The position numbers and the translations under genes were made by a program. Below are positions 1-64,000 of a stretch of 64,000 nucleotides of DNA, piece by piece (position 1 is the first letter of the stretch; every line of letters starts with the position of its first letter). The notes under the pieces were generated by a model. It was not told the origin of the DNA, made no database searches, and was given only the letters and a program-made list of their open reading frames with translations. Location of the stretch: NCBI GenBank assembly GCA_021157525.1, contig JAGGWK010000037.1, forward strand, positions 34,867 to 98,866, given 5' to 3'. Source of the stretch: Candidatus Cloacimonadota bacterium. Its GTDB lineage: Bacteria > Cloacimonadota > Cloacimonadia > Cloacimonadales > TCS61.

Positions 1-259
1 TCAGTAGCGAATCCATGATGAGTTTGAGAAGATAGTTAACTTCCATGGCCGAGCGATTCCAGTTTTCTGTGGAGAAGGCATAAACCGTGAGGTATTTTAT
101 ACCGGCATCATAGGCCATCTCGATAGTGCGTCGGGTAGCAGCAACACCGGATTTATGCCCCATCAGCCGCTTTACTTTGTGCTTTTGAGCCCAGCGTCCA
201 TTACCGTCCATAATCACCGCCACATGGACAGGTAATTTGTCCGGATCGAGTTTTTTCAT
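1..259 (-). CDS. uppS: Undecaprenyl diphosphate synthase, N-terminal part only (3' end lies beyond the window start)
   Basis: Own reverse-strand translation from ATG (259-257): MKKLDPDKLPVHVAVIMDGNGRWAQKHKVKRLMGHKSGV...YLTVYAFSTENWNRS. This is the cis-prenyltransferase signature (DGNGRWA, FSTENW). It is absent from the ORF track because the window edge truncates it. Confidence 0.9.
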   Translation of the reverse strand, partial: MKKLDPDKLPVHVAVIMDGNGRWAQKHKVKRLMGHKSGVAATRRTIEMAYDAGIKYLTVYAFSTENWNRSAMEVNYLLKLIMDSLL

Positions 260-273
260 CAATTCTGTTTCGT

Positions 274-1393
274 TCATTTTTTCTCCACTTTTTGCATCAC
301 CACATAGCGGAGGTACGCAGTGATAAAACCGGACAAATCGCCGTCCATTACTTTGGCGGTGTTACCGGTTTCAAAGCCGGTACGATGGTCTTTTACCATC
401 TGGTATGGATGGAATACATAGGAGCGAATCTGGTTTCCCCAGCCGATATCACTCTTGGTTCCCTCCAGAGCTTGCCGTTCTTTTTCCCGTTGCTCTTCAT
501 AATGCTGATAGAGGCGGGAACGAAGAATCTTCATAGCGGTTTCCCGATTCATTATCTGTGAGCGCTCGTTTTGGCACTGCACCACAATATTGGTAGGAAG
601 GTGGGTGATGCGCACTGCGGAATCGGTGGTGTTTACCCCCTGGCCACCTTTGCCGCTGGAGCGATAGGTGTCTATCCGTAGCTCATTGGGCTCAATTTCC
701 ACTTCGATGTCGTCATCAACGATTGGGTACACAAATACCGATGCAAAGGAAGTTTGGCGTTTTCCCTGAGCATTAAAGGGAGAGATACGCACCAGTCTAT
801 GGATGCCAATTTCACTACGTAGATTGCCGTAAGCAAAGTCACCGAAAATCTCCATCGTCACGCTTTTTATTCCGGCCTCGTCACCGGGTTGTAAATCGAC
901 GATGGAAGTTTTATAGCCATTGGTGTCTGCCCAGCGGGTGTACATGCGAAACAGCATCTCTGACCAATCCTGGCTTTCGGTACCTCCAGCACCAGGATGG
1001 ATGGTGAGAATGGCATCTGCGCTATCGTATTTTCCACTGAGTAAAAAACGGGTTTCGATAACATCAAGGTCATCGGCATAGCGGGATGCAGCCATCGCCG
1101 CTTCCTGCAAAAGGACGTCGGAAAAGTCTTCTTTCAGCAATTCATGATAGGTTTGCATTTCTTCGGAGATGGTTATCAGGCGCGCATTTTCCTCCAGTTG
1201 ACCCCGGATAACGGTGATCTGTTTGGTGATGCGCTGCGCTTTCCGCTGGTCATTCCAAAATTCCGGGCTGTTCATCTGGGCTTCCAGTCCGGCCAATTGG
1301 GTTTTTAGGGCATCGATGTCAAAGAAACCTCCGGATCTCTGCGATGCGTAATATGATTGATTCTACTTCACGTTCAAATTCGACAAATTCCAT
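274..1393 (-). CDS. prfB: Peptide chain release factor 2, made from two frames by a programmed +1 frameshift (segments 1393..1322 and 1320..274)
   Basis: ORF 274..1296 carries the SPF tripeptide (RISPFNAQ) and GGQ (SSGKGGQGVNT). Upstream, ATG at 1393-1391 follows AAGGAG and encodes MEFVEFEREVESIILRIAEIRRFL, ending at an in-frame TGA within CTT TGA C. Shifting +1 continues DIDALKTQLAGLEAQMNS into the main ORF. Confidence 0.93.
1318..1334 (-). other. prfB +1 frameshift site: CTT-TGA-C slippery/stop context preceded by an internal SD-like GGAGG
   Basis: The minus strand reads ATCCGGAGGTTTCTTTGAC. CTTTGAC spans 1324..1318 and the SD-like CCGGAGG spans 1334..1328. The E. coli site is AGGGGGTATCTTTGAC. 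Confidence 0.9.
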
Positions 1394-1402
1394 GAGGGCT
1401 CC

Positions 1403-2560
1403 TTAATATCTTCCTGGTAGCAGGTAGTGTTTTACTTCTTCGTTAAAATAGCGATCGGTCATGGTGGCGATGAAATCCCGCACATATTCGGCCGATGAGA
1501 AACGGGAAAGGTAGTGTTTGTCTTTGTGATTGAGGAAATGAAGGAAAATCTTGGATTGCCGATTATCGGTTTCCAGATCATCCATATATTCTTCAAAGAG
1601 AATGTGCATCGATTTATTGATGGCTCGTTGCGCCGATTTTACTTCGGCATTTGTATAGATGCGGTCGTAATTAAAGCGTTTCAGTTTGAGGAGCATCTCA
1701 CTGGTTTCATCATCAAAGGAAATATGGTTATAACCGTAACTATTTACAATCACGCTTTTTACCAGCACATCGATGATCTGGCTGTTTGTCTCTCCCAAAT
1801 AGGCGCGACAGGATGTGGGAATCTCTTCCCGGGTGAGTATTTTGTAGCGTATGGCGTCTTCGATATCCTGCCCGATATAGGCGATAGTATCGGAAATACG
1901 CACGACGCATCCTTCCAGAGTAGCTGGCATCCAGGTTGCTTTTTGTCCGGCATTTTTCTTTTTCCTATAGTCCAGGATGTCAGATTCTTTTTTGTCTGAC
2001 TGTGGTTTGAGCCGGGTATTGTGTACTTCACCGTCATGAGATATAATGCCATCCCGCACCTGAAATGTGAGGTTGAGGCCAAGGCCTTTGCTGGAGATAT
2101 TATCGACGACGTGGAGACTTTCGATATTGTGATGGAAGTGGCCGATGCCATGCTGCTGGCAACAGTCGCTGAGGGCAACCTCGCCATCGTGGCCAAAGGG
2201 TGTGTGGCCGAGGTCGTGGCCCAGAGCAATGGCTTCAATGAGAGCCAGATTCAGACGCAGATTTGTCCCGATAGTACGGGATATCTGAGAAACGTAAGTG
2301 GTGTGGAGGCTGCGGTTACTCATCTCTTCATCAAACATGTTGGTAAAGGCAAAGACCTGGGTTTTTCCCTGATACCGGCGGTAAGCACCGCTATAGACGA
2401 TGCGATCCCGATCGATGGCAAAAGGCGTGCGCATGTAGTCCCCATCCTCTTCTTTCAGGCGCCAGGCATCTGCGTCGTGGGTAGCATGGGGACTAAAGGT
2501 CTTATCGGTTTCCGCTTGATTCAGCTGATAAATTTCCTGCAGTCGTTTCTGGTCTATCAT
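1403..2560 (-). CDS. dgt: dGTP triphosphohydrolase-like HD-domain protein
   Basis: The HD motif (ALGHDLGHTPFGHDGE) and the YRRYQGKTQVF / RSLHT blocks are typical of Dgt-like dNTPases. I start at the ATG at 2560 (MIDQKRL), 6 nt after AAGGAG. An ATG at 2566 is also possible. The track's 2755 start overlaps trmB and looks spurious. Confidence 0.8.
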   Translation of the reverse strand: MIDQKRLQEIYQLNQAETDKTFSPHATHDADAWRLKEEDGDYMRTPFAIDRDRIVYSGAYRRYQGKTQVFAFTNMFDEEMSNRSLHTTYVSQISRTIGTNLRLNLALIEAIALGHDLGHTPFGHDGEVALSDCCQQHGIGHFHHNIESLHVVDNISSKGLGLNLTFQVRDGIISHDGEVHNTRLKPQSDKKESDILDYRKKKNAGQKATWMPATLEGCVVRISDTIAYIGQDIEDAIRYKILTREEIPTSCRAYLGETNSQIIDVLVKSVIVNSYGYNHISFDDETSEMLLKLKRFNYDRIYTNAEVKSAQRAINKSMHILFEEYMDDLETDNRQSKIFLHFLNHKDKHYLSRFSSAEYVRDFIATMTDRYFNEEVKHYLLPGRY

Positions 2561-3218
2561 CCTCATCTCCTTGTGGCGTGTGAGCCGTAAGTGGTAAATG
2601 ATCGGTTTTTCTAAAGCGCATAAAATAGGGAGGATAGCCTTCCTTACGCTTAAATTCTTCATAGTACGTAACAATGTGACCAGCCCGTGGAAGGGTAGTG
2701 TAACCCTTTTCATAGAGTGCCACAAAATCTTTGCGCCGGGCAAAATGCTCGACAATCCACATGACGTATTCCTGATGGTCAGTAGCTATTTCAATTTCTC
2801 CCCGCAGACGCAGAATCTGGTTGAGGGTATCCAGAAAGGAGTCCTGAATGATGCGGTTTTTGTGGTGCTTACGTTTAGGCCACGGATCTGGGTGAATGAT
2901 AAATATTTTCCGTATGGAATGGCGTGGGATGATGTTTATCACCGAGTCATCCACGTACAACCGCATCAGGCGCACGTTTGCATGGCGGGATGCATCCAAC
3001 TTATGCAAGATAATGCGGATGCGGTCGCCTTTCACTTCTATGCCAAGAAAATTGCGATCCCACTCCACCAGGGATTTGGTGGCAATGAGTTCACCTTTAC
3101 CGCAACCGATCTCCATATATACCGGATTATCGTTACCAAAAATGGCACGGAAATCCAATAATTCATTATCTTTATGAGGAATACAAAAGAACTCCTCTTT
3201 TTCCTGTATCGTCATCAT
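2502..3218 (-). CDS. trmB: tRNA (guanine46-N7)-methyltransferase
   Basis: SAM-binding EIGCGKGE and the DPWPKRKHHKNR motif are characteristic of TrmB. The 3' tail overlaps the dgt start by about 60 nt. Confidence 0.85.
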   Translation of the reverse strand: MMTIQEKEEFFCIPHKDNELLDFRAIFGNDNPVYMEIGCGKGELIATKSLVEWDRNFLGIEVKGDRIRIILHKLDASRHANVRLMRLYVDDSVINIIPRHSIRKIFIIHPDPWPKRKHHKNRIIQDSFLDTLNQILRLRGEIEIATDHQEYVMWIVEHFARRKDFVALYEKGYTTLPRAGHIVTYYEEFKRKEGYPPYFMRFRKTDHLPLTAHTPQGDEDDRPETTAGNLSAESSGNR

Positions 3219-3357
3219 AACCTTTCAATTTCCTTAGCTTTGAATTTTTCCAAATGGGGTTTTGTGTCAAGCCCGATGTTGTAACGGGATCAATGGACAT
3301 CGGCGGGTTTGCCTTTTTCCTTGACCACCTGCAGGGAAATTTTCACGGTGCTCCCAA

Positions 3358-3478
3358 ATCTATCTTCGGGGCAGGGTATTTATTCCCGACCGACGGTGAA
3401 AGCCCGTGAGCTGGCAAAAGTCAGCTGATCCGGTGTAATTCCGGAGCCGACAGTAGAGTCTGGATGGGAGAAGGTAGC
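3358..3478 (+). promoter_or_regulatory. FMN riboswitch (RFN element) aptamer
   Basis: TCTTCGGGGCAGGGTATTTATTCCCGACCGACGGTGAAAGCCCGTGAGC...CCGGTGTAATTCCGGAGCCGACAGTAGAGTCTGGATGGGAGAAGGTA matches the conserved RFN core blocks. P1 pairs 3361-3367 with 3470-3476. It lies directly upstream of ribD. Confidence 0.92.
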
Positions 3479-3507
3479 GCGTGAGCTTTATGCTCATGCA
3501 TCATTTC

Positions 3508-3535
3508 AGCCCCGATGTTGCGGGGCTTTTTTTTA
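3508..3535 (+). terminator. Intrinsic terminator (expression platform of the FMN riboswitch)
   Basis: AGCCCCG-atgtt-GCGGGGCT stem followed by T8 (3527-3534), placed between the aptamer and the ribD RBS. Confidence 0.85.
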
Positions 3536-3577
3536 TACCTACACATCGGTAGCCCTGCTCCGTCAGGAGCGAAAAAA

Positions 3578-4741
3578 ATGGAAAGATTCATGCAACGGGC
3601 CTTAGACCTTGCACAAAGGTATCGAGGCGTAACATCGCCCAATCCGATGGTGGGAGCGGTGGTGGTGAAGGATGGCCATATCGTAGGAGAAGGTGCTCAT
3701 CCTCATGCCGGGATGCCACATGCCGAGATATTTGCTCTGCGAAGTGCTGGCAAAGCAGCCAATGGCGCCACACTCTACGTAACCCTTGAACCCTGCAATC
3801 ATCAGGGGAAAACCCCACCTTGCACAGAAGCCATCATTGCCGCCGGCATTACCAGAGTTGTCGCCGCCATGGAAGATCCCAATCCTCTGGTACAGGGCAA
3901 AGGATTTGCGCGATTGCGCCAGTCGGGTATCATGGTAGAGTGTGGGATGCTGGAAGCGCAAGCCCGCAAGCTCAATGAGGTTTTTATCCACTACATCACC
4001 ACCGGCATGCCCTTTGTCACCATGAAAGCTGCCACTTCTCTGGATGGCCGCATCGCCACTCAAACCGGTGACTCCCGCTGGATTTCCAGCCCTTCGGCTC
4101 GGCGGCGGGTACATGAGATGCGCCGGGAATACGATGCTGTGATGATCGGCAAAGGGACATTACTCAAGGATAATCCCCGCCTCAATGTGCGATTGGATGA
4201 AGAGCTGGAAGGACCGCAAAAAATCGTTATCATGCCAAATCTGAATGTTTCAGCCCGGGAGCTTACGAAGATGAATGTGTACCGCACATCCCTTCGAAAA
4301 CCCCTGATAGTCGTCTGTAACCAAGGTGTCGCCCACCGCGACGCAGCGTCGCGGTATGCCGCTCACAATATTCAGTTGATACCGGTGGAAGAAGTAGATG
4401 GCATGATAAATCTGCGCAGTCTGGGCCGGGCTCTTGGTCAGAGCGGCATTACCAGCCTTCTGCTGGAGGGGGGCGCCGGACTTTTTACCAGCTATCTGAA
4501 ACAGCAGCTTATCAACAAAATCACTCTCTTCCAGGGCCCCATCATCATCGGGGCTGAAGGAATGTCTCTGGTGGGACATTGTCAAAATGCCGTCATCCAC
4601 GATGCGTTGCGGCTCAAAGAGATCACCACCAAAAGTTTTGGCGATACCGTACAGATTACCGGCTATCCTACCTACCGGATGCATCCTGTACAAAAAGAGA
4701 ACCAAAATTCCCGGGAGGACTCATGTTTACCGGAATCGTAG
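3578..4741 (+). CDS. ribD: Bifunctional riboflavin biosynthesis protein RibD (pyrimidine deaminase / uracil reductase)
   Basis: Zinc deaminase motifs HAEIFAL and LEPCNHQGKTPPC, plus a C-terminal RibD_C-like reductase part. Start is the ATG at 3578, 8 nt after GGAG. The track start at 3515 lies inside the terminator. Confidence 0.92.
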   Translation: MERFMQRALDLAQRYRGVTSPNPMVGAVVVKDGHIVGEGAHPHAGMPHAEIFALRSAGKAANGATLYVTLEPCNHQGKTPPCTEAIIAAGITRVVAAMEDPNPLVQGKGFARLRQSGIMVECGMLEAQARKLNEVFIHYITTGMPFVTMKAATSLDGRIATQTGDSRWISSPSARRRVHEMRREYDAVMIGKGTLLKDNPRLNVRLDEELEGPQKIVIMPNLNVSARELTKMNVYRTSLRKPLIVVCNQGVAHRDAASRYAAHNIQLIPVEEVDGMINLRSLGRALGQSGITSLLLEGGAGLFTSYLKQQLINKITLFQGPIIIGAEGMSLVGHCQNAVIHDALRLKEITTKSFGDTVQITGYPTYRMHPVQKENQNSREDSCLPES

Positions 4742-5361
4742 AAGAAACAGGCACCTTGATTGCGTCCAATACCTCAGGGGGCAACACTCGATTCACCTTT
4801 CAGTGTGAGAAGATTCTGGCCGATGTAAAGCTGGGAGACAGCATCGCTGTAAATGGTCTGTGTCTCACGGTGAACCGTTTTTCACAAAACACTTTCTGCA
4901 CCGACGTGATGCCGGTAACCCTGGGAAAATCTTGCTTCACTCACATCAAACCAGGTGATAAAGTTAACCTCGAACGGGCACTCAGAATGTCGGATCGGCT
5001 GGGTGGCCATCTGGTTACCGGTCACATAGATGGCGTGGGAACCGTTATTGCCATGGAGCATCAACAAAATACTCTGATCCTGGATATCCGGCCGGAAGCT
5101 GAACAAATGGCAGCTGTCATCCCTGAAGGCTCGGTATGCATTAACGGCATCAGTCTCACGGTGGCCAGCCTGCAAAGCGACCATTTCAGGGTTTCTCTCA
5201 TCCCCCACACTTACGCCGCCACTGCCATGCCTTACCTGCAAGTGGGTGATACAGTAAACCTGGAAACCGACATTATTGGGAAATATGTGCACCATTTTTT
5301 GCACACAGACAACCAAAAAACACTCAGTCTCGAAATACTTAACAAATATGGATTTATATAA
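4723..5361 (+). CDS. ribE: Riboflavin synthase alpha chain
   Basis: MFTGIVEETGTL N-terminus and a duplicated lumazine-binding repeat (GDSIAVNGLCLTV / GSVCINGISLTV). GGGAGGA RBS. Overlaps the ribD end by 19 nt. Confidence 0.92.
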   Translation: MFTGIVEETGTLIASNTSGGNTRFTFQCEKILADVKLGDSIAVNGLCLTVNRFSQNTFCTDVMPVTLGKSCFTHIKPGDKVNLERALRMSDRLGGHLVTGHIDGVGTVIAMEHQQNTLILDIRPEAEQMAAVIPEGSVCINGISLTVASLQSDHFRVSLIPHTYAATAMPYLQVGDTVNLETDIIGKYVHHFLHTDNQKTLSLEILNKYGFI

Positions 5362-5371
5362 TGGAGTATCA

Positions 5372-6577
5372 ATGAATTTCAGCTCAGTAGATGTTGCTTT
5401 AGACGACCTTCGGGCCGGACAGATGGTGATAGTTTTGGATGACGAAAATCGCGAAAACGAAGGAGACCTGATTATTGCGGCACAATTCGCCACGCCGCAG
5501 GCCATCAATTTTATGATCACCCACGCCCGTGGACTGGTCTGCATGCCCATGATGGCAAAGGATTTGGCTCGTCTTAATCTGCCACAGATGGTAGCCACCA
5601 ATACCGATAACCACCATACGGCATTCTCGGTATCCGTGGATCACGCTTCTACCACCACGGGGATATCAGCCCACGAACGCTCTGCCACGATTCATGCCCT
5701 TATTTCTCAGGATTCAGCAGCGGAGGATTTCCGCAAGCCGGGTCACATATTTCCGTTGCAAGCCAGGGATGGTGGGGTGCTTCAGCGCCGGGGCCACACC
5801 GAAGCTGCGGTGGATCTGTGCCGCCTGGCAGGGCTGCATCCAGCAGGTGTAATATGTGAAATAACCAATGACGATGGTACTATGGCACGGTTGCCGCAAT
5901 TGCGCACCTTTGCTCTTAAATGGCATTTGCACATCATCACCATCGCTGACTTGGTGAAATTTCTGAGGAAAAACCAAAGCCTTGTACAGCGGGAAACCGA
6001 AATCAATCTGCCAACCCGATGGGGAAATTTTACGGTGCGCGCCTACAGCTCGCCAGATTCAGCCGAGCCGCATCTGGCATTAATAAAGGGTGATCCTACC
6101 AATGCCGCTGCTCCACTGTGCCGTGTTCACTCCGAATGCCTCACTGGCGATCTGTTGGGTAGCCTGCGCTGCGATTGCGGCGACCAGTTGCACGAAGCTA
6201 TGACGGCCATCGATGCAGCCGGCTGCGGTATTTTGATTTATCTGCGACAAGAGGGGAGAGGTATCGGTCTTTTGAATAAACTCAAAGCCTATGCGCTGCA
6301 ACAAAATCAGGGACTGGATACGGTGGAAGCCAACATCGCGCTGGGGTTTGCACCGGAGCTTCGAGATTTTAAACCCGCAGCCGACATCCTGAAGGATTGC
6401 GGTGTATCATCGGTAACATTGATGACCAACAATCCGCTGAAAATCGACCATTTAGAACAATGCGGGATAGCAGTTCAACGGAAAGCGCTTGAAGTGTCTG
6501 CATCCTGCCAAAACCAAGAATATCTGCGTACCAAGCGGGATAAAATGGGACATATCTTAGAAAATCTCATCGGCTGA
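5372..6577 (+). CDS. ribBA: Bifunctional 3,4-dihydroxy-2-butanone-4-phosphate synthase / GTP cyclohydrolase II
   Basis: DHBP synthase block [12 protein letters not shown], and a GCH-II block with CxCG zinc site ([10 protein letters not shown]) and [13 protein letters not shown] at 5372 lies 5 nt after GGAG. Confidence 0.92.
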
Positions 6578-6588
6578 AAGGAGGAAAT

Positions 6589-7062
6589 ATGCCAAAAATA
6601 ATCGAAGGACATTTATGTGGAAAGAGCCGTCATTTCGCCATCGTAGTGAGCCGGTTCAACGAATTCATCACATCGAAATTGCTCAGCGGCGCATTGGATG
6701 CTCTGATACGTCATGAAACGAAGGATAATGATATAACCGTGGTGTGGGTGCCGGGGGCTTTTGAGATTCCGCTGGTTGCATCCCGCCTGGCAAAAAGCGA
6801 TAAGTATGATGCGGTGATTTGTTTGGGAACCGTCATCCGTGGTGCCACACCCCATTTTGATTACGTGAGTGCAGAAGTCTCCAAAGGGGTAGCCCATGCC
6901 GGCTTGCAAAGTAACGTTCCTGTGATATTTGGTGTGCTCACCACAAACACCATAGAGCAGGCAGTGGAACGGGCTGGTACAAAGGCAGGCAACAAAGGCT
7001 GGGATGCCGCCATCAGTGCCTTGGAAATGGCCGATCTATTGCCCCAAATCTCAAGGGATTAA
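6589..7062 (+). CDS. ribH: 6,7-dimethyl-8-ribityllumazine synthase
   Basis: 157 aa. Typical RibH blocks ([32 protein letters not shown]). AAAGGAGG RBS. Confidence 0.93.
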
Positions 7063-7146
7063 CGGCAATTCACAGGATTCAGGGTGTAAATTCCATTGAC
7101 ATCAGAAGCCTTGCTCATTTCCCTGCTGACCGAAAAGGAGATGTTT

Positions 7147-8220
7147 ATGAAGTATAAAATCATTTTGTTCCTGCTCTTTGCAGCAAGTCTTTGGGCTGAT
7201 ATCCCCCAAGGTTATTATGATGATGCAGCAGGGCTTTCTGGTACTCAATTGAAGGCAGCACTCCACAATATCATTGATGATCATGTGGAATATTCCTATA
7301 ATGATTTGCGCGATTTTGTGTTGAAAGACACTGACGAAGATCCCAACAACACTAATAATGTGATTCTGCTTTATACCGGTTGGAGCTACCCGAAATCATC
7401 TTTTGGCGGCGGTGCGTCAGACTGGAATCGCGAGCACACATGGGCAAAATCCCATGGCAATTTTGGCACATCAGCACCGGCAGGCACGGATGCACACCAC
7501 ATACGACCCACCGATGTAACCGTGAACTCCGCCCGAGGTAATCTGGATTTTGACAACGGCGGCACCATTTACGTTGATGGTGATGGCGCTACGGAATGCC
7601 GTCGGGACGACGATAGCTGGGAGCCTTGGGATGAGGTAAAAGGTGATGTAGCCAGGATGCTGTTTTATATGGCTGTGCGCTATGAAGGCGGCGGGGGAGA
7701 GCCCGATCTGGAACTTACAGACACCGTTCCTTCATCTCCCAATTATGAGCCTCTTCACGGCAAGATGTCCACGCTCCTGGCCTGGCATCAGCAAGATCCT
7801 CCCAGTGCCTGGGAAGAGCTGCGTAACGATAAAGTCTATTCCTATCAGGAAAACCGCAATCCCTTCATCGATCACCCGGAATATGTTTCTTTAATCTGGG
7901 GTGGAACCGCTGTACAGCCGGAAATTTGCAGCCAGCCGATGGTAGCTACCGCCTATCCAAATCCCTTTAACCCCTCAACCACTATCAGCTTTTCCTTGGA
8001 TGCAAAAATTGCCGGACAGCAACCGGTTAGGGTTGAGGTGTTCAATGTCAAAGGTCAGCAAATCAAGGTCCTGATGGTAAATTCTGAGATTTCCGGATCG
8101 GGCTCTGTTACCTGGGATGGTACCGATAACACCAATGCTACGCAATCCAGCGGAGTTTATTTCTATCGCGTTACGTCCGGAATACAGCAAGCCTATGGCA
8201 AAGTGTTGATGATCAAATAG
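7147..8220 (+). CDS. Secreted endonuclease I family nuclease with a T9SS-type C-terminal sorting domain
   Basis: Signal peptide MKYKIILFLLFAASLWA. Endonuclease-I-like motifs WNREHTWAKSHG and DAHHIRPTDVTVNSARGN. C-terminus AYPNPFNPSTTISFSL...GVYFYRV resembles the Por/T9SS type A sorting domain. Confidence 0.75.
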   Translation: MKYKIILFLLFAASLWADIPQGYYDDAAGLSGTQLKAALHNIIDDHVEYSYNDLRDFVLKDTDEDPNNTNNVILLYTGWSYPKSSFGGGASDWNREHTWAKSHGNFGTSAPAGTDAHHIRPTDVTVNSARGNLDFDNGGTIYVDGDGATECRRDDDSWEPWDEVKGDVARMLFYMAVRYEGGGGEPDLELTDTVPSSPNYEPLHGKMSTLLAWHQQDPPSAWEELRNDKVYSYQENRNPFIDHPEYVSLIWGGTAVQPEICSQPMVATAYPNPFNPSTTISFSLDAKIAGQQPVRVEVFNVKGQQIKVLMVNSEISGSGSVTWDGTDNTNATQSSGVYFYRVTSGIQQAYGKVLMIK

Positions 8221-8425
8221 CTGAAGTAAAAGCCTGATGGCCACGCAGGAGCTTTTCCACTTCGTTATGAGATAAGCTGAAGATTGACATTGCAGCACCA
8301 GTTAAAACTGGTTAACGAGAAAGTAGCAAATATCTACGGCCACCGGCTTTTTGACCTGTGAAATTCCGAAAGAGTATTTTACTTGGTCAGCCGATGATAT
8401 GCGGAAAATTATACCCTGAAGGGCA

Positions 8426-8583
8426 GATGCTGTTTTTGCAAATCACGAATTGCGAAATTAACGATATAAGATTAAGTTTGATTTTGAAATACACTCACTT
8501 TTTACGGAACGACCTTCTGCATAACCATAAAAAAATGGCGGGAGTGACGGGACTTCCCGACTCGTCGGGACAATCTTCTGCGT
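8426..8583. repeat. Direct repeat copy A (~158 bp), ending in a degenerate tRNA-Asp 3' half
   Basis: Aligns with 8943..9101 at a 517-bp offset, with 6 substitutions and 1 indel by eye. Confidence 0.9.
8536..8583 (-). pseudogene. Degenerate copy of the tRNA-Asp 3' half (variant anticodon-stem segment ACGCAGAAGATT + replaced T-arm + acceptor 3' strand + CCA)
   Basis: The minus strand reads ACGCAGAAGATTGTCCCGACGAGTCGGGAAGTCCCGTCACTCCCGCCA. The last 18 nt are identical to the 3' end of the intact tRNA-Asp at 9116..9192. Confidence 0.8.
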
Positions 8584-8615
8584 GTGAAATGTTCCAGGAA
8601 GGTTTATTGAATCGC

Positions 8616-8870
8616 TTACATTTGTTGCTTTTTCATAATGAGATTCTCAATGTAAATTCTGCTTTTCTGTCGTTTGATTTCATTTTCACGCTTCATTGCC
8701 TCCCCTTTTGTATCGTACTCTTCATGATATAGTATCTTCCAGGGAATGCCGGCTTTCGTTGATTTCGACCATCCGGCATTATGCCGTTCCAGGCGCGATG
8801 CCAGATCATGCGTATGACCAATATAATATCGATCGATCGATCGAGAATAAAGAATGTAAGTAAAGAACAT
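8616..8870 (-). CDS. Small stand-alone GIY-YIG nuclease-family protein (84 aa)
   Basis: FFTYILYSRSIDRYYIGHTHDLASRLERHN...EAMKRENEIK matches the GIY-(x10)-YIG, conserved Arg and distal Glu/Asn pattern of URI/GIY-YIG domains. Confidence 0.8.
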   Translation of the reverse strand: MFFTYILYSRSIDRYYIGHTHDLASRLERHNAGWSKSTKAGIPWKILYHEEYDTKGEAMKRENEIKRQKSRIYIENLIMKKQQM

Positions 8871-8942
8871 TGCAAATCCATTATAAATGTTGTTGTGAAT
8901 ATTGCTTCAATGTCGCGTTTATTTATAAGAACGATGCTTTTT

Positions 8943-9101
8943 GATGCTGTTTTTGCAAATCACGAATTGCGAAATTAACGATATAAGATTAAGCTTGATT
9001 TTGAAATACACTGACTTTTTACGGGACGACCTTCTGCGTAACCATAAAAAAAATGGCGGGAGTGACGGGACTTCCCGACTCGTCGGGACGACCTTCTGCG
9101 T
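8943..9101. repeat. Direct repeat copy B (~159 bp), ending in a degenerate tRNA-Asp 3' half and abutting the intact tRNA-Asp
   Basis: See copy A. This is the same sequence shifted by 517 bp. Confidence 0.9.
9054..9101 (-). pseudogene. Degenerate copy of the tRNA-Asp 3' half, 62 bp downstream-phased from the intact tRNA
   Basis: The minus strand reads ACGCAGAAGGTCGTCCCGACGAGTCGGGAAGTCCCGTCACTCCCGCCA. The first 12 nt and last 18 nt are identical to the real tRNA. The T-arm is replaced by a TCCCGA/TCGGGA hairpin. Confidence 0.8.
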
Positions 9102-9115
9102 AACCATAAAAAAAA

Positions 9116-9192
9116 TGGCGGGAGTGACGGGACTCGAACTCGCGACCTTCTGCGTGACAGGCAGACGTTCTAACCAACTGAACTACACCCCC
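9116..9192 (-). tRNA. tRNA-Asp (anticodon GTC), CCA encoded
   Basis: Hand-folded 77-nt cloverleaf: GGGGGTG TA GTTC AGTTGGTTA GAAC G TCTGC CTGTCAC GCAGA AGGTC GCGAG TTCGAGT CCCGT CACTCCC G CCA. All stems pair except an A52-C62 mismatch in the T-stem. Confidence 0.9.
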
Positions 9193-9373
9193 GTGTTTCA
9201 AAACCACTCTATTCACAAGACGAAGCACTTTTTAAGGCCCCCCTTTTTTTTGTCAAAACATTTTTCTTCCCTGTCCTTACTTTTTTCCTGAGCTTCAACA
9301 CAAATTGGAGGATTTGCTTTACAATATGTTTATAGTACAAGATTTTGCGCCAAAATAGATAAACGAGGTCATT

Positions 9374-10255
9374 GTGAAAGATAGAGTTATTCGAGGACTC
9401 AGTGCAGGTTCCTTTGTTCGTTTTTTTGCTGTAGATGTAACAGAAACCTGTAAAACAGCACAGAAAATACACAAACTTACGCCCACCGCTTCTATTGTGC
9501 TGGGGCGGCTACTGGCCGCAGGCTCCATTATGGCAGCAGATTTAAAATCCTCTCAAGACATCCTTACACTTAAAATAAACGGAGATGGCCCTATCGGCAG
9601 TGTCCTTGTTACTGCCCGGGGAAATGGTGCGATAAAGGGCTATGTCCAACATCCCGAGGTGGATCTATTTAATAGTCAGCTGGGATATCATGACATTCCT
9701 GCTGCATTAGGAAACGGGGTACTTACCATCATCAAAGATATGGGGCTGAAGGAGCCCTATGTTGGTCAGGTGGAGCTGCGTTACGGCGAGATAGCTCAGG
9801 ATCTGGCGTACTACTACGTACAATCTGAGCAAATTCCCACCTCTGTTGGCCTGGGAGTTTTGCTGGATGGAAAAGGTCTGGTGCGCCGTGCTGGCGGGTT
9901 TATGGTTCAGCTCATGCCTAACACTCCTCCGGAAGTGATAGACGGCATTGAGGCAAATCTTCATTCATTTCCCAATTTTACCGACATGATGGATTTGGGC
10001 CACGAGATCGAAACCCTCATCCGGGACTTCATCCTCAAATCCTTTTCGCCCCGCATTCTGGATACGAAACCCCTGGAATATCGCTGCGATTGTTCCCGGG
10101 ACAAATTCCTCAGCGGCATCAAGCTTTTGGGGAAGGATGAGCTTTCTCAGGCCATCAAAGACAATGAAACCATCACGGTGAACTGCCACTTTTGTAACAC
10201 ATCCTACCACTTTGAACCCAAGGAGATTAAGAAACTCATCGAGGAATTGCAATGA
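9374..10255 (+). CDS. hslO: Redox-regulated chaperone Hsp33
   Basis: C-terminal zinc centre CDCSRDKF...CHFCNTSY and an Hsp33-like N-domain. GTG start. Confidence 0.88.
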   Translation: MKDRVIRGLSAGSFVRFFAVDVTETCKTAQKIHKLTPTASIVLGRLLAAGSIMAADLKSSQDILTLKINGDGPIGSVLVTARGNGAIKGYVQHPEVDLFNSQLGYHDIPAALGNGVLTIIKDMGLKEPYVGQVELRYGEIAQDLAYYYVQSEQIPTSVGLGVLLDGKGLVRRAGGFMVQLMPNTPPEVIDGIEANLHSFPNFTDMMDLGHEIETLIRDFILKSFSPRILDTKPLEYRCDCSRDKFLSGIKLLGKDELSQAIKDNETITVNCHFCNTSYHFEPKEIKKLIEELQ

Positions 10256-11067
10256 TCCAAAATACTTCGAGGCAAAAACCCGGAACATTTCATCATAAAA
10301 AAAGTCTGGGCCAGCATTTCCTGAAGGATACTAACATTGTGCGTAAAATCGTGAGCCTGGCGAACATTGCCGATGCTGAAAAAGTGTGGGAAATCGGCCC
10401 GGGAAAGGGCATTCTCACCGCCGAGCTGCTGGCAGCCGGTGCATCCCTCACCTGCTTTGAAATCGATGACACTCTCTATCCTCACCTGGATGCAACTTTT
10501 GAAAACACCATTAAGTTGATAAAGCAGGATGTTCTGAAAGCTGATTGGGAAGCCCTTTTTCCCGATGGCCCGGTGAAGATTGTGGCGAACTTGCCCTATC
10601 AAATCACATCCCCATTCCTCTTTCGAGTGGCAAAATATGCCTTACACTTTTCCGCTGTGGTGGTGATGATCCAAAAAGAAGTGGCTCAGCGCATTACTGC
10701 ATCCTGTGGCACAAAAGAATACAGCACACTGTCATTAAAGATGCAATATTATTTCGACGTTACCTACGGCTTCACGGTGAAACCAAACGTCTTTGTCCCG
10801 CCGCCAAAGGTCGATTCCGCTGTCATCCTGCTTTCTCCCCGGAAAAATCGCCCACCTCTGGCAGATGAAGCCCTCTTTTGGCGCATCGTTGAAACCGCCT
10901 TTGGTAATCGCCGCAAAATGTTACGGCGAAATCTGCGGGCTTTGGTGACAAAGGAACAATTGGAGGTAGTGCAGCAGATATCCGGGATTGATCTCTGCAG
11001 ACGAGGAGAAACCCTTTCAGAAGCAGAATTCATCCAGCTGATGGACGCCGTGCTGGGTCAGAGATAA
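10252..11067 (+). CDS. rsmA: 16S rRNA (adenine1518/1519-N6)-dimethyltransferase
   Basis: KKSLGQHFLKD and EIGPGKGILT motifs of KsgA/RsmA. ATGA overlap with hslO. Confidence 0.92.
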   Translation: MIQNTSRQKPGTFHHKKSLGQHFLKDTNIVRKIVSLANIADAEKVWEIGPGKGILTAELLAAGASLTCFEIDDTLYPHLDATFENTIKLIKQDVLKADWEALFPDGPVKIVANLPYQITSPFLFRVAKYALHFSAVVVMIQKEVAQRITASCGTKEYSTLSLKMQYYFDVTYGFTVKPNVFVPPPKVDSAVILLSPRKNRPPLADEALFWRIVETAFGNRRKMLRRNLRALVTKEQLEVVQQISGIDLCRRGETLSEAEFIQLMDAVLGQR

Positions 11068-11170
11068 ACAGCTCCAGCTCAGTGACCTTGTCACGGTTTT
11101 ACTGTTGACATCCATCTCTGAAAAAATAAAGTGAAAAACATAGAAAATTTCTCATAATAAGGAGTGATAG

Positions 11171-12604
11171 ATGAAAAACCAGATCCGAGTGCGATTTGCT
11201 CCCAGCCCCACCGGCTACTTGCACGTAGGTGGCTTGCGCACTGCACTTTACGATTATCTTTACGCCAGAAAAACCAATGGTAAATTTATCCTGCGGATAG
11301 AAGATACCGACCGCACCCGCTATGTGGAAGGTGCTGTGGAAAACCTTATAAAATCCCTGAACGAAGTAGGACTGGATTATGATGAAGGCCCCGAAGTCGG
11401 CGGCGAATTTGGTCCCTATTTCCAGTCAGAACGCACCGAGCTCTACCAGCGCTACGCCCGGGAACTGGTAGAAAAAGGCGCTGCCTATCCCTGCTTTTGC
11501 ACAACGGAAGATCTGGAAAAAATGCGTGAAGAACAAAAAGCTGCTGGCACGGGCATAGGCTATGATGGCCGTTGCCGACACATCGATCCTGCCGAAGCAC
11601 AACGGCGAATTGCTGCTGGCGAACCCCACGTGATTCGTCTGAAAGTGCCCATGAAGGGAGAAGTTGTCTTTTATGATGTGGTACGGGGTCGCGTGGCATT
11701 TCAGTGGGACACGGTTGATGATCAGGTGCTGATAAAATCCGATGGTTATCCCACCTACCATCTGGCCAATGTGGTGGATGACCATCATATGGAAGTGAGT
11801 CACGTGATTCGTGGAGAAGAGTGGCTTTCCAGCACACCAAAGCACCTTTTTATGTATCAGCAATTTGGATGGAAACCGCCGAAATGGGTTCACTTACCTC
11901 TTATCCTCAATCCCGATCGCTCGAAACTGAGCAAGCGGCAGGGGGATGTAGCTACGGAAGATTTTTTGAGAAAAGGCTATTTGCCCGAAGCCCTCCTCAA
12001 TTTTATCGCCCTTCTGGGCTGGCATGACAGCGGCGATCGCGAGCTCTTTACATTAGACGAACTGGTTCGTGCTTTTTCCTTCAAACGCATCAGCAAAGCA
12101 GGTGCCGTCTTCGATCTGGAAAAGCTCAATTGGATGAATCAGCATTATATGAAAACCCTGGATCTCGGTTATATTGTCATCAAGGCGCTGCCCTTTTTTC
12201 AGGATGCAGGTCTGCCTGTGGATGATATGGAACAGCTACGCCTTATCATAGATTTCAGTCGTGAACGGGTACACACCCTTCAGGAATTGGCAGAATTCAG
12301 TAAGGTGTTTTTCACTACGCCAATATTGGATGCGGAAAAATCTGTCTTCGCAACACAAGATGCTGCTCAGAAAATATTTGCCTTTTGGGCAGAGCAGATT
12401 CCATCCCTGGATTGCAATGACGATGCAGCAATAAACGCACTGATAAAAGAGACGACGAAAGTCTGTGGAGTGAAAGGAAAAGAGCTTTATTTCCCCCTGC
12501 GTCTGGCACTCTTCGGGGATTATCATGGTCCTGAAGTGGCTGCTCTTCTGCGGATTATTGGCAAAGAAGAAGCCCAAAAACGCTTTGCAGGATTGCTTCT
12601 ATGA
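11171..12604 (+). CDS. gltX: Glutamyl-tRNA synthetase
   Basis: Class I HIGH (PSPTGYLHVGG) and KMSKS-type (KLSKRQ) motifs with GluRS-type overall sequence. AAGGAG RBS. Confidence 0.93.
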   Translation: MKNQIRVRFAPSPTGYLHVGGLRTALYDYLYARKTNGKFILRIEDTDRTRYVEGAVENLIKSLNEVGLDYDEGPEVGGEFGPYFQSERTELYQRYARELVEKGAAYPCFCTTEDLEKMREEQKAAGTGIGYDGRCRHIDPAEAQRRIAAGEPHVIRLKVPMKGEVVFYDVVRGRVAFQWDTVDDQVLIKSDGYPTYHLANVVDDHHMEVSHVIRGEEWLSSTPKHLFMYQQFGWKPPKWVHLPLILNPDRSKLSKRQGDVATEDFLRKGYLPEALLNFIALLGWHDSGDRELFTLDELVRAFSFKRISKAGAVFDLEKLNWMNQHYMKTLDLGYIVIKALPFFQDAGLPVDDMEQLRLIIDFSRERVHTLQELAEFSKVFFTTPILDAEKSVFATQDAAQKIFAFWAEQIPSLDCNDDAAINALIKETTKVCGVKGKELYFPLRLALFGDYHGPEVAALLRIIGKEEAQKRFAGLLL

Positions 12605-13170
12605 CCTACTTTAAAAAGCTGGTGGGGGAGAAGGTTTATCTTTCACCCGTCACTTCCCGGGATGCAACTCTCTATTGCCAATGGTTGAACAATCTGGAAG
12701 TGGCCCGGAACCTTGTCATCTTCAATAAGCAAATCACCGAAGAATGGGAACGGATGATTTTGGATGATATCCAGAAAAATGGCGGCCAGATGTTCGCCAT
12801 CATCGACAGAACAAGGGAAAAACTCATTGGTAATTGCAGCCTTTTCAGGATAAACAAAGATCATCGGAAATGCGAGATCGGCATCTTCATCGGTGAGCCG
12901 GAAAATTGGGGAAAGGGCTACGGAACCGAAGCGATGAAACTCCTTGTTGATTATGGCTTTAATATATTGAACATGCACAACATTCTGCTGGAAGTTCACA
13001 GCTTTAATCAGCGGGCAATTTCCTGCTACAAAAAAGTGGGTTTCAGAGAAATCGGCCGCCGACGGGAAGCCCTGTTTTTTGCCGGTCGCTCATGGGATGA
13101 AATTCTTATGGATATCATCGCTACCGAATTCGAAAGCCCCTACATCAACCAGTTTTTTCCGGATGCCTGA
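12601..13170 (+). CDS. GNAT family N-acetyltransferase (RimJ/RimL-like)
   Basis: Acetyl-CoA binding block WGKGYGTEAMKLLVDYGF and a GNAT fold pattern. ATGA overlap with gltX. Confidence 0.75.
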   Translation: MTYFKKLVGEKVYLSPVTSRDATLYCQWLNNLEVARNLVIFNKQITEEWERMILDDIQKNGGQMFAIIDRTREKLIGNCSLFRINKDHRKCEIGIFIGEPENWGKGYGTEAMKLLVDYGFNILNMHNILLEVHSFNQRAISCYKKVGFREIGRRREALFFAGRSWDEILMDIIATEFESPYINQFFPDA

Positions 13171-14291
13171 TGTTTCGTGCAATAAAGGGCCAAGATAAAA
13201 CCATCGACATTCTGAGCCGGGCGGTGCGGGAAGACAAAGTGGCTCAGAGCTATCTTTTTTATGGTCCGGATGGCGTGGGAAAATTCACCACAGCCCTCTA
13301 TTTCGGGATGGCGATAAACTGTGTTGCATCCCTGGAAAAGCGCCCCTGCGGTGTATGTGCATCCTGTAAAAAATTCCTGAGCTTTACCCATCCTGATTTT
13401 ATTTACATCTTTCCTACCCCAAACCTGGAGATGTCTTTGGAAGGAGAGATAAAATCGGAAAAATACCTTCAGGAGTACAAAGCCTTTATCGCCCAAAAAG
13501 CAGAGCATCCATGGAAACAGTTTTTCTTTTCCTCAAATACCGAGATTCGCATCGGGACTATCCGCATGCTGCAACATCGCATCAATTTGTCGCCAAATGA
13601 AGGGAATCGGAAAATCTACATTATCGAGAATGCCGACCAGATGAATGTGAAGACGGCCAACGCCTTTTTGAAGACCCTGGAAGAGCCACCAAATGATACG
13701 GTGATTATCCTCACAACCACGCGTCCAAATGCGCTGCTACCCACTATTTTATCTCGATGCCAAAAGCTGGCTTTCGGCGCACTTCCCCGCAACATCATCG
13801 AGGAGGAACTCACCGCTAAGCGCTCCTTGAGTGTGATTGAGGCAAAAACCTATGCCCGCATAGCCAATGGCAGCCTGGAAAAGGCGCTCCAGCTTTCCGA
13901 CTCAGGCTCTACCATCGCCAGGAAAGAGGCACTGCGCTTTCTTACCATGATCCTTGAAAAGGATGATTTTGCCGCCATCGACTTTGCAACTCATTACAAA
14001 TCATCAAAAACCCAGAGTCAGCTGATCGATATCATTGCCTACCTCATCGTGTGGGTGAGTGATCTGTCAAATCTGCAAAATCTGCCCGATGATATCGTGA
14101 ATCTGGATTGCACAGATATGCTGGAATCCTTTTACCAACGGAACCCGCAAGTAAACGACTACGGGCTGAAGCTCCTGAGCTTCCTGGAAAAAATGATAAA
14201 AAAGATTGAAGGACATGTAAACCCTCAATTGATTGTTACCGAAATATATTTTAGATTTTGTGCTGTTTTTGTGCACCATAAGGAGAATTAG
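13170..14291 (+). CDS. holB: DNA polymerase III delta-prime subunit
   Basis: AAA+-like YLFYGPDGVGKFT, zinc module CGVCASCKKF, and the SRC motif (LSRCQKL). Confidence 0.85.
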   Translation: MFRAIKGQDKTIDILSRAVREDKVAQSYLFYGPDGVGKFTTALYFGMAINCVASLEKRPCGVCASCKKFLSFTHPDFIYIFPTPNLEMSLEGEIKSEKYLQEYKAFIAQKAEHPWKQFFFSSNTEIRIGTIRMLQHRINLSPNEGNRKIYIIENADQMNVKTANAFLKTLEEPPNDTVIILTTTRPNALLPTILSRCQKLAFGALPRNIIEEELTAKRSLSVIEAKTYARIANGSLEKALQLSDSGSTIARKEALRFLTMILEKDDFAAIDFATHYKSSKTQSQLIDIIAYLIVWVSDLSNLQNLPDDIVNLDCTDMLESFYQRNPQVNDYGLKLLSFLEKMIKKIEGHVNPQLIVTEIYFRFCAVFVHHKEN

Positions 14292-15983
14292 ATGAGTACT
14301 AACGAACCAAATACAGAACTGAGAAGACATTTTATCCGAGACATCATAGAAGCCGACATAGCTACCGGAACCTTCGGCGGAAAAGTGGTAACCCGCTTCC
14401 CACCGGAACCTAACGGTTTTTTGCACATCGGCCACGCCAAAGCCTTTTGCCTGAGCTACGGCCTGGCTGAAGATTATCATGGCGTGTATAATTTGCGCTT
14501 TGACGACACCAACCCCGTTAAGGAAGATCCCCGCTTTGTGGAAGCCATTAAGAAAGATATTAAGTGGTTGGGATTTGATTGGGAAGATCGTGAATATTAT
14601 GCTTCGGACTATTTTGAGCAGATGTATGGCTATGCCGTGGAACTGATAAAAAAGGATAAAGCCTTTGTGGATAGCCAAACATTAGATGAGATTCGGAAAA
14701 ACCGTGGCACTATCAAATCACCTGGAACCAACAGTCCATACCGCACCCGAAGCATCCAGGAGAATCTCGACCTTTTTGCCAGGATGCGTGCCGGTGAATT
14801 TGAAGACGGTGCCCTGGTTCTCCGTGCCAAGATAGATATGGCATCACCAAATATGCTGATGCGCGACCCCATCATGTATCGCATCCGTCATGCCCGGCAT
14901 CACCGCACGGGAGACTCTTGGTGCATCTACCCGATGTACGATTATGCTCACTGTTTGGAAGATTCTATCGAAGGCATCACACACTCCCTCTGCTCACTGG
15001 AATTTGAAGCCCACCGTCCATTGTACGATTGGTATCTGGAACAGCTGAACATCCACCATTCCAAGCAGATCGAATTTGCCCGCCTGAACATCACCCACAC
15101 GGTATTGAGCAAACGAAAAGTAGAAACCCTGGTGTCTGCCGGCGTGGTAGAAGGCTGGGACGATCCTCGCCTCCTTACCCTTTCCGGTTTGCGGCGACGT
15201 GGCTATACACCACAATCCATCCGCAATTTCATCGATCGCATCGGTGTGGCAAAATCACTGAGTACCGTGGACTTCGCTCTCCTCGAGCACACCGTTCGGG
15301 AAGACCTCAATAAACGCTCTAACCGCGTGATGGCGGTGCTAAATCCCGTTAAGGTGATTATCGATAACTATCCAGCCGATCAGACGGAAGAGATGCAAGC
15401 CATCAATAATCCCGAAAATCCCGAAGCCGGAACCCGACTCGTACCCTTCTCCCGCGAACTTTTCATCGAGCGGGATGACTTTATGGAAGAGCCGCCCAAG
15501 AAATTTTATCGCCTTGCTCCCGGCCGGGAAGTGCGGTTGCGCTACGCCTATTTCATTACCTGCACCCACGTAGTCAAGGATGCATCCGGCACAATCACCG
15601 AGATTCATTGTACCTACGACCCCGCCACCAAAGGTGGCAATGCGCCTGATGGTCGCAAAGTAAAAGCCACCATGCACTGGGTTTCTGCTGCCCATGCGTA
15701 CGATGCAGAAGTACGGCTGTATGACAAGCTGCTCACTGTAGAATCTACCGACGAAGTGGCAGAGGGTAAAACCTTTATGGACTATATCAATCCCAATTCT
15801 CTGGAGATTCGCAGTCACTGCAAGCTTGAGCCATCCCTGGCAAAGGCAGCTGCCGGAGATCGCTTCCAGTTTGAACGGTTGGGCTATTTCTCTGTTGACC
15901 CGGTTTACTCAACTCCCGGCAGACCCGTGTTTAATCGCACTGCCACCCTGCGGGACGAATGGGCAAAACTGAGGAAAAAATAG
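14292..15983 (+). CDS. glnS: Glutaminyl-tRNA synthetase
   Basis: [18 protein letters not shown] (HIGH) and VLSKRK (KMSKS). GlnRS-type C-terminal beta-barrel region. Confidence 0.93.
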
Positions 15984-15985
15984 CG

Positions 15986-16672
15986 ATGAAACCTGTGATA
16001 GCCATAGTGGATGACGAGCCGGACATCCTGCAATTAGTCTCTCTTACCTTGGCAAAAGCGGGATTTGATACCCTGATGTTTGAAGATGCTGCCGGACTGT
16101 TTTCATCTCTGGAAAAGAGCCTGCCGACACTGATTATCCTGGATTTGATGCTCCCTGATGCAGATGGCTTTGACGTGTGCAAAAAGCTGCGAAATGAAGA
16201 ACATTACAAAAATATTCCCATCATCATGCTCACTGCAAAAGGTGATGAAATGGACCGCATCCTGGGACTGGAATTTGGCGCTGACGACTATGTGGTAAAG
16301 CCCTTTTCTACCCGGGAGCTGATAGCCAGGGTGAAAGCTGTTTTACGTCGTAGCAGCCCTGTGCCATCTCAAACTTCAGGATGCGTTGCCCTTGGCAATG
16401 ACCTGCGCATTGATCTGCGGAAATACGAAGTCTTTGTGGAAGAAAAACAAATTTTCCTCACTTCCACCGAATTTAAAATTCTCGATTTATTGAGTAAACG
16501 TCCGGGCTGGGTGTACAGCCGTAATCAGATTTTAGACTATTTATGGGGTAACGACAAAATCGTTCTGGATCGCACAATAGACGTGCATATCAAGAATCTA
16601 CGGGACAAATTGGGCTCTGCCGGTAGGTATGTGAAAAGCATCCGAGGTCTGGGCTACAAACTGGATGCCTGA
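15986..16672 (+). CDS. OmpR/PhoB-family response regulator
   Basis: REC domain (IVDDEPD, LIILDLMLPDADG, acceptor Asp present) plus a winged-helix C-domain (VHIKNLRDKL, GLGYKL). ATG at 15986 falls just after the glnS stop. Confidence 0.88.
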   Translation: MKPVIAIVDDEPDILQLVSLTLAKAGFDTLMFEDAAGLFSSLEKSLPTLIILDLMLPDADGFDVCKKLRNEEHYKNIPIIMLTAKGDEMDRILGLEFGADDYVVKPFSTRELIARVKAVLRRSSPVPSQTSGCVALGNDLRIDLRKYEVFVEEKQIFLTSTEFKILDLLSKRPGWVYSRNQILDYLWGNDKIVLDRTIDVHIKNLRDKLGSAGRYVKSIRGLGYKLDA

Positions 16673-17985
16673 TGATGAAGCGCTTGCTTTCGTGGCTTCT
16701 GCTTCTTATCACAGCCTTTGGTCTGGCGCAATTTCTCATTTTGAAACTATCGCTGTCGAGGGATGCAGAATTCTGGCTATTGTTGCTAATTTACATGGGT
16801 GCAGCCATTGCCAGCTATTATCTCAGTAAACGGTTTTCAGTACCTCTGGAACATCTCGATGATGCGTTAAAACGTCTTGGCAGAGGACATCTTGAAGATA
16901 CACTCCCCCTTCAGAAAGGCATCTATCATGATCTTTGGCGGCACACTTCAGAAGTACAACGGTTACTGCTCAATTATCATACCCTCATCAGCGAGAACAA
17001 AGAAGGATTTCAGGCCATCATCGGCAACATCCACGAAGCACTTTGGATTCAAAATAAAAAAGGGGTCATTAAAAATGCAAACAGGACATTTCTGCGCATT
17101 ATCGGGGTTAATGATATTAAGGATCGCTATTTTTGGAATGTGATTCGAGTAAAAGAGCTCTATGACTTTGTGGACAATGTTTTTAAAAATCCTGGCGACC
17201 ACATCGAAGAAATTTCCTTTAATGATGGATTTTTCATCTGCAGCTCATCCTACACACCTCTCACCGAAGAAATAATCTTCATCCTCTACGACATCAGTGA
17301 AATCCGCCAGCTGGAGATCATGAAAAAAGACTTTGTCCGCAATGTTTCTCACGAATTGCGCACGCCACTCACCGCCATTAAAGGCTATGTGGAGACCCTC
17401 TCCGACGAAGTTGATGCCCAGCAGCAAAGCTATCTGGAAGTGATCAGCCGCAACACCGATCGGCTGATTCATATCGTGAATGATCTTTTGACATTATCGA
17501 AACTGGAGCACGAGAGCCAGTTGCAATATGAAACCATCGACCCTCAGGAATTGGTGGCATCCATTCGTCGTATGTTTGTGCAGAGGCTGGATGCAAAAGG
17601 GCTTAAGCTGCGAGTGGCAATTCCGGCTGATTTCCCCTCTTTCCGCGGTGATCGTTTCAAGCTGGAACAGGTTTTCATCAACTTGATAGATAATGCGGTG
17701 AAATACACTGATTCTGGAGAGATTACCATCGATTTCAGCAGGGGAAAAGTGCTTACACGCATCCAGATAAAAGATACGGGGCAGGGTATCGAAAGCCACC
17801 ATCTTTCCAGGCTGTTTGAGCGCTTTTATGTGGTAGATAAATCTCGTTCCAGAAAACTGGGAGGCACCGGTCTTGGATTGTCTATCGTCAAGCATATCAT
17901 TGGATTGCACCGGGGCACTATAGAGGTGCAGAGCTGTGTAGGTAGAGGAACTCAGTTCACCATTACACTGCCGGATATCTTATGA
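16672..17985 (+). CDS. Sensor histidine kinase (PhoR-like: TM, PAS-like, HisKA, HATPase_c)
   Basis: H-box VSHELRTPLTAIKGY, N-box IDNAVKYT, G-boxes DTGQGI and GGTGLGLSIVK. Start overlaps the regulator's stop. Confidence 0.88.
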   Translation: MMKRLLSWLLLLITAFGLAQFLILKLSLSRDAEFWLLLLIYMGAAIASYYLSKRFSVPLEHLDDALKRLGRGHLEDTLPLQKGIYHDLWRHTSEVQRLLLNYHTLISENKEGFQAIIGNIHEALWIQNKKGVIKNANRTFLRIIGVNDIKDRYFWNVIRVKELYDFVDNVFKNPGDHIEEISFNDGFFICSSSYTPLTEEIIFILYDISEIRQLEIMKKDFVRNVSHELRTPLTAIKGYVETLSDEVDAQQQSYLEVISRNTDRLIHIVNDLLTLSKLEHESQLQYETIDPQELVASIRRMFVQRLDAKGLKLRVAIPADFPSFRGDRFKLEQVFINLIDNAVKYTDSGEITIDFSRGKVLTRIQIKDTGQGIESHHLSRLFERFYVVDKSRSRKLGGTGLGLSIVKHIIGLHRGTIEVQSCVGRGTQFTITLPDIL

Positions 17986-18464
17986 CCATCGAAAATCTCC
18001 TGAATAGCCACATGCCTCTGATAAAAAGCATCGCTGTAAAATATGCCGGATTCGGCGTTCCCCTGGACGACCTGATACAAGAGGGTATGATTGGACTTCT
18101 GGAAGCTCAGCAGCGATTTGACGAATCAAAAGGTGCCAGCTTTGCCACGTATGCCACTTACTGGATAAAAAAGCGCATTCTCCACGCTCTGGATGAAGAT
18201 GGCCATGCTTCTCTGCATTCGGGAGAATTGAAGGAAGACCTTACTGCGGCACCAGCTCTGCCAAAAAGCCAGACAAAGGAGCTTCGACTGCCTGCATCTA
18301 TGCCGGAGACTGAAAAAGAGGTGTTGCAGATGCTCTATATCGAAGAGCTTACGTTGCGGGAAATAGCTGATAAAAAAGGGCTTACCCGAGAGCGAGTGCG
18401 TCAAATCAAAGAGAAAGCACTGCGTCGTTTGCGGGCACAAAAAACGGGGATTTCTCCCCGTTAA
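17982..18464 (+). CDS. Small sigma-70 family sigma factor (regions 2 and 4 only, 160 aa)
   Basis: Region 2 DLIQEGMIGLLEAQQRFDESKGASFATYATYWIKKRI. Region 4.2 HTH LTLREIADKKGLTRERVRQIKEKALRRLR. ATGA overlap with the kinase gene. Confidence 0.8.
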   Translation: MTIENLLNSHMPLIKSIAVKYAGFGVPLDDLIQEGMIGLLEAQQRFDESKGASFATYATYWIKKRILHALDEDGHASLHSGELKEDLTAAPALPKSQTKELRLPASMPETEKEVLQMLYIEELTLREIADKKGLTRERVRQIKEKALRRLRAQKTGISPR

Positions 18465-18481
18465 TCGATCAATAGTATATT

Positions 18482-20161
18482 CTAATACACTTTCCGTAGC
18501 GCCTGTGCGATGTTTAAGGATTTATCGCCAATATGCTCAAAATGCTTGAGTAAATCCAGATAGAGCAATTCAGATTTTACATCAGCACCATGTTGCAAAC
18601 GCTCCTGAGCTGCTTGCTTCAGGTCATCCCGCAGATGGTTTATCTTGTTTTCCAGACGATAGGCAAGGTCTAACACTTTCGGTTCCAGGCCTTCATTCAT
18701 CTGCTGTTTGTAGAGCTCTATAAATTCCTGGATGAGCTCAACGAAGTCGTTAAATTCATTCATTGCTTTGGGATGGAGGGTGATTTTATTATCGTATTTC
18801 CGCTGAGTGAGTAGCATCAGTTTATACACGCTATCCCCTATATTTTCCAGCTCATTAACTATGCGCATCATAGCATTGATGTTCTTCACATTGGCATCAC
18901 TGAGAGTTTCGCCGCTGAGCTGAACCAGGTATTGGGTGATCTGCTCCTGCATCTGATCGGTATAATCTTCTTTTTCTTTTATATCAGAAACGATATTCCC
19001 CATCTTTTTGTCAGGATTTCTAAAGACATGCAAAAAGGTCTCAAACATTTCATCGATGACTCTGGCCATGTGAGTAATTTCTTCACGCGCCTTGATGATG
19101 TTCAATTCCGGTGTATTTTGCAAGCTGGTACTGATGTACACCAGACGGTATTCTTTTTGTGCATCTTGAGGTGTTTCCTTCACCAACTTGGTAACCGCAA
19201 TGGTGATATATGAGATGAGGGGAATACAGATGAGAGTATTGGTGACATTGAACATTGTGTGGAATAGTGCCAAATTAAGGGGAAGATTCACCATATTTCC
19301 CTGGTCGTTAACCAGATATGGGTCCCAAGGTGCCACATGGAGCACCAATTTAATGAAATAGGGGAAGACTATTGCCATCCAGATCACACCAAAGGTGTTG
19401 AACAGAAAATGAGCCCGGGCGGCTCTCCTGGCATTTACGGTGGTTCCCAAAGAGGCCAGATAGGCTGTGACGGTGGTACCTATATTCTCGCCCAACACAA
19501 TAGCTGCTGACGTCTCAAAATTTATCCATCCCATATAGGCCATGGTAACGGTAATCGCCATGGCTGCACTGGATGACTGGACGACAACAGTGAGCACCGA
19601 ACCTACCAGAACGAAGATAACAAAGGAGAGAAAACCAAGGTCTGTGTAATTTCTGAGAAATTCCAGAATTTCGGGATTTGATTTGATGTTTGGTACCGAA
19701 TCTTTGAGGAACATCAGTCCCAGAAAGAGCAAACCAAATCCGATGAGGATTTCACCAAAATCCCGTCTGCGAACAGTTTTGGCAAACATAAAGGGTAACC
19801 CTACACCAATGATTGGCAAAGCAATGGCGGTGATATTGAATTTAAAACCGATTAGCGAGACAATCCATGTGGTTACCGTGGTTCCAATGTTCGCGCCCAT
19901 TATCACCCCGATTGCCTGGGTGAGGGAAAGAAGTGACGCATTTACAAAACTCACTACCATTACCGTTGTTGCCGATGAAGATTGGATGAGGGCTGTGATG
20001 ATAAAACCTGTTAAGACGGCCAGATAGCGATTTGCTGTCATGTAATTGAGGATCCGCCGAAGCCGTTCTCCGGCAGTACGTTGCAGTGCGTCGCTCATCA
20101 CGCGCATCCCGTACAAAAAGACGCCTAAAGAACCCAATAGTTTAAAGATCAATACAATCAT
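18482..20161 (-). CDS. Na+/phosphate cotransporter family protein with a C-terminal PhoU-like domain
   Basis: Duplicated Na_Pi_cotrans blocks (QSSSATTVMVVSF / QSSSAAMAITVTM), followed by a helical PhoU-like tail (ENIGDSVYKL, FEHIGDKSLNIAQ). Confidence 0.88.
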   Translation of the reverse strand: MIVLIFKLLGSLGVFLYGMRVMSDALQRTAGERLRRILNYMTANRYLAVLTGFIITALIQSSSATTVMVVSFVNASLLSLTQAIGVIMGANIGTTVTTWIVSLIGFKFNITAIALPIIGVGLPFMFAKTVRRRDFGEILIGFGLLFLGLMFLKDSVPNIKSNPEILEFLRNYTDLGFLSFVIFVLVGSVLTVVVQSSSAAMAITVTMAYMGWINFETSAAIVLGENIGTTVTAYLASLGTTVNARRAARAHFLFNTFGVIWMAIVFPYFIKLVLHVAPWDPYLVNDQGNMVNLPLNLALFHTMFNVTNTLICIPLISYITIAVTKLVKETPQDAQKEYRLVYISTSLQNTPELNIIKAREEITHMARVIDEMFETFLHVFRNPDKKMGNIVSDIKEKEDYTDQMQEQITQYLVQLSGETLSDANVKNINAMMRIVNELENIGDSVYKLMLLTQRKYDNKITLHPKAMNEFNDFVELIQEFIELYKQQMNEGLEPKVLDLAYRLENKINHLRDDLKQAAQERLQHGADVKSELLYLDLLKHFEHIGDKSLNIAQALRKVY

Positions 20162-20326
20162 GATACTCCAATTTCTATTTATTTTCTGCTATTTTAGGAA
20201 GCGGCGCAGGTTGTCAAATGTAAAATGTGAAATGGCAGGAAAAAGGAAGGTTTTATCGTACGCTTCCGTAAGGATGCAAAGAAGTCGAGGGCCTACGCTT
20301 TCGCTTATCATAGAATGTTGTCCGGA

Positions 20327-20800
20327 TTAACCTTCCATAAATCCGTCCAACTCGGATGCATCAAACCAGATCATGGAGCCGTGGATGCGATTGATCTCAT
20401 CCTGTAACAACTCTGCATGGTTTTTTTCTTCAGCAGCAAGCTCCATAAATAACTTTTTCAGCTCCGCATCGTCGGTGGTTTTTGCGAAATTGAGATATCC
20501 TGCCTCGGCGATATTTTCACGTTTGATGGCAAATTCCAGCGCACCCTCTGGATCATCCAAGTGTTCGCCTTCGGTAAGAATGGGGATGAGGGCATAGTTT
20601 ATGGTGAGCTCATCTTCGGGATTTTCGTGTCGATAGAGAGCAATCAGCTTCTCTTCGTGGGCTTTTTCCATAGGTACAAGCCGTGTAAACATCTCAACCG
20701 CATGAGTGTCTTTAAAGGCATTTGCCAGTGCGCGATACAGATTCTGAGATTTCACCTCGTTTTCAATGGCAAAAAGTAACGCCTCTTTTCTGGTGGTCAT
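20327..20800 (-). CDS. Ferritin-like / rubrerythrin-family diiron domain protein
   Basis: Two E-x-x-H-type helices (PMEKAHEEKL and AAEEKNHAELL) in a 157-aa four-helix-bundle-like sequence. AGGAGG RBS. Confidence 0.65.
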   Translation of the reverse strand: MTTRKEALLFAIENEVKSQNLYRALANAFKDTHAVEMFTRLVPMEKAHEEKLIALYRHENPEDELTINYALIPILTEGEHLDDPEGALEFAIKRENIAEAGYLNFAKTTDDAELKKLFMELAAEEKNHAELLQDEINRIHGSMIWFDASELDGFMEG

Positions 20801-20927
20801 GATTTCCTCCTCTGATTTTTTTTCTGGACTTACAATCGCTTTTCCCTCTCAGGATGGCAACACAAAAATCCTTTAACCTCTTTTTTGTAAGGATGCAGAG
20901 AATTTTACCGATACCCCTTTTTCGGGA

Positions 20928-22316
20928 TTATTGGGAATTAAATGCATCCTTTCCCATGAGGTATTTGGCGGCATTGGGGCACACATCTCGAGCCCATTTT
21001 TCTATTTGCAGAGAAACTTCGCGGATTTCCCATTGAGAATGGCTGTCGGAACGAAGCCGCGTAAAATGATACAGCTCTCGCAAATTTGCCTTGAAGATCA
21101 CACCGATTTTATGAGAATTGGTAAGTATGTAGCTGCCCAGCCCCGGTTTTATCGCATCGAGCGCAAAATAGAGGGCATCCACTTTGCGCATGAGCAGGGC
21201 GATCTCGGCTTCGGCACCAATATCATGCAGTAGCGGCGGCACCACGTATCCACGGTCTGGATGGTAAGTGGTGGGCAGAATTGTGCTCATCCTGTGCCGC
21301 TTGAGTTGGCCGAAACAGCTGGAAGAAATCACCAGTTTAAAGGTGAAGTAGGCGATTTCAAATGCCCGAGGTACACTGTGATAACTTTTCATTCCCTGAA
21401 AAAGTTCATCAAAAATAGCAGCTTTCTCGTCATTGCTTCTGTCATGCACCCAATTTTTTATCAGTACGGGATCGTGACCATATTTCTCAAAGAGCAACGA
21501 GGCAAGGATGGATTCTTCGGGAAATGCCGAGTGTCCAAGCATTTCCATTGCTGTGTTATCTGGCAAATCCGGGATATGAGGTAACCGTTGCGACATCTCG
21601 GTGGTAAAAGCTTCAGCCTTCGTGTAGCGTATCAGCGAAGGAGCAACGGATGCTACCTGCTGTTCCAAGGCAACTTTCAGAGCTTTGGCTTCGGCAAGAG
21701 GAGATGCATCCAGGCGACGAAGAAGGCCTTCCAGAGAGCGGGCATTGATGGTCATTCCCAATTGGGTTTTGGTGGCGAGAGACAGCACATAGCGAGCATC
21801 TTCTTTGGCGCGACCAAATCGTTCCCGGGGTGTTCCTTTCCAGCCAATGGCATCAAGGTGTTCTTTGGCACGGTTGTAGAGAGTCTCATACAGATGATTC
21901 TGCCGGGTGATAAGAGCGGTAAATTCACCTTCCAGTGATGTGCCCTCGATTTCCCCGGGCAAGACAAAATCGCCATCCAGGGTAACGTAGCGTTGGGATT
22001 TCTCTGTGAAAGAGGCAAGGCGGCTGCGTTCGATGGTTTCCACCAGATATCGTGAGATGCCGATGATATCGAAGTTGAAAACAGCGTGTTCCGCTACGGA
22101 GCTGTGTCCCATCTCAAAGATAATCATTTCGTTAGATTTACGGGCTTTTTCCACCTCGTCCCGGGCTTGCTCCCGCAGTTGTGTTACACTCTTTTTGCTT
22201 CTACTGATGCGCGCATAGGCGGCAGAGAGTATCTCCGGCGTTACCTGTGCACGATTTTTTAATTGATCACTAACGACGGTATCTACATTAAATCCGGCTA
22301 ACGTAACTTTCATCAT
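20928..22316 (-). CDS. thyX: FAD-dependent thymidylate synthase, tandem two-domain form (462 aa)
   Basis: N-half: GHSSVAEHAVFNF, RSRLASFTEKSQRY, ARYVLSLATKT...NARSLEGLLRRL. C-half: YHSVPRAFEIAYFTF, KRHRMS, NLRELYHFTRLR. There are two ThyX-like units in one chain. Confidence 0.8.
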   Translation of the reverse strand: MMKVTLAGFNVDTVVSDQLKNRAQVTPEILSAAYARISRSKKSVTQLREQARDEVEKARKSNEMIIFEMGHSSVAEHAVFNFDIIGISRYLVETIERSRLASFTEKSQRYVTLDGDFVLPGEIEGTSLEGEFTALITRQNHLYETLYNRAKEHLDAIGWKGTPRERFGRAKEDARYVLSLATKTQLGMTINARSLEGLLRRLDASPLAEAKALKVALEQQVASVAPSLIRYTKAEAFTTEMSQRLPHIPDLPDNTAMEMLGHSAFPEESILASLLFEKYGHDPVLIKNWVHDRSNDEKAAIFDELFQGMKSYHSVPRAFEIAYFTFKLVISSSCFGQLKRHRMSTILPTTYHPDRGYVVPPLLHDIGAEAEIALLMRKVDALYFALDAIKPGLGSYILTNSHKIGVIFKANLRELYHFTRLRSDSHSQWEIREVSLQIEKWARDVCPNAAKYLMGKDAFNSQ

Positions 22317-22437
22317 AAACTCCTGTGAATTTTATCCAGTAACCAGACCATGTTTTCTCCCATTATCTGCAATGTTTCATTACACATGGCAGCTGTGTTT
22401 CCGTATGATCTCGGGCTTGCGTTAAAGGCGACAACAT

Positions 22438-23577
22438 TCATAATTCCTCCGTTTCAAAAAGAACTTTTATTTGCGCTAATGCATCCATGATAGATAGATT
22501 TTGCGGGCATTTATCTTCACATTCTCCGCAAGCCACGCATTGGGAAGCGCGGGATTTTTCCGGTATAAACATCAGATATTCAGCCTTTGCCTGTTTGACA
22601 TCATTAAAGAGGAAGGCGCTATTATAGCTATTCAGGCACGATGGGATGGCGACCCCATGAGGACAGGGCAGGCAGTATTCACAAGCGGTACAACCGATTT
22701 TTATGCGGCTGAGGTAGGTTTGGCGAACCCTTTCCACCAGGTCAAGTTCATCGGTTGTCAGAGAGTTCGGGATGCCATAGTCACAGATGGCAAGGTTTTC
22801 TATCACCTGCTCCATGGTGCTCATGCCGCTGAGAAGCAGATGGATGCGTTTGTCATTGAGCAACCAATGGATGGCCCAGGCTGCAGGGGTACGTTTTATT
22901 GTAGCACTATCCCACAGTGCCTGAATATCTTCGGGAATATTTTGGGTTATCTTTCCACCCCGAAGTGGTTCCATGATGATAACACCCAATCCCTTCTGCG
23001 TTGCATACTCCAGACCGCGACGTCCTGCCTGCCAGTCCTGATCGATATAGTTGTACATAATCTGGCAGAAGTCCCAATCATAGGAATCAACGATGGTTTC
23101 GAAAATTGGGTAATAATCGTGGAAAGAGAATCCAACATGGCGCACTCTGCCATCTTTTTTTATGGCATCCAGAAAATCAAAAAGCTGATGGCTGGTGAGA
23201 TTTTTCCACAATTTTCGATTGAGAGCATGGACGAGGTAATAATCTATATGATCGGTCTGGAGCTTTTCCAACTGTTTGTTGAGGTAGGTGTCCATATCGT
23301 CGCGATTGGTAATGTACCAACTGGGGAGCTTGGTAGCCAGCATCACTTTATCCCGATAGCCGTCCAGCAGGATGCGTCCTACCACGGGCTCGCTCATCTG
23401 CTGGTGATAGGGCCAGGCAGTATCAATGTAGTTCACGCCGGCATCTATGGCATGACGTACCATTTTTGTGGCCAGTGGTTCATCGATGGTTTTGTCAGAG
23501 AGAGTGGGAAAGCGCATGCATCCGAAACCAAGTACGGAGATGCGGTCATTGGTTTTTGTCATTGTTCTGTATTGCAT
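22438..23577 (-). CDS. Aldo/keto reductase with a C-terminal 4Fe-4S cluster-binding domain
   Basis: AKR blocks (GFGCMRF, NYIDTAWPY, IDYYLVHAL) plus CTACEYCLPCP and CVACGECEDKCP cysteine motifs. Confidence 0.85.
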   Translation of the reverse strand: MQYRTMTKTNDRISVLGFGCMRFPTLSDKTIDEPLATKMVRHAIDAGVNYIDTAWPYHQQMSEPVVGRILLDGYRDKVMLATKLPSWYITNRDDMDTYLNKQLEKLQTDHIDYYLVHALNRKLWKNLTSHQLFDFLDAIKKDGRVRHVGFSFHDYYPIFETIVDSYDWDFCQIMYNYIDQDWQAGRRGLEYATQKGLGVIIMEPLRGGKITQNIPEDIQALWDSATIKRTPAAWAIHWLLNDKRIHLLLSGMSTMEQVIENLAICDYGIPNSLTTDELDLVERVRQTYLSRIKIGCTACEYCLPCPHGVAIPSCLNSYNSAFLFNDVKQAKAEYLMFIPEKSRASQCVACGECEDKCPQNLSIMDALAQIKVLFETEEL

Positions 23578-23592
23578 GTCAAACCTCCGGGA

Positions 23593-25026
23593 TCAGGATT
23601 TACCGCCAATGCAACGTTTGTCACGTAAAAACTTGAAATTCCATCGAAAGATGGATTGCCAGACTATTTGTACTTTTAATGCGGAAGGATGGCGATGTAA
23701 TAAAACAACAAACCATACAACCATAATGATGCCTTTTATGATGCTTGTGATACTCATAGACCACCACACGCCATTGAGCCCCAGTGTGGTGGATAGAGCC
23801 AGGAAATAGGCCAGAGGCACTCGCAACCCAGTGAAAACGATACTGATGACCGATGGAGGAATGGTGCGTCCAAGGCCATTAAAGGAACCGGCCGTGGCGA
23901 TCTCCCAAGACATGAATATCTGGGAAAGTCCCAATATCTGAAGATAAACGACACCATATTTCAGAGCTTCCGGTTCGGGAATAAAAAGAGAAAAAATCGG
24001 TTTAGCGAAAAATACCAGCAGGATGGTGGCGATAAGTCCGATTCCCGTAACCGTTATCATCCCGGCCAAATAGCCTTTTTGGATGCGATCCCATTTACCA
24101 GCCCCGTAGTTCTGGCCCACAAAGGCACTGAGAGCGCTGGAAAAACCGCCTGCTGTCATCCATGAAAGTGCCTCGATGTGAGAACCAACCTTTTGCACAG
24201 CAATCGGGATGGGCCCCCAGGTGGCGATGAGTCTGGCGATAAGCATGGCAAAGATGGTAAACAAACCGCTCTGAAGGGCTACGGGAAAACCGTATTGAAC
24301 AATGGTTTTGACGATTTTCTTGTGCATGGGGGAGAAGAAGGAGATTTTTGGGAATGGCGCTCCTTTACCCAGAAAATGTATGAGGAATACGATGGTCACC
24401 AATCCCTGAGATACCACGGTGGCTATGGCGGCACCAATTACACCCAGAGTCGGTATGGGGCCAAGCCCAAAAATCAACAGCGGATCCAGGATGATGTTGG
24501 CAATCAAACCGATGGAGTTGATGTAAAAGGGCACTTTGCTTTGGCCCATACCATTGTAGATGCCGGTAAACACAGGATTGATAAAGGCAAACAACGTGCC
24601 GACGGCAACCACTCGCAAATAACTTTCAGCTTGCTGAATCACGCCACTGTCCTGCAACCGGAAAAAGCGAATCAGCACTTGATAAAATACTATCAATAGG
24701 GTTCCGTAAAGAATTGCTGTGAAAACGTTTATCTGTAAAGTATTTCTGGCATAAAGCCGTGCATCAGCGCGATTGTCCTGCCCCAGAGACATCGCAACCC
24801 CTACTTCGGCACCAACCTTGGAGATGATGATAAGGGAAAATCCCAGCCACACATAAAACCCTGCAGTGCCAACGGCGGCAACGGCGTAACTGCCCACTCG
24901 TCCAATCCAGAGCATGTCGGTAAGTTGATAGGCTAATTGCACCATGGATGTGGCAATAATGGGCAGCACCAATTTGATGATGGTGCTGAAAATCGGGCCA
25001 GAGGTGAGATCTTTGTGTTGGCTCAT
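23593..25026 (-). CDS. MATE family efflux transporter
   Basis: 12-TM profile. N-terminal LTSGPIFSTIIKLVLPIIATSMVQLAYQLTDMLWIGRVG is typical of NorM/DinF-type MATE. ATG at 25026. Confidence 0.85.
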   Translation of the reverse strand: MSQHKDLTSGPIFSTIIKLVLPIIATSMVQLAYQLTDMLWIGRVGSYAVAAVGTAGFYVWLGFSLIIISKVGAEVGVAMSLGQDNRADARLYARNTLQINVFTAILYGTLLIVFYQVLIRFFRLQDSGVIQQAESYLRVVAVGTLFAFINPVFTGIYNGMGQSKVPFYINSIGLIANIILDPLLIFGLGPIPTLGVIGAAIATVVSQGLVTIVFLIHFLGKGAPFPKISFFSPMHKKIVKTIVQYGFPVALQSGLFTIFAMLIARLIATWGPIPIAVQKVGSHIEALSWMTAGGFSSALSAFVGQNYGAGKWDRIQKGYLAGMITVTGIGLIATILLVFFAKPIFSLFIPEPEALKYGVVYLQILGLSQIFMSWEIATAGSFNGLGRTIPPSVISIVFTGLRVPLAYFLALSTTLGLNGVWWSMSITSIIKGIIMVVWFVVLLHRHPSALKVQIVWQSIFRWNFKFLRDKRCIGGKS

Positions 25027-25030
25027 GATA

Positions 25031-25068
25031 CAAACCGACCTGCAAAACACAGGATTTTGCAGGTCGGT
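25031..25068 (-). terminator. Strong hairpin downstream of metK (perfect 14-bp stem)
   Basis: ACCGACCTGCAAAA (25034-25047) pairs with TTTTGCAGGTCGGT (25055-25068) around a 7-nt loop. On the minus strand it is followed by TTTG. It sits between the metK stop and the MATE start. Confidence 0.7.
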
Positions 25069-25082
25069 AAACTATATGACAT

Positions 25083-26243
25083 CTATTGAGCCAGTTCTTT
25101 GAGCTTGGCTGCCATATCGGTTTTTTCCCAGGTAAACTCAGGGATTTCCCGTCCAAAGTGACCATAGGCCGCAGTGAGTTGATAGATGGGCCGAAGCAAC
25201 TTTAAGTGATCGATAATGCCCTGCGGTGTAAGGGGAAAAACCTTCCGCACAATGGTGTTCAGGCGATCATCCGGCAACACACCGGTGCCAAAAGTGCGCA
25301 CCATCACCGATACCGGCTCGGAAACGCCGATAGCATAGGCAAGCTGTACTTCACACTCTTCAGCCAGCTCGGCGGCAACCACGTTTTTGGCGATGTACCG
25401 CGCCATGTAGGATGCACTGCGGTCAACCTTGGATGGATCTTTCCCCGAGAAAGCTCCGCCTCCATGACTGCCCTTTCCACCATATGTATCTATGATGATC
25501 TTTCGTCCGGTAAGACCGGTATCCGCATGAGGGCCACCCAGTACAAAACGACCGGTTGGATTTACCAGAAATTTCGTCTCTGCATCTAGCAAATGCAATG
25601 GAATAACGGATTTAATTACCTGTTCTATGATGTCGGCACGTATTTGTTCCAAGGTAATATCGGGATTATGCTGTGCTGAAACCACCACGGTATCCACCCG
25701 TACCGGTTTCTTGGCAAAATATTCCACGGTCACCTGTGTTTTACCATCGGGACGAAGGTAGGGGAGGGTACCATTTTTACGGACTTCGGCCAGACGCATG
25801 GCCATCTTATGAGCAAGGGAAGCGGTCATAGGCATCATTTCTGGCGTTTCGGTGCAGGCATAGCCAAACATCATACCTTGGTCACCGGCGCCCAACTTCT
25901 TGGTTGTATCGTTGTCCACGCCCAAAGCAATGTCAGGAGATTGTTTATCGATAGTGGTGATAACAGCGCAGGTTTGGTAATTAATGCCAAATTCAGCATC
26001 GGTGTAGCCAATACGCTTGATGGTATCTCGCACAATCTGGGGTATATCAACATAGCAGGATGTGGTGATTTCACCGCCAACCAATGCCATGCCGGTAGTC
26101 AAAAAGGTTTCACAGGCAACCCTGGCATGGGCGTCTTTACTGAGAATTGCATCCAGAATGGCATCCGAAATCTGATCTGCCATTTTATCGGGATGGCCTT
26201 CTGTTACCGATTCTGAGGTAAACAGATATTTTCCATTTAACAT
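25083..26243 (-). CDS. metK: S-adenosylmethionine synthetase
   Basis: [31 protein letters not shown] and [16 protein letters not shown] are canonical MetK motifs. Confidence 0.95.
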
Positions 26244-26277
26244 AAATTCCTCCTTTCTGCTCTGGATCGTTCCAGAG

Positions 26278-27321
26278 CTAGATGTTCTCTTTCAGGTAAT
26301 TTATGTAGTCAATTGATGTAGGATTAACTCCCTGCAAAATTGCCACATAATAGCTGATCATATCGCCCAGATATATAAGCGAGAAAATCTCTTCTACCAA
26401 AGAATTTCCTTCGGTATAAAACTCCAGATATTCCGTCTGCTTCTTTCCCAGAAGTTGCTTAAACGCGTCAAGCCGTTTTTGATAATTATGTTCTTCCTGC
26501 ATGGATGAAAGAAAGATGGGGATGAAGGTGTCGGTAAATCCGGCAACTTCCCAGCCTTCAATTTCGTTGTGATTCATCTCGGGGAAGGTGTTCATAAATG
26601 CTGGATATTTGGCGTTTTCGTTTATCTGGCATTTCCAGCGGTAAGCCAGAGGCGCCAGCTCTGGTCTGGATGCATATATGATGGGGATTTTCCCCTTTAT
26701 TACAGATGCACCGTGCTTTGCCAGATTCTGTTCTTCTGCCACATTATGGGCTATCGCTCCTGCTTTTTTTATCAGCAAAGCCACCGTACTCAGCACAGTT
26801 TTTTCCTGAAGTGGTATGATTTTCATGTGTTCCAACAATTTAACAACCGAGAAAAACAGATACCCGATGGCCGAACGTGGTGGCATCCCTGGCGTAAGCT
26901 CTATCCATGGATGGCTGTTTTCCACTATTTTTTTTACTTCGCCACCGGAGGTAACAGCGGCCAGGTAAGGAGTGTATTTGCTGGCAGAACGCAGGCACGT
27001 AACAGTCTCTTCGGTGTTTCCGGAGTAACTGCAGGCGATAAGCAAAGTAGTGTTTGTAATAGGTGGCAGGTGATAATCCTTGATCACTTCAAAGGGTTTG
27101 AAACGGCCAAAGGCAACCCGTGCGATATCACCGGAAATGGCAGATCCACCCATCCCGCAAAAAACGATGTTGGTGATTGCTGAATAATCGGGTTCCTGCG
27201 CAGGAATATGCAGATTTTCAGCTTTGTAGGTTTCCAGAATGTGTTCAGGCATATGAATGATTTTGTGGTACATATCCTCAGTATCCAGTAAATATTTTTT
27301 TTCATCATCTAAGAGAGTCAT
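26278..27321 (-). CDS. Bifunctional phosphoglucose/phosphomannose isomerase (SIS domain)
   Basis: SIS motifs [10 protein letters not shown] and [11 protein letters not shown]. Length and C-terminal half resemble the PGI/PMI family. Confidence 0.75.
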
Positions 27322-29029
27322 AGCTACCTTCCTTCGTAATACGTTCTTCTACATCCCGGGCTGTAGCCAAAGACAGTACTTCCTTCGCCACCAGCTTCCA
27401 GTGATTATATGATATTGCTCTGATTTGTTGTTTGAGGGTTAGTATTCGAGATGGGCTCACGCTCAGTTCCGTTACTCCGAGTCCCAATAAAAGTGGCAGA
27501 TAACGGGGATCTCCGGCCATTTCTCCACACACCGCCACGGGAATATTATGGGCTGCCGCCTGCTGAGCTGTATGCTCTATCAATCGCAGCACAGCCGGAT
27601 GTGCTGTTTGGTAATATGCTTCTACCATGTCATTATCGCGATCTACCGCCAGGGTATATTGCACCAGGTCGTTTGTGCCGATGCTCATAAAAGCCACTTC
27701 TTTTGCCAGGACGTCTGCTGTTAATGCCGCCGATGGCACCTCAATCATCACGCCCAGATCGGGCATACGCCAAGGTTCACCCCGGTCATCCAGCTCTGCT
27801 CCACATTGGACGATAATATCCTTTACCTTCCGAAACTCGCCTATACCGGAGATCATTGGGAACATCAGCTTAATTGAGCCGGTGATATTGGCCCGCAGCA
27901 CTGCGCGGATTTGCACCCGGAACACCTCTTCTTTGGCAAAACTCAGCCGGATGCCCCGGCATCCCAAGTTGGGATTGGATTCCCGATCGAGATTTAAAAG
28001 GGCAGAAAGTTTATCGCCGCCCACATCGATAGTGCGAATGGTAACCGAATGAGGCGCAGCCTGTTCGGCAATCGACCGATACATGTTATACTGCTCCTGC
28101 TCACTTGGCAGATGATTGCTGCCCATAAAAAGAAATTCGGTTCGAAACAGTCCGATGCCATCGCTGTTTGCATCCAAAACTGCTGTCATCTCTTCGGGAA
28201 TTTCTATATTACTGCGCAAAATTACAGGATGCCCGTCTGAAGTAACTGCGCTTTCATAGAGCATTTCTTGCAGTTTATCCCGGCGATGTTGCTGTTGGGT
28301 AAGTTTCTTCTGGTACTCCTGTAGCGTTGCCTCATCAGGATGCAGAATCACGGTGCCGGTATTGCCGTCTAATATCATCATCTGGCCATCGGCAAATTCG
28401 GTACTCACCTGGGGAACATTGATTATCATGGGTACGTTCATAGAGCGGGCGATGATGGAGCTATGGGAGTTTCGCGTTCCTCGCTCCAGGCATAAACCGC
28501 CGATATTCTGCTGTATCAGGCGCGACAGGAGGGATGGAGAAATAGTGTCGCTGATGATGATTGTTCCCGCCTCAATGGAATCCAGACTATCACTGCTTTT
28601 GTTCAGCAAATGACTCAGCAGACGATCAGAAACATCCTTGTAATCTGCCGAACGCTGGGCAAAATACTCGTTATCCATTTTTTGAAACAGCTCCACCACT
28701 TCGGCAAAATGCTGTTGGATAGCATGTTCTGTGGTGAAGAGTTCTTTGGTGATTTTGGTACGGACGCGGATAAGAAACTCCGGGTCCATCAAGATCATTT
28801 TATGGGTAGTGAGGATGTCGCGATTATCGCGGCTGTGAGAATACAGCTTAATCAGCTCGTCCAGCTCCAGAATAATACTTTCCACGCCGGCTTCAAAGCG
28901 CTGGAGTTCCCGCGTTATTTCATCAGGTGTGATGGAAGTCTGTTTGATTTCCAATGGCTCCCGCAGGATTTTTCTGCTGATGCCGATGGCAATGCCGTGA
29001 GAAGTAGCTAATCCACTATATACCTGCAT
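27305..29029 (-). CDS. ptsI: Phosphoenolpyruvate-protein phosphotransferase (PTS Enzyme I)
   Basis: Phosphohistidine region GTRNSHSSIIARSMNVP and PEP-binding region FMSIGTNDLVQYTLAVDR, CGEMAGD. ATG at 29029 lies directly after the ptsH stop. The track's TTG at 29041 is less likely. Confidence 0.9.
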   Translation of the reverse strand: MQVYSGLATSHGIAIGISRKILREPLEIKQTSITPDEITRELQRFEAGVESIILELDELIKLYSHSRDNRDILTTHKMILMDPEFLIRVRTKITKELFTTEHAIQQHFAEVVELFQKMDNEYFAQRSADYKDVSDRLLSHLLNKSSDSLDSIEAGTIIISDTISPSLLSRLIQQNIGGLCLERGTRNSHSSIIARSMNVPMIINVPQVSTEFADGQMMILDGNTGTVILHPDEATLQEYQKKLTQQQHRRDKLQEMLYESAVTSDGHPVILRSNIEIPEEMTAVLDANSDGIGLFRTEFLFMGSNHLPSEQEQYNMYRSIAEQAAPHSVTIRTIDVGGDKLSALLNLDRESNPNLGCRGIRLSFAKEEVFRVQIRAVLRANITGSIKLMFPMISGIGEFRKVKDIIVQCGAELDDRGEPWRMPDLGVMIEVPSAALTADVLAKEVAFMSIGTNDLVQYTLAVDRDNDMVEAYYQTAHPAVLRLIEHTAQQAAAHNIPVAVCGEMAGDPRYLPLLLGLGVTELSVSPSRILTLKQQIRAISYNHWKLVAKEVLSLATARDVEERITKEGSYDSLR

Positions 29030-29030
29030 C

Positions 29031-29294
29031 TTACTCACCAAAATTAGTTTGGAACAACTCGGTGATTTCGTTAATCAAAAAGGTCTCATCAACACCATCG
29101 GCGATAATTTCCAGCTCCGATCCATACTCGGCTGCCAAGGTCATCACGCCCATAATGCTTTTACCGTTTATCACCATATCATCCTTGCGAATATGAAACT
29201 CAGAACGAAACTTCGTGGCCAATTTTACCAGCATGGTTGCCGGACGGGCATGTAATCCCAATGGATTTGTGATAGTTATTCTTTTTCGAATCAT
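29031..29294 (-). CDS. ptsH: Phosphocarrier protein HPr
   Basis: His-15 site GLHARPA and Ser-46 site GKSIMGVM. 87 aa. Confidence 0.92.
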   Translation of the reverse strand: MIRKRITITNPLGLHARPATMLVKLATKFRSEFHIRKDDMVINGKSIMGVMTLAAEYGSELEIIADGVDETFLINEITELFQTNFGE

Positions 29295-29302
29295 CTGCTT
29301 TC

Positions 29303-30268
29303 CTATATTTCCTGTTTGATAATATGCGATCGTTTTTGGGCTTTTTTCGCCAACTCCTGTTGCAGTCTCTGAGCATATTCCTGGGCTGCATCATAGCCAT
29401 AGATTTTTAGAATATGATTTAGAGCAATTACTTCGATAATCACCGAAACATTTTTCCCGGGGGAAACCGGCAAATAAACTATTGGGATTTTGATGCCTAA
29501 AATATCTACCAGATTACCGGTGAGACCGATGCGTTCGTAATCCATATTGTCAGACCATGGCATCAGCTCCACCTGCACGCCCACACGCTTTTTCTTGCGC
29601 ACAGCCTGGATGCCAAACATCTTCTCCACATCGATCAAACCCACACCCCGTATCTCCATAAAATGGCCGTAATCATTGGAAGGCATCCCTAATACGGTTT
29701 CATCATTGAGACGCAATTTTACCACATCGTCGGTAATCAGACGGTGCCCACGCTCTACCAGATCCAGCGCTGCTTCGCTCTTACCAATCCCGCTCTTACC
29801 GGTAAGCATCACGCCCACACCATACACATCTACCAGAGTTCCATGCATTGATTTTGTCGGAGCAAAGACTTTTTCCAGATACTTACGCAAGGCAAGGTAA
29901 AGCCTGTCTGTAGTAAGGCGGGAACTGAGGATAGCAATGTTCATTTCATCAGCCAGATACTCCATCTGTTTGGGAACGCTGAGGCCTTTGGTAACGATGA
30001 AACAAGGGATGCCATACATCAGGATTTCACGCAGACGATCGTACAGCGCACCGTCATCAAAGGTTTGCATAAAACTGATCTCCGTCTCTCCCAATATCTG
30101 GATGCGCCGATAGGCAAAACGGTCGAAAAAACCTGAGATTACCAAACCCGGACGATTGAGGTACTGGCTGCTGATGGTATTCTTCAGGGTCTTGGGTGTG
30201 GTTACCACCGAAAGAGAAAAGTCCTCTTTCTTCTCTTGATAAAAATCTTTTACAGTAATCTTCTTCAT
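29303..30268 (-). CDS. hprK: HPr kinase/phosphorylase
   Basis: P-loop GKSGIGKSE, LVERGHRLITDD and EIRGVGLIDV are typical of HprK/P. Confidence 0.9.
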   Translation of the reverse strand: MKKITVKDFYQEKKEDFSLSVVTTPKTLKNTISSQYLNRPGLVISGFFDRFAYRRIQILGETEISFMQTFDDGALYDRLREILMYGIPCFIVTKGLSVPKQMEYLADEMNIAILSSRLTTDRLYLALRKYLEKVFAPTKSMHGTLVDVYGVGVMLTGKSGIGKSEAALDLVERGHRLITDDVVKLRLNDETVLGMPSNDYGHFMEIRGVGLIDVEKMFGIQAVRKKKRVGVQVELMPWSDNMDYERIGLTGNLVDILGIKIPIVYLPVSPGKNVSVIIEVIALNHILKIYGYDAAQEYAQRLQQELAKKAQKRSHIIKQEI

Positions 30269-30290
30269 CTTACAGCCTTGTTTATATCGT

Positions 30291-30322
30291 CGTCCGCTCC
30301 CGCATAAAAGCAGGAGCGGACG
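30291..30322 (-). terminator. Hairpin between hpf and hprK (13-bp stem, one mismatch); possible terminator or processing site
   Basis: CGTCCGCTCCCGC (30291-30303) pairs with GCAGGAGCGGACG (30310-30322). There is no clear U-tract. Confidence 0.4.
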
Positions 30323-30331
30323 CAGTAACCG

Positions 30332-30853
30332 CTATGGTTCAAGCAGTTTATAGTTTTGCTTATCTTTGCGTACCAGCACATTGATTCGATCTGTTGCTAC
30401 GTTCTTAAAAATCAGATAGGATTCTTTAAGTTCATCAAATTTATCCAATGCCTCGTTCACAGTCATCAATTCTGCGATGATACGTTTTGTCTTCACCGTT
30501 TTTCTGAATTCACCTTCAATCTGGTTTGCATAGACGAAATGAGCACTTTCTTTCACGCTTTTCTTGTGATGGTCAGTCCAACGACCTTTCAGCTTCTTTA
30601 TCTGTGTTTCCATGCGATCCAGAGCAGTGTCAATGGCGAGGTACATATCTTTTTCGGAAGCCTCGCTTTTCATATTGTTTCTTGGGATATGCAGGATCAT
30701 CTCCACATTGTTTTGATTGTTATCCAGCGATAAGATGAAATGTACGTTGATGATATGGTCGAAGTACTTTTCTAACCTCGATGTAGCTTCTTCAACATAA
30801 TCACGGATTGCCTTCGTTAGGTCAAAATGGCGTGCTGTAATGGTAATTTGCAT
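30332..30853 (-). CDS. hpf: Ribosome hibernation promoting factor (long form)
   Basis: N-terminal RaiA/HPF S30AE domain (MQITITARHFDLTKAIRDYVE...) plus the C-terminal dimerisation extension. It sits downstream of rpoN, as in many bacteria. Confidence 0.88.
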   Translation of the reverse strand: MQITITARHFDLTKAIRDYVEEATSRLEKYFDHIINVHFILSLDNNQNNVEMILHIPRNNMKSEASEKDMYLAIDTALDRMETQIKKLKGRWTDHHKKSVKESAHFVYANQIEGEFRKTVKTKRIIAELMTVNEALDKFDELKESYLIFKNVATDRINVLVRKDKQNYKLLEP

Positions 30854-31096
30854 AATTTACCCCTTTCTTAATTGTATGCAGCCAAACTGCATGTTGCGTA
30901 GGTCTTGCCTGAGAATCTGACATGACAAGGTGATCGTGCAAGCGGTACGTCCCAAGCTCGCTCCGATGGTAAGGATGGTGGGTTTAATGCACGGAATCTG
31001 TGTCATAAATCACCGCCCGATTAATTTCACATACAGGAAATTGAGTATTCATAATGAATTTCTCACTTTCAATTATTTTTATCTAAACAGAATATT

Positions 31097-32488
31097 CTAA
31101 ATCTTGTGAACCGCAAGATTTTCTGCATCTTCCAGCGCTTCCATCACAGCTTCAGACAGGGTAGGATGCGCGAAAATCACCTGCTTCACATCGGCCAGAG
31201 TGGCGTGGGTATCTACCAGGATGGCACCTTGGGCAATGAGCTCTGTAGCCTGCGGCCCGATGATATGCATCCCGACAATTATGCCGTTTGCTTCGTTTAC
31301 CACCACCTTCACAAAGCCAAAGGTATCTCCGGAACCCAGAGCTTTTCCGTTGGCGCTGAAGGGGAATTTTCCCACTGCAATGTGTTCATAAACTTCTTTT
31401 GCCTGAGCTTCACTCAAGCCCACCGATGCTATTTCAGGATGGGCGAAGGTGCAACGAGGTATCGATGAATAGTCAAGTTTCAGGATGGTGTGATCTGTAT
31501 CCTTCAGGTTGTTTGCCAGGATGTCTGCAACGATGAGGGCCTGCTTGCTGGCGGTATGGGCCAGCATCATTTTTCCGGTAACGTCGCCGATGGCAAAAAT
31601 TCCCGGTGCAGAGGTGCGCATCTCTTCATCGATAGTGATGAATCCCCGTTGGGTATTCAGGGTGAAGTTGCTACATTGGATATCAAAAAGTGGCGCACGC
31701 CCGACACTCACCAGCACTTTTTCGGTTTCGATAGATTTTCCATCAGTCAATTTTAGTGTGATGCTATCTCCGTTATCCGTATAGGATTCCACTCCGGTTT
31801 TCAAGTGAAGCTTTAAGCCTCCGCGCTTCAGTGCCATGGCCAGACGTTTGGTGATCTCTACATCCTCGGTGGATATCAGGGTGGGTAAAAACTCAACGAT
31901 CTCCACATGTACACCCAGAGCATGATAGATGGAGGCAAACTCGCATCCAATGACACCGCCACCTACAACAACCATATGTTTTGGTAAAGACTGCATATTC
32001 AAAAGGCTGCGGGATGACAGAATTTTCTCGCCGTCGAAGGGCATAAAGGGAAGGGCTTTGGGTACAGAACCTGTTGCTATGATGATATTCTTGCAGATGA
32101 CAGTAGTCTTTTCACCATGGAGGATATAGCCGTCTTTGGTTTTTTCGATAGAAACCACACCCTCATTACATAATGGGATTTTCCGCTTTTTATAGATAAA
32201 CTCTACGCCGGAGACCAGTTTTTCCACAACAGCATTTTTCCGCTGCCACACCTTATCATAGTGTACCGCAGAAGAATCTACCGAAAGCCCGAAAGAATCT
32301 GCATTTTTGATTTCACGATACAGATCGGCAACTTTTACCAGGGATTTGGTAGGGATGCATCCACGATTGAGGCACACGCCTCCTAAACGTTCTTTTTCAA
32401 ATACGATAGTTGATATGCCGTACTGTTGTAAGCGGATTCCGGCTACATAGCCGCCGGGGCCGCCACCAATAATTGCTACTTCATACAT
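31097..32488 (-). CDS. lpdA: Dihydrolipoyl dehydrogenase
   Basis: FAD-binding IIGGGPGGY, redox disulfide GGVCLNRGCIPTK, and C-terminal HAHPTLSE. The ATG at 32488-32486 shares one nt with the rpoN TGA (TGATG). The track's start at 32491 is a TTG. Confidence 0.92.
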   Translation of the reverse strand: MYEVAIIGGGPGGYVAGIRLQQYGISTIVFEKERLGGVCLNRGCIPTKSLVKVADLYREIKNADSFGLSVDSSAVHYDKVWQRKNAVVEKLVSGVEFIYKKRKIPLCNEGVVSIEKTKDGYILHGEKTTVICKNIIIATGSVPKALPFMPFDGEKILSSRSLLNMQSLPKHMVVVGGGVIGCEFASIYHALGVHVEIVEFLPTLISTEDVEITKRLAMALKRGGLKLHLKTGVESYTDNGDSITLKLTDGKSIETEKVLVSVGRAPLFDIQCSNFTLNTQRGFITIDEEMRTSAPGIFAIGDVTGKMMLAHTASKQALIVADILANNLKDTDHTILKLDYSSIPRCTFAHPEIASVGLSEAQAKEVYEHIAVGKFPFSANGKALGSGDTFGFVKVVVNEANGIIVGMHIIGPQATELIAQGAILVDTHATLADVKQVIFAHPTLSEAVMEALEDAENLAVHKI

Positions 32489-33960
32489 CAATCCGTTCTC
32501 CTTAAATGACTATTTAATATGCCCTTGCCTTTGCGGTATTTTGCCACAACCCGCCGTGATACATGAATACCATCATCCAGAAGTTTGTTGGCAATATCCT
32601 GATCGCTCAAAGGCGCTGCAGGGTCTTCTCCATCTATCATTCGGGAAATAAGTGTTTCCACATTATGTCGTGATACGGCGTTGAAATTGTCATCCTTTCC
32701 CGCTTTAGATGTAAAGAAATCCTTTAATCGCAAAATGCCAAAAGGGGTGTCGGCATATTTACTGCGAACTACCCGAGATATGGTCGATTCATTTACCTGC
32801 AACTCTTCGGCGATCACCGAGTAGGTGAGAGGTTTCAGAACCCCGTTTTCGTTGTAAAAAAAGTCTGCCTGATTGCGGATTATGGCATTGACGACACGCT
32901 CTAATGTGCGTCCCCGTAGATAGATAGATTTGATGAGAAACTTGGCGGAATTTATCTTGTTACGTACATAATCCACTGCTTCCCGATCACCTTTCATGGT
33001 TTTTAAAATGTTTTTATATCGCCGGCTCATGCGAATTTTGGGAAAGGAGAAATCATTGATGATAATCTCATATTCCTTGCCGATACGCTTGATAATGACA
33101 TCCGGAACAATATAGGAAGAGGGGTTGTTACGAACCCGCAATCCCGGTTTGGGATCCAGATAAGAAATACGCTCCCGCCACGCAAGTACGGTATTTACGG
33201 TTACACTATATTTAGATGCAATTCGCTTAAATCGCTTATGGATAAGATCATCAAAGTCATGCTTTATGATGCTGTAAATGGGGGAGACGCGCTCGGAAGG
33301 TTCCAATTGCGCAAGCAGACACTCCACCATAGTCCGGGCGGTGATACCACAGGGATCCAGATGCAAAATCCTTTTATGGATTTCCATTGCTCGCTCATAT
33401 GTGAGCTCATATTCCAGAGCCATCCCGGTAAAGTCAAAATCTTCGGGAAGAAAACCATATTCATTGGTGGAATCTATAAGGTCATAGGCAAAATCATATT
33501 CATTTTCCGAGAGATCTAAATGATCCAGTTGTCCAAAAAATTCGCGGAATTTATCGTCCTTCTGCTTAAGCAATTGATCGAAACTCGTCCGATCACCTGA
33601 AGATATCTTATAAGACATGTCATCAGACATCTCATTAAAGGAATCCAACACTTCGCTCAGCTTTTCGCTCTCTTCCAGCGTACGCTTGAGCTCTTCGTCT
33701 TCAGATGCCTCCTTGGCCAGCTCCTCTTTGATCCGCTCCGCTTCCCGCTGCTGTTCTTTTGTGATATCCTGTTCATCCTCCTCATCCTCATTACGCTGTT
33801 CCAAGAGCTCCAGCATAGGATTGGTGATGAGCTCCTGTTTCAGGTGGGTTTCCAGCTGCATTATGGGCATTGCCAACATTTCCAGAGATTGAAGCATCTT
33901 CGGCTTTAACAGGAGATTCTGGGATAAACGATGTTCCATGGTTTGTCTAAAATCAGCCAT
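32488..33960 (-). CDS. rpoN: RNA polymerase sigma-54 factor
   Basis: Gln/acid-rich region I, core-binding region, HTH, and an RpoN-box-like segment HVSRRVVAKYR near the C-terminus. Confidence 0.9.
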   Translation of the reverse strand: MADFRQTMEHRLSQNLLLKPKMLQSLEMLAMPIMQLETHLKQELITNPMLELLEQRNEDEEDEQDITKEQQREAERIKEELAKEASEDEELKRTLEESEKLSEVLDSFNEMSDDMSYKISSGDRTSFDQLLKQKDDKFREFFGQLDHLDLSENEYDFAYDLIDSTNEYGFLPEDFDFTGMALEYELTYERAMEIHKRILHLDPCGITARTMVECLLAQLEPSERVSPIYSIIKHDFDDLIHKRFKRIASKYSVTVNTVLAWRERISYLDPKPGLRVRNNPSSYIVPDVIIKRIGKEYEIIINDFSFPKIRMSRRYKNILKTMKGDREAVDYVRNKINSAKFLIKSIYLRGRTLERVVNAIIRNQADFFYNENGVLKPLTYSVIAEELQVNESTISRVVRSKYADTPFGILRLKDFFTSKAGKDDNFNAVSRHNVETLISRMIDGEDPAAPLSDQDIANKLLDDGIHVSRRVVAKYRKGKGILNSHLRRTD

Positions 33961-33994
33961 GATTTACTCGCACAATAGTATTTCCATACATCTT

Positions 33995-34738
33995 TTACTG
34001 TTCTTCATTTCCAAAGGGATTGATAAACCGTTCACCTAAGTAAACCTCTTTGGCCCGTTCGTCGTTCACCAGTTCCCGAGAGGTTCCCGAAAATAAAATC
34101 GATCCATTATAGATAATATACGCCCGGCTCACAATTTTGAGGGTTTCCTGCACATTGTGATCGGTTATCAGGATGCCGATATTGCGCTCTTTCAGCTTTC
34201 CTATGATGTCCTGAATATCGGCGACTGCCATGGGATCTACGCCGGCAAAGGGCTCATCCATCAATAAAAAAGATGGTGATGTAACCAGAGAACGAGTGAT
34301 CTCCAGCTTTCTGCGTTCGCCACCTGAGAGGGTGTAGGCCTTTTGCTTGGCCAATTTGGTAAGATCAAGCTCTTGCAAGGCTGCATCCAGACGAGATTTC
34401 CGTTCTTGTTTTGAAATCTTCAACGTCTCCAAAATAGCCATGATATTTTGCTCCACCGTGAGCTTGTGAAATATCGATGGTTCCTGGGCCAGATACCCGA
34501 TGCCCAGCTGAGCCCGTTTATACATGGGCAACCGCACGATGTCGGTGTCGTTAAACAACACCCGCCCGCTGTTGGCTTTTATCAAACCAAGAATCATGTA
34601 AAAGGTCGTCGATTTCCCAGCGCCGTTGGGGCCAAGGATGCCGACTATCTCACCTTGATTTATGGTTATGCTCACGTCACTCACGACCTTTCGCCTGCCG
34701 TAAATCTTCACCAGATTTTGCGTTTCTATCTTATTCAT
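33995..34738 (-). CDS. lptB: LPS export ABC transporter ATP-binding protein
   Basis: Walker A GPNGAGKST, signature LSGGERRKLEI, Walker B LLMDEPFAGVD. The N-terminus MNKIETQNLVKIYGRRKVV fits LptB. The start choice is uncertain (34762 or 34789 are possible). Confidence 0.88.
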   Translation of the reverse strand: MNKIETQNLVKIYGRRKVVSDVSITINQGEIVGILGPNGAGKSTTFYMILGLIKANSGRVLFNDTDIVRLPMYKRAQLGIGYLAQEPSIFHKLTVEQNIMAILETLKISKQERKSRLDAALQELDLTKLAKQKAYTLSGGERRKLEITRSLVTSPSFLLMDEPFAGVDPMAVADIQDIIGKLKERNIGILITDHNVQETLKIVSRAYIIYNGSILFSGTSRELVNDERAKEVYLGERFINPFGNEEQ

Positions 34739-34822
34739 ACAGGAGTGATTTTGCGTTACCATTTGTTTCGGTGTCAAGTCTTTGTTCATCGGCTGCCGCA
34801 GGTTGGAATAAATAATGCGTTT

Positions 34823-35896
34823 TTAATCGTTGATAAATCGATACTTACCCGTGGTTCTCGTCTTGAGAGAAATTTCTGAAATATCCTGATCATCATTGAA
34901 GAGGATGTGAAGCCATTCTCCCTGAGAGTGATTCCATCCATAGTCCTGGTGGGCCGATTGCTCCTGAATCACCATGGCATTCACGCCGCCTTCGGCATAG
35001 CTCTCAATGATAGCATCATCGATAAAATTGAAAATCATCCGATCGGCCAGAATCCAGTTTGTCTTGGCTTCACCCGGCTTTGCACGGAAATCTACCCGGC
35101 AGGAATCGATAAACTCCGCCTGGCGCAGACGCTGTTTTTGAAAAAAGATATGAAACTCTTTGGCCAGGCCGTCGCCAAAAGAAGAGTAAAATCGGGGTTG
35201 TCCTTTGAATATGGCTTTTTCTTCATTGCTGAAATAAATCAAAAAGTCGCTGGTAATGCGATTTTCCGATGATGTGACGTCCACATTAAAGGTTGCGACG
35301 ATTTTCTGATAATCGTCAAAATACTCGATTTTTTGGGCTGCGATAGCGAGGGTGTCACTCTGGATTTTTTGAACTATAGGGTCACGCATCATGTAGCCAT
35401 ATCCGGTACCGAGATTGTAGGTAAGGTAGCCGCAGGTGGCTGTAATGTTCTCCCGTTCATCCCAGGTGTGCACCTCATCAATGGCCGTAAAATCTCTGGT
35501 TTTGCGAAAATACTCCACCCGCCGGGCAGTGAATGTTCGTTTGGTTCCATCCTGATGGGTCTCGGTAACATACACCGAATCCTGCAGGAAAAGCTGCTCG
35601 GAAATGTTGTAATATGCCACTTTCGTGGCTTCCATCCGCAAAGTGTCTTCCAATACCACCACACGACCTTTCAGGTTCGCCAATTCCTGCTTTTCATACA
35701 GGGTGGCAAAATCCGAGAAAAATTCGGTGTCTCCATAAAAGAAATGTACATTCCCCACCAAATCCGAGATATGCTCGCCCCGCACCGTACGTACCACCAG
35801 ACGATCCGCATGAATCAAGTGATAGGGCCGAGGTGCTTCGCACCATCCAGCCAGAAGACCAAAAAGGATCAGGCTACCAAGTAAAATCTTCTTCAT
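34823..35896 (-). CDS. OstA/LptA-like periplasmic protein (357 aa, longer than canonical LptA)
   Basis: Signal peptide. The N-terminal pattern ADRLVVRTVRGEHISDLVGNVHFFYGDTEFFSDFATLY resembles the OstA_N beta-jellyroll. It sits between lptC and lptB. Confidence 0.5.
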   Translation of the reverse strand: MKKILLGSLILFGLLAGWCEAPRPYHLIHADRLVVRTVRGEHISDLVGNVHFFYGDTEFFSDFATLYEKQELANLKGRVVVLEDTLRMEATKVAYYNISEQLFLQDSVYVTETHQDGTKRTFTARRVEYFRKTRDFTAIDEVHTWDERENITATCGYLTYNLGTGYGYMMRDPIVQKIQSDTLAIAAQKIEYFDDYQKIVATFNVDVTSSENRITSDFLIYFSNEEKAIFKGQPRFYSSFGDGLAKEFHIFFQKQRLRQAEFIDSCRVDFRAKPGEAKTNWILADRMIFNFIDDAIIESYAEGGVNAMVIQEQSAHQDYGWNHSQGEWLHILFNDDQDISEISLKTRTTGKYRFIND

Positions 35897-36428
35897 TTAC
35901 GGTTCCTTTGGCAGAGACATCGACTATTTCGATGCGATCCAGCCGGATGTCAGTTTGCAGTTCGTTGCCATAAAGGGTGTTTTCTCCCCGGATGAGAACG
36001 ATATTTCCCTTGGCCTTCATTTCGTCAGTATTGCGATCCCAGCGGGCATAATCGGCCTTCATCACGCCATTGTCGCTATCTACACGAACATGGCCTTTGC
36101 CGATGATCAGGTTATTTTTCTCATCCATCCGGGCAGAATCCGCTACCAAGGTAGATTTCAGGCTGCCATCTGGATTGTAAGATTTTATATACACCGAGTC
36201 TGCCAGTGTGAGGTGGGTTTTTTCCCAGCGCAGCACCTTAGCGGCCCACAATTCAAAATCCACCGTGTTCAGATTCCACTGGGTTATCTGCACGTTTTCG
36301 CTGATCTCGTCAGGGCTTTTCTGAGTCAACGAAGTATGTATTGCCTCGTCGGGCTCCTGGGTGCTGCATCCAGGCAGGATGCATACCACCACCAGGCTAG
36401 CGAGTAGCCAAACGCGCCAGAAACGCAT
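35874..36428 (-). CDS. lptC: LptC-like lipoprotein / periplasmic LPS export protein
   Basis: Lipobox ILPGCS. Beta-jellyroll-like repeats (GKGHVRVDSDNGVMKADYARWDRNTDEMKAKGNIVLIRGEN). Synteny is kdsC-lptC-lptA-lptB. Confidence 0.6.
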   Translation of the reverse strand: MRFWRVWLLASLVVVCILPGCSTQEPDEAIHTSLTQKSPDEISENVQITQWNLNTVDFELWAAKVLRWEKTHLTLADSVYIKSYNPDGSLKSTLVADSARMDEKNNLIIGKGHVRVDSDNGVMKADYARWDRNTDEMKAKGNIVLIRGENTLYGNELQTDIRLDRIEIVDVSAKGTVNEEDFTW

Positions 36429-36924
36429 CGATCACCTCGCTGAATCGGCCCTGTTCTTGCAGGATAAATTCGATCAATTCACGCACCGCACCATCACCAC
36501 CGCGACGGGTTGCAATAAAATCCGCTTCTTCCTGAATACGGGGAAAAACATTGCTGGGAACGGCTGCCCAAGCCACTTTGCGCATTACCGGGATGTCGTT
36601 CCAGTCATCCCCCATATAGGCTACCTGATGCCAATCCAGATGCAGCTGATCCAGCAGCATCTGAGCCTGTTTTACCTTGTTCTTGATATTTTGGTACAGA
36701 TGCGTAATCCCCAGATCGTCGCACCGTTGCTGCAAAATTTCCGAAGATCTTCCGGTGATTATCGCCACTTCAATGCCGGCAGTTTGAGCCAGCTTTATGC
36801 CTAGTCCATCCTTGGCAGAGAACTGCTTGCTCTCTACCCGCTGATTGTTATAAATGATTTTGCCATCGCTAAGTACGCCGTCGCAATCCAGTAAAATAAG
36901 TTTGATATCTTTGCAGGTTTTCAT
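36397..36924 (-). CDS. kdsC: 3-deoxy-D-manno-octulosonate 8-phosphate phosphatase
   Basis: HAD motif I LLDCDGVLSDGKIIY, a later GDDWNDIPV, and KdsC size (175 aa). Confidence 0.88.
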   Translation of the reverse strand: MKTCKDIKLILLDCDGVLSDGKIIYNNQRVESKQFSAKDGLGIKLAQTAGIEVAIITGRSSEILQQRCDDLGITHLYQNIKNKVKQAQMLLDQLHLDWHQVAYMGDDWNDIPVMRKVAWAAVPSNVFPRIQEEADFIATRRGGDGAVRELIEFILQEQGRFSEVIDAFLARLATR

Positions 36925-37733
36925 CGGTTTTCCTTTGCTATTTTATAGTGTAATATACAGTTTTTTAAAAGGGCTTCCATGGAATTCAGAGGCAACATGG
37001 TAGTCGCATCACTCAGGGCTTTGGCTGGGAATGGGTGAGTTTCGACAAACAGTCCATCCACATAGCCGGTAGCCAGAGCTGCCTGGGCCATAGGGCGCGC
37101 CAATTCCGGTGAGCCCCCGGAAGTCTTTCCCAGAGATGGTCGTTGCAGACTGTGAGTGACATCATAAATTACGGGGTAACCAAAATCTGCCATGGTGATG
37201 AAGCTGCGGAAATCCACCACCAGATTGTGATAACCAAAGCTGGTACCGCGGTCTGTGGCAAAAAGCTGCTGGTTACCGGTAGATGCCGCTTTTTTCAGTG
37301 CTGACGCCATATCTTCCGGAGCCATAAACTGACCCTTTTTGATATTTACCATACGTTCGGTTGACGCAGCCTGCACTATCAGCTGGGTTTGGCGACTGAG
37401 AAAGGCAGGTATCTGCAGGATGTCGGCAACTTCCGCCACGGCAGCGACCTCTTTAGTCTCGTGAATATCGGTGAGTATGGGAAGCTGAAATTGCTCTTTG
37501 ATCCTTTGCAAGATGCGCAAACCTGCATCCAATCCGGGTCCCGTAGGACTATCTATGGATGTGCGGTTTGCCTTTGTATAGGATGCCTTAAAAACAAAAG
37601 GTATGTGCAGAGAATCGGTGAGAGCACGCAATTTCTCGGCGATCTCCATCATCACTGCATCGTCCTCTATCACGCAGGGGCCTGCGATAAGGAAAAAATG
37701 CTTACCCTCCGTAAGCTGCTGGTACAATGTCAT
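36921..37733 (-). CDS. kdsA: 2-dehydro-3-deoxyphosphooctonate aldolase (KDO-8-P synthase)
   Basis: FLIAGPCVIED, FKASYTKANRTS and DVTHSLQ blocks. ATG at 37733 follows AGGAGG. Confidence 0.9.
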   Translation of the reverse strand: MTLYQQLTEGKHFFLIAGPCVIEDDAVMMEIAEKLRALTDSLHIPFVFKASYTKANRTSIDSPTGPGLDAGLRILQRIKEQFQLPILTDIHETKEVAAVAEVADILQIPAFLSRQTQLIVQAASTERMVNIKKGQFMAPEDMASALKKAASTGNQQLFATDRGTSFGYHNLVVDFRSFITMADFGYPVIYDVTHSLQRPSLGKTSGGSPELARPMAQAALATGYVDGLFVETHPFPAKALSDATTMLPLNSMEALLKNCILHYKIAKENR

Positions 37734-37949
37734 ACATCCTCCTGATTTGTTAACGACTTCTTGCCGGTGGGGTTTGTGTGTCCAGTTTTTTTGCATTGCA
37801 GATGGCTAAAGAAGTTAGAAGCGGCAGGTTACAAGGATGCATACCGTGAAATCGTGGCAAAGCATTGTGCCACGCTGAGAAGAAATTGGTTTATCGAGGG
37901 GTTTTTGACATTGAAGAATTTCGACTTCTGAAACATCCAGATACAATAA

Positions 37950-38025
37950 TGGTGGCAGGACCCAGACTTGAACTGGGGACACAAGGCTTTTCAGGCCTCT
38001 GCTCTACCGACTGAGCTATCCCGCC
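37950..38025 (-). tRNA. tRNA-Phe (anticodon GAA), CCA encoded
   Basis: Hand-folded 76-nt cloverleaf: GGCGGGA TA GCTC AGTCGGTA GAGC A GAGGC CTGAAAA GCCTT GTGTC CCCAG TTCAAGT CTGGG TCCTGCC A CCA. Confidence 0.93.
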
Positions 38026-38439
38026 ACACACAGGATGCATAAACGAAAAGGAGGTAATTCGTGTCAACAGAAAATCTTTCAGAAAAGATAATTGTTTTGT
38101 GAGTATCATTTTTCCCGTCCTGTCGCCCAGAAGCCCATCATGAACTAACCTCTCGCTTTATGGCTTTTTAGAATGGGGTATAATAATGGCAGTTTTTGAG
38201 CCGGGATCATGATCACTTTGTATATCCAATCTTATGCCATTGTACCTGAAGAATTTCTTACTCATTAACCCATCGGATGCAGCAAGTTCTTACGCAATTC
38301 AGCTATCCTTCCAGTACCAAAAGCGAGAGAATACAGAAGTAACAAAGATATTAGGATGTCAGTTGTCTTTTTCATGTATTTGTACTCCTATAAATATATC
38401 GGGGAACAAATTAGTGGCGCATAAAATGGTTTATTGTGG

Positions 38440-38937
38440 TTATGGCATATCTTCTTTTCTAAGGTTTTTATAGGGCCACGAAAAAGAATGGGAAAGATAT
38501 TTGGGGGATTGTGTAACAATTCTGTTCACAGCCGGTTCATATCGATACAACGGAATAGTGAATTGCAACAAGTGCTTTTCGCTGGGAGTTAATCGAAATT
38601 GAATCATACCAATAGAGCCCAGATATGTGGGATTAAGGTAGTATTTTTCAATGAGTTCAAAGGGATAGGAATCCACAACGTCAGTTATCATGAGAGATGC
38701 AGATACATCGGGATACTCTGAGATAAAGTAGTCTATCTTTTCCCGTTGAGTTGCGGGAGCAATGGTGAATTTTGTATTGAGGGATTGAGACAGAGTGAGG
38801 GACGTTTTGGCCTCAATCCGCTTATAGGCTACGGGAAATGAAGTTATCTGAGATGATGAAAAGAGTGAATCTCCACAAAATATAAGTGTTGGCATCCAGA
38901 GAAAGATCCCAAAAAGAGTTCGCAATCTGGTAGTCAT
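38440..38937 (-). CDS. Hypothetical exported protein (possible lipoprotein)
   Basis: 165-aa ORF with an N-terminal hydrophobic segment ending LIFCGD. I recognise no family. Confidence 0.5.
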   Translation of the reverse strand: MTTRLRTLFGIFLWMPTLIFCGDSLFSSSQITSFPVAYKRIEAKTSLTLSQSLNTKFTIAPATQREKIDYFISEYPDVSASLMITDVVDSYPFELIEKYYLNPTYLGSIGMIQFRLTPSEKHLLQFTIPLYRYEPAVNRIVTQSPKYLSHSFSWPYKNLRKEDMP

Positions 38938-39084
38938 TGCTTATTCTCCATCTAGATCAACAGAAGTGGCTGATTGATTCCGATACGGTTCTGGCGGCGT
39001 CATCGGCAACCCTGCTGCACATGCAAAGAGTTGCCGTAATACCGTATCGAGCAAAAAAGTATGTTGGGTGCTGGTGAGCATGGT

Positions 39085-39819
39085 TTATTCCCACAACCAA
39101 TCGGGATAATCGTCAGGATCCCAGTCATAATGATGATCAGGATTATATTCAAAACGCTCGGCACAGAAATAGCGGTTGGACTTTTCCCGATAATTCAGGA
39201 TGTCCCGCATCTCTGCCGCTCTGTCATAGCTCTGCTGGATGTTTGCGCCATAAAAGGTTGCATAGACCTCATCAGTATAGCTGTCCACCACATCATAGGA
39301 GCCCTCATCCGTTGCGCTGTAACGGTGCAAATACCCATTCCACACATAATATGGGTAGCCATTATACATGTAAAATCCATCAGGGTGATCTACCCACCAC
39401 CGAATCCATAGTCCTCGATAAAGATACATGGGAGGCACCAGATAATGGTACTGCATCGGCGTGTAATAATGTACATGGTGGGATGGTGTGCCGTGATAGG
39501 GCTTGTGCTTTTTCTGGGTGAAGACGGGTCTGTGAACTTTCAGTTTCTTGGCTTGATGCACCCCTTCAGAGTGTTTTACCCTCGTTGGGGAAGAGGAATA
39601 TATCTTTTTCCGTGGCAGTTTTTTCTTTTTACGGATGGGTGTTTTGGTGGCTTTTTCCGGAATAACGGATTCGCTATCTTCTTCCTTCGTATCCCGAATA
39701 CTCTCTTTGGCTTTTTGGGATGAATCTCCATTTACCTTATTGACCTTCTCCACCTGCTGACCAAACCCCGTCGTGCACATCCAAAGAAGCAGAGTAAAAA
39801 GCAGGACTCGTTTCATCAC
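39085..39819 (-). CDS. Hypothetical secreted protein with a Lys-rich linker and a Tyr/Trp/His-rich C-terminal domain
   Basis: Signal peptide MMKRVLLFTLLLWMCTTGFGQ. Basic stretch PIRKKKKLPRKK. The C-terminal ~130 aa are very rich in Y/W/H/D (YMYNGYPYYVWNGYLHRY...DHHYDWDPDDYPDWLWE). I recognise no family. Confidence 0.5.
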   Translation of the reverse strand: MMKRVLLFTLLLWMCTTGFGQQVEKVNKVNGDSSQKAKESIRDTKEEDSESVIPEKATKTPIRKKKKLPRKKIYSSSPTRVKHSEGVHQAKKLKVHRPVFTQKKHKPYHGTPSHHVHYYTPMQYHYLVPPMYLYRGLWIRWWVDHPDGFYMYNGYPYYVWNGYLHRYSATDEGSYDVVDSYTDEVYATFYGANIQQSYDRAAEMRDILNYREKSNRYFCAERFEYNPDHHYDWDPDDYPDWLWE

Positions 39820-39825
39820 TCCCCC

Positions 39826-40113
39826 TTATTCGGTATAATGTTTGTAAAAATGTGCTGAGACCCGATCAAATTCATCTTTTCCCATGGTATCCAGCTGCAC
39901 GCCATTTTCTTCATCTTCAGAGAATACGTAGATATAGGCATCATCTTCGTCATCCTCGGGCTCGAGGGCAACATATTGCTTTCCTTCAAATTCAAAGTTT
40001 GCCAATACCAGACATTCTACAGCCCCCCCATCATCCCATTCCAGGGTGAGATATTCGTGGATGTGGTCTTCATCACCATGTTCGTGTTCTTCTTTTTTGT
40101 TACTCATTTTCAC
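39826..40113 (-). CDS. DUF1292-like small acidic protein
   Basis: 95 aa. The pattern LEWDDGGAVECLVLANFEFEGKQYVALEPEDD...YIYVF resembles the UPF0473/DUF1292 family. Confidence 0.6.
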   Translation of the reverse strand: MKMSNKKEEHEHGDEDHIHEYLTLEWDDGGAVECLVLANFEFEGKQYVALEPEDDEDDAYIYVFSEDEENGVQLDTMGKDEFDRVSAHFYKHYTE

Positions 40114-40182
40114 CTCGTTTATATAGTATAAGATGCCTGCTCCCAGGCAAGTAATTTATTCTGTCCCTGAATTATAACCAGA

Positions 40183-40503
40183 TTATTCTCCAGAGGATCC
40201 GGATGCAATATCATCCAGTACTTTGCGGCTTATTTTGCTTATCAAATTTTTGTTTTTCATCGTTTTTTTCCCGAATAACCCCTGAATGAGCACAAATATG
40301 CCGGTTAAGAAATAGGGGATGATGAGCAAAAGAATGACTTTTTCGGTGTAAAATCGTGCCGCAAGAAAAGCTGTGAGAGCCAATATCACCACACCGAGAA
40401 CCTGTAAAATCTTGAAGCAAAGGAGCTCGGTATGAATCTTATTGTGGTCTATTGTGCTCATGCTTCCCATAAAAGCTATCTCTTCATTGGTAAACTGTGA
40501 CAT
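40183..40503 (-). CDS. Hypothetical small membrane protein (two predicted TM helices)
   Basis: 106 aa with hydrophobic segments LQVLGVVILALTAFLAARF and VILLLIIPYFLTGIFVLIQGLF. AAGGAG RBS. Confidence 0.5.
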   Translation of the reverse strand: MSQFTNEEIAFMGSMSTIDHNKIHTELLCFKILQVLGVVILALTAFLAARFYTEKVILLLIIPYFLTGIFVLIQGLFGKKTMKNKNLISKISRKVLDDIASGSSGE

Positions 40504-40707
40504 AGTAACTCCTTTTGTTGAGAGGATTTTCTCCCGGTTTTAGCACCAACAGGGCCAAAACTTTCATGCCCTGTGCCAGCACTCGTTCATTAATGTCAAA
40601 CTGCGATGTGTGAGCAAGCATTTTTTTTCATTACCTTCTGGATGCAGACGTACAATACCAAAGAGGTTTGCCTCAAAAGCGATGAAATCGGTGATTCCCT
40701 TCATAGG

Positions 40708-43368
40708 TTATCCTGTAATTATCTGAAATTTGCTTTTGTAGCGCTCCAGCCAATGCTGATATTGCTGGCTAATGAGCTGGGTTCGATACTGCTCTTTGCT
40801 TTGTTCAAATTCCGCAGCGGGGACTTTGCGTATGCGGTCTATGCGATAGAAGAAAAATCGGTTACCCGGCAACGGCAACATCGGGCTCACGTAACCTTCG
40901 TCGCGGTTTATGATGTCTTCCAAGATGAGGCGGCTATATTCCAGACCGGGGATTTCGCTGCCCAGCTTCAGGTTTTTGGCATCCTGCCAGGGAGCTATGA
41001 AATACAGAGTGGAGTCAGGATCCTTTCCTCTGGCAATGGAATCCCGTAATTGGATGCCAAATTCCTTTGCCTGCTCTATTTTTCTCTGCTCGACAAATTT
41101 CTGCTCTATTTCCCCCAGAGCATCCTTAAAGCTCAACTGTTTGGATGTGCGGCGCTTGAGCATAAATACCACGCCATAACCGTCTGGACGTGTGACGATG
41201 CTGCTGTATTTTTCATTATGCCAAATGCGGAGCAGCTCTTGCTTGATATCCCCTATGGATCCGATGGGGCCGAAAGAGAGGGATGCATCCTGAAATGGCG
41301 TAACAAACCTATGGGCGGAATCGGCAAAGGTCTCAACCTGACCGTAATAGCGAGTGGAATCGAAAAAACTGCGGGCTTTTTTCAGAGCCAGGTCGTCTGC
41401 CTTGTTCCGCTGAAGCCGCCGGCGAATCATCTCCAGGGCGTCACTCCGGGAGAGAAAACCTCCCTTGTGATGGGTAAGATTAAGGCCAACGAGCCATCCA
41501 TCTTGGTAGGCTGCGGGCTGGGTTGTTTCGCCATCTTTTGTATGAATGCAGACCTCTTGAAGTTGCTTCGGCAGATTTTCCAGGGCGTAAATCTGGTTTG
41601 CATCCCATGGTGATCCCTCGTCCAGAAGAGCTGGAATAAGAACCAGGTTTTCTGGTGTGACAGGTAAACCGGCGATGTGATTGGCGCAGGCTAAACTCCT
41701 TGTAAATACCGGAATAAAGGAAACCGATTCCTCGCGGAACATCGTATTTTTGTTGTCATTGTAATACTGCTGGATTTCCCGGGGTTGAATTGTGATGGTG
41801 TCGGGAACGATAGGGAAGAAAACGCCGCCGATTTTAACGCTGTCCGGCGTGGTAAAATCTCGTTTCCGAGCGTTATAATAGTCTCGATATCCGGTGGTAT
41901 CAGCCACAACCACGGGGACATAGCGAGGCATAAATGCACTGATATCTTCAAAACTGGGCAGGTAATTTGTGAGCTGGGATTGTACGATAAAGAGCCAATC
42001 GGTAGATTTTCCCGGGATAATGCCCGAAGAATCTCCCTGTCGAATGAAGGTAACGACAGACCGTTCCGGCATTGTCTCCGGGGTAAATTTATCCAGGAAA
42101 AGCACTTTTTGTTGATACTCAATTCCCAGGTTTTTCATATAGGTTTCCACCGCTGTTTCATTCGGCAGCAGCCGATCGACCTCCTGCCGAATCTCGGCTC
42201 TGGAAGGCCGTTTGGCACCAAAGCCAAAGGATGACACCTCAGTGATGGGGTAGATGCACACCGATGCAGCGGGGACGATAAAATCATCGATATGATCCAT
42301 GAAATACTGGCGATACAGATGGCTATCCCTGCCTTGATGTTGAGCTTGCAAAAAATCCTTCCACACAGCAAAACGCGCATCTTTCATCAATAGAGGATGA
42401 GATGGAATACTCTGGATCACACGGTAGAGCAAAAACCCGTCTGGTCTCTGGATAGGCCGGGAAAAATGACTGGATTTTTCTACCACCGCCGCTTGAATGA
42501 CTGATGAGGGGATTGAGCCACAGGCATCATGCTCTGACAAAAATGGGGTGGTAAGGGTGCTGAAGCGATGATCGCGATTTTGGGTAAGATAAAGCTCATG
42601 GGCAACATCGGATGTGATGGCAATTTGCTGCTGTTTAAAGATTTCTGCGCCCCGGGCGTCTATCTGTTCGGCTGTGAGGGAATCGGTAGAAAGGGCCAGC
42701 TCTGCTTCCAGAAGATCTTTTGTGCGGCTGGCTGCAGAATCGGCAAAGGCACTGTAGGGAACCAGCAACAATTCCAGTTTTACCTGCTCAGGTGATTGGT
42801 AGTCATAGCGATGTTTGTGATAAAATTTCTCCACCTCGGTTCGGTTAATCGGCTCGGTTGTATTGAGGGCATCAATATCCATAATGGTGTAATGAATATC
42901 GATTTCTGCATTATCTAAGATAAAGAGTTCCAGGAGGTTGTTGTCGTCGATATCAAAACTGTTTTGCAGAATCGTTCTGGTTTTATCTATCAGCAGTTCA
43001 CGCTCCATTTCATTGAGGATTTTTTTGATTTCCGGCGCATTGCGGGCAGCTTCAAATTTCCGTTGGTCAAATTGGCCATCGGTGCTAAACCGGGGATGAG
43101 TAGCAAAGACATCAGAGAAAAAGGCATTTACCTCTTCTGTGCTGATCTCGATGTTTTGTTCTTGAGCATAGATGATGAGCAACTGCTCTTCGATGAGCTC
43201 CTGCATTGCTCGTTTATGGGCATCTTCCAGAGAATTTTCATTTTTGTAGCTGTTCATACGCTCATAAAGTAATGCCGAGTCTATGTCATAATTTCCCACA
43301 CGGGCAATGGGCTCTGCCAAGAGCAAACCCGCCATGGTGAGGAGTATCCAAACAATGTACTTTTTCAT
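40708..43368 (-). CDS. Large periplasmic SurA/PpiD-like protein (SurA_N-like N-terminus, degenerate parvulin-like segments)
   Basis: Signal peptide. The N-terminus (ARVGNYDIDSALLYERM...ELIEEQLLIIYAQEQNIEISTEEVNAFF) resembles the SurA N-domain. Several PDG[FY]-hydrophobic strand motifs recur (RPDGFLLYRV, RPDGYGVVFML). Confidence 0.45.
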   Translation of the reverse strand: MKKYIVWILLTMAGLLLAEPIARVGNYDIDSALLYERMNSYKNENSLEDAHKRAMQELIEEQLLIIYAQEQNIEISTEEVNAFFSDVFATHPRFSTDGQFDQRKFEAARNAPEIKKILNEMERELLIDKTRTILQNSFDIDDNNLLELFILDNAEIDIHYTIMDIDALNTTEPINRTEVEKFYHKHRYDYQSPEQVKLELLLVPYSAFADSAASRTKDLLEAELALSTDSLTAEQIDARGAEIFKQQQIAITSDVAHELYLTQNRDHRFSTLTTPFLSEHDACGSIPSSVIQAAVVEKSSHFSRPIQRPDGFLLYRVIQSIPSHPLLMKDARFAVWKDFLQAQHQGRDSHLYRQYFMDHIDDFIVPAASVCIYPITEVSSFGFGAKRPSRAEIRQEVDRLLPNETAVETYMKNLGIEYQQKVLFLDKFTPETMPERSVVTFIRQGDSSGIIPGKSTDWLFIVQSQLTNYLPSFEDISAFMPRYVPVVVADTTGYRDYYNARKRDFTTPDSVKIGGVFFPIVPDTITIQPREIQQYYNDNKNTMFREESVSFIPVFTRSLACANHIAGLPVTPENLVLIPALLDEGSPWDANQIYALENLPKQLQEVCIHTKDGETTQPAAYQDGWLVGLNLTHHKGGFLSRSDALEMIRRRLQRNKADDLALKKARSFFDSTRYYGQVETFADSAHRFVTPFQDASLSFGPIGSIGDIKQELLRIWHNEKYSSIVTRPDGYGVVFMLKRRTSKQLSFKDALGEIEQKFVEQRKIEQAKEFGIQLRDSIARGKDPDSTLYFIAPWQDAKNLKLGSEIPGLEYSRLILEDIINRDEGYVSPMLPLPGNRFFFYRIDRIRKVPAAEFEQSKEQYRTQLISQQYQHWLERYKSKFQIITG

Positions 43369-43563
43369 ATAAATCCTTATCATTAATTATTTTCTATCAT
43401 TCTCGTACCTGATTTCAGCTTTTTTGCAAAAAGGGGTTTTCTGTCAAAGTTATTCTTATTTTCCGTGTTAAAAGGGCGTAATCAACGGAGAATATTTTGA
43501 AAATTAAAAAAAGAGATTGTTTTTTTTTTGAACCTGAAAATAGTTGCTTTATGAGGAGTAATT

Positions 43564-45243
43564 ATGGAAAAACTCACTTTACGTTCAGCGTTTGAGGAAA
43601 CGGTCAAAAAATGGCCATTCCGCCCATCCTTATCGTGGGCAGATGATCAACCCATGAACTATGCCGAGCTTGCCGAAGCGGTTTCCAATCTCTCCCTGTT
43701 CTTACGCAAACTGGGAATTCATAAAGGCGATCGAGTGGCAATTGTAAGCGAAAACTGCCCCAACTGGGGAATTGCCTATCTGGCCATAACTACCTACGGG
43801 GCTATTGTAGTTCCCATCCTGCCGGAATTCCATGCCAGTGAAATTCAACACATTTTGCGGCATTCCGGAGCCAGCGCACTGTTTGTTTCACAGCGTTATT
43901 ACGATCGCATCGAAGATACCTCGTTCGATATTTTAAAAACCCTGATACTCATGAACGACTTCAGCATCATTCCGCCAGAGACATCAAAAGAAAAACTAAA
44001 CAGCATCCTGGAGAGTGGTCGCCGTGAATTTAATCGTCTGACAAATTCCGCATTGCAGTTTGCCGGTCTGATCTCGACGGAGCTAAATGAAGATGATGTG
44101 GCGGCGATTGTTTATACATCCGGTACTACAGGACATTCCAAAGGGGTGATGCTTACCCATCGTAACTTGGTATTTAATGCTCTGGACACCCTCAAGATTC
44201 AGACCATAGTTCACACCGATCGCCTACTGTCGGTTTTACCACTACCACACACCTATGAATGCACCATCGGTTTTATCATTCCCATGATCACAGGTGCATC
44301 AATATATTACCTGAAAAAACCACCCACCTCCCGAGTATTGTTACCGGCGATGCAAAAGATAAAACCTACCGTGATCCTCACTGTTCCCCTCATCATCGAG
44401 AAAACCTTCAAAACCAGGGTTTACCCTGCCCTCACCGGAAGTGTAGCAGGTAAAATCCTCTATTCTATCCCCTTTATCCGTAAAATTCTTCATCGGATCG
44501 CAGGACGCAAATTGATGCACTCCTTCGGTGGAAATCTGCATTTTTTCGGCATCGGCGGAGCAATGCTTTGCCCGGAAGTGGAGCGCTTTTTACGGGATGC
44601 AAAGTTTCCCTATGCTGTCGGTTATGGTCTCACGGAGACCTCGCCCCTCATCGCGGGATGCTCACCTGACGTAACCAAATATCGTGCCACCGGAACCATC
44701 CTGCCGGGATTGGATGTGAAAATCATCAACCCTGACGACAAAGGGGAAGGTGAGATCGTGGTAAAAGGTGACAGCGTAATGAAAGGCTATTATAAGGATG
44801 CGGCTCAAACCCGGGAAGTCTTTACTCCCGACGGCTACTTTCTTACCGGAGATTTGGGAATCATACGGAAAAACTACCTTTTCATTCGGGGCAGACTGAA
44901 AAATGTGATCATCGGCCCCAGTGGAGAAAACATCTATCCCGAAGAGATCGAAACAGCAATCAACGAATCGGAAAATGTTTTGGAATCTCTGGTATTTAGC
45001 CGGGAAAAGCGCATCATCGCCCGCATTTATCTCAACTATGAATTCTTCGACCAGGAACAGAAAAAGCACCATTATAACAGCACACAGATGCAGGATAAAA
45101 TCAACAAAGCCCTTGATGACATCAAAAAGAATGTCAACCAGCGGGTTTCCTCCTTCTCCCGCATTTCTGTTGTTATTGAACAGGCTGAGCCCTTTGAAAA
45201 GACACCCACACAGAAAATCAAACGTTATCTGTACACCGAATAA
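43564..45243 (+). CDS. AMP-dependent acyl-CoA synthetase (long-chain fatty acid-CoA ligase-like)
   Basis: AMP-binding motif IVYTSGTTGHSKGVMLTHRN, GYGLTETSP, TGDLG, and a C-terminal PTQKIKR. Confidence 0.85.
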   Translation: MEKLTLRSAFEETVKKWPFRPSLSWADDQPMNYAELAEAVSNLSLFLRKLGIHKGDRVAIVSENCPNWGIAYLAITTYGAIVVPILPEFHASEIQHILRHSGASALFVSQRYYDRIEDTSFDILKTLILMNDFSIIPPETSKEKLNSILESGRREFNRLTNSALQFAGLISTELNEDDVAAIVYTSGTTGHSKGVMLTHRNLVFNALDTLKIQTIVHTDRLLSVLPLPHTYECTIGFIIPMITGASIYYLKKPPTSRVLLPAMQKIKPTVILTVPLIIEKTFKTRVYPALTGSVAGKILYSIPFIRKILHRIAGRKLMHSFGGNLHFFGIGGAMLCPEVERFLRDAKFPYAVGYGLTETSPLIAGCSPDVTKYRATGTILPGLDVKIINPDDKGEGEIVVKGDSVMKGYYKDAAQTREVFTPDGYFLTGDLGIIRKNYLFIRGRLKNVIIGPSGENIYPEEIETAINESENVLESLVFSREKRIIARIYLNYEFFDQEQKKHHYNSTQMQDKINKALDDIKKNVNQRVSSFSRISVVIEQAEPFEKTPTQKIKRYLYTE

Positions 45244-45259
45244 TGTGTTAGGAGTATCA

Positions 45260-48200
45260 ATGAGAAACACCTTACTGACGATTCTCGCCCTTTTCGCCTT
45301 CTCGATTCAGGCACTGGAACCTCATTTCATGGATCAACCCGCTATCTCCCCTGATGGCGAGTCCATCTGTTTTCGTTATCTTTCCGATCTCTGGTCGGTA
45401 CCCTTCAAAGGGGGAGATGCACAGCGTCTTACCCAGGGTGAAGCTGTCGATTGGTCTCCCGTCTATTCTCCAGACGGCTCATCCATTGCCTTTGTATCCA
45501 ATCGTGAAGGGTGGAGTGGTATCTATCTCATCCCTGCACAGGGGGGCACCGCTACCCAGATAAGCCACACAAATTACCGTCTGAACGACTGGTTTCCCGA
45601 TGGGAAATCTCTGCTGGTAAGCTACTATACCACCGGCAAAGGGCATGGGTATTATCGCCTCTATCTGGATGGAGAAGTGCAGGAGCTTACCTTTATCAAT
45701 TCTACCAACGGTGTGCTTGATGCCTCCGGTACCAAAATCATCTACAGCCGCCGGGGATATATCACCCGCGAGCGTTATACTGGCAGCCACAATGGTGAAT
45801 TATGGGTCTATGACATCGCAAATAACAGTTTTGCCCGCCTTACCAATACGCCCTTTTCAGAATATTACCCTGTGTTCTCCCATATCTCACCAGAGGTGGT
45901 TTACTTCTCTGCTTCCGATGGAGAAGTGGCGCAGTTGTACCGGGCATCTTTGCAGGATGCGGAAAGCCGTACACCTCTCACGGATTTTTCTCAGTGGAGC
46001 GTGCGTCAAATCTCTATTGCCCGTACCTCAGACCGCATGGTTTTTACCAAATTTGATGAGCTGTGGCGCTATGATCCATCCAGGGAAAAAACAGAGAAAA
46101 TTCAGATCCGGATCAACGAAGACTTGCAGCGAAACGTTATTCATTGGAGCAGTGTGAAAAACAGTTTTGATAAATACGCTGTTTCTGCCGATGGCAAACT
46201 CATTGCTTTCAGCTACAAATTTGACCTCTTTGCCATGCCCGAAGAAGGAGGAGATGTAAAACAACTTACCTTCGACCATACAGGCATCAATGACGTCGAG
46301 ATTTTGTCTGACAACAAGACCATCCTCTTTACCAAGATGACCAATGGCGCACCGCATCTTTTTACCTTAGACATCACAAACCCTGAAAAACTTCATGCTG
46401 TTTCGTGGTCAAAAGACAAGCACATCGAGTCTATTACCGTCGATCGGGGCCATGTTTTCATCAATTATGCGCTGTTCAATCGCAAGCATTATCTGGCAAT
46501 TACCGACGAAAAGCTGAAATCCTTTTCGCTGCTTTTTGATGACCTCTTCATCTCAGACAGACCCGCTCTCAGCCCCGATGAACGGTATCTGCTTTGTACC
46601 GATGTTCGTCAGGGAGTGTGGAGCAGCGGACTTCATATATACGATCTGGAGCAGAAGGAAGATCATCAGGTGTATCTCTATCATGGATCGATATCCAACA
46701 CCTGTTGGGGAAAAGACAACCGCAGCATCTTTTTCTCCCGGGATGACGCTATCTGCCGCATGGATTTAGTGAAGCGGGATGACTTCTACACAGAAGAAGA
46801 TCACTGGAAAGATATCCTGCATCCAGAAGAAAAGAAGGATGACGCCGAAGAAGACAAAAACTCTGACGATAAAGATGATTCAAAGGATGAGGAAGAAATC
46901 CTTGCTGTCGATATCGATTTTCCGGATATCGATTTGCGGGTGAGTACGGTTGTATCCAAGCCAGGCTACAGCACCGTGGTTTATGTGGAAGATGATTCCA
47001 CCTTCTATTATCGCAATTATTTTGAAGAAAAATATACCCTGTGGAAAAGCGATTACGAAAACAAAAGTGATAAAAAAATCACTTCTCTTTCGGAAGATCA
47101 TGATGATCTGCGGTACAACAAAAAGAACAAGAGCTTCTATTATATAGATGCATCCAGACTGAAAAAGCTGAATCCCAACTCGAAGAAAACCGAAACTGTG
47201 AAAAATTCTTTCAAATATCGTTACGACAGTTTCCAGCTCAATGAAGAGGTATTCGTGCAGGCATGGGATGCTTTCTGGAATGGCTTTTATGATCCACAGA
47301 TGCACGGCGTGGACTGGAAAAAAAGCCTGAAAATCTACCGTCCTTACCTGAAATATGCACTCACTCCAGACATTATGGGGAAGATATTCCGTGAAATGAT
47401 GGGGGAAGTAAATGCCTCTCACACTGGGTTTTATCCTCGTAAAGAAGAAGAATATCCCAGCTATCCTGTCGCACAAATCGGTGCATCCTTCAATCTGAAA
47501 GATCGCCCCAAAAGGGGATTGATTTTGAACAAGGTGTATCGGAAATCGCAGCTCTATGATCCCTTTGACGTTCGTGCCGGAGACATCCTGCTGGAAGTGG
47601 ATGGAGTGAAGATAACCGATAAAACCGAGATCACACCACTTTTTGCCAACAAAGTAGGGGAGAAGATCCACTTGAAAATAGCACAGGGCAAAGAGACGAT
47701 TGACGCTGCAATAAAGGGCTTGAGCTGGTGGAGTAACTACAGTCTCTTTTATGATAACTGGGTGGAAGAGCGAAGAGCCAGGGTAGAAGCTGCTGCACCA
47801 AACCTGGGATATGCCCACATCCGCTCGATGAACTGGAGTAGTTACAACAAGTTTATGCAGGATCTGTTTGCCCGCAATGCCGACAAGGATGGGCTCATCA
47901 TCGATGTTCGGAATAATGGCGGAGGGTACATCCATGATTGGCTGGTCGAAGCTCTCACCAAAAAGCAATATGCCATCAGTTCCTCCCGTAATTTTGATGC
48001 ATCAAAAGTTAAATCTCCCGGAGAAATCTGGGATAAACCACTGGTACTTCTTATCAACGAGGATTCCTTCTCGGATGCAGAGATTTTCCCCAATCTGTTC
48101 CGGTATTTCAAGTTGGGCACCATTATCGGGATGCCCACCAGTGGTTCCGTGATTGGTACCGGCCACGAAACCTTTATGGATGGCTCCAGCATGCGTATGC

Positions 48201-48352
48201 CGATGAATGGCTGGTATCTGCTCGATGGCACAAATATGGAAGGTCACGGCGTACAACCGGACATCTATGTAGAACCCACTCCTCAGCAGATTATCGATGA
48301 CGATGACGTACAGTTGCAACGGGCTATCCTGGAGCTGAAGAAAAAAATATAA
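45260..48352 (+). CDS. Tricorn-protease-like S41 peptidase (beta-propeller + PDZ + S41 catalytic domain)
   Basis: Signal peptide. TolB/PD40-like repeats (SPDGESICF, SPDGSSIAFVSNREG). PDZ-like GDILLEVDG. S41 block IIDVRNNGGGYI...LLINEDSFSDAEIF. ATG at 45260 lies 5 nt after GGAG. The track's 44921 start is read-through from the upstream gene. Confidence 0.75.
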   Translation: MRNTLLTILALFAFSIQALEPHFMDQPAISPDGESICFRYLSDLWSVPFKGGDAQRLTQGEAVDWSPVYSPDGSSIAFVSNREGWSGIYLIPAQGGTATQISHTNYRLNDWFPDGKSLLVSYYTTGKGHGYYRLYLDGEVQELTFINSTNGVLDASGTKIIYSRRGYITRERYTGSHNGELWVYDIANNSFARLTNTPFSEYYPVFSHISPEVVYFSASDGEVAQLYRASLQDAESRTPLTDFSQWSVRQISIARTSDRMVFTKFDELWRYDPSREKTEKIQIRINEDLQRNVIHWSSVKNSFDKYAVSADGKLIAFSYKFDLFAMPEEGGDVKQLTFDHTGINDVEILSDNKTILFTKMTNGAPHLFTLDITNPEKLHAVSWSKDKHIESITVDRGHVFINYALFNRKHYLAITDEKLKSFSLLFDDLFISDRPALSPDERYLLCTDVRQGVWSSGLHIYDLEQKEDHQVYLYHGSISNTCWGKDNRSIFFSRDDAICRMDLVKRDDFYTEEDHWKDILHPEEKKDDAEEDKNSDDKDDSKDEEEILAVDIDFPDIDLRVSTVVSKPGYSTVVYVEDDSTFYYRNYFEEKYTLWKSDYENKSDKKITSLSEDHDDLRYNKKNKSFYYIDASRLKKLNPNSKKTETVKNSFKYRYDSFQLNEEVFVQAWDAFWNGFYDPQMHGVDWKKSLKIYRPYLKYALTPDIMGKIFREMMGEVNASHTGFYPRKEEEYPSYPVAQIGASFNLKDRPKRGLILNKVYRKSQLYDPFDVRAGDILLEVDGVKITDKTEITPLFANKVGEKIHLKIAQGKETIDAAIKGLSWWSNYSLFYDNWVEERRARVEAAAPNLGYAHIRSMNWSSYNKFMQDLFARNADKDGLIIDVRNNGGGYIHDWLVEALTKKQYAISSSRNFDASKVKSPGEIWDKPLVLLINEDSFSDAEIFPNLFRYFKLGTIIGMPTSGSVIGTGHETFMDGSSMRMPMNGWYLLDGTNMEGHGVQPDIYVEPTPQQIIDDDDVQLQRAILELKKKI

Positions 48353-48366
48353 ATCTACGAACATCA

Positions 48367-48401
48367 TAAAAGAGACGCTGAAATAAACAGCGTCTCTTTT
48401 G
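48367..48401. terminator. Bidirectional intrinsic terminator between convergent genes
   Basis: AAAAGAGACGCTG-aaataaa-CAGCGTCTCTTTT is a perfect 13-bp stem flanked by A-run and T-run. It sits between the tricorn-like gene (+) and the TPR gene (-). Confidence 0.85.
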
Positions 48402-48417
48402 CTATAATATATTGAGG

Positions 48418-49776
48418 TTATTGCACACTAGTCGGTGCGTTGGAAATAAATTCGATGTGTTCGATATAGCGTTTTACCGAATGCTCCATCTCTACAATTG
48501 CCGTTTTGTTGTTCATGGCGGCACGGGTGTTTTTGATTTCGGCCCCAAATACCAGCTCTGATGCCCGAGCATATTCCTTATAACTATCCAGCGCTTTATC
48601 AAAATCCAGAGAGGCTTCGAAAATCTCAGATATCTGCAGATAGCTGTCCCGCACAATTTCATGATGACCGATATTTTGGGAAATTTTGATTGCTTTAAGA
48701 AAATGTTCCACCGCTTTATTGTTGTCGTTGTTTTGCTTATAGAGTTTTCCCAATCGATACGTAGAGCTGGAAATTCCTTGGGCGTAGCCCAATTCAGTAT
48801 TGTTCTTCAATGCTTCTTCGAAGCAGGAGACAGCTTTTTTCACAACATTTTTTGCCATGTAAATATCGCCCATTTTATTCAGGATGCGGGCAATGCTCAC
48901 TTTGTCGTCAGCCTCTTCTTTAATGCTGAGGGCCTTTTTAAAATAGCCCAGGGCTTTTGAGTAATTTTGCTTCGCTTTGAAAATGGTTCCCAGATAACGA
49001 TATGCAAGAATCAAGTTTTTGGTATCTTTCTGCTTTTTGCATTCCCGTTCGATCTGCATAAAGGTCTCGGCGGAAGCATCCAGCTCATTGGATGAAAATT
49101 GCATTATACCAATATTGCTGAGAGCATTTATAGCGTTTGATGAATCATCCATCCCCCGATACAATTCTTCGGCTTCTGTGAGGTACTGGGCTGCTTTGGC
49201 ATATTCATTTTGTTTGCGGTACAGGATGCCAATGTGATAGGCGCTATTGGCAATGCCATTTGTGTCTTCCAGTTTTCTCTTTATGGCCAGTGCCTTAAGG
49301 TAAAATTCCAGAGACTCTATGGGTTTGTTAAGATAGTGATTTGTCGCGCCGATACTCAGAAGGGTTTGGGAGAGCAGAGAACTGTTGTTGAGTTTTTCGT
49401 CATGTTCCAGGGTTCGCATCAAAAAGGGCAGAGCAAGGTTGTATTGTTTTTTTTGCTGGTACACTTCGGCAATTTTATGATAGATCCGAGACAGCACGTC
49501 ATCATCCATCAGGCGTTGAGCAAAACGGAGAGAGCGTTTTAAAAAATCGATAGCCATATCATATTTTCGGGAAGGTATGTAGGTAAGGGCAGAGTAGTAT
49601 AACGCAAGACATTCACCTTTTCTATAGCGTACCGACTGGGATTGCTCAATGGCAGTATTTATATGTTCATAGCACGCATCGAATTTCTGCTGCACAATAA
49701 GCTTATGGCATTTTTCCAAAAGGAAATCAATCTGCCTGAAAGTATTATTGTCCTGCATTGTATATGCTATAGTCAT
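48418..49776 (-). CDS. Tetratricopeptide repeat (TPR) protein
   Basis: 452 aa made of repeated 34-aa A-x-x-Y-Y/L-x-x-A-L units (e.g. YSKALGYFKKALSI, NNKAVEHFLKAIKI). Confidence 0.75.
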   Translation of the reverse strand: MTIAYTMQDNNTFRQIDFLLEKCHKLIVQQKFDACYEHINTAIEQSQSVRYRKGECLALYYSALTYIPSRKYDMAIDFLKRSLRFAQRLMDDDVLSRIYHKIAEVYQQKKQYNLALPFLMRTLEHDEKLNNSSLLSQTLLSIGATNHYLNKPIESLEFYLKALAIKRKLEDTNGIANSAYHIGILYRKQNEYAKAAQYLTEAEELYRGMDDSSNAINALSNIGIMQFSSNELDASAETFMQIERECKKQKDTKNLILAYRYLGTIFKAKQNYSKALGYFKKALSIKEEADDKVSIARILNKMGDIYMAKNVVKKAVSCFEEALKNNTELGYAQGISSSTYRLGKLYKQNNDNNKAVEHFLKAIKISQNIGHHEIVRDSYLQISEIFEASLDFDKALDSYKEYARASELVFGAEIKNTRAAMNNKTAIVEMEHSVKRYIEHIEFISNAPTSVQ

Positions 49777-49844
49777 AATAACTTTATCCCCCGTTTACAA
49801 AATCAACATTCGCGAAAATCAGATTATCCTGTAAAGGAAAAATT

Positions 49845-50708
49845 TCAAAAGGTCTTTAATCGATTTATTTTATTGTGCAAAAGAGACACGGCCAGGGAAT
49901 GGGGAAGGAATTTTTTAGCCAGATTGATAAGTGATTCCACATCGGCAAGTCTGTTGAGCTTGAGATACATCTGTGCCAGATCGTAATAGGCTGTGGGGTC
50001 TTTTGGGTATTTGCTGATACTGTTCTTGAGGAGCTCTATAGCTTTATCCGTCTTACCAATCTTGTTGCACACCTTGGCATAAATGAGATAAAAATGGCTG
50101 TGATCCATGTTAAATTCCTCGGCTTTTTGCAGTTCAACAAAGCTGTTCAAGTATTTGTTTTGATGATAATAGGCAACTCCCGTGAAATAAAAAACCAAAG
50201 ACGATGGCCCGAAATTTCTCTGCACTGTGTTCATTGTACGCAGAATCTCTTCATAGTTTTTTTGGTAATAAAGCATATCGCACAAAAGAAAATAGGGAGC
50301 ACTGGTCGTAGGCTTCAGCTTTATCAGACGCTCCAGAATCTCAATGGTTACAAGGGGCTTATTCAGCCGGGCATAGGCAAAAGCTTTGTTGTAAAGCACA
50401 TCGGGGCTATCCGATTGCACCCGATCGAAACTGTCTATGGCCAGACGATATTCCCCCAGAAACAGATATCCGTTTCCAATGTGAATGTGCAGAATCTCAT
50501 CATTTTGATCTAACTGCACAGCACGCTGAAACGCATCAATGGCCTTTTTGTAGAGTTTTTGCCGTTCGTAAAGTTTACCCAGCGCCACCAGAAGCCGCTT
50601 ATCTTCCGGGTATTCTGCTATCGTTTCGATAAGAAGACGGCGCATCTGTATCCAATTTCTGTCTGTTTGAAATTTTATCTGGATGAGAATCCGATCAAGC
50701 TTGTTCAT
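49845..50708 (-). CDS. Tetratricopeptide repeat (TPR) protein
   Basis: TPR-like units (YKKAIDAFQRAVQLDQ, YRLAIDSFDRV). ATG at 50708. The track's 50723 start is a TTG. Confidence 0.7.
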   Translation of the reverse strand: MNKLDRILIQIKFQTDRNWIQMRRLLIETIAEYPEDKRLLVALGKLYERQKLYKKAIDAFQRAVQLDQNDEILHIHIGNGYLFLGEYRLAIDSFDRVQSDSPDVLYNKAFAYARLNKPLVTIEILERLIKLKPTTSAPYFLLCDMLYYQKNYEEILRTMNTVQRNFGPSSLVFYFTGVAYYHQNKYLNSFVELQKAEEFNMDHSHFYLIYAKVCNKIGKTDKAIELLKNSISKYPKDPTAYYDLAQMYLKLNRLADVESLINLAKKFLPHSLAVSLLHNKINRLKTF

Positions 50709-51681
50709 TATACAATTCCTCAATAAAATGCAAAACTTCTTCAGGCTTATCTGAACTATTTATCTTGGCGCGGAAAGAAGCCCCACCTCGTAATCCCCGC
50801 GAGTATCTGGCAAAATGGGTGCGCATCTCATGGACGGCCCGTTTCCTGGGATAGTGCTGAAATGCAGTTAAGAAATGATTTCGCACTGTGTTGAACCGCT
50901 CACCATAGGAAATTTCCGGAATTTCTTCCCCCTGCATTGCGGCCTTAATCTCGGCAAAAAGCCATGGATTTCCCCATGCAGCACGACCTATCATTACGCC
51001 GTCACAGCCCGTGGTTTCAAACATTTCCAGGGCATCAGCCACCGAGGCTATATCGCCATTTCCTATTACCGGGATGGAAACAGCTTTTTTCACCTCAGTG
51101 ATGAGCTGCCAGTCGCTTTTTCCACCAAACATCTGGCTTCGTGTACGAGGATGCAAACAGAGGATGTCTGCCCCAGCCGCTTCCATCTGGCAGGCAAATT
51201 CCACAGCGTTGATAGAGTTTCCATCCCATCCGGCACGAAATTTCACCGATAGTGGAAGCGCCATTTCATGAACCACCGGCTCCAACGCGCTCACTATTTC
51301 CATGGCCCGTTGCGGGGTTTGCATCAAGGCAGAGCCAGCGCCCCGTTTGATCACCTTTTTCACCGGACACCCCATATTCACATCGAGAAAATCGGGCTTT
51401 TGTGCCAACAATAATTGAGCGCCCTGACGCATCATAGAAGATTCGGAGCCAAAAAGTTGCATGCCGAAGGGTCGCTGATCCGCTGTGAATCGGGCATATT
51501 CAATGCTTTTGTTGTAGGAGTACACCAGACCGTCAGCGCTGATCATTTCACTTACCACTACATCGGCACCCCAGGTTTTGCAAATGCTGCGAAAAACGCT
51601 GTCGGTGACGCCGGCCAAAGGAGCCAGCCAAAGGGTTTTGGCGGTGAGGGAAGCGATGCGTCTATGAAGAAGAGAACTCAT
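50695..51681 (-). CDS. dusB: tRNA-dihydrouridine synthase
   Basis: LAPLAGVTDSVFRSICKTWGADVVVSEMISA, NMGCPVKKV and HPRTRSQMF are Dus family motifs. ATG at 51681 overlaps the upstream gene's end by 20 nt. Confidence 0.88.
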   Translation of the reverse strand: MSSLLHRRIASLTAKTLWLAPLAGVTDSVFRSICKTWGADVVVSEMISADGLVYSYNKSIEYARFTADQRPFGMQLFGSESSMMRQGAQLLLAQKPDFLDVNMGCPVKKVIKRGAGSALMQTPQRAMEIVSALEPVVHEMALPLSVKFRAGWDGNSINAVEFACQMEAAGADILCLHPRTRSQMFGGKSDWQLITEVKKAVSIPVIGNGDIASVADALEMFETTGCDGVMIGRAAWGNPWLFAEIKAAMQGEEIPEISYGERFNTVRNHFLTAFQHYPRKRAVHEMRTHFARYSRGLRGGASFRAKINSSDKPEEVLHFIEELYNEQA

Positions 51682-52405
51682 GAGATACCTGAAAAAGCAC
51701 AATGCCGGTGGCAATGGCGACGTTGAGTGATTCAATACCCGGTGTCAGGGGAATGGTAACCCGCAGGTGAGCAGATTGGATAAGGTTCGGAGAAGCACCA
51801 AAGGCTTCATTGCCGATGATGACGACTGCCGGGGTTTGCAGGGCTGGCATCCGGTAGAGAGAAACGGCATCCTGCAAGCAGGTGACAATGCGGTAAAGGG
51901 GCTGAGTCAAGAGCCACTGATGATTGTGGATGGCGGCAGGAAGGGAAAAAACCGTGCCCATGGAAGCACGGATAACTTTGGGATTGAAGAGGTCACAGCA
52001 ATCGGGGGAGAGGATGATGCCACTCACTCCAGCTCCAGCGGCTGTGCGGAAAATGGTGCCCAGATTGCCGGGCTCGCGAATGCCATCCAGATAGACTAAA
52101 AACCGGGAATCTTTGATTGGCTGCATCCTGGCCGGAACCAGCGCCGCCACTGCCTGAGGCGTTTGGGTGGTGCAGACTCGTTTCATCTGACAAGGGGCAA
52201 GGAGAATGATTGGCACATCTGCCGGAAGCCACGACGGGGGAGATGTCGTACAGTAGAATTCCAGGGGTTTTATGCCGTTCTCCATGAGTTGACGAACCAG
52301 CCGCTCGCCCTCTACCACCACCAAGTCCTGCTGAGAACGGAACTTCTTCTGCTTGAGTTTTGCCAGCTCTTTCAGGCGGTTTTTACTTATTTTCCGGGTT
52401 GGCAT
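51662..52405 (-). CDS. TrmH/SpoU-family RNA 2'-O-methyltransferase (RlmB-like)
   Basis: SpoU motifs PGNLGTIFRTAAGAG, IIGNEAFGASP and IPLTPGIESLNVAIATGIVLF, with an N-terminal substrate-binding-like domain. Confidence 0.82.
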   Translation of the reverse strand: MPTRKISKNRLKELAKLKQKKFRSQQDLVVVEGERLVRQLMENGIKPLEFYCTTSPPSWLPADVPIILLAPCQMKRVCTTQTPQAVAALVPARMQPIKDSRFLVYLDGIREPGNLGTIFRTAAGAGVSGIILSPDCCDLFNPKVIRASMGTVFSLPAAIHNHQWLLTQPLYRIVTCLQDAVSLYRMPALQTPAVVIIGNEAFGASPNLIQSAHLRVTIPLTPGIESLNVAIATGIVLFQVSHEFSSS

Positions 52406-53976
52406 GCGGCTTTCACAGCGTCGATATTTACATCATCAATCTGTTCGGGATCCATAAATTTACGAGCATACTCCATGTAGAGTCCCGAATCGAGGAACAG
52501 GAAAAAGATGTCTTTATCGATGGAATAATCTTTTACGAAAAAGGTCATGATGCGGAGCGCCTGGGAAAGGGTTGATTGGGCTCGATAGGGTCGATCTTTG
52601 GCGGAGAGTGCTTCGAAAATATCTGCCACGGCAATGATGCGGGCTTTGAGGGGAATCTGGGAATTTTTCAAACCAAAGGGATATCCTTTGCCGCTCAATT
52701 GCTCATGATGGGATGCAGCAAAAAGCGGCACATTATGGTATTTTGCCGGGAAGGTGATAGATGACAACATCTCCCATGTAACTTTGGCGTGCTCCTGAAT
52801 TTTCTCCCGTTCTTCGGGCAACAGCGTTCCCTTGGGGATTTGCAGATTTCTCAATTCATTTTCGTCGATCAGGGAGATGGTCTCATCATCAAACTGGTAT
52901 CTGTTTTTATGAATTTCTTCAAGTCGTGCTTTTGCTTCGGGAGTGATAAACTCACCTCCCGCGTTGGATGTTTGAATGAAGGCCATAGCATCATTGAGCT
53001 TTTTCAGCTCTGCCAGGTAGGATACATCATCCAGTTCGCCCCGCGTGTGCTTCAGCTTCAAGCCCAGTTTTATCGCCTGGTGCCTGGCCTTTACTATGGT
53101 GATGCGGTCGATAATCGTCTCCAGCTTTTTCGATTTATCACGGATGTGCGGCGGCGTGGTTATCTTGCCGATATCATGCATCCATCCTGCCATACTGATC
53201 TCCTTGAGCTCATCCTCGGTGAAATGCACATCAGGGTAATAATCATCGTCGTTGTTCATGGTATCTGCCAGCATCTCGGTAAGGCGCGCAACTCTGCTGA
53301 TGTGACCACTGGTGTATTTGGAATCGTGTTCGATGGCTTTTGCAATACTCCGCAAAAAATCCTGGAGAAGTGTTTCCAAGCCATCTATGAGCTGTCGATT
53401 GGTAAGGAGAATGCCTGCCTGTGAAGTAAGAGACATCAGGTGCGAGCTACCTTGGGCATCAAAAGCGATCACCTTGCCATCATCATCCATGGCATTTATT
53501 AACTGGATAACTCCCAGCACTGCGTCTTCGTGGTTTTTCATCGGGATGGCCAACATCGATTTTGAGCGGTATCCATTGGCAGCGTCGTAGGCCTTTGTGC
53601 CGCTACTGTCAAAGAGATCCTGAAAGTACACGTCTTCAATCATCATTGGACTTTTAGTATGATATACGTACGAAACCATGTTTTTCAGGTTTTTTTCCTC
53701 CTCCACATAGAGGTTCACAGGCTTCCACCCATAACTTTTATCGATGACTTTCATGGGAATATGCATGGTGCCGTTGTAGATCACCTGAAATTCCAAGCTC
53801 TTTTTGTCGGAAGATGTGAGGTATAAAGTCCCGGCATCGGCATTGGTATAAGATATTGCCTCGGATAGGATTAGGGTGAAAAATTCGTTAACATCCTTCG
53901 TACTGGACAGAGCGATCCCTATCTGGGTAAGTCGCTCAATATGCTCTTTGATACTGTTCCGGCTTCTCTTTTTCAT
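52387..53976 (-). CDS. GAF domain-containing HD-GYP phosphohydrolase (putative c-di-GMP phosphodiesterase)
   Basis: N-terminal GAF-like region (ADAGTLYLT...LGVIQLINA). HD-GYP domain with HDIGKITTP and HHEQLSGKGYPFGL. Confidence 0.82.
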   Translation of the reverse strand: MKKRSRNSIKEHIERLTQIGIALSSTKDVNEFFTLILSEAISYTNADAGTLYLTSSDKKSLEFQVIYNGTMHIPMKVIDKSYGWKPVNLYVEEEKNLKNMVSYVYHTKSPMMIEDVYFQDLFDSSGTKAYDAANGYRSKSMLAIPMKNHEDAVLGVIQLINAMDDDGKVIAFDAQGSSHLMSLTSQAGILLTNRQLIDGLETLLQDFLRSIAKAIEHDSKYTSGHISRVARLTEMLADTMNNDDDYYPDVHFTEDELKEISMAGWMHDIGKITTPPHIRDKSKKLETIIDRITIVKARHQAIKLGLKLKHTRGELDDVSYLAELKKLNDAMAFIQTSNAGGEFITPEAKARLEEIHKNRYQFDDETISLIDENELRNLQIPKGTLLPEEREKIQEHAKVTWEMLSSITFPAKYHNVPLFAASHHEQLSGKGYPFGLKNSQIPLKARIIAVADIFEALSAKDRPYRAQSTLSQALRIMTFFVKDYSIDKDIFFLFLDSGLYMEYARKFMDPEQIDDVNIDAVKAACQPGK

Positions 53977-54089
53977 AATAAATCCATTTGACACCATTTT
54001 TTAAATACAATACTTGGGAAATCGATGGTTCTGGTGTCAATGAAAAACATCCATTGCCTGGGAATCAAAATAATAAAGGAGAAATAAAT

Positions 54090-57020
54090 ATGCGTAATAC
54101 ACTGGCAATGATACTATTGCTACTTACAGTCAACCTCTGGAGTAAACCCGATGCACAGATATACCTTACTCAGGACAGCACTTGCGTTACTATCCATGAA
54201 TTAGCCGAAGCACTACAGGAATTCGATGTGATTTTTTTTGGTGAGTATCATGATAACGCCATCCTTCACAGGCTGGAGATTGAGCTTTTGCAAGAATTGG
54301 TCACCACCACACCATCCCTGGTGGTTTCCATGGAGATGTTTGAGCGGGACACCCAGGATGTACTGGATTCCTTTTTAGATGGACGCATGGAAGAGAAGGA
54401 GTTTATCACCCTCTCCCGTGCATGGCCAAACTATCCCACTGATTACAAGCCCATCATCGATTTTTCTCGGCAAAAGGGACTGCCTGTGATAGCTGCCAAT
54501 ATTCCCAGGAAATATGCGGCAAAAGTACGCCATGAAGGTTGGAAAGCCGTGGATAGCATTCCCATTGCCCAGCGACGTTTTATAGCCCGCAATCTGGTGG
54601 TTCTCGATGATGCCTACAAAACCAAGTTTTTTGCTACCATGCAGGCAAATATGGGCTCGCGCGCCATGCCGGGTTCCGAGGCAATGTTCGGTTCACTTTA
54701 TCGGGCTCAATGCCTCAAGGACGATACGATGGCCGAAAGCATCGCTGATTACCTCTCTCACCACCCCGGTGCCAAAATCATCCATTACAATGGGGATTTC
54801 CATAGTAACAGTCACCTGGGTACCGCGCAAAAACTCGCGCTTCTCAATCCCGAATTGAAGATTGGTGTTATCACGCCGGTATTAGTAGAGCCCGAAGCAC
54901 CGCTGGAGTTCCATCCCGACTTTGCAACCCAGGGAGATGTGGTGATTGTGATGCACCGGACACCTACAAAAGCTGAAGCCGCTGCAATGTTTAAAGAGCA
55001 GTCAAAACCCCAAAAACATCAGATAAAAATCGAGCTGGAACCGGAAAATCATAGGATATTCGGCAAAGACACCATCACCTTTTCAGCGCCTGTAGCGCAT
55101 CCAGACACCCTCTATTTCCTTAAAGAAATGGAGGTTCATTCGGTAAAAGCCAATGGGGAAGAGCTCTCTTTTACCTACGAGCCTGAGGATGATTCCTACT
55201 CATTGCTTATCGTAAAATCTCAGAAACCGATAAGCTCAATGACCATTCTCTACGAAGGAGAAATTTATCAACCCCTCAAAGGACGCTCTGCTCAGCAGCA
55301 TCACGACGGCACACGGGGAATTATCTCCGGAGCCGATAACGAAGGGATCTATCTGCCACCAGCCAGCTGGTATCCACAGCTTATCAATGATCCTCTTATG
55401 GATTTTGAAGTGTACGCAGCAGTTCCAGCCGCCTTTACCCTCATCACATCCGGCGCTGTGGAACGGCACATGCAGGACGGAATGTCCTATGCATCCTGGA
55501 AAACAGAGCAGCCTACCGATGGCCTCACCTTGGTTGGAAATCGCTTTACGGAGCATGTGCGGCAGATAGACGGCATTACCCTCAGCACCTATCTTCTGGA
55601 TGCAGACGATGCCACCGCAGAGAGCATTCTCGATTCTCTTGCTGAATATCATGCCACCTATTCAGCCCTTTTTGGCCCCTACCCATACTCCTCTTTTGCT
55701 TTGGTGGAAAACTTCTTTGCTTCGGGATTTGGTATGCCAGGCTACACCGTTATCGCGCCACAGCTCATCCAGATGCCCATGATTTTGCTTTCACCCGGTG
55801 CTTTGGCCCATGAATTTGTTCATGGCTGGTGGGGAAACAGCGTGTATGTGGATTATGATAAAGGCAACTGGTGCGAGGCGTTAACCGTTTTTTCCACTAA
55901 TTATTACTGGCATGTTTTGCAGCATGACGCAATGAAAGCTCAGGCATGGCGCGAAGATGCACAACTGGCCTACAACCTTTTGCCTGAAGAAAATCGATAT
56001 CCCCTTAGAAATTTCATTTACCAAAGAACCGATGACGATGCCGTAATTGGCTACGACAAAGGTGCATCCCTGCTTATCCAAATCCGGAGAATTCTGGGAG
56101 ATGAAGCATTTTTTGATGGGATTCGAAATTTCTACACTTCTTACAAAGGCAGGGAAGTTGGCTGGGATGCATTACTCGCTGAATTTCAGCAAGGACCTCA
56201 TGCCGATGCCATCGGTCAATTGTGCCATCTATGGCTGGATGAGACCACCATCCCGGCTATAACAATAGATGGTTTTACTCCCGATGAAGAGGATGCATCC
56301 TTCACTATTTCTCTGCATCAAACAGGCTCCACATTTCCACTGCTTCTTGATATGAGCTATAGATACGCAGGGGGCGTGAAAAGGGATTCCTTCTTCTTTT
56401 CCACAGCAGACACCACCCTCTCTGTTAGACTGCCCAAACCGCTCACCGAGATCACCGTTGACCCGGCTCACTACATCATGAAAAAAATCGAAACTGACAA
56501 CCTGCCCTACATGCTTTCACGTACATTGGCCGATTCAACACTGTGCATCCTGCCGGCAAAAAAAGAGGCAAAAGACCGCTATCTTCCCTTTATAAATTAC
56601 ATCATAAATGACAATATATCTCTTTGCAGTGATAAGAATTATAAAAAGCAAAACTGGAAGGAAAAAAATCTCTTGGTAATGGGAAGCTACCACTCAAACG
56701 GCATGATAAAAAAACTCGCCAGAAAACTCCCTGACGGTTTTTCTCCGGGAAAAGGAGAGTTCACCATCCATTCAGCTACTTACTCCGAACCCACTGCCGC
56801 ACTGCTGGTAAGTTTTGCCCACCCTTATGCTCCGGGAAAAATGATCACACTCTACCTGGAAAACAGTTCAGATACACCCTTTTCGGCACGACGGCTTTTG
56901 CACTATATGCATGATTCCTGGATTGTGCTGGGTGGCGGTATGGGCCACGCTCCCAAAGGGATGCTCTCACCTCCCGACGCCTCGCCCTATGTTTGGACGA
57001 CGGAAGCACTGAAGAAATGA
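54090..57020 (+). CDS. Secreted fusion protein: ChaN/Tiki-like (PF04187-like) N-domain + M1-type zinc aminopeptidase-like C-domain
   Basis: Signal peptide MRNTLAMILLLLTVNLWS. ChaN-like FDVIFFGEYHDNAILHRLEIELL...MEMFERDTQ...VIAANIPRK. M1-like LVEN (GAMEN position) and HEFVHGWWGNSVYVDYDKGNWCE (HExxH...E). AAGGAG RBS 8 nt upstream. Confidence 0.7.
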   Translation: MRNTLAMILLLLTVNLWSKPDAQIYLTQDSTCVTIHELAEALQEFDVIFFGEYHDNAILHRLEIELLQELVTTTPSLVVSMEMFERDTQDVLDSFLDGRMEEKEFITLSRAWPNYPTDYKPIIDFSRQKGLPVIAANIPRKYAAKVRHEGWKAVDSIPIAQRRFIARNLVVLDDAYKTKFFATMQANMGSRAMPGSEAMFGSLYRAQCLKDDTMAESIADYLSHHPGAKIIHYNGDFHSNSHLGTAQKLALLNPELKIGVITPVLVEPEAPLEFHPDFATQGDVVIVMHRTPTKAEAAAMFKEQSKPQKHQIKIELEPENHRIFGKDTITFSAPVAHPDTLYFLKEMEVHSVKANGEELSFTYEPEDDSYSLLIVKSQKPISSMTILYEGEIYQPLKGRSAQQHHDGTRGIISGADNEGIYLPPASWYPQLINDPLMDFEVYAAVPAAFTLITSGAVERHMQDGMSYASWKTEQPTDGLTLVGNRFTEHVRQIDGITLSTYLLDADDATAESILDSLAEYHATYSALFGPYPYSSFALVENFFASGFGMPGYTVIAPQLIQMPMILLSPGALAHEFVHGWWGNSVYVDYDKGNWCEALTVFSTNYYWHVLQHDAMKAQAWREDAQLAYNLLPEENRYPLRNFIYQRTDDDAVIGYDKGASLLIQIRRILGDEAFFDGIRNFYTSYKGREVGWDALLAEFQQGPHADAIGQLCHLWLDETTIPAITIDGFTPDEEDASFTISLHQTGSTFPLLLDMSYRYAGGVKRDSFFFSTADTTLSVRLPKPLTEITVDPAHYIMKKIETDNLPYMLSRTLADSTLCILPAKKEAKDRYLPFINYIINDNISLCSDKNYKKQNWKEKNLLVMGSYHSNGMIKKLARKLPDGFSPGKGEFTIHSATYSEPTAALLVSFAHPYAPGKMITLYLENSSDTPFSARRLLHYMHDSWIVLGGGMGHAPKGMLSPPDASPYVWTTEALKK

Positions 57021-57026
57021 TACTTT

Positions 57027-57061
57027 TTCGGGGATCTGGAAAAAATATCCAAATCCCCGAA
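57027..57061 (+). terminator. Long hairpin just after the stop of the ChaN-M1 gene (14-bp stem, one mismatch, no U-tract)
   Basis: TTCGGGGATCTGGA-aaaaata-TCCAAATCCCCGAA. A second weaker hairpin with a T-run is at 57189-57216 (CCCAG...CTGGG CTATTTTT). Confidence 0.45.
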
Positions 57062-57343
57062 TACAGGCTGTCACTCAACTCTCTTCGAGAAATACCGTTG
57101 TATATATTTCTCAGAAAAACGTTTATTATCCGTCATTCTGCGCGTCACGTTGAAGCTTTAGTGAAGACGGAAGCTTTTAATCAACTTACCCAGACCTGAA
57201 GGCCTGGGCTATTTTTGATGCTATTTGGCAGACATCTCAACAGCATGCCACCCCTTCCGAGTATGGGCGGGTAAACTTCAGGCGCAGGGCTTTTATGAGC
57301 CCAATGAGATTTCCCAAAATGCCCAAACATCCCACATACAAAC

Positions 57344-60300
57344 TCACAGACTCCTGATAATGCCAATTCCCTGCTTGCCATCTATTTTCACTTCCAGAGG
57401 TTTTTCCAATCGAATATGCATAAAATACTGTCCCCGGCTGATAACCTTTTGCTGATACACCCAGGAGAGATCGAGAAAATCTGTTTCCGAACCCCAGGGA
57501 ATAGTGAAATATCCAACGTTCATGGAAATGAGATTGTGGAAGAAATGGGTTCCCTGGGATGCATCAACGTTAAAATCTTTCAATCCATATTCGATGATAG
57601 CCTTGGCATTGCAAATCTGTCCCCAGCGCACAGGAATGCCCAGAAAACGGTCTCGTGAACCCCAGCGTCCGGGTCCGATGAGAATGTATTTTTTCCCTTC
57701 CTGCACCATGGCATCGTTGCATGCCGAGACTTCTTCCTGCATAGCCACAGTCTGCGTGTTATCAAAGGCTTCCTGATCAAAGACGATAATGTCGTGGATA
57801 TGAGAAAACCGCCCATTTCCCATGGCTTTTTTGGTAAACAGCAAAAGCTGCTCTTTTTTCAATGATTCCAATTGAATCGATGTGTGGACAAATTGAATGT
57901 TCAAGGGGCGGATTTGCAAAAGATAAAACTCGTGTTCGCCGCCAGCTTGGGTACTGTCGGCCAGATTCATAGCAAATTCCAGTTCCACCGGTACCCCCAG
58001 AGATTTTTCCCCCATCTGTAACAGAGTGTTTATAATGCGGGCCAGAGGTGCATATTCGTGCTTGAGAATGTTGGCAAAATTGATAAGCAACGGCCCCTTT
58101 TCGGCGAGTCCGGGAACGATGCGATTGTTTTCATAATCCCAGATGCTGGCGGTATGCTTGAGGCTGCCATTTCCACGTATATTGCGCAACTGCAGCTGCA
58201 CAAGCCCCTCATTCTGACGTAGAGCTGCATCCTTGAAAGATATGGCATAGAGAGCCTTTTGTGATTGGGACATCAGCTTGTCCTGAGAGAGCATCTCAGC
58301 CTTGGGATAGAGGGGCGAAAATACGTAGGTGCGTCCGCCATCCACCACGGTTTTACCCAGTCCCACAGCCAGGGATGCAACTCCTTCATAGTTTTTGAGG
58401 TTGCCGGTAGGGTAGAAGTTGTAGGATTGCGCCACGCCACTGAGATGGGGATAGTAAAAATCGCCAAAAGTCTGGCCCACTACTTCCTGGATGACCACCG
58501 CCATCTTTTCATCCTCAATTTTGAAATTCGCACTGCGAATATACTCCCGTGCTGCCTCCATAAATATCGAAGCGTACACCAGCTTTATCCGCTCTGCCAG
58601 CTGATTGTACCGTTCTTCAAAATCCGAAGAATTATTGGGCAACATGTAGGTGGAATATACTCCTGCAAAGGGTTGTAACTGAGAATCCTCCAACAGGCTT
58701 GATGACCGTACGGCCAGAGGTTTATGGATTTTACTGAGCAGGATGCGCAGTTTGATATCCACCTGATTAGAAAGTTTACCATCTAAAAAGAGCTGCTCAA
58801 TTGTATCATCACTGGCGGTGATGCGCTGGAAAATAGAGGAGACATCAGAGTTATCATGCCACTGGGACACCACCTTTTTCCGCTGAAATGGCAAAGCGAT
58901 GATCTTCTCAATAAGGTGATTTTTCTCCAGAAATCGGTCAAATTCATTGGTGCCGATGATAAACGTTTTCGGCACGGCAATGCGGGTACGTGGGAAAAAG
59001 GATCTGAAATTGTAACTGGCCAACATATCATTGAGAAACGCCAAGCCCCGGCCTTTTCCGCCTAAGGATCCATCCGCCAGTTTTACCACCTGATAGGGAG
59101 CATTGAGCGTGGATGCACGAAAATCAACAATCTTTCCACGATGCTTTTTTTCCTGAACTTCACGAAATACGTAATGTAAATAGCGTCGAAGCATGGCAGG
59201 GTTTTTAAATTGGCTCATGGAAACAGCCCGCACTTTTTCTGCCAGCCGCACCTCACCATGGGCCATCAGCCAGGCAGAGAAATGGTTGCGGGTGCCATGA
59301 TACATTATCGATTCGTCAGGAATTGTTTGGAGCAGCGTATCAAATTCCTGCAAATTTCTGGCCCTGGCAATCTCTTCTCCTTCTGCATTACGCAGGATCA
59401 GATCGCCAAATCCCAGTTGATTGATGATGAACTTACGTATATCTGCCAAAAGTCTGTCAGAATTTTTGTACAGAAAGGATGCACCTAATTCGACGGCTTT
59501 GGAGTAGTTATCTGCATCACTGGATTGCAGAAGAAGAGGCAAGCCTACGGTTATTTTGTTAACTTCCTCCATCAATTTCAGACCGGCACCTTCATCAACT
59601 TCGCCATCTTTGGGGTAGGCGATATCCGATATCACGCACAGCAGATTATCCGTCTGATTCTTTATCACCTTCATCGCTTCTTCGTAGCTATGCACCATCA
59701 GCACTTTGGGCCGCAGTCGCATCCTGATTTTCTTTGCAAAGAGGTTCAGCTCATCGGAAATCAGTCGCTGAGTTTGCATCATGATCTCGGTATAAAGTAG
59801 CGGTAAATAGCGAGAATAGAAGTGGATAGAATCTTCCACAAGCAATATCGTCTTCACCATTCCACACTGGATGTCGTAATCCAAATTGCGCTTGTCTTCG
59901 ATATATTTTATCATGGCCAGCAATAGCGCATGGTCGCCATTCCACAAAAAGACATCTTCTATGGCACCCCGGGAATTGGCTTTTTCCATTATCGCCAAGT
60001 CAGATTCTACATTGAGCAACAGCAAAACAGGTAAATCCGGTTGCATCTTACGGATCTTTTCCGCCAACTCAAAGGGAGAATTGTTACCCGTCCGCATCAT
60101 GGTTATCACCAGATCAAAGTGCCGAATCTCGATCATCTCCAGCGCTTCCTGGGCCGAATCAATACTGACGATACGGGGAATTGAATCCAGTTGCAAACGC
60201 TCAAATATCCCAAAAAACTTTTCGCTGAAAACCCCATCTTCTTCCAAAATATAGGCATCATAGGGAGATGCAATGAGCAATATTTCGTGAACCCGATAGG

Positions 60301-60373
60301 GCATCAGGTTCCGCAGATTCAGTTCTTGTCGCGGTATCTCCGGCGTAAGTTTGTTGTTTTTATTCGATTCCAT
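57344..60373 (-). CDS. Two-receiver-domain protein fused to a PEP/pyruvate-binding (PPDK_N, ATP-grasp-like) domain
   Basis: First REC-like domain HEILLIASPYDAYILEEDG...FDLVITMM has Met at the acceptor position. Second REC has ILLVEDS...LLCVISDIAYP with the acceptor Asp present. PPDK_N-like LADGSLGGKGRGLAFLN, LAVRSSSLLEDS, AVVIQEVV. No GGxTSH swivel-His motif is seen. ATG at 60373 lies 7 nt after GGAGG. Confidence 0.7.
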   Translation of the reverse strand: MESNKNNKLTPEIPRQELNLRNLMPYRVHEILLIASPYDAYILEEDGVFSEKFFGIFERLQLDSIPRIVSIDSAQEALEMIEIRHFDLVITMMRTGNNSPFELAEKIRKMQPDLPVLLLLNVESDLAIMEKANSRGAIEDVFLWNGDHALLLAMIKYIEDKRNLDYDIQCGMVKTILLVEDSIHFYSRYLPLLYTEIMMQTQRLISDELNLFAKKIRMRLRPKVLMVHSYEEAMKVIKNQTDNLLCVISDIAYPKDGEVDEGAGLKLMEEVNKITVGLPLLLQSSDADNYSKAVELGASFLYKNSDRLLADIRKFIINQLGFGDLILRNAEGEEIARARNLQEFDTLLQTIPDESIMYHGTRNHFSAWLMAHGEVRLAEKVRAVSMSQFKNPAMLRRYLHYVFREVQEKKHRGKIVDFRASTLNAPYQVVKLADGSLGGKGRGLAFLNDMLASYNFRSFFPRTRIAVPKTFIIGTNEFDRFLEKNHLIEKIIALPFQRKKVVSQWHDNSDVSSIFQRITASDDTIEQLFLDGKLSNQVDIKLRILLSKIHKPLAVRSSSLLEDSQLQPFAGVYSTYMLPNNSSDFEERYNQLAERIKLVYASIFMEAAREYIRSANFKIEDEKMAVVIQEVVGQTFGDFYYPHLSGVAQSYNFYPTGNLKNYEGVASLAVGLGKTVVDGGRTYVFSPLYPKAEMLSQDKLMSQSQKALYAISFKDAALRQNEGLVQLQLRNIRGNGSLKHTASIWDYENNRIVPGLAEKGPLLINFANILKHEYAPLARIINTLLQMGEKSLGVPVELEFAMNLADSTQAGGEHEFYLLQIRPLNIQFVHTSIQLESLKKEQLLLFTKKAMGNGRFSHIHDIIVFDQEAFDNTQTVAMQEEVSACNDAMVQEGKKYILIGPGRWGSRDRFLGIPVRWGQICNAKAIIEYGLKDFNVDASQGTHFFHNLISMNVGYFTIPWGSETDFLDLSWVYQQKVISRGQYFMHIRLEKPLEVKIDGKQGIGIIRSL

Positions 60374-60881
60374 ACAAGCACCTCCAACTATACGACACAT
60401 TCAACAAATTAACCTTCCGCTGTAAACAAATTTCACGCATTCCCCGGAAAAGTTCGATTGTTGTTGCAGTAACTCTCTAAAAAGTATGGGTTTAAGGCTG
60501 AAGATAACATAAAAAGCGTATTGAAAAGAAATGCCCTTTTTTTATGGTATTATAGAAAACCCAAAAATGAGGGTAGAGACTCCGGTCTGTACCCTTCCTT
60601 TTATATCTATGTCCATAATGAGTTAGGTGCTTTTCACTGAGTTTGCATCCTGATAGTAAGAAATACCGTGATGTTTGCCGCGGCGAAACGTAGTGAATAC
60701 GGGTTCGCTGCAAAAAGTTTCCCCTTTGCATCTTTCTCCGTCGCGCCGTCCTGTCACAACGTAATGGAATGAAGGCGGAGCGCACTTGGCGGTGAAAATA
60801 AGAGGAAACAGACAGGCTGCATCTTTTTTATTTGACATATCAACTGCATAAAGCCAAATCTTGCACCAAAGGAGAAACAGT

Positions 60882-62747
60882 ATGAGCACTTTGAAGCGAC
60901 AATTGGGATTGATCGATGTCTTCAGCATCGCAGCGGGTTCTATGATCAGTTCGGGACTCTTCATTCTTCCGGGGTTGGCCTACTACAAATCCGGGCCGGC
61001 AGTGATTCTGGCATATCTCGTAGCGGGGATCCTGATACTTCCATCCATGCTGAGCAAAGCCGAGCTCTCTACTGCCATGCCAAAATCCGGTGGTACCTAT
61101 TTCTTTATAAACCGCAGTATGGGTGCCGGTTTTGGTACTATCGCCGGGATCAGTGCGTGGCTGTCTCTAGCCCTGAAAAGCGCTTTTGCTCTGGTGGGAA
61201 TCGGTGCTTTTGCCTCTCTTCTGTTTCCCGGTATCTCCCTTATCTCCATCAAATTCATCGCGGTAGCCTTTTGTATTTTCTTCACTATTATCAATCTCCG
61301 CAGCACTAAGCATGCAGGACGGATGCAGGTGATCATGGTGATGGTACTCATTGGCCTGCTGTTCTTTTATGTGGTTCGGGGCATACCGCAGGTGAGCAAC
61401 CGGCACTTTGAAGTCTTTATGATCGGTGATATCTCTAATCTCTTTATGACAGCCGGCTTGATCTTTATTTCATACGGTGGCCTTACAAAAGTTGCCAGTG
61501 TGGCGGAAGAGGTGAAAAATCCCAGCCGCAACATACCTCTGGGTATGATGCTTGCTTTTTTCATAGTTACAGTAGCCTACGTATTGGTAGTATTTGTAAC
61601 GGTGGGCGTTCTGGGTGATGCCTTGCTCCGGCCTGCTCCACAAAATTTTACCCTCACGCCCATCAGTGACGGCGCTGCGGTTTTTGCTGGTAAGCCAGGG
61701 ATGATCCTGCTCTCAATCGCTGCCCTGCTTGCTTTTTTTTCTACGGCAAATGCCGGGATTATGGCGGCATCACGCAACCCCATGGCTATGGCAAAAGATC
61801 ATCTGTTGCCATCTCTCTTCGGCAAAGTGAGTGCGTCTCACAACACGCCGGTGACCGCCATCCTCTTCACCAGCGCCTTCATGATCGTCATGATCTTCCT
61901 GCCATTGGAGATGCTGGTAAAAACCGCCTCAACTATGATGCTGCTACTCTTTATCTTTGAGAATATTTCGGTGATTATTATGCGGGAAAGCGGCATACAA
62001 AACTATCGGCCTAAGTTCAAATCACCCCTCTATCCATACATACAAATCTTCGCCGTGATTGCCTACATCTTCATCATTATTGAGATGGGCTCGGCTACAC
62101 TGATGCTCACCGGCATCTTTGTGGCTGGTGGTCTTTTGTGGTATGCTCTTTATGGACGCATCCGCTACAATCGGGAAAGTGCGCTGGTTCAGCTGGTAAA
62201 CAGAGTGAAGGCACGGGATCTGGTATCTTCGGCACTGGACAGCGAATTGCGTGAGATCATCCGTGAGCGGGATGACATCCAGAAAGATCGGTTTGATCAT
62301 CTTATTGAAAATGCCGAAATTCTGGATATTCCCCATGCAATTTCCAAAGATGAGTTCTTTCAATTGGCAGGTGCCCGGATGTGCTCTTCCCTTACTATTT
62401 CCTGCGATACCATTATAGAGAAGATGATTCAACGGGAAGATGAGAGCTCCACTGTTATCGCAGATAATCTTGCTATTCCGCACATTATCCTGGATGGAGA
62501 GAAGAAATTCAGCATCCTGCTGGTACGATGCAAAGAGGGTATTCACTTTTCCGATGATACTCCCAAAGTACAGATCGTCTTTGTAATCGCCGGTTCTCGG
62601 GATGAACGCACCTTCCATCTTCGTGCATTGGCAGCCATAGCGCAGATAGTACAGAATCCAAACTTCGAGAAGAAGTGGCTCCGGGCAAAGAACCTCGAAT
62701 CACTGCGAGACATCGTGTTGCTGGGTGAACGGAAGCGACACAACTAA
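60882..62747 (+). CDS. APC-superfamily amino acid/cation permease fused to a C-terminal PTS EIIA (type 2, EIIA-Ntr/Fru-like) domain
   Basis: About 12 TM segments with N-terminal LGLIDVFSIAAGSMISSGLFILPG. The C-terminal ~150 aa carry EDESSTVIADNLAIPHIILDG...VQIVFVIAGSRDERTFHLRALAAIAQIV, the EIIA-2 pattern with the phosphorylatable His (codon 62481-62483). GGAG RBS. Confidence 0.75.
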   Translation: MSTLKRQLGLIDVFSIAAGSMISSGLFILPGLAYYKSGPAVILAYLVAGILILPSMLSKAELSTAMPKSGGTYFFINRSMGAGFGTIAGISAWLSLALKSAFALVGIGAFASLLFPGISLISIKFIAVAFCIFFTIINLRSTKHAGRMQVIMVMVLIGLLFFYVVRGIPQVSNRHFEVFMIGDISNLFMTAGLIFISYGGLTKVASVAEEVKNPSRNIPLGMMLAFFIVTVAYVLVVFVTVGVLGDALLRPAPQNFTLTPISDGAAVFAGKPGMILLSIAALLAFFSTANAGIMAASRNPMAMAKDHLLPSLFGKVSASHNTPVTAILFTSAFMIVMIFLPLEMLVKTASTMMLLLFIFENISVIIMRESGIQNYRPKFKSPLYPYIQIFAVIAYIFIIIEMGSATLMLTGIFVAGGLLWYALYGRIRYNRESALVQLVNRVKARDLVSSALDSELREIIRERDDIQKDRFDHLIENAEILDIPHAISKDEFFQLAGARMCSSLTISCDTIIEKMIQREDESSTVIADNLAIPHIILDGEKKFSILLVRCKEGIHFSDDTPKVQIVFVIAGSRDERTFHLRALAAIAQIVQNPNFEKKWLRAKNLESLRDIVLLGERKRHN

Positions 62748-62802
62748 TTTTTCGGTTTACAGTGCATGGCACCCGGGAAAATCTGGCATCATGAGGTAAA
62801 TA

Positions 62803-64000
62803 ATGAAAGTTTATATAGAAACCTATGGCTGCCAGATGAATGTGGCCGACAGCGAGCTGGTGATGTCGATCTTGGGAAAGGAGCAACACACTGCTGCCGC
62901 ATCCATCGACGAAGCCGACGTGATAATCTTCAATACCTGCTCGGTGCGTCAGCACGCTGAAGACAGAGTATTGGGACGCATCTCTGCCGAAATGACCAGA
63001 AAGCGCCAGAAACCCCACATGAAAATAGGTGTGATCGGTTGCATGGCTCAGCGTCTGGGAGATAAACTGCACCAGATGAACAAGGGCATAGACTTTGTGG
63101 TTGGGGTAGATCAGTATCAGCAATTGCCTGCCATCATCTATGGATTGGAGCAGAAAGAGGATTTTGTTACCGCAACGGCGGTTAATCACAACGAAACCTA
63201 CAACAATCTGTATCCGGTACACACCGGTGATTTCAACGCCTTTGTTACTATCATGCGAGGATGCAATAACTTCTGTTCCTACTGCATCGTGCCCTACACC
63301 CGGGGCCGTGAGCGCAGTCGTCCAGTAGAAGAGATTTTGCAGGAAGTGCGGGAAGTGGGGGAGAAGGGCTTCCGTGATGTTACCCTTCTGGGCCAAAATG
63401 TGAACTCATATCACTACAGGGATGTGGACTTTCCCGAACTCCTGCGCAGAGTTAATGAGATTTCTTCCATACGACGCATCCGTTTTGTCACCTCGCATCC
63501 CAAAGATCTCTCTGATAACCTCATCAGCACCATGGCATCCTGTGAAAAAGTATGTGAACATGCCCACATCGCCATGCAGAGTGGCGACAATGCCATCCTG
63601 AAACGGATGAACCGGGGATACACTTTCGAGCATTTTTTGGATATCGCCGCCAAACTACGGAAAGCAATGCCGGGATTTGCTCTCACCACCGACATCATTG
63701 CCGGATTCCCCGGAGAAACCGAAGAACAGTTCATGGCCACCTACCACGCCATGGAAGCTATCGAATTTGATTACGCTTTTACCTTTAAGTATTCCCCCCG
63801 CACCGGCACCAAAGCCGCAGCCTTTACCGATCAGGTTCCCGAAGCAGTGCGGCTGGAACGGCTGCAACGGCTTATCGAATTGCAACAGGACATCACCCTG
63901 CGAAAGTATCAAGAGCAGACAGGCACAATAAAAGAGATTTATGTGGAAAAGGTGTCAAAAAAATCTGACAAGGAAGTGGCAGGGAAGAGTCGTGACTTCA
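62803..64000 (+). CDS. miaB: tRNA-i6A37 methylthiotransferase, N-terminal ~400 aa (3' end beyond the window)
   Basis: Own translation: MKVYIETYGCQMNVADSELV...FNTCSVRQHAEDRV (UPF0004 domain) and the radical-SAM site GCNNFCSYCIVPYTRGRERS. GAGG RBS. Absent from the ORF track because it runs off the window. Confidence 0.9.
   Translation, partial: MKVYIETYGCQMNVADSELVMSILGKEQHTAAASIDEADVIIFNTCSVRQHAEDRVLGRISAEMTRKRQKPHMKIGVIGCMAQRLGDKLHQMNKGIDFVVGVDQYQQLPAIIYGLEQKEDFVTATAVNHNETYNNLYPVHTGDFNAFVTIMRGCNNFCSYCIVPYTRGRERSRPVEEILQEVREVGEKGFRDVTLLGQNVNSYHYRDVDFPELLRRVNEISSIRRIRFVTSHPKDLSDNLISTMASCEKVCEHAHIAMQSGDNAILKRMNRGYTFEHFLDIAAKLRKAMPGFALTTDIIAGFPGETEEQFMATYHAMEAIEFDYAFTFKYSPRTGTKAAAFTDQVPEAVRLERLQRLIELQQDITLRKYQEQTGTIKEIYVEKVSKKSDKEVAGKSRDF

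Follow-up and report, generated by a model that had tools for sequence, protein, structure and literature searches.

GGATGC(A), a short asymmetric word over-represented throughout a 64-kb region of a Cloacimonadota genome

The DNA analyzed here (the window) is a 64,000-nucleotide stretch of a Cloacimonadota MAG. Its genes include trmB, ribD, glnS, kdsA, a tRNA-Phe gene and genes for a dihydrolipoyl dehydrogenase-like protein, a SurA-like PPIase and an amino-acid permease; a search for driver genes by Pfam annotation of 51 window ORFs (nearly all of the long ones) returned housekeeping genes only. The feature of interest is distributed over all of this DNA. Exact counting on the plus strand gave 38 copies of GGATGCA and 34 of TGCATCC, together with 75 GGATGC and 66 GCATCC hexamers (141 in all), in close agreement with hand counts reported in an earlier note on this sequence (∼38, ∼33, and ∼140). 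The seven-mer sites are as follows.

1 to 64000, no strand assigned: window-wide excess of GGATGC(A)/(T)GCATCC, 72 seven-mer sites
GGATGCA, start positions: 1084, 2988, 4677, 7488, 7998, 10488, 12202, 12660, 15578, 16761, 17589, 20272, 20354, 20891, 25410, 26668, 28338, 32353, 36377, 37835, 38033, 38275, 40201, 40640, 41281, 44595, 48073, 51149, 52711, 55598, 56165, 56291, 57557, 58373, 59111, 59477, 61321, 63259
TGCATCC, start positions: 2991, 4680, 5835, 6499, 6777, 10440, 10698, 13325, 13358, 15581, 20943, 21705, 22480, 23517, 26148, 28169, 31266, 32356, 34382, 36365, 37524, 41284, 41599, 46818, 47149, 47482, 52122, 53177, 55490, 56063, 56294, 56544, 58226, 60644

Site density is ∼1.1 per kb (about one per 0.9 kb), of which ∼0.8–0.9 sites per kb are excess. 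Each 8-kb bin contains 6 to 13 sites and is balanced between strands, the spacing is even and Poisson-like (coefficient of variation 0.95), and the same density was found in 14 kb of flanking DNA past the window and in independently assembled contigs of the species. The 72 observed sites compare with 7.2 expected from base composition, 14.5 under an order-1 Markov model, and 18.5 under an order-2 model (3.9-fold). At every word length from 4 to 8, the GGATGC(A) family was the most over-represented under both Markov and codon-preserving nulls, with z of 13 to 17 as compared to 6 to 10 for the next unrelated words. Enrichment builds up by ∼1.2- to 1.4-fold per base added from GATG to CAGGATGCA, and the nine-mers CAGGATGCA and CTGGATGCA reach 8- to 10-fold over expectation. 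For CAGGATGCA, over-representation drops with increasing mismatch load (9.9-, 2.3-, 1.0-, and 0.9-fold), while the one-mismatch forms of the seven-mer are overall without enrichment (0.91). A literature search found no mention of GGATGC(A) as a motif.

As most sites lie in genes, the excess was compared with three protein-aware nulls: shuffling of synonymous codons, shuffling of codon order, and a wobble shuffle preserving local context. Codon-pair bias (GAT-GCA, GCA-TCC) had been proposed in the earlier note as an alternative source of the word, and it was considered together with bias in the corresponding dipeptides, Asp-Ala and Ala-Ser. Frame 2 indeed accounts for most genic sites (xxG GAT GCA in 23 of 33, xxT GCA TCC in 23 of 32), a preference that arises because this frame includes three wobble positions and encodes amino acids that are common. 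Under synonymous-codon shuffling, however, 65 genic seven-mer sites were observed against 18.9 expected (3.4-fold, z 13.2), and when every wobble-centered trinucleotide was kept, with protein and codon usage fixed, the counts were 33 versus 11.5 and 32 versus 8.9. Every frame exceeded expectation in genes of both strands, the two frames other than frame 2 by 1.7- to 2.4-fold for the seven-mers, and both orientations were equally enriched, which bears out the earlier description of balanced orientations in several reading frames. Spacers contained 7 sites against 0.70 expected, a number reached in 0 of 500 simulations. The frame-resolved counts and the wobble shuffle thus refute a coding artifact, to which we assign next to no probability: loss of the excess upon codon shuffling together with its absence from intergenic DNA would have spoken for such an artifact, and neither was found, as the word survives the shuffles and is enriched whatever the frame or orientation, spacers included. 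In this bacterium and its closest relatives, GGATGCA occurs about once per kb, 3 to 5 times as often as their proteins and codon habits would call for, and constitutes a real DNA-level signature of the kind known for uptake sequences or methylation-linked words.

The unit of this signature is an asymmetric word, roughly C-W-GGATGC-A. At GGATGC sites, C stands at position −2 in 49% of cases, and 65% have A or T at −1, while information content is ∼0 beyond positions −2 to +7; the earlier statement that the flanks carry no longer consensus holds in that no longer repeat surrounds the sites, but a base preference does extend into the nearest flanking positions. Copies of a dispersed repeat or of a small mobile element (MITE, REP) that happens to include the word would account for the high copy number and nothing more. 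This reading was rejected for want of information in the surrounding sequence, and the location of sites in unrelated housekeeping genes at Poisson-like spacing likewise makes it a negligible alternative. The palindrome GGATGCATCC, to which the earlier note had drawn attention, is present in exactly six copies as listed there.

2988 to 2997, no strand assigned: GGATGCATCC, two overlapping half-sites, within trmB
4677 to 4686, no strand assigned: GGATGCATCC, within ribD
15578 to 15587, no strand assigned: GGATGCATCC, within glnS, missing at the orthologous position of the sister clade
32353 to 32362, no strand assigned: GGATGCATCC, within the dihydrolipoyl dehydrogenase-like gene
41281 to 41290, no strand assigned: GGATGCATCC, within the SurA-like PPIase gene
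56291 to 56300, no strand assigned: GGATGCATCC, within a ChaN/M1-peptidase gene

These six copies compare with 3.7 expected from independent half-sites and 5.8 under a maximal-order Markov model, such that the palindrome shows no excess of its own. It was rejected as the unit; the six copies are accidental overlaps of two half-sites and a by-product, with the enriched unit being the asymmetric half.

The six intergenic sites previously listed were all recovered, and a seventh was added at 40640. Positions below are those of the seven-mer.

20272 to 20278, minus strand: reads TGCATCCTTAC towards a Na/Pi-cotransporter gene, whose start lies 111 nt downstream
20891 to 20897, minus strand: reads TGCATCCTTAC towards a rubrerythrin-like gene, 91 nt upstream
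37835 to 37841, minus strand: reads TGCATCCTTGT, ∼39 nt upstream of the kdsA start
38033 to 38039, minus strand: TGCATCC, ending 7 nt before the 5′ end of tRNA-Phe, with TTGACA ∼25 nt further upstream
38275 to 38281, minus strand: TGCATCC, possibly inside a 36-codon ORF
40640 to 40646, minus strand: TGCATCC, newly added, 137 nt upstream of a hypothetical gene
60644 to 60650, plus strand: in an intergenic region between divergent genes, reading TGCATCC towards the amino-acid permease gene

All seven lie upstream of genes and are oriented towards the downstream gene. Within the two spacer regions scanned (37780–38460 and 20150–20940), the sites showed no match to the sigma-70 promoter consensus on the relevant strand, and no terminator-like sites were found. 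Spaced inverted pairs were not seen, the sole very close pairs being the six self-overlapping palindromes.

Whether related genomes share the word, a question raised in the earlier note, has a divided answer. Two sister-lineage samples, L039 and L132 (only 19 and 13 kb), share the CWGGATGC core at weaker enrichment, with GGATGC at 1.85-fold in L039 and 2.4-fold in L132, and CAGGATG is the top seven-mer of the pooled sister sample. The seventh base differs in L039, where GGATGCC is enriched 3.3-fold and GGATGCA 1.5-fold; GGATGCA reaches 3.4-fold in L132, both figures coming from these small samples. The word was not enriched in five more distant, low-GC Cloacimonadota loci. GC content is 46 to 50% in the clade as compared to 32 to 40% in other Cloacimonadota. 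Orthologous positions keep the word about twice as often as control words: relative to the sister clade, 19 of 49 GGATG sites were conserved versus 10.75 expected from phase-matched controls (p = 0.006), and 8 of 20 GGATGC sites versus 3.88 (p = 0.027). Among strains of the species, one SNP fell in motif positions against 4.5 expected, and the 334 to 400 SNPs from 12 to 13 same-species contigs, which afford too little power, included one site loss and no gains. Viral contigs with CAGGATGCATCCTG gave 75 matches, none with a convincing motif density, the best (L065) having 5 extra sites in 7.3 kb. A metagenome scan with RpoN yielded only 3 loci. GGATGC(A), or more fully C-W-GGATGC-A, is thus a lineage-specific, hyper-abundant word of double-stranded DNA.

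With a probability of roughly three in four, we infer that a sequence-specific drive acting on duplex DNA turns near-matches into matches and retains them. The engine ranked first, as the best fit to the anatomy of the word, is tentatively a weak, short uptake word resembling the DUS of Neisseriaceae and the USS of Pasteurellaceae. Biased uptake or recombination of own-species DNA would then be the engine: fragments bearing the word would be preferentially taken up or recombined, and the word would therefore accumulate by molecular drive until balanced by mutational decay at ∼one site per kb. Counting against the uptake reading is the lack of overall enrichment among one-mismatch seven-mers. 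Uptake specificity is also, to our knowledge (see also PMC1939737), known solely from Pasteurellaceae and Neisseriaceae. Competence genes, pilins, and other uptake machinery were not found in the 78 kb seen, a result of little weight, as these 78 kb cover a minor fraction of the genome. The modest per-base build-up of enrichment would also be expected if mutation or repair were weakly biased by sequence context, and the drive model leaves the common orientation of the seven spacer sites towards downstream genes unexplained.

Close behind the uptake reading ranks a methylation- or mismatch-repair-linked word, as in the HIP1 model or in very-short-patch (VSP) repair at Escherichia coli Dcm sites, a possible if somewhat less favored engine. 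A methyltransferase would mark GGATG, GCATC, or a sub-site, repair would favor the methylated word, and the process would ratchet to ∼1 per kb. GGATG and GCATC, both contained in the word, are among the commonest specificities of Type IIS and orphan methyltransferases. Consistent with this, orthologous sites are retained above controls, and the genome has clearly been shaped by restriction-modification pressure: the earlier remark that words of this kind are usually avoided is apt, since several restriction-type words, GGWCC (0.18) and CTAG (0.14) among them, are strongly avoided here and yet GGATGC(A) is enriched. The density equals the set-point of ∼1 per kb derived by Elhai for methylation-directed repair (PMC4390886), and among one-base variants those altered at the outer positions 1, 6, and 7 show 1.3- to 2.4-fold enrichment, with those at inner positions 2 to 5 neutral or mildly depleted (0.35–0.9), the same outer-soft, inner-hard pattern as in HIP1 (PMC4390886). 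Against it, no single transition neighbor is strongly depleted (GAATGCA 4 versus 8.0; GGATACA 7 versus 8.6). The G-to-A neighbors GAATG (0.81), GAATGC (0.68), and GAATGCA (0.50) are matched by equally depleted transversion neighbors (z about −2), and none of the 21 one-off neighbors, all of them checked under the codon null, stands out as a VSP partner word. CCWGG is at exactly 1.00, and there is therefore no Dcm/Vsr-type signature; the asymmetry of the word also sets it apart from HIP1 and Dcm sites. The methylases known for GGATG and GCATC produce m6A, a modification not known to be subject to repair of the very-short-patch type. Neither a DNA methyltransferase nor a Vsr gene was found in the 78 kb seen, the low-powered strain SNPs revealed no hypermutable C or hypermutable context, and a literature search found no methylation motifs for Cloacimonadota.

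A lineage-specific, context-dependent mutation or replication-repair bias could instead inflate GATG-centered words with no function, partly as a by-product of avoiding related words. The multiplicative build-up from GATG to CAGGATGCA fits such a neutral signature, as do the avoidance of several one-off neighbors for other reasons (GGATC/GATC 0.66–0.72, GGAGG 0.48), the z of ∼6 reached by other unrelated words, and the GC shift of the clade, which points to altered mutation or repair. The family nevertheless tops each word length by a wide margin, its excess survives the trinucleotide-preserving wobble shuffle, and its conservation exceeds that of phase-matched controls; compatible dipeptides are also ∼2-fold enriched in the protein sequences, with the codon-order null below the synonymous null. 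We consider this explanation unlikely. Less likely again are recognition sites of a DNA-tracking or DNA-binding protein kept by selection, such as Chi sites (RecBCD/AddAB) or sites of an abundant nucleoid protein. Chi has been predicted in other genomes as the most over-represented five- to eight-mer under a codon-aware null, with comparable enrichments; CTGGATG also bears a loose likeness to E. coli Chi (CTGGTGG), and conservation of the sites exceeds that of controls. A skew of 65 to 80% is characteristic of known Chi and KOPS sites, however, and in this window the strands are in balance for the seven-mer (38:34), the five-mer (185:179), and CWGGATG (51:55), with no switch along its length; on these grounds Chi and KOPS were rejected, although GC skew is flat in the window and replication direction therefore not readable. 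Nor is the word G-rich.

Hyper-abundant short words are rare handles on whole-genome processes (uptake, recombination, methylation-directed repair, and self/non-self marking), which are unstudied in Cloacimonadota, a phylum of uncultured syntrophs of digesters and sediments. It is a doubtful prospect that GGATGC(A) might serve a Cloacimonadota genus as a functional word for recognizing its own DNA. In that case either DNA uptake sequences would for the first time extend beyond Proteobacteria, or an asymmetric HIP-like word kept by methylation-directed repair would for the first time be known from a group other than cyanobacteria, with a second, transcription-linked role for the oriented TGCATCC of spacers. 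A clade-specific word at one per kb is in any case a ready marker for binning and for recognizing DNA of the lineage, and it provides a concrete hypothesis for long-read methylomes or metagenomic recombination maps. Even if only a mutational signature, it would mark a change in replication or repair coinciding with a 10- to 15-point rise in GC in the clade.

Among known systems, the words shaped by Dcm/Vsr VSP repair in E. coli (CCWGG) share with GGATGC(A) a modest genome-wide excess in all contexts, attributed to repair bias with no function invoked; in that signature, excess of one word goes together with depletion of a T-containing neighbor, whereas no such partner was found for GGATGC(A) and CCWGG is neutral here. 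Polar words such as Chi and KOPS are likewise top seven- to eight-mers under a codon-aware null at comparable fold, but carry the strong replication-linked strand skew that GGATGC(A) lacks. HIP1 (GCGATCGC) and the alternate highly iterated palindromes of cyanobacteria resemble it in occurring at ∼one site per kb in coding and non-coding DNA, in orthologous conservation above control words, in the clustering of one-base variants at outer positions, and in a suspected link to methyltransferase-type sequences (PMC4390886, PMC5861425). HIP1 differs in being a palindrome over-represented 15- to 300-fold, while the iterated unit here is asymmetric and GGATGCATCC a by-product, and in that a matching methyltransferase is known for HIPs, the link of GGATGC(A) being a candidate only. 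The likeness to DUS and USS suggested in the earlier note holds for density, strand symmetry, even spread, asymmetric unit, and, as far as two small sister samples show, sharing by related lineages, and fails for strength and length. Uptake sequences are words of 9 to 12 bp over-represented by two orders of magnitude (183-fold in H. influenzae, 392-fold in N. gonorrhoeae; PMC1939737), as compared to 7 to 9 bp and 4- to 10-fold for GGATGC(A). The inverted pairs that serve as terminators in Neisseria spacers have no counterpart in the two spacer regions scanned, and the host belongs to another phylum and is uncultured. Shared by both are an asymmetric short word at ∼1 per kb, equally frequent on the two strands and evenly spread, use of all reading frames with a preference for those encoding common peptides, apparent occurrence in related lineages (here in two small sister samples, one of which may differ at the seventh base), and an over-representation that declines as mismatches accumulate (PMC1939737).

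The word GGATGC(A)/(T)GCATCC is genuinely and reproducibly in excess in the window, which has a base composition of 46.8% G+C and a flat GC skew. Exact plus-strand counts were 38 GGATGCA and 34 TGCATCC for the 7-mer and 75 GGATGC and 66 GCATCC for the hexamer, with the palindrome GGATGCATCC starting at 2988, 4677, 15578, 32353, 41281, and 56291; the earlier note, which had claimed a window-wide excess from hand counts and these six positions, agrees almost to the digit. On both strands, 72 GGATGCA were observed as compared to 14.5 and 18.5 expected under order-1 and order-2 Markov models, making it the highest-ranked 7-mer of the window by Markov k-mer ranking, and its relatives CATC, CATCC, GCATCC, and CAGGATGC headed the lists at other k. 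A second, unrelated 8-mer, GGCGATAA/TTATCGCC, was also over-represented (14 versus 1.8, order-2 Markov, whole window), as were its relatives CGATAA and GATAAA; a codon-preserving null in the window genes left this 8-mer outside the top ranks, so its excess may be coding-driven.

Approximately 92% of the window is coding, and the genes are ordinary housekeeping ones (prfB, ribDEBAH, gltX, glnS, holB, metK, ptsI, hprK, rpoN, lpt genes, kdsA, and others). The window also holds two tRNAs and the following features:
3358–3479: FMN riboswitch (112.5 bits), ordinary, ahead of the ribD-ribE-ribBA-ribH operon
8426–8583 and 8943–9101: 158-nt direct repeat, 96% identical, flanking ~360 bp
~8700–8890, minus strand: GIY-YIG-like ORF between the repeat copies
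8505–8555, 9022–9072, and 9084–9134: three copies of the tRNA-Asp 3' end
9116–9192, minus strand: the real tRNA-Asp, which these copies adjoin
Contig L033 of the same species carries only one copy here, so 8426–9192 appears to be a small insertion at the tRNA that varies between strains.

Genes contain 33 GGATGCA and 32 TGCATCC. Expected counts were 5.3 and 4.0 with codon order shuffled, 11.1 and 7.4 with synonymous codons shuffled and the protein fixed, and 11.5 (z 7.2) and 8.9 (z 9.8) in a wobble shuffle, where wobble bases were swapped only among codons with equal first two bases and an equal following base. With strands collapsed, the 65 genic copies exceeded the synonymous expectation of 18.9 (z 13.2; top 7-mer of the window genes), and the word family also ranked first among 4-, 5-, 6-, and 8-mers under the codon-preserving null. 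Most genic sites fall in frame 2 (xxG GAT GCA; xxT GCA TCC), a preference explained by that frame having wobble bases at three positions and coding for common amino acids; the remaining frames were enriched 1.7- to 2.4-fold as well. Spacers, totaling 5.25 kb, held seven 7-mers versus 0.70 expected, and at least 7 was reached in 0 of 500 simulations. A coding artefact (codon or dipeptide bias) is ruled out by the three nulls, the other-frame enrichment, and the spacer excess; loss of the excess after codon- or dipeptide-preserving shuffling together with absence of spacer enrichment, by which the earlier note had proposed to recognize such bias, was not seen in the window. The excess is a property of the DNA, biasing synonymous sites and, approximately 2-fold, amino acid sequence (codon-order versus synonymous null).

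With 141 aligned GGATGC sites as anchor, the following base was A in 51%, position −2 was C in 49%, and position −1 was A or T in 65%, while flanks beyond these positions carried no information; the word is therefore asymmetric, with a unit close to C-W-GGATGC-A. Overlap of two half-sites accounts for the palindrome count (6 observed; 3.7 from independent half-sites, 5.8 under a maximal-order model). Sites are evenly spread (6–13 per 8 kb; Poisson-like spacing, CV 0.95) and balanced between strands throughout the window (7-mer 38:34, 5-mer 185:179, CWGGATG 51:55). Over-representation of CAGGATGCA dropped with mismatch load (9.9-, 2.3-, 1.0-, and 0.9-fold). Under the synonymous null, one-base variants of the 7-mer were enriched up to 2.4-fold at outer positions 1, 6, and 7 and neutral to mildly depleted at positions 2–5, with no outstanding single transition neighbor.

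The spacer copies are distinguished by orientation:
20272, 20891, 37835, 38033, 38275, 40640, and 60644: spacer sites, each one TGCATCC when read in the direction of the gene downstream
Every GGATGC in the spacers, seven in all, is the complete 7-mer. In co-directional spacers, 6/6 share this orientation (two-sided p ~0.03; overall p ~0.02–0.03, on small numbers), unlike the equal genic orientations (33:32); the remaining site lies in a divergent spacer. One site ends 7 nt ahead of the tRNA-Phe 5' end, and three share TGCATCCTT. No sigma-70-type match coincided with the sites in the spacer regions scanned, and the extra 14 kb of same-species flank held no further spacer site. In spacers the word may serve a distinct role linked to transcription. 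A TGGCAC-N6-TTGC box (~37868–37884, minus strand) precedes kdsA of the kdsA-lptABC-rpoN-hpf-hprK cluster and resembles a sigma-54 promoter, although its spacing exceeds the consensus by one base.

The window GlnRS is identical to MCD6181562.1 of a Candidatus Cloacimonadota MAG. Thirteen same-species contigs (ENA, JGI, NCBI, and Logan assemblies; 99.4–99.7% identity) showed equal word density, with 7 + 7 more sites in the 14 kb beyond the two window ends and 1 of ~95 covered GGATGC sites polymorphic. Sister loci L039–L044 (GlnRS 83% identity, ~75% nucleotide identity, 46–50% GC) were enriched for GGATGC (1.85-fold), CAGGATGC (5-fold), and GGATGCC (3.3-fold) but only 1.5-fold for GGATGCA, the seventh base apparently differing in this one sister sample. 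The further relative L132 (SurA-like protein 62% identical) showed GGATGCA at 3.4-fold and CAGGATG at 5.5-fold; with the sister samples pooled, CAGGATG ranked first among 7-mers. The excess was absent in five more distant Cloacimonadota loci (Ca. Tenebribacter davisii, L053, L001, L019, and L002; 34–40% GC), in L130 and L131 (RpoN only 56% identical, 32% GC, taxon not established), and in the Bacteroidota and other loci examined. Against phase- and strand-matched controls, 19/49 GGATG sites (10.75 predicted, p = 0.006) and 8/20 GGATGC sites (3.88 predicted, p = 0.027) were conserved in the sister clade. The word has been inherited and maintained over ~25–34% nucleotide divergence and is thus an ancient feature that a small clade has kept. 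This clade has 46–50% G+C, the other Cloacimonadota loci compared (among them L001, L002, L019, L051, and L053) have 34–40%, and the more distant L130 and L131 have 32%; the GC rise and the word excess may have a common cause.

What is established is that an asymmetric word of duplex DNA is in excess on both strands alike and regardless of position; its likely cause is a sequence-specific drive, for which four candidate engines are weakly ranked. Biased uptake or recombination, as for DNA uptake sequences (DUS/USS), is ranked first at a tentative probability of roughly 0.3; no other experimentally established process is known to give unskewed asymmetric words at ~1 per kb that vary from one related species to the next. 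Against this reading stand the far lower fold-enrichment and shorter word, and no terminator-type inverted pairs were found among window site pairs or in the two spacer regions scanned. One gene encodes what would be a secreted DNase, as predicted from its domains:
7096–8220: EndA/Dns-type Endonuclease I domain and C-terminal T9SS sorting domain in a single fusion protein
If the uptake reading is true, this DNase could matter for handling of extracellular DNA.

Methylation-directed or mismatch repair, as in the HIP1 model or very-short-patch (VSP) repair, comes next and is only slightly less probable. The word density fits the 1-per-kb set-point of the HIP1 methylation-directed repair model (PMC4390886), the variants are outer-soft and inner-hard, and the word contains GGATG and GCATC; however, no clearly depleted partner word stood out, CCWGG is neutral (1.00, codon-preserving null), and no methyltransferase was seen in the 78 kb of window and same-species flank. 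Neutral context-dependent mutation bias, an unlikely third, is consistent with multiplicative build-up of the excess and the clade's GC shift but accords less well with the positional conservation and amino acid effect. Chi-like or protein-binding sites are improbable, the missing strand skew speaking against Chi. Under the codon-preserving null in window genes, several words were strongly avoided: GGWCC (11 versus 59.5, 0.18), CTAG (7 versus 50, 0.14), CGCG (0.45), GGAGG (0.48), GAGTC (0.56), TTAA (0.61), TATA (0.65), and GATC (0.72). The deficit of GGWCC suggests that a restriction system of AvaII type has long been resident.

No paper in the literature searched mentions the word. It can be placed among the hyper-abundant, lineage-specific oligonucleotides already known as a class, but departs from each family in a defining trait. 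It shows no clear partner word as in very-short-patch repair, lacks the skew of Chi, and falls short of HIP on palindromy and of DUS/USS on length (shorter) and fold-enrichment (two orders lower here). Its density is nearest both DUS/USS and HIP1; its anatomy is nearest DUS/USS, and the mismatch-load profile of CAGGATGCA has the shape of an uptake-sequence profile (PMC1939737).

Follow-up and report, generated by a model that had tools for sequence, protein, structure and literature searches.

Islands and prophages that use tyrosine or serine integrases to enter tRNA genes have a direct repeat of the tRNA 3' end on either side, and the tRNA itself stays intact. In REP/BIME elements with RAYT and in IS200/IS605, HUH enzymes recognise single-stranded hairpins that flank their own genes. 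Among minimal GIY-YIG proteins, UPF0213 (E. coli YhbQ and B. subtilis YazA, PDB 1zg2 and 1ywl) is encoded by single-copy genes in a housekeeping context. The Ssn proteins, GIY-YIG nucleases made up of a single domain, cleave DNA only in single-stranded form, beside a hairpin, TTCCCGCG...GCGGGAA, flanking their own gene (Chenal et al. 2025, Nat Commun, PMC11893778). Membership is defined there by a match to N. meningitidis SsnA at E < 1e-10 or to cd10448, and tRNA is not mentioned (PMC11893778). A GIY-YIG nuclease is found next to tRNA genes in phages T4 and T6, where SegB is a free-standing homing endonuclease in the phage tRNA cluster and where the T6 case is tied to segmental amplification of the tRNA region; Seg proteins have DNA-binding domains, cut double-stranded DNA and are phage-encoded (PMC13096335).

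Here we describe a cassette in a Cloacimonadota genome, located in a window of 64 kb (the whole stretch of DNA that was analysed), which judging by its sequence looks like an undescribed relative of the Ssn hairpin-cutting nucleases, in a variant that resides at tRNA genes. In this lineage the nuclease and its hairpin are tied to tRNA genes, where they build arrays and duplicate the tRNA gene. This is a testable clue to the role of Ssn-type systems outside Neisseria, and it bears on how nuclease-hairpin pairs spread and affect genomes.

The tRNA-Asp gene and the array behind it

The array is headed by an intact tRNA-Asp(GTC) with an encoded CCA, at 9116-9192 on the minus strand (ARAGORN; Rfam RF00005, 68.1 bits), as a sequence-only reading of this DNA had proposed. 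Its single non-standard T-stem pair under the Rfam tRNA model is the A52.C62 mismatch noticed in that reading, which is typical of tRNA-Asp in the Cloacimonadota lineage and no sign of damage. The neighbours of the locus are ribBA, ribH, endonuclease I, hsp33, rsmA and gltX; an exact look-up of the endonuclease I protein gave no match. The last 18 nt of the tRNA, GTCCCGTCACTCCCGCCA, have exactly three occurrences in the 64 kb (8536, 9054 and 9116), each of them on the minus strand, and none in 100 shuffles.

Directly behind the tRNA lies a gene-less unit of 62 nt (9054-9115, minus strand), composed of T8, ATGGTT, the tRNA-Asp fragment ACGCAGAAGGTCG (anticodon-stem 3' strand plus variable loop), a hairpin and the 19-nt tRNA tail AGTCCCGTCACTCCCGCCA. 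The hairpin, TCCCGACGAGTCGGGA (9073-9088), has a 6-bp stem and a 4-nt loop, and stands in for the 5' strand and loop of the T arm. The 62-nt unit is followed by a gene-bearing unit of 518 nt (8536-9053, minus strand), in which the order is T8, ATGGTT, half-site, 79-nt leader, 72-nt 5' region, ORF, 32-nt spacer, tRNA fragment, hairpin and tail. The half-site ACGCAGAAGGTCGTCCCG (9022-9039, minus strand) comprises the tRNA fragment and only the 5' arm of the hairpin, and it meets the leader at the point where the hairpin loop would start; similar truncations within the loop are found at five other loci (L008, L017, L033, L039 and L070). The ORF (8616-8870, minus strand) encodes an 84-aa single-domain, Ssn-like GIY-YIG nuclease (PF01541, E = 8e-15) and is the sole GIY-YIG gene in the window. 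A second full hairpin TCCCGACGAGTCGGGA (8555-8570) lies 45 nt past its stop codon, followed by the third copy of the tRNA tail AGTCCCGTCACTCCCGCCA (8536-8554, minus strand), the order within each pseudo 3' half, the putative nuclease target, being ACGCAGAAGGTCG-TCCCGACGAGTCGGGA-AGTCCCGTCAC. Beyond it a truncated further unit (8426-8535, minus strand), recognisable by alignment with 8943-9053, contains T7, ATGGTT, a degenerate half-site ATGCAGAAGGTCGTTCCG and the 79-nt leader, and stops at CAGCATC, where it meets unrelated DNA.

All of the anatomy given in the sequence-only reading is borne out, down to the single base, including its 32-nt module and the two 48-nt pseudo 3' halves (8536-8583 and 9054-9101). 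Its direct repeats at 8426-8583 and 8943-9101 (158 and 159 nt, period 517) differ, in a global alignment, by six mismatches and one gap column. Tandem Repeats Finder missed this repeat, its longest period being 500, and a separate repeat search reported it. The 8426-8583 copy had been taken for an empty scar; it is instead a truncated tandem copy that includes the start of a further unit. Removing from the 518-nt unit the 456 nt that separate its two 18-nt repeats, ACGCAGAAGGTCGTCCCG, in turn leaves exactly the 62-nt unit. A promoter and terminator scan at the locus gave nothing exceeding shuffles; a TTGAAG-19 nt-TATAAT arrangement directly upstream of the ORF, outside the spacer range of that scan, was noted by eye.

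The nuclease and its hairpin compared with known systems

PF01541 spans residues 1-71 of the protein, which consists of the domain alone, without a DNA-binding domain. The catalytic Tyr/Tyr/Arg/His/Glu are kept in 36 homologues, among which Y5, Y16, G18, R26, H30 and E62 are invariant or nearly so. It matches UPF0213 (1zg2, E = 1.7e-13) and SLX1 (E = 8e-6), and I-TevI at E = 4e-3 only; the enzyme belongs to an Slx1/UPF0213/Ssn-like single-domain lineage and not to the homing endonucleases, where the sequence-only reading had sought it. The nuclease plus DNA-binding domain typical of the homing lineage is not seen in this 84-aa protein, and searches of NCBIfam, PADLOC and PHROGs with it gave no useful match.

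The canonical Ssn sequences retrieved for comparison are taken as such on the strength of the exact NTS hairpins that surround their genes. They are homologous to the tRNA-linked family (hhalign of the family against canonical Ssn, 99.1% probability, E = 1.9e-18), and our protein is 31% identical (E = 2e-6) to P0300, a canonical Ssn with exact NTS flanking its gene. With the family HMM, canonical Ssn reaches 43-61 bits and UPF0213 42-60 bits, and the protein is equally distant from Ssn and from UPF0213/YazA. A minimal GIY-YIG lineage is common to all of these and to eukaryotic Slx1, yet the genomic context of UPF0213 is wholly different despite the similar bit scores: the yazA locus showed neither hairpins beside the gene nor copies of a tRNA, and the GAKYT motif of UPF0213 is absent from our protein.

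The sequence-only reading had treated the duplicated tRNA 3' ends as the hallmark of the element. The duplicates are real, but the constant feature is a hairpin that takes the place of a tRNA arm, CG-TCCCGN-loop-N'CGGGA-AG, which at this locus reads CG-TCCCGA-loop-TCGGGA-AG; that reading had seen the hairpin and left it uninterpreted, and it resembles the Ssn target hairpin (PMC11893778). Across the loci, 106 distinct hairpins have this same core. By a strict pattern the hairpin stands beside the end of the gene in 53 of 76 loci, the loci missed having mostly long-loop, degenerate or truncated versions, and the background is six in 226 kb of flanking sequence. The anticodon arm is replaced in Met, Leu, Ala, Val and Gly copies, and the T arm, in part or whole, in Asp, Leu and Gly copies. 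While the TCCCG/CGGGA core is fixed, the sixth pair of the stem shows co-variation (A-T, C-G, G-C, T-A), and the asymmetric flanks (CG...AG) make the element an oriented one.

The likeness to Ssn extends beyond profile-profile homology. Both consist of a single-domain GIY-YIG protein of about 85-95 aa without a DNA-binding domain, here with its catalytic residues intact, and of a hairpin with a palindromic TCCCG...CGGGA core that adjoins its own gene in a fixed orientation on the same strand, with additional gene-less copies clustered close by. Nevertheless, identity to canonical Ssn is only about 31%, with UPF0213 as distant, and nothing but the TCCCG/CGGGA core is common to the hairpins: the published NTS and degenerate SRM patterns have no match at the window locus or near the gene in 78 loci, whereas the same patterns find the NTS at all four canonical loci used as a control. 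Unlike canonical NTS, which are scattered or alternate in orientation (L093 and L094), the hairpins here are grafted into partial tRNA copies in place of an arm and form head-to-tail arrays anchored at a tRNA gene. As the range of Ssn specificities has been offered as a basis for future molecular tools (PMC11893778), a candidate single-strand nuclease with a new predicted hairpin specificity (TCCCGA...TCGGGA) may be a possible tool as well.

Other systems are more remote. SegB also adjoins tRNA genes, but Seg genes have neither a conserved hairpin nor partial tRNA copies. REP-RAYT and IS200/IS605 resemble the cassette in that a small enzyme gene has hairpins of its own on its flanks, which also multiply without the gene; the HUH fold, however, is unrelated to GIY-YIG, and there is no tRNA scaffold there. 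With integrase-type islands the locus shares the intact tRNA and a far border at which the tRNA 3' end is repeated in direct orientation. It differs from them in size (0.06-0.5 kb), in a repeat that includes tRNA sequence 5' of the foreign hairpin, in pseudo-units that also lie upstream of the tRNA, and in array ends that fall within the hairpin loop. As the sequence-only reading had noted, the GIY-YIG gene is the only domain-bearing ORF between the repeats, and there is no tyrosine or serine recombinase gene, so that an integrase-type island was ruled out. The unit likewise contains neither an HUH enzyme nor IntI, and an integron-like cassette was ruled out by the absence of the latter.

A family linked to tRNA genes

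Homologues are encoded at 78 loci in Cloacimonadota, Ignavibacteriota, Calditrichota, Bacteroidota and others, and complete genomes with the family include OZ245762.1, OY759785.1, OZ245730.1 and OY762280.1; a 36-sequence alignment being too diverse for the locus search, a 13-sequence alignment was used. Where at least 800 nt of upstream sequence is available, a tRNA on the same strand lies within 800 nt upstream of the gene in 44 of 56 loci, typically about 50 nt away. The linked tRNAs have at least seven identities (Asp, Met, Gly, Leu, Ala, Lys and Val), and most genes have a partial copy of their own neighbouring tRNA downstream, the last 18 nt of the upstream tRNA reappearing 3' of the gene in 36 of 52 loci. 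The cassette is thus by no means confined to this locus: a whole group of bacterial phyla has elements of this design, at various kinds of tRNA gene and in each case with pieces of the neighbouring tRNA. The earlier view that tRNA fragments and GIY-YIG gene form one unit is supported. In an independent sample of metagenome loci found via the hairpin motif, 31 of the 44 that could be evaluated have an adjacent GIY-YIG gene, a tRNA-Asp, or both. The plasmid collection contained UPF0213 genes only, and viral contigs gave one partial match to the family, which is therefore not phage-borne. In the open-access literature we found no account of a link between GIY-YIG genes and tRNA genes for these phyla.

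Units exist with and without the gene, arranged head-to-tail, and at two loci (L041 and L079) gene-less units multiply independently. Array ends are repeatedly cut off inside the hairpin loop, several of them without a tRNA tail; pseudo-units also lie upstream of the tRNA (L079, L166, L170 and L184), and tRNA-Asp itself is duplicated within three arrays (L015, L041 and L085). The copy-number variation raised by the sequence-only reading is observed in the nearest relative, which has two gene-less units in one sample and at least four, plus two tRNA-Asp genes, in another; no clean empty tRNA-Asp site was found among the loci covered. All five short metagenome contigs examined close cyclically with a terminal overlap equal to the assembler's k (unit lengths 518, 518, 518, 387 and 421 nt), and one of them (L001, 518 nt) differs from the 518-nt unit of the window at three positions; a cyclic contig is compatible with either a tandem array or a free circle.

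How the arrays may have arisen

Hairpin loops are identical in 66% of pairs within a locus versus 0.9% between loci, which points to local tandem amplification rather than the serial insertion from outside that the sequence-only reading had suggested; local amplification also fits better than integrase-type integration. At this locus a nuclease-plus-hairpin cassette forms a short tandem array behind a tRNA-Asp gene, and we think it probable that its amplification is driven by cutting of the hairpin as single-stranded DNA. By analogy with Ssn, the protein would bind its own hairpin when the DNA is single-stranded, such as during replication, heavy tRNA transcription or DNA uptake, and would then nick nearby DNA. 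Repeated segments derived from the tRNA could provide the homology for repair of the break, whether by unequal exchange, by slippage or by excision and re-entry of a circle, and such repair would duplicate, delete and truncate units. The expected products of such repair are those seen, namely gene-bearing and gene-less arrays, duplicated tRNA genes and junctions in the loop. Residence in universally conserved tRNA sequence may, in addition, provide the cassette with portable homology, so that it would be retained and now and then reach a different tRNA gene or genome. How the hairpin replaces a tRNA arm so neatly is not accounted for by this explanation. The low identity to canonical Ssn, the lack of any match to the published SRM pattern and a hairpin stability no different from that of shuffles also speak against it.

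A bolder version, possible rather than probable, would have the 0.34-0.52 kb units as autonomous self-amplifying mobile DNAs, whose own nuclease of about 80 residues nicks the hairpin in single-stranded DNA, and which exit as circles, re-enter at conserved tRNA sequence, spawn gene-less satellites and duplicate the tRNA gene. If this version were true, no smaller mobile element that encodes a nuclease would be known, and in Bacteroidota-related phyla these units would drive changes in the copy number of tRNA genes.

One may also consider that nuclease and hairpins form a vertically inherited module of use to the cell, with the arrays as by-products; it might restrict recombination with incoming DNA, as happens in Neisseria, or tune the dosage of tRNA genes. 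This is unlikely, although it does not exclude hairpin-driven amplification. The gene stays beside hsp33 and tRNA-Asp in several Cloacimonadota, among which protein identity is 66-72% versus 51-55% for hsp33, indicating purifying selection; such conservation fits a long-resident, possibly host-beneficial gene and a selfish one equally well. Domestication, which the Ssn paper puts forward (PMC11893778), would also agree with the near absence of the family from viral contigs and with the duplicated tRNA-Asp genes inside arrays, but less so with other Cloacimonadota (L088-L090) that have hsp33 with no tRNA-Asp or cassette nearby, with the different tRNAs that host the cassette in different lineages, or with gene-less units that multiply alone.

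Homing or serial insertion, in which the nuclease would cut empty tRNA genes, each unit would be copied separately from a donor and the tRNA 3' copy would restore the gene, we regard as unlikely. In its favour are the tRNA 3' repeats that bracket the gene, the occupation of seven tRNA identities, and the mixing of phyla in the Asp-linked group of the protein tree, a tree that is weakly resolved, the protein being too short for it to settle descent by tRNA type versus descent by host. However, the protein has no DNA-binding domain and only marginal similarity to I-TevI, the persistence of an intact tRNA beside the cassette means that the supposed target site is not destroyed, and loops are common to the units of a locus and different between loci. 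Pseudo-units upstream of tRNAs, and array ends inside the loop without a tRNA tail, also argue against it.

It is highly improbable that the partial tRNA with its hairpin acts at the RNA level, whether as a 3' processing or stability signal of the nuclease mRNA or as a tRNA-like decoy. The element is always on the sense strand immediately past the stop codon, the ORF of some homologues even extends into it (giving a C-terminal GGRPE or GGRPD), its tail retains CCA wherever the tRNA gene encodes CCA, and each tail is followed by a T-run or terminator. The copies, however, lack the 5' acceptor strand, which makes a tRNA-like fold impossible (a split tRNA or tRNA-like RNA was rejected for this reason), and in an Rfam scan over 7500-10500 at E up to 10 the tRNA alone was matched, the pseudo-halves having no match. 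DNA folding gave the hairpin a stability no higher than shuffles (z about 0), the stem is conserved in sequence and not via co-variation, gene-less arrays occur upstream of tRNA genes, and canonical SsnA does not bind RNA (PMC11893778).

Finally, the chance that the repeat was mis-expanded or mis-collapsed in assembly is next to negligible: short-read assemblies do break here, a sister-sample contig (L084) exactly at the repeat start, and do collapse the unit into cyclic contigs, but the two copies differ at seven positions (six substitutions and one indel), and the same architecture is found in dozens of independent assemblies, with like arrays on long contigs (L041, L079 and L034), some of them whole chromosomes, whose names suggest long-read assemblies. 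The arrays nevertheless leave their mark on assemblies, since at 20 of the 78 loci no more than about 150 nt of contig is left upstream of the gene, and small self-closing contigs of this kind could pass for plasmids or viruses.

Structure and copy number of the array at tRNA-Asp

ARAGORN and Rfam confirm a single true tRNA at the locus, tRNA-Asp(GTC) at 9192-9116 on the minus strand. The other features of the sequence-only reading, namely long repeats that differ by six substitutions and one indel, copies of the tRNA tail and a GIY-YIG ORF, were all found again on re-examination. On the same strand the tRNA is followed by a 62-nt gene-less unit (9115-9054), consisting of T8, ATGGTT, ACGCAGAAGGTCG, the hairpin TCCCGACGAGTCGGGA and AGTCCCGTCACTCCCGCCA, and by a 518-nt gene-bearing unit (9053-8536). 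The latter starts in the same way but is interrupted after GTCCCG, and continues with a 79-nt leader, a 72-nt 5' region, the 84-codon ORF (8870-8616, minus strand; GIY-YIG domain, E = 8e-15), a 32-nt spacer and, at its end, another complete fragment-hairpin-tail block. Without the 456 nt that separate two 18-nt repeats, the long unit would be the same as the 62-nt unit. The 18-nt tRNA tail occurs three times, as opposed to zero in shuffled sequences, and half-sites broken inside the hairpin loop are found at 9022-9039 and 8505-8522. The second repeat (8426-8583) had been taken for an empty scar; instead, 8535-8426 on the minus strand reads as a truncated third unit that ends in CAGCATC and abuts unrelated DNA.

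Neighbours of the array are the housekeeping genes ribBA, ribH, hsp33 (its product identical to one in a Candidatus Cloacimonetes genome bin), rsmA and gltX. A gene that directly adjoins the array (7096-8220) encodes a secreted endonuclease I (PF04231) bearing a C-terminal sorting domain for type IX secretion. In the nearest relative (L085; L numbers denote loci compared with that of the window), a phage-type integrase gene (7317-8065) lies ~3 kb past hsp33, not adjoining the tRNA array. The A52-C62 T-stem mismatch reported earlier for the intact tRNA (9116-9192) is indeed present, but is common to other Cloacimonadota tRNA-Asp genes (L010, L011, L015, L041, L085) and is a lineage trait rather than decay; Melioribacter and Ignavibacteria have A52-U62 instead. 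Inside the ORF, a perfect (ATCG)4 palindromic tetranucleotide tract (8828-8844; codons SRSIDRY) is replaced by TCGCTCGCTCGATCGA in related strains (L080/L081). A one-unit slip would change the reading frame, and the tract could thus serve as an on/off switch.

Copy-number variation, a possibility already raised from the sequence, was found in the nearest relative (hsp33 72% identical), where one sample shows two gene-less units and another at least four. The window gene itself recurs (98-100% protein identity) on three contigs from three other samples, each closing as a 518-nt unit, its two ends overlapping by exactly the assembler's k, and two more distant homologues are likewise self-closing, with units of 387 and 421 nt. 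Such closure implies either a free circle or a tandem of two or more copies that are nearly identical. The window array could not close at k = 141: it comprises only ~1.3 copies of the 518-nt unit, with differences in the overlapping parts; populations thus differ in copy number or copy identity. In a sister sample, a contig with an identical hsp33 stops exactly after tRNA-Asp and T8ATGGTTA, which is the repeat start.

Linkage to tRNA genes and the conserved hairpin

Two routes led to the loci: similarity of the protein, by which the best 78 were kept out of at least 423 sequence stretches that code for relatives (one genome scanned per species), and a motif containing Asp-derived flanks. Of these best 78 loci, 56 have 800 nt or more of upstream sequence; in 44 of the 56 a tRNA on the same strand lies within that distance, usually ~50 nt away. 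Since bacterial genomes contain roughly one tRNA gene per 60-70 kb, the chance expectation of such a link is below 1%. Within the same best 78, 36 of 52 loci repeat the 3'-terminal 18 nt of their particular linked tRNA just 3' of the gene, and a contig end lies within ~150 nt upstream of the gene in 20 of 78, an expected effect of a repeat on assembly. The linked tRNA is Asp in Cloacimonadota, Melioribacteraceae/Ignavibacteria, Calditrichia, Neomarinimicrobiota and some Bacteroidota, and Met, Gly, Leu, Ala, Lys or Val in other Bacteroidota; the cassette is not restricted to tRNA-Asp. Between two Cloacimonadota genome groups the tRNA-cassette block is inverted relative to hsp33 (window 8426-9373 versus L004, L006, L007 and L010). 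A contig placed in a Woesearchaeota archaeon bin (L029, JAIPIC010000031.1) contains four bacterial-type Asp pseudo-halves and a GIY-YIG gene in Cloacimonadota style; its archaeal assignment is probably a binning error.

Partial tRNA copies of every tRNA context contain the hairpin CG-TCCCGN-loop-N'CGGGA-AG, whose core (TCCCG/CGGGA) is invariant, whose sixth pair co-varies, and whose loop is mostly 3-7 nt long (89 of 106 hairpin instances), with a tail of longer loops. In Asp copies it takes the place of the T-arm 5' strand and most of the T loop; in Met, Leu, Ala and Val copies it stands in for the anticodon arm, often as an exact substitution. Some Leu and Gly copies (L035, L071, L079) have two hairpins, one for the anticodon arm and one for the T arm. 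Elsewhere the hairpin is scarce, with six occurrences in the 226 kb of flanking sequence. It is predicted to have ordinary stability, and its significance rests on its conservation.

Origin of the tandem units

Gene-less units are common: besides the 62-nt unit of the window, L041 has five of 132 nt and the nearest relative has units of 73 nt. L079 has five 120-nt units, with the tRNA-Leu 5' part and two hairpins each, upstream of the real tRNA-Leu, and two gene-bearing units downstream of it. In the motif-first metagenome sample, pseudo-units lie upstream of tRNA-Asp in L166, L170 and L184, and some tRNA-Asp genes are accompanied by a lone gene-less unit, without the nuclease gene. The tRNA-Asp is duplicated within arrays in L015, L041 and L085. 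Several arrays (L008, L017, L033, L039/L044 and L070) stop within the loop of the hairpin, immediately past its 5' arm, as the half-sites of the window do; the loop is a recurrent break-and-join point.

The best-supported reading of these sequences is that a nuclease-hairpin pair is resident in tRNA-derived tandem units. The putative nuclease would make single-strand breaks at the hairpin, and their repair through the repeated tRNA segments would yield duplications, deletions, loop truncations and possibly circles. Such a pair would account for the arrays, the gene-less satellites, the identity of units within loci, the duplicated tRNA genes and the loop breakpoints; it does not explain the precise swap of a tRNA arm for the hairpin. 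A domesticated host function remains compatible with the observations. Serial homing from outside, the insertion of mini-cassettes first proposed for this locus, is less well supported than local amplification by nuclease and hairpin, since loops are identical in 66% of within-locus pairs versus 0.9% of between-locus pairs; units therefore arise locally. Support is also weaker for an integrase-type island, for a role at the RNA level and for an assembly artefact.

The nuclease and its relation to Ssn

The family profile best matches structures of UPF0213, minimal GIY-YIG proteins (1zg2, E = 1.7e-13; 1ywl), followed by SLX1 (E = 8e-6), I-TevI being marginal. Family members conserve the catalytic Tyr, Tyr, Arg, His and Glu. 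In Cloacimonadota the nuclease gene (66-72% identity) is better conserved than hsp33 (51-55%) and rsmA (64%) and is therefore under purifying selection. The family is essentially absent from viral contigs, and the protein is too short for a tree to be informative. The UPF0213 gene yazA of B. subtilis (L104) is flanked by trmNF (tRNA m6A37 methyltransferase) and rsmI, another link of this nuclease lineage to RNA-modification neighbours; Dunin-Horkawicz and colleagues reportedly made a remark in line with this in 2006.

For these phyla, the open-access literature yielded no report of a GIY-YIG gene associated with a tRNA. The Ssn nucleases are single-domain GIY-YIG proteins of ~94 aa that bind their hairpin repeat, NTS (CGTCATTCCCGCGMAVGCGGGAATCYRG), only when this DNA is single-stranded, and cleave just upstream of it; NTS lies on both sides of ssnA (NTS-ssnA-NTS) and also multiplies elsewhere, and the authors point to a likeness with insertion sequences and REP/RAYT (Chenal et al. 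2025, PMC11893778). That paper makes no mention of tRNA. We retrieved canonical Ssn proteins with a probe sequence and then checked their genes for flanking NTS; exact NTS hairpins flank them (L092-L095). The cassette system is alike in anatomy, the window protein is 31% identical to canonical Ssn (E = 2e-6), and profile-profile homology of the family to canonical Ssn is clear (99.1%), but the family is equally close to UPF0213. Moreover, the published degenerate SRM pattern matches all canonical controls and none of the cassette hairpins. Since this motif fails and the protein scores do not separate the Ssn and UPF0213 subfamilies, we file the cassette as a sister variant of Ssn/NTS, not a member. 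Two identical canonical ssnA genes (L093 and L094) lie 6.4 kb apart in Melioribacteraceae 4301-Me (JBGORM010000001.1, 203-215 kb). Around each gene, copies of two NTS variants (TGTCATTCCCGCG... and TGTCATACCCGCG...) are densely clustered and alternate in orientation. One and the same bacterial family thus contains both canonical Ssn and the tRNA-linked nucleases.
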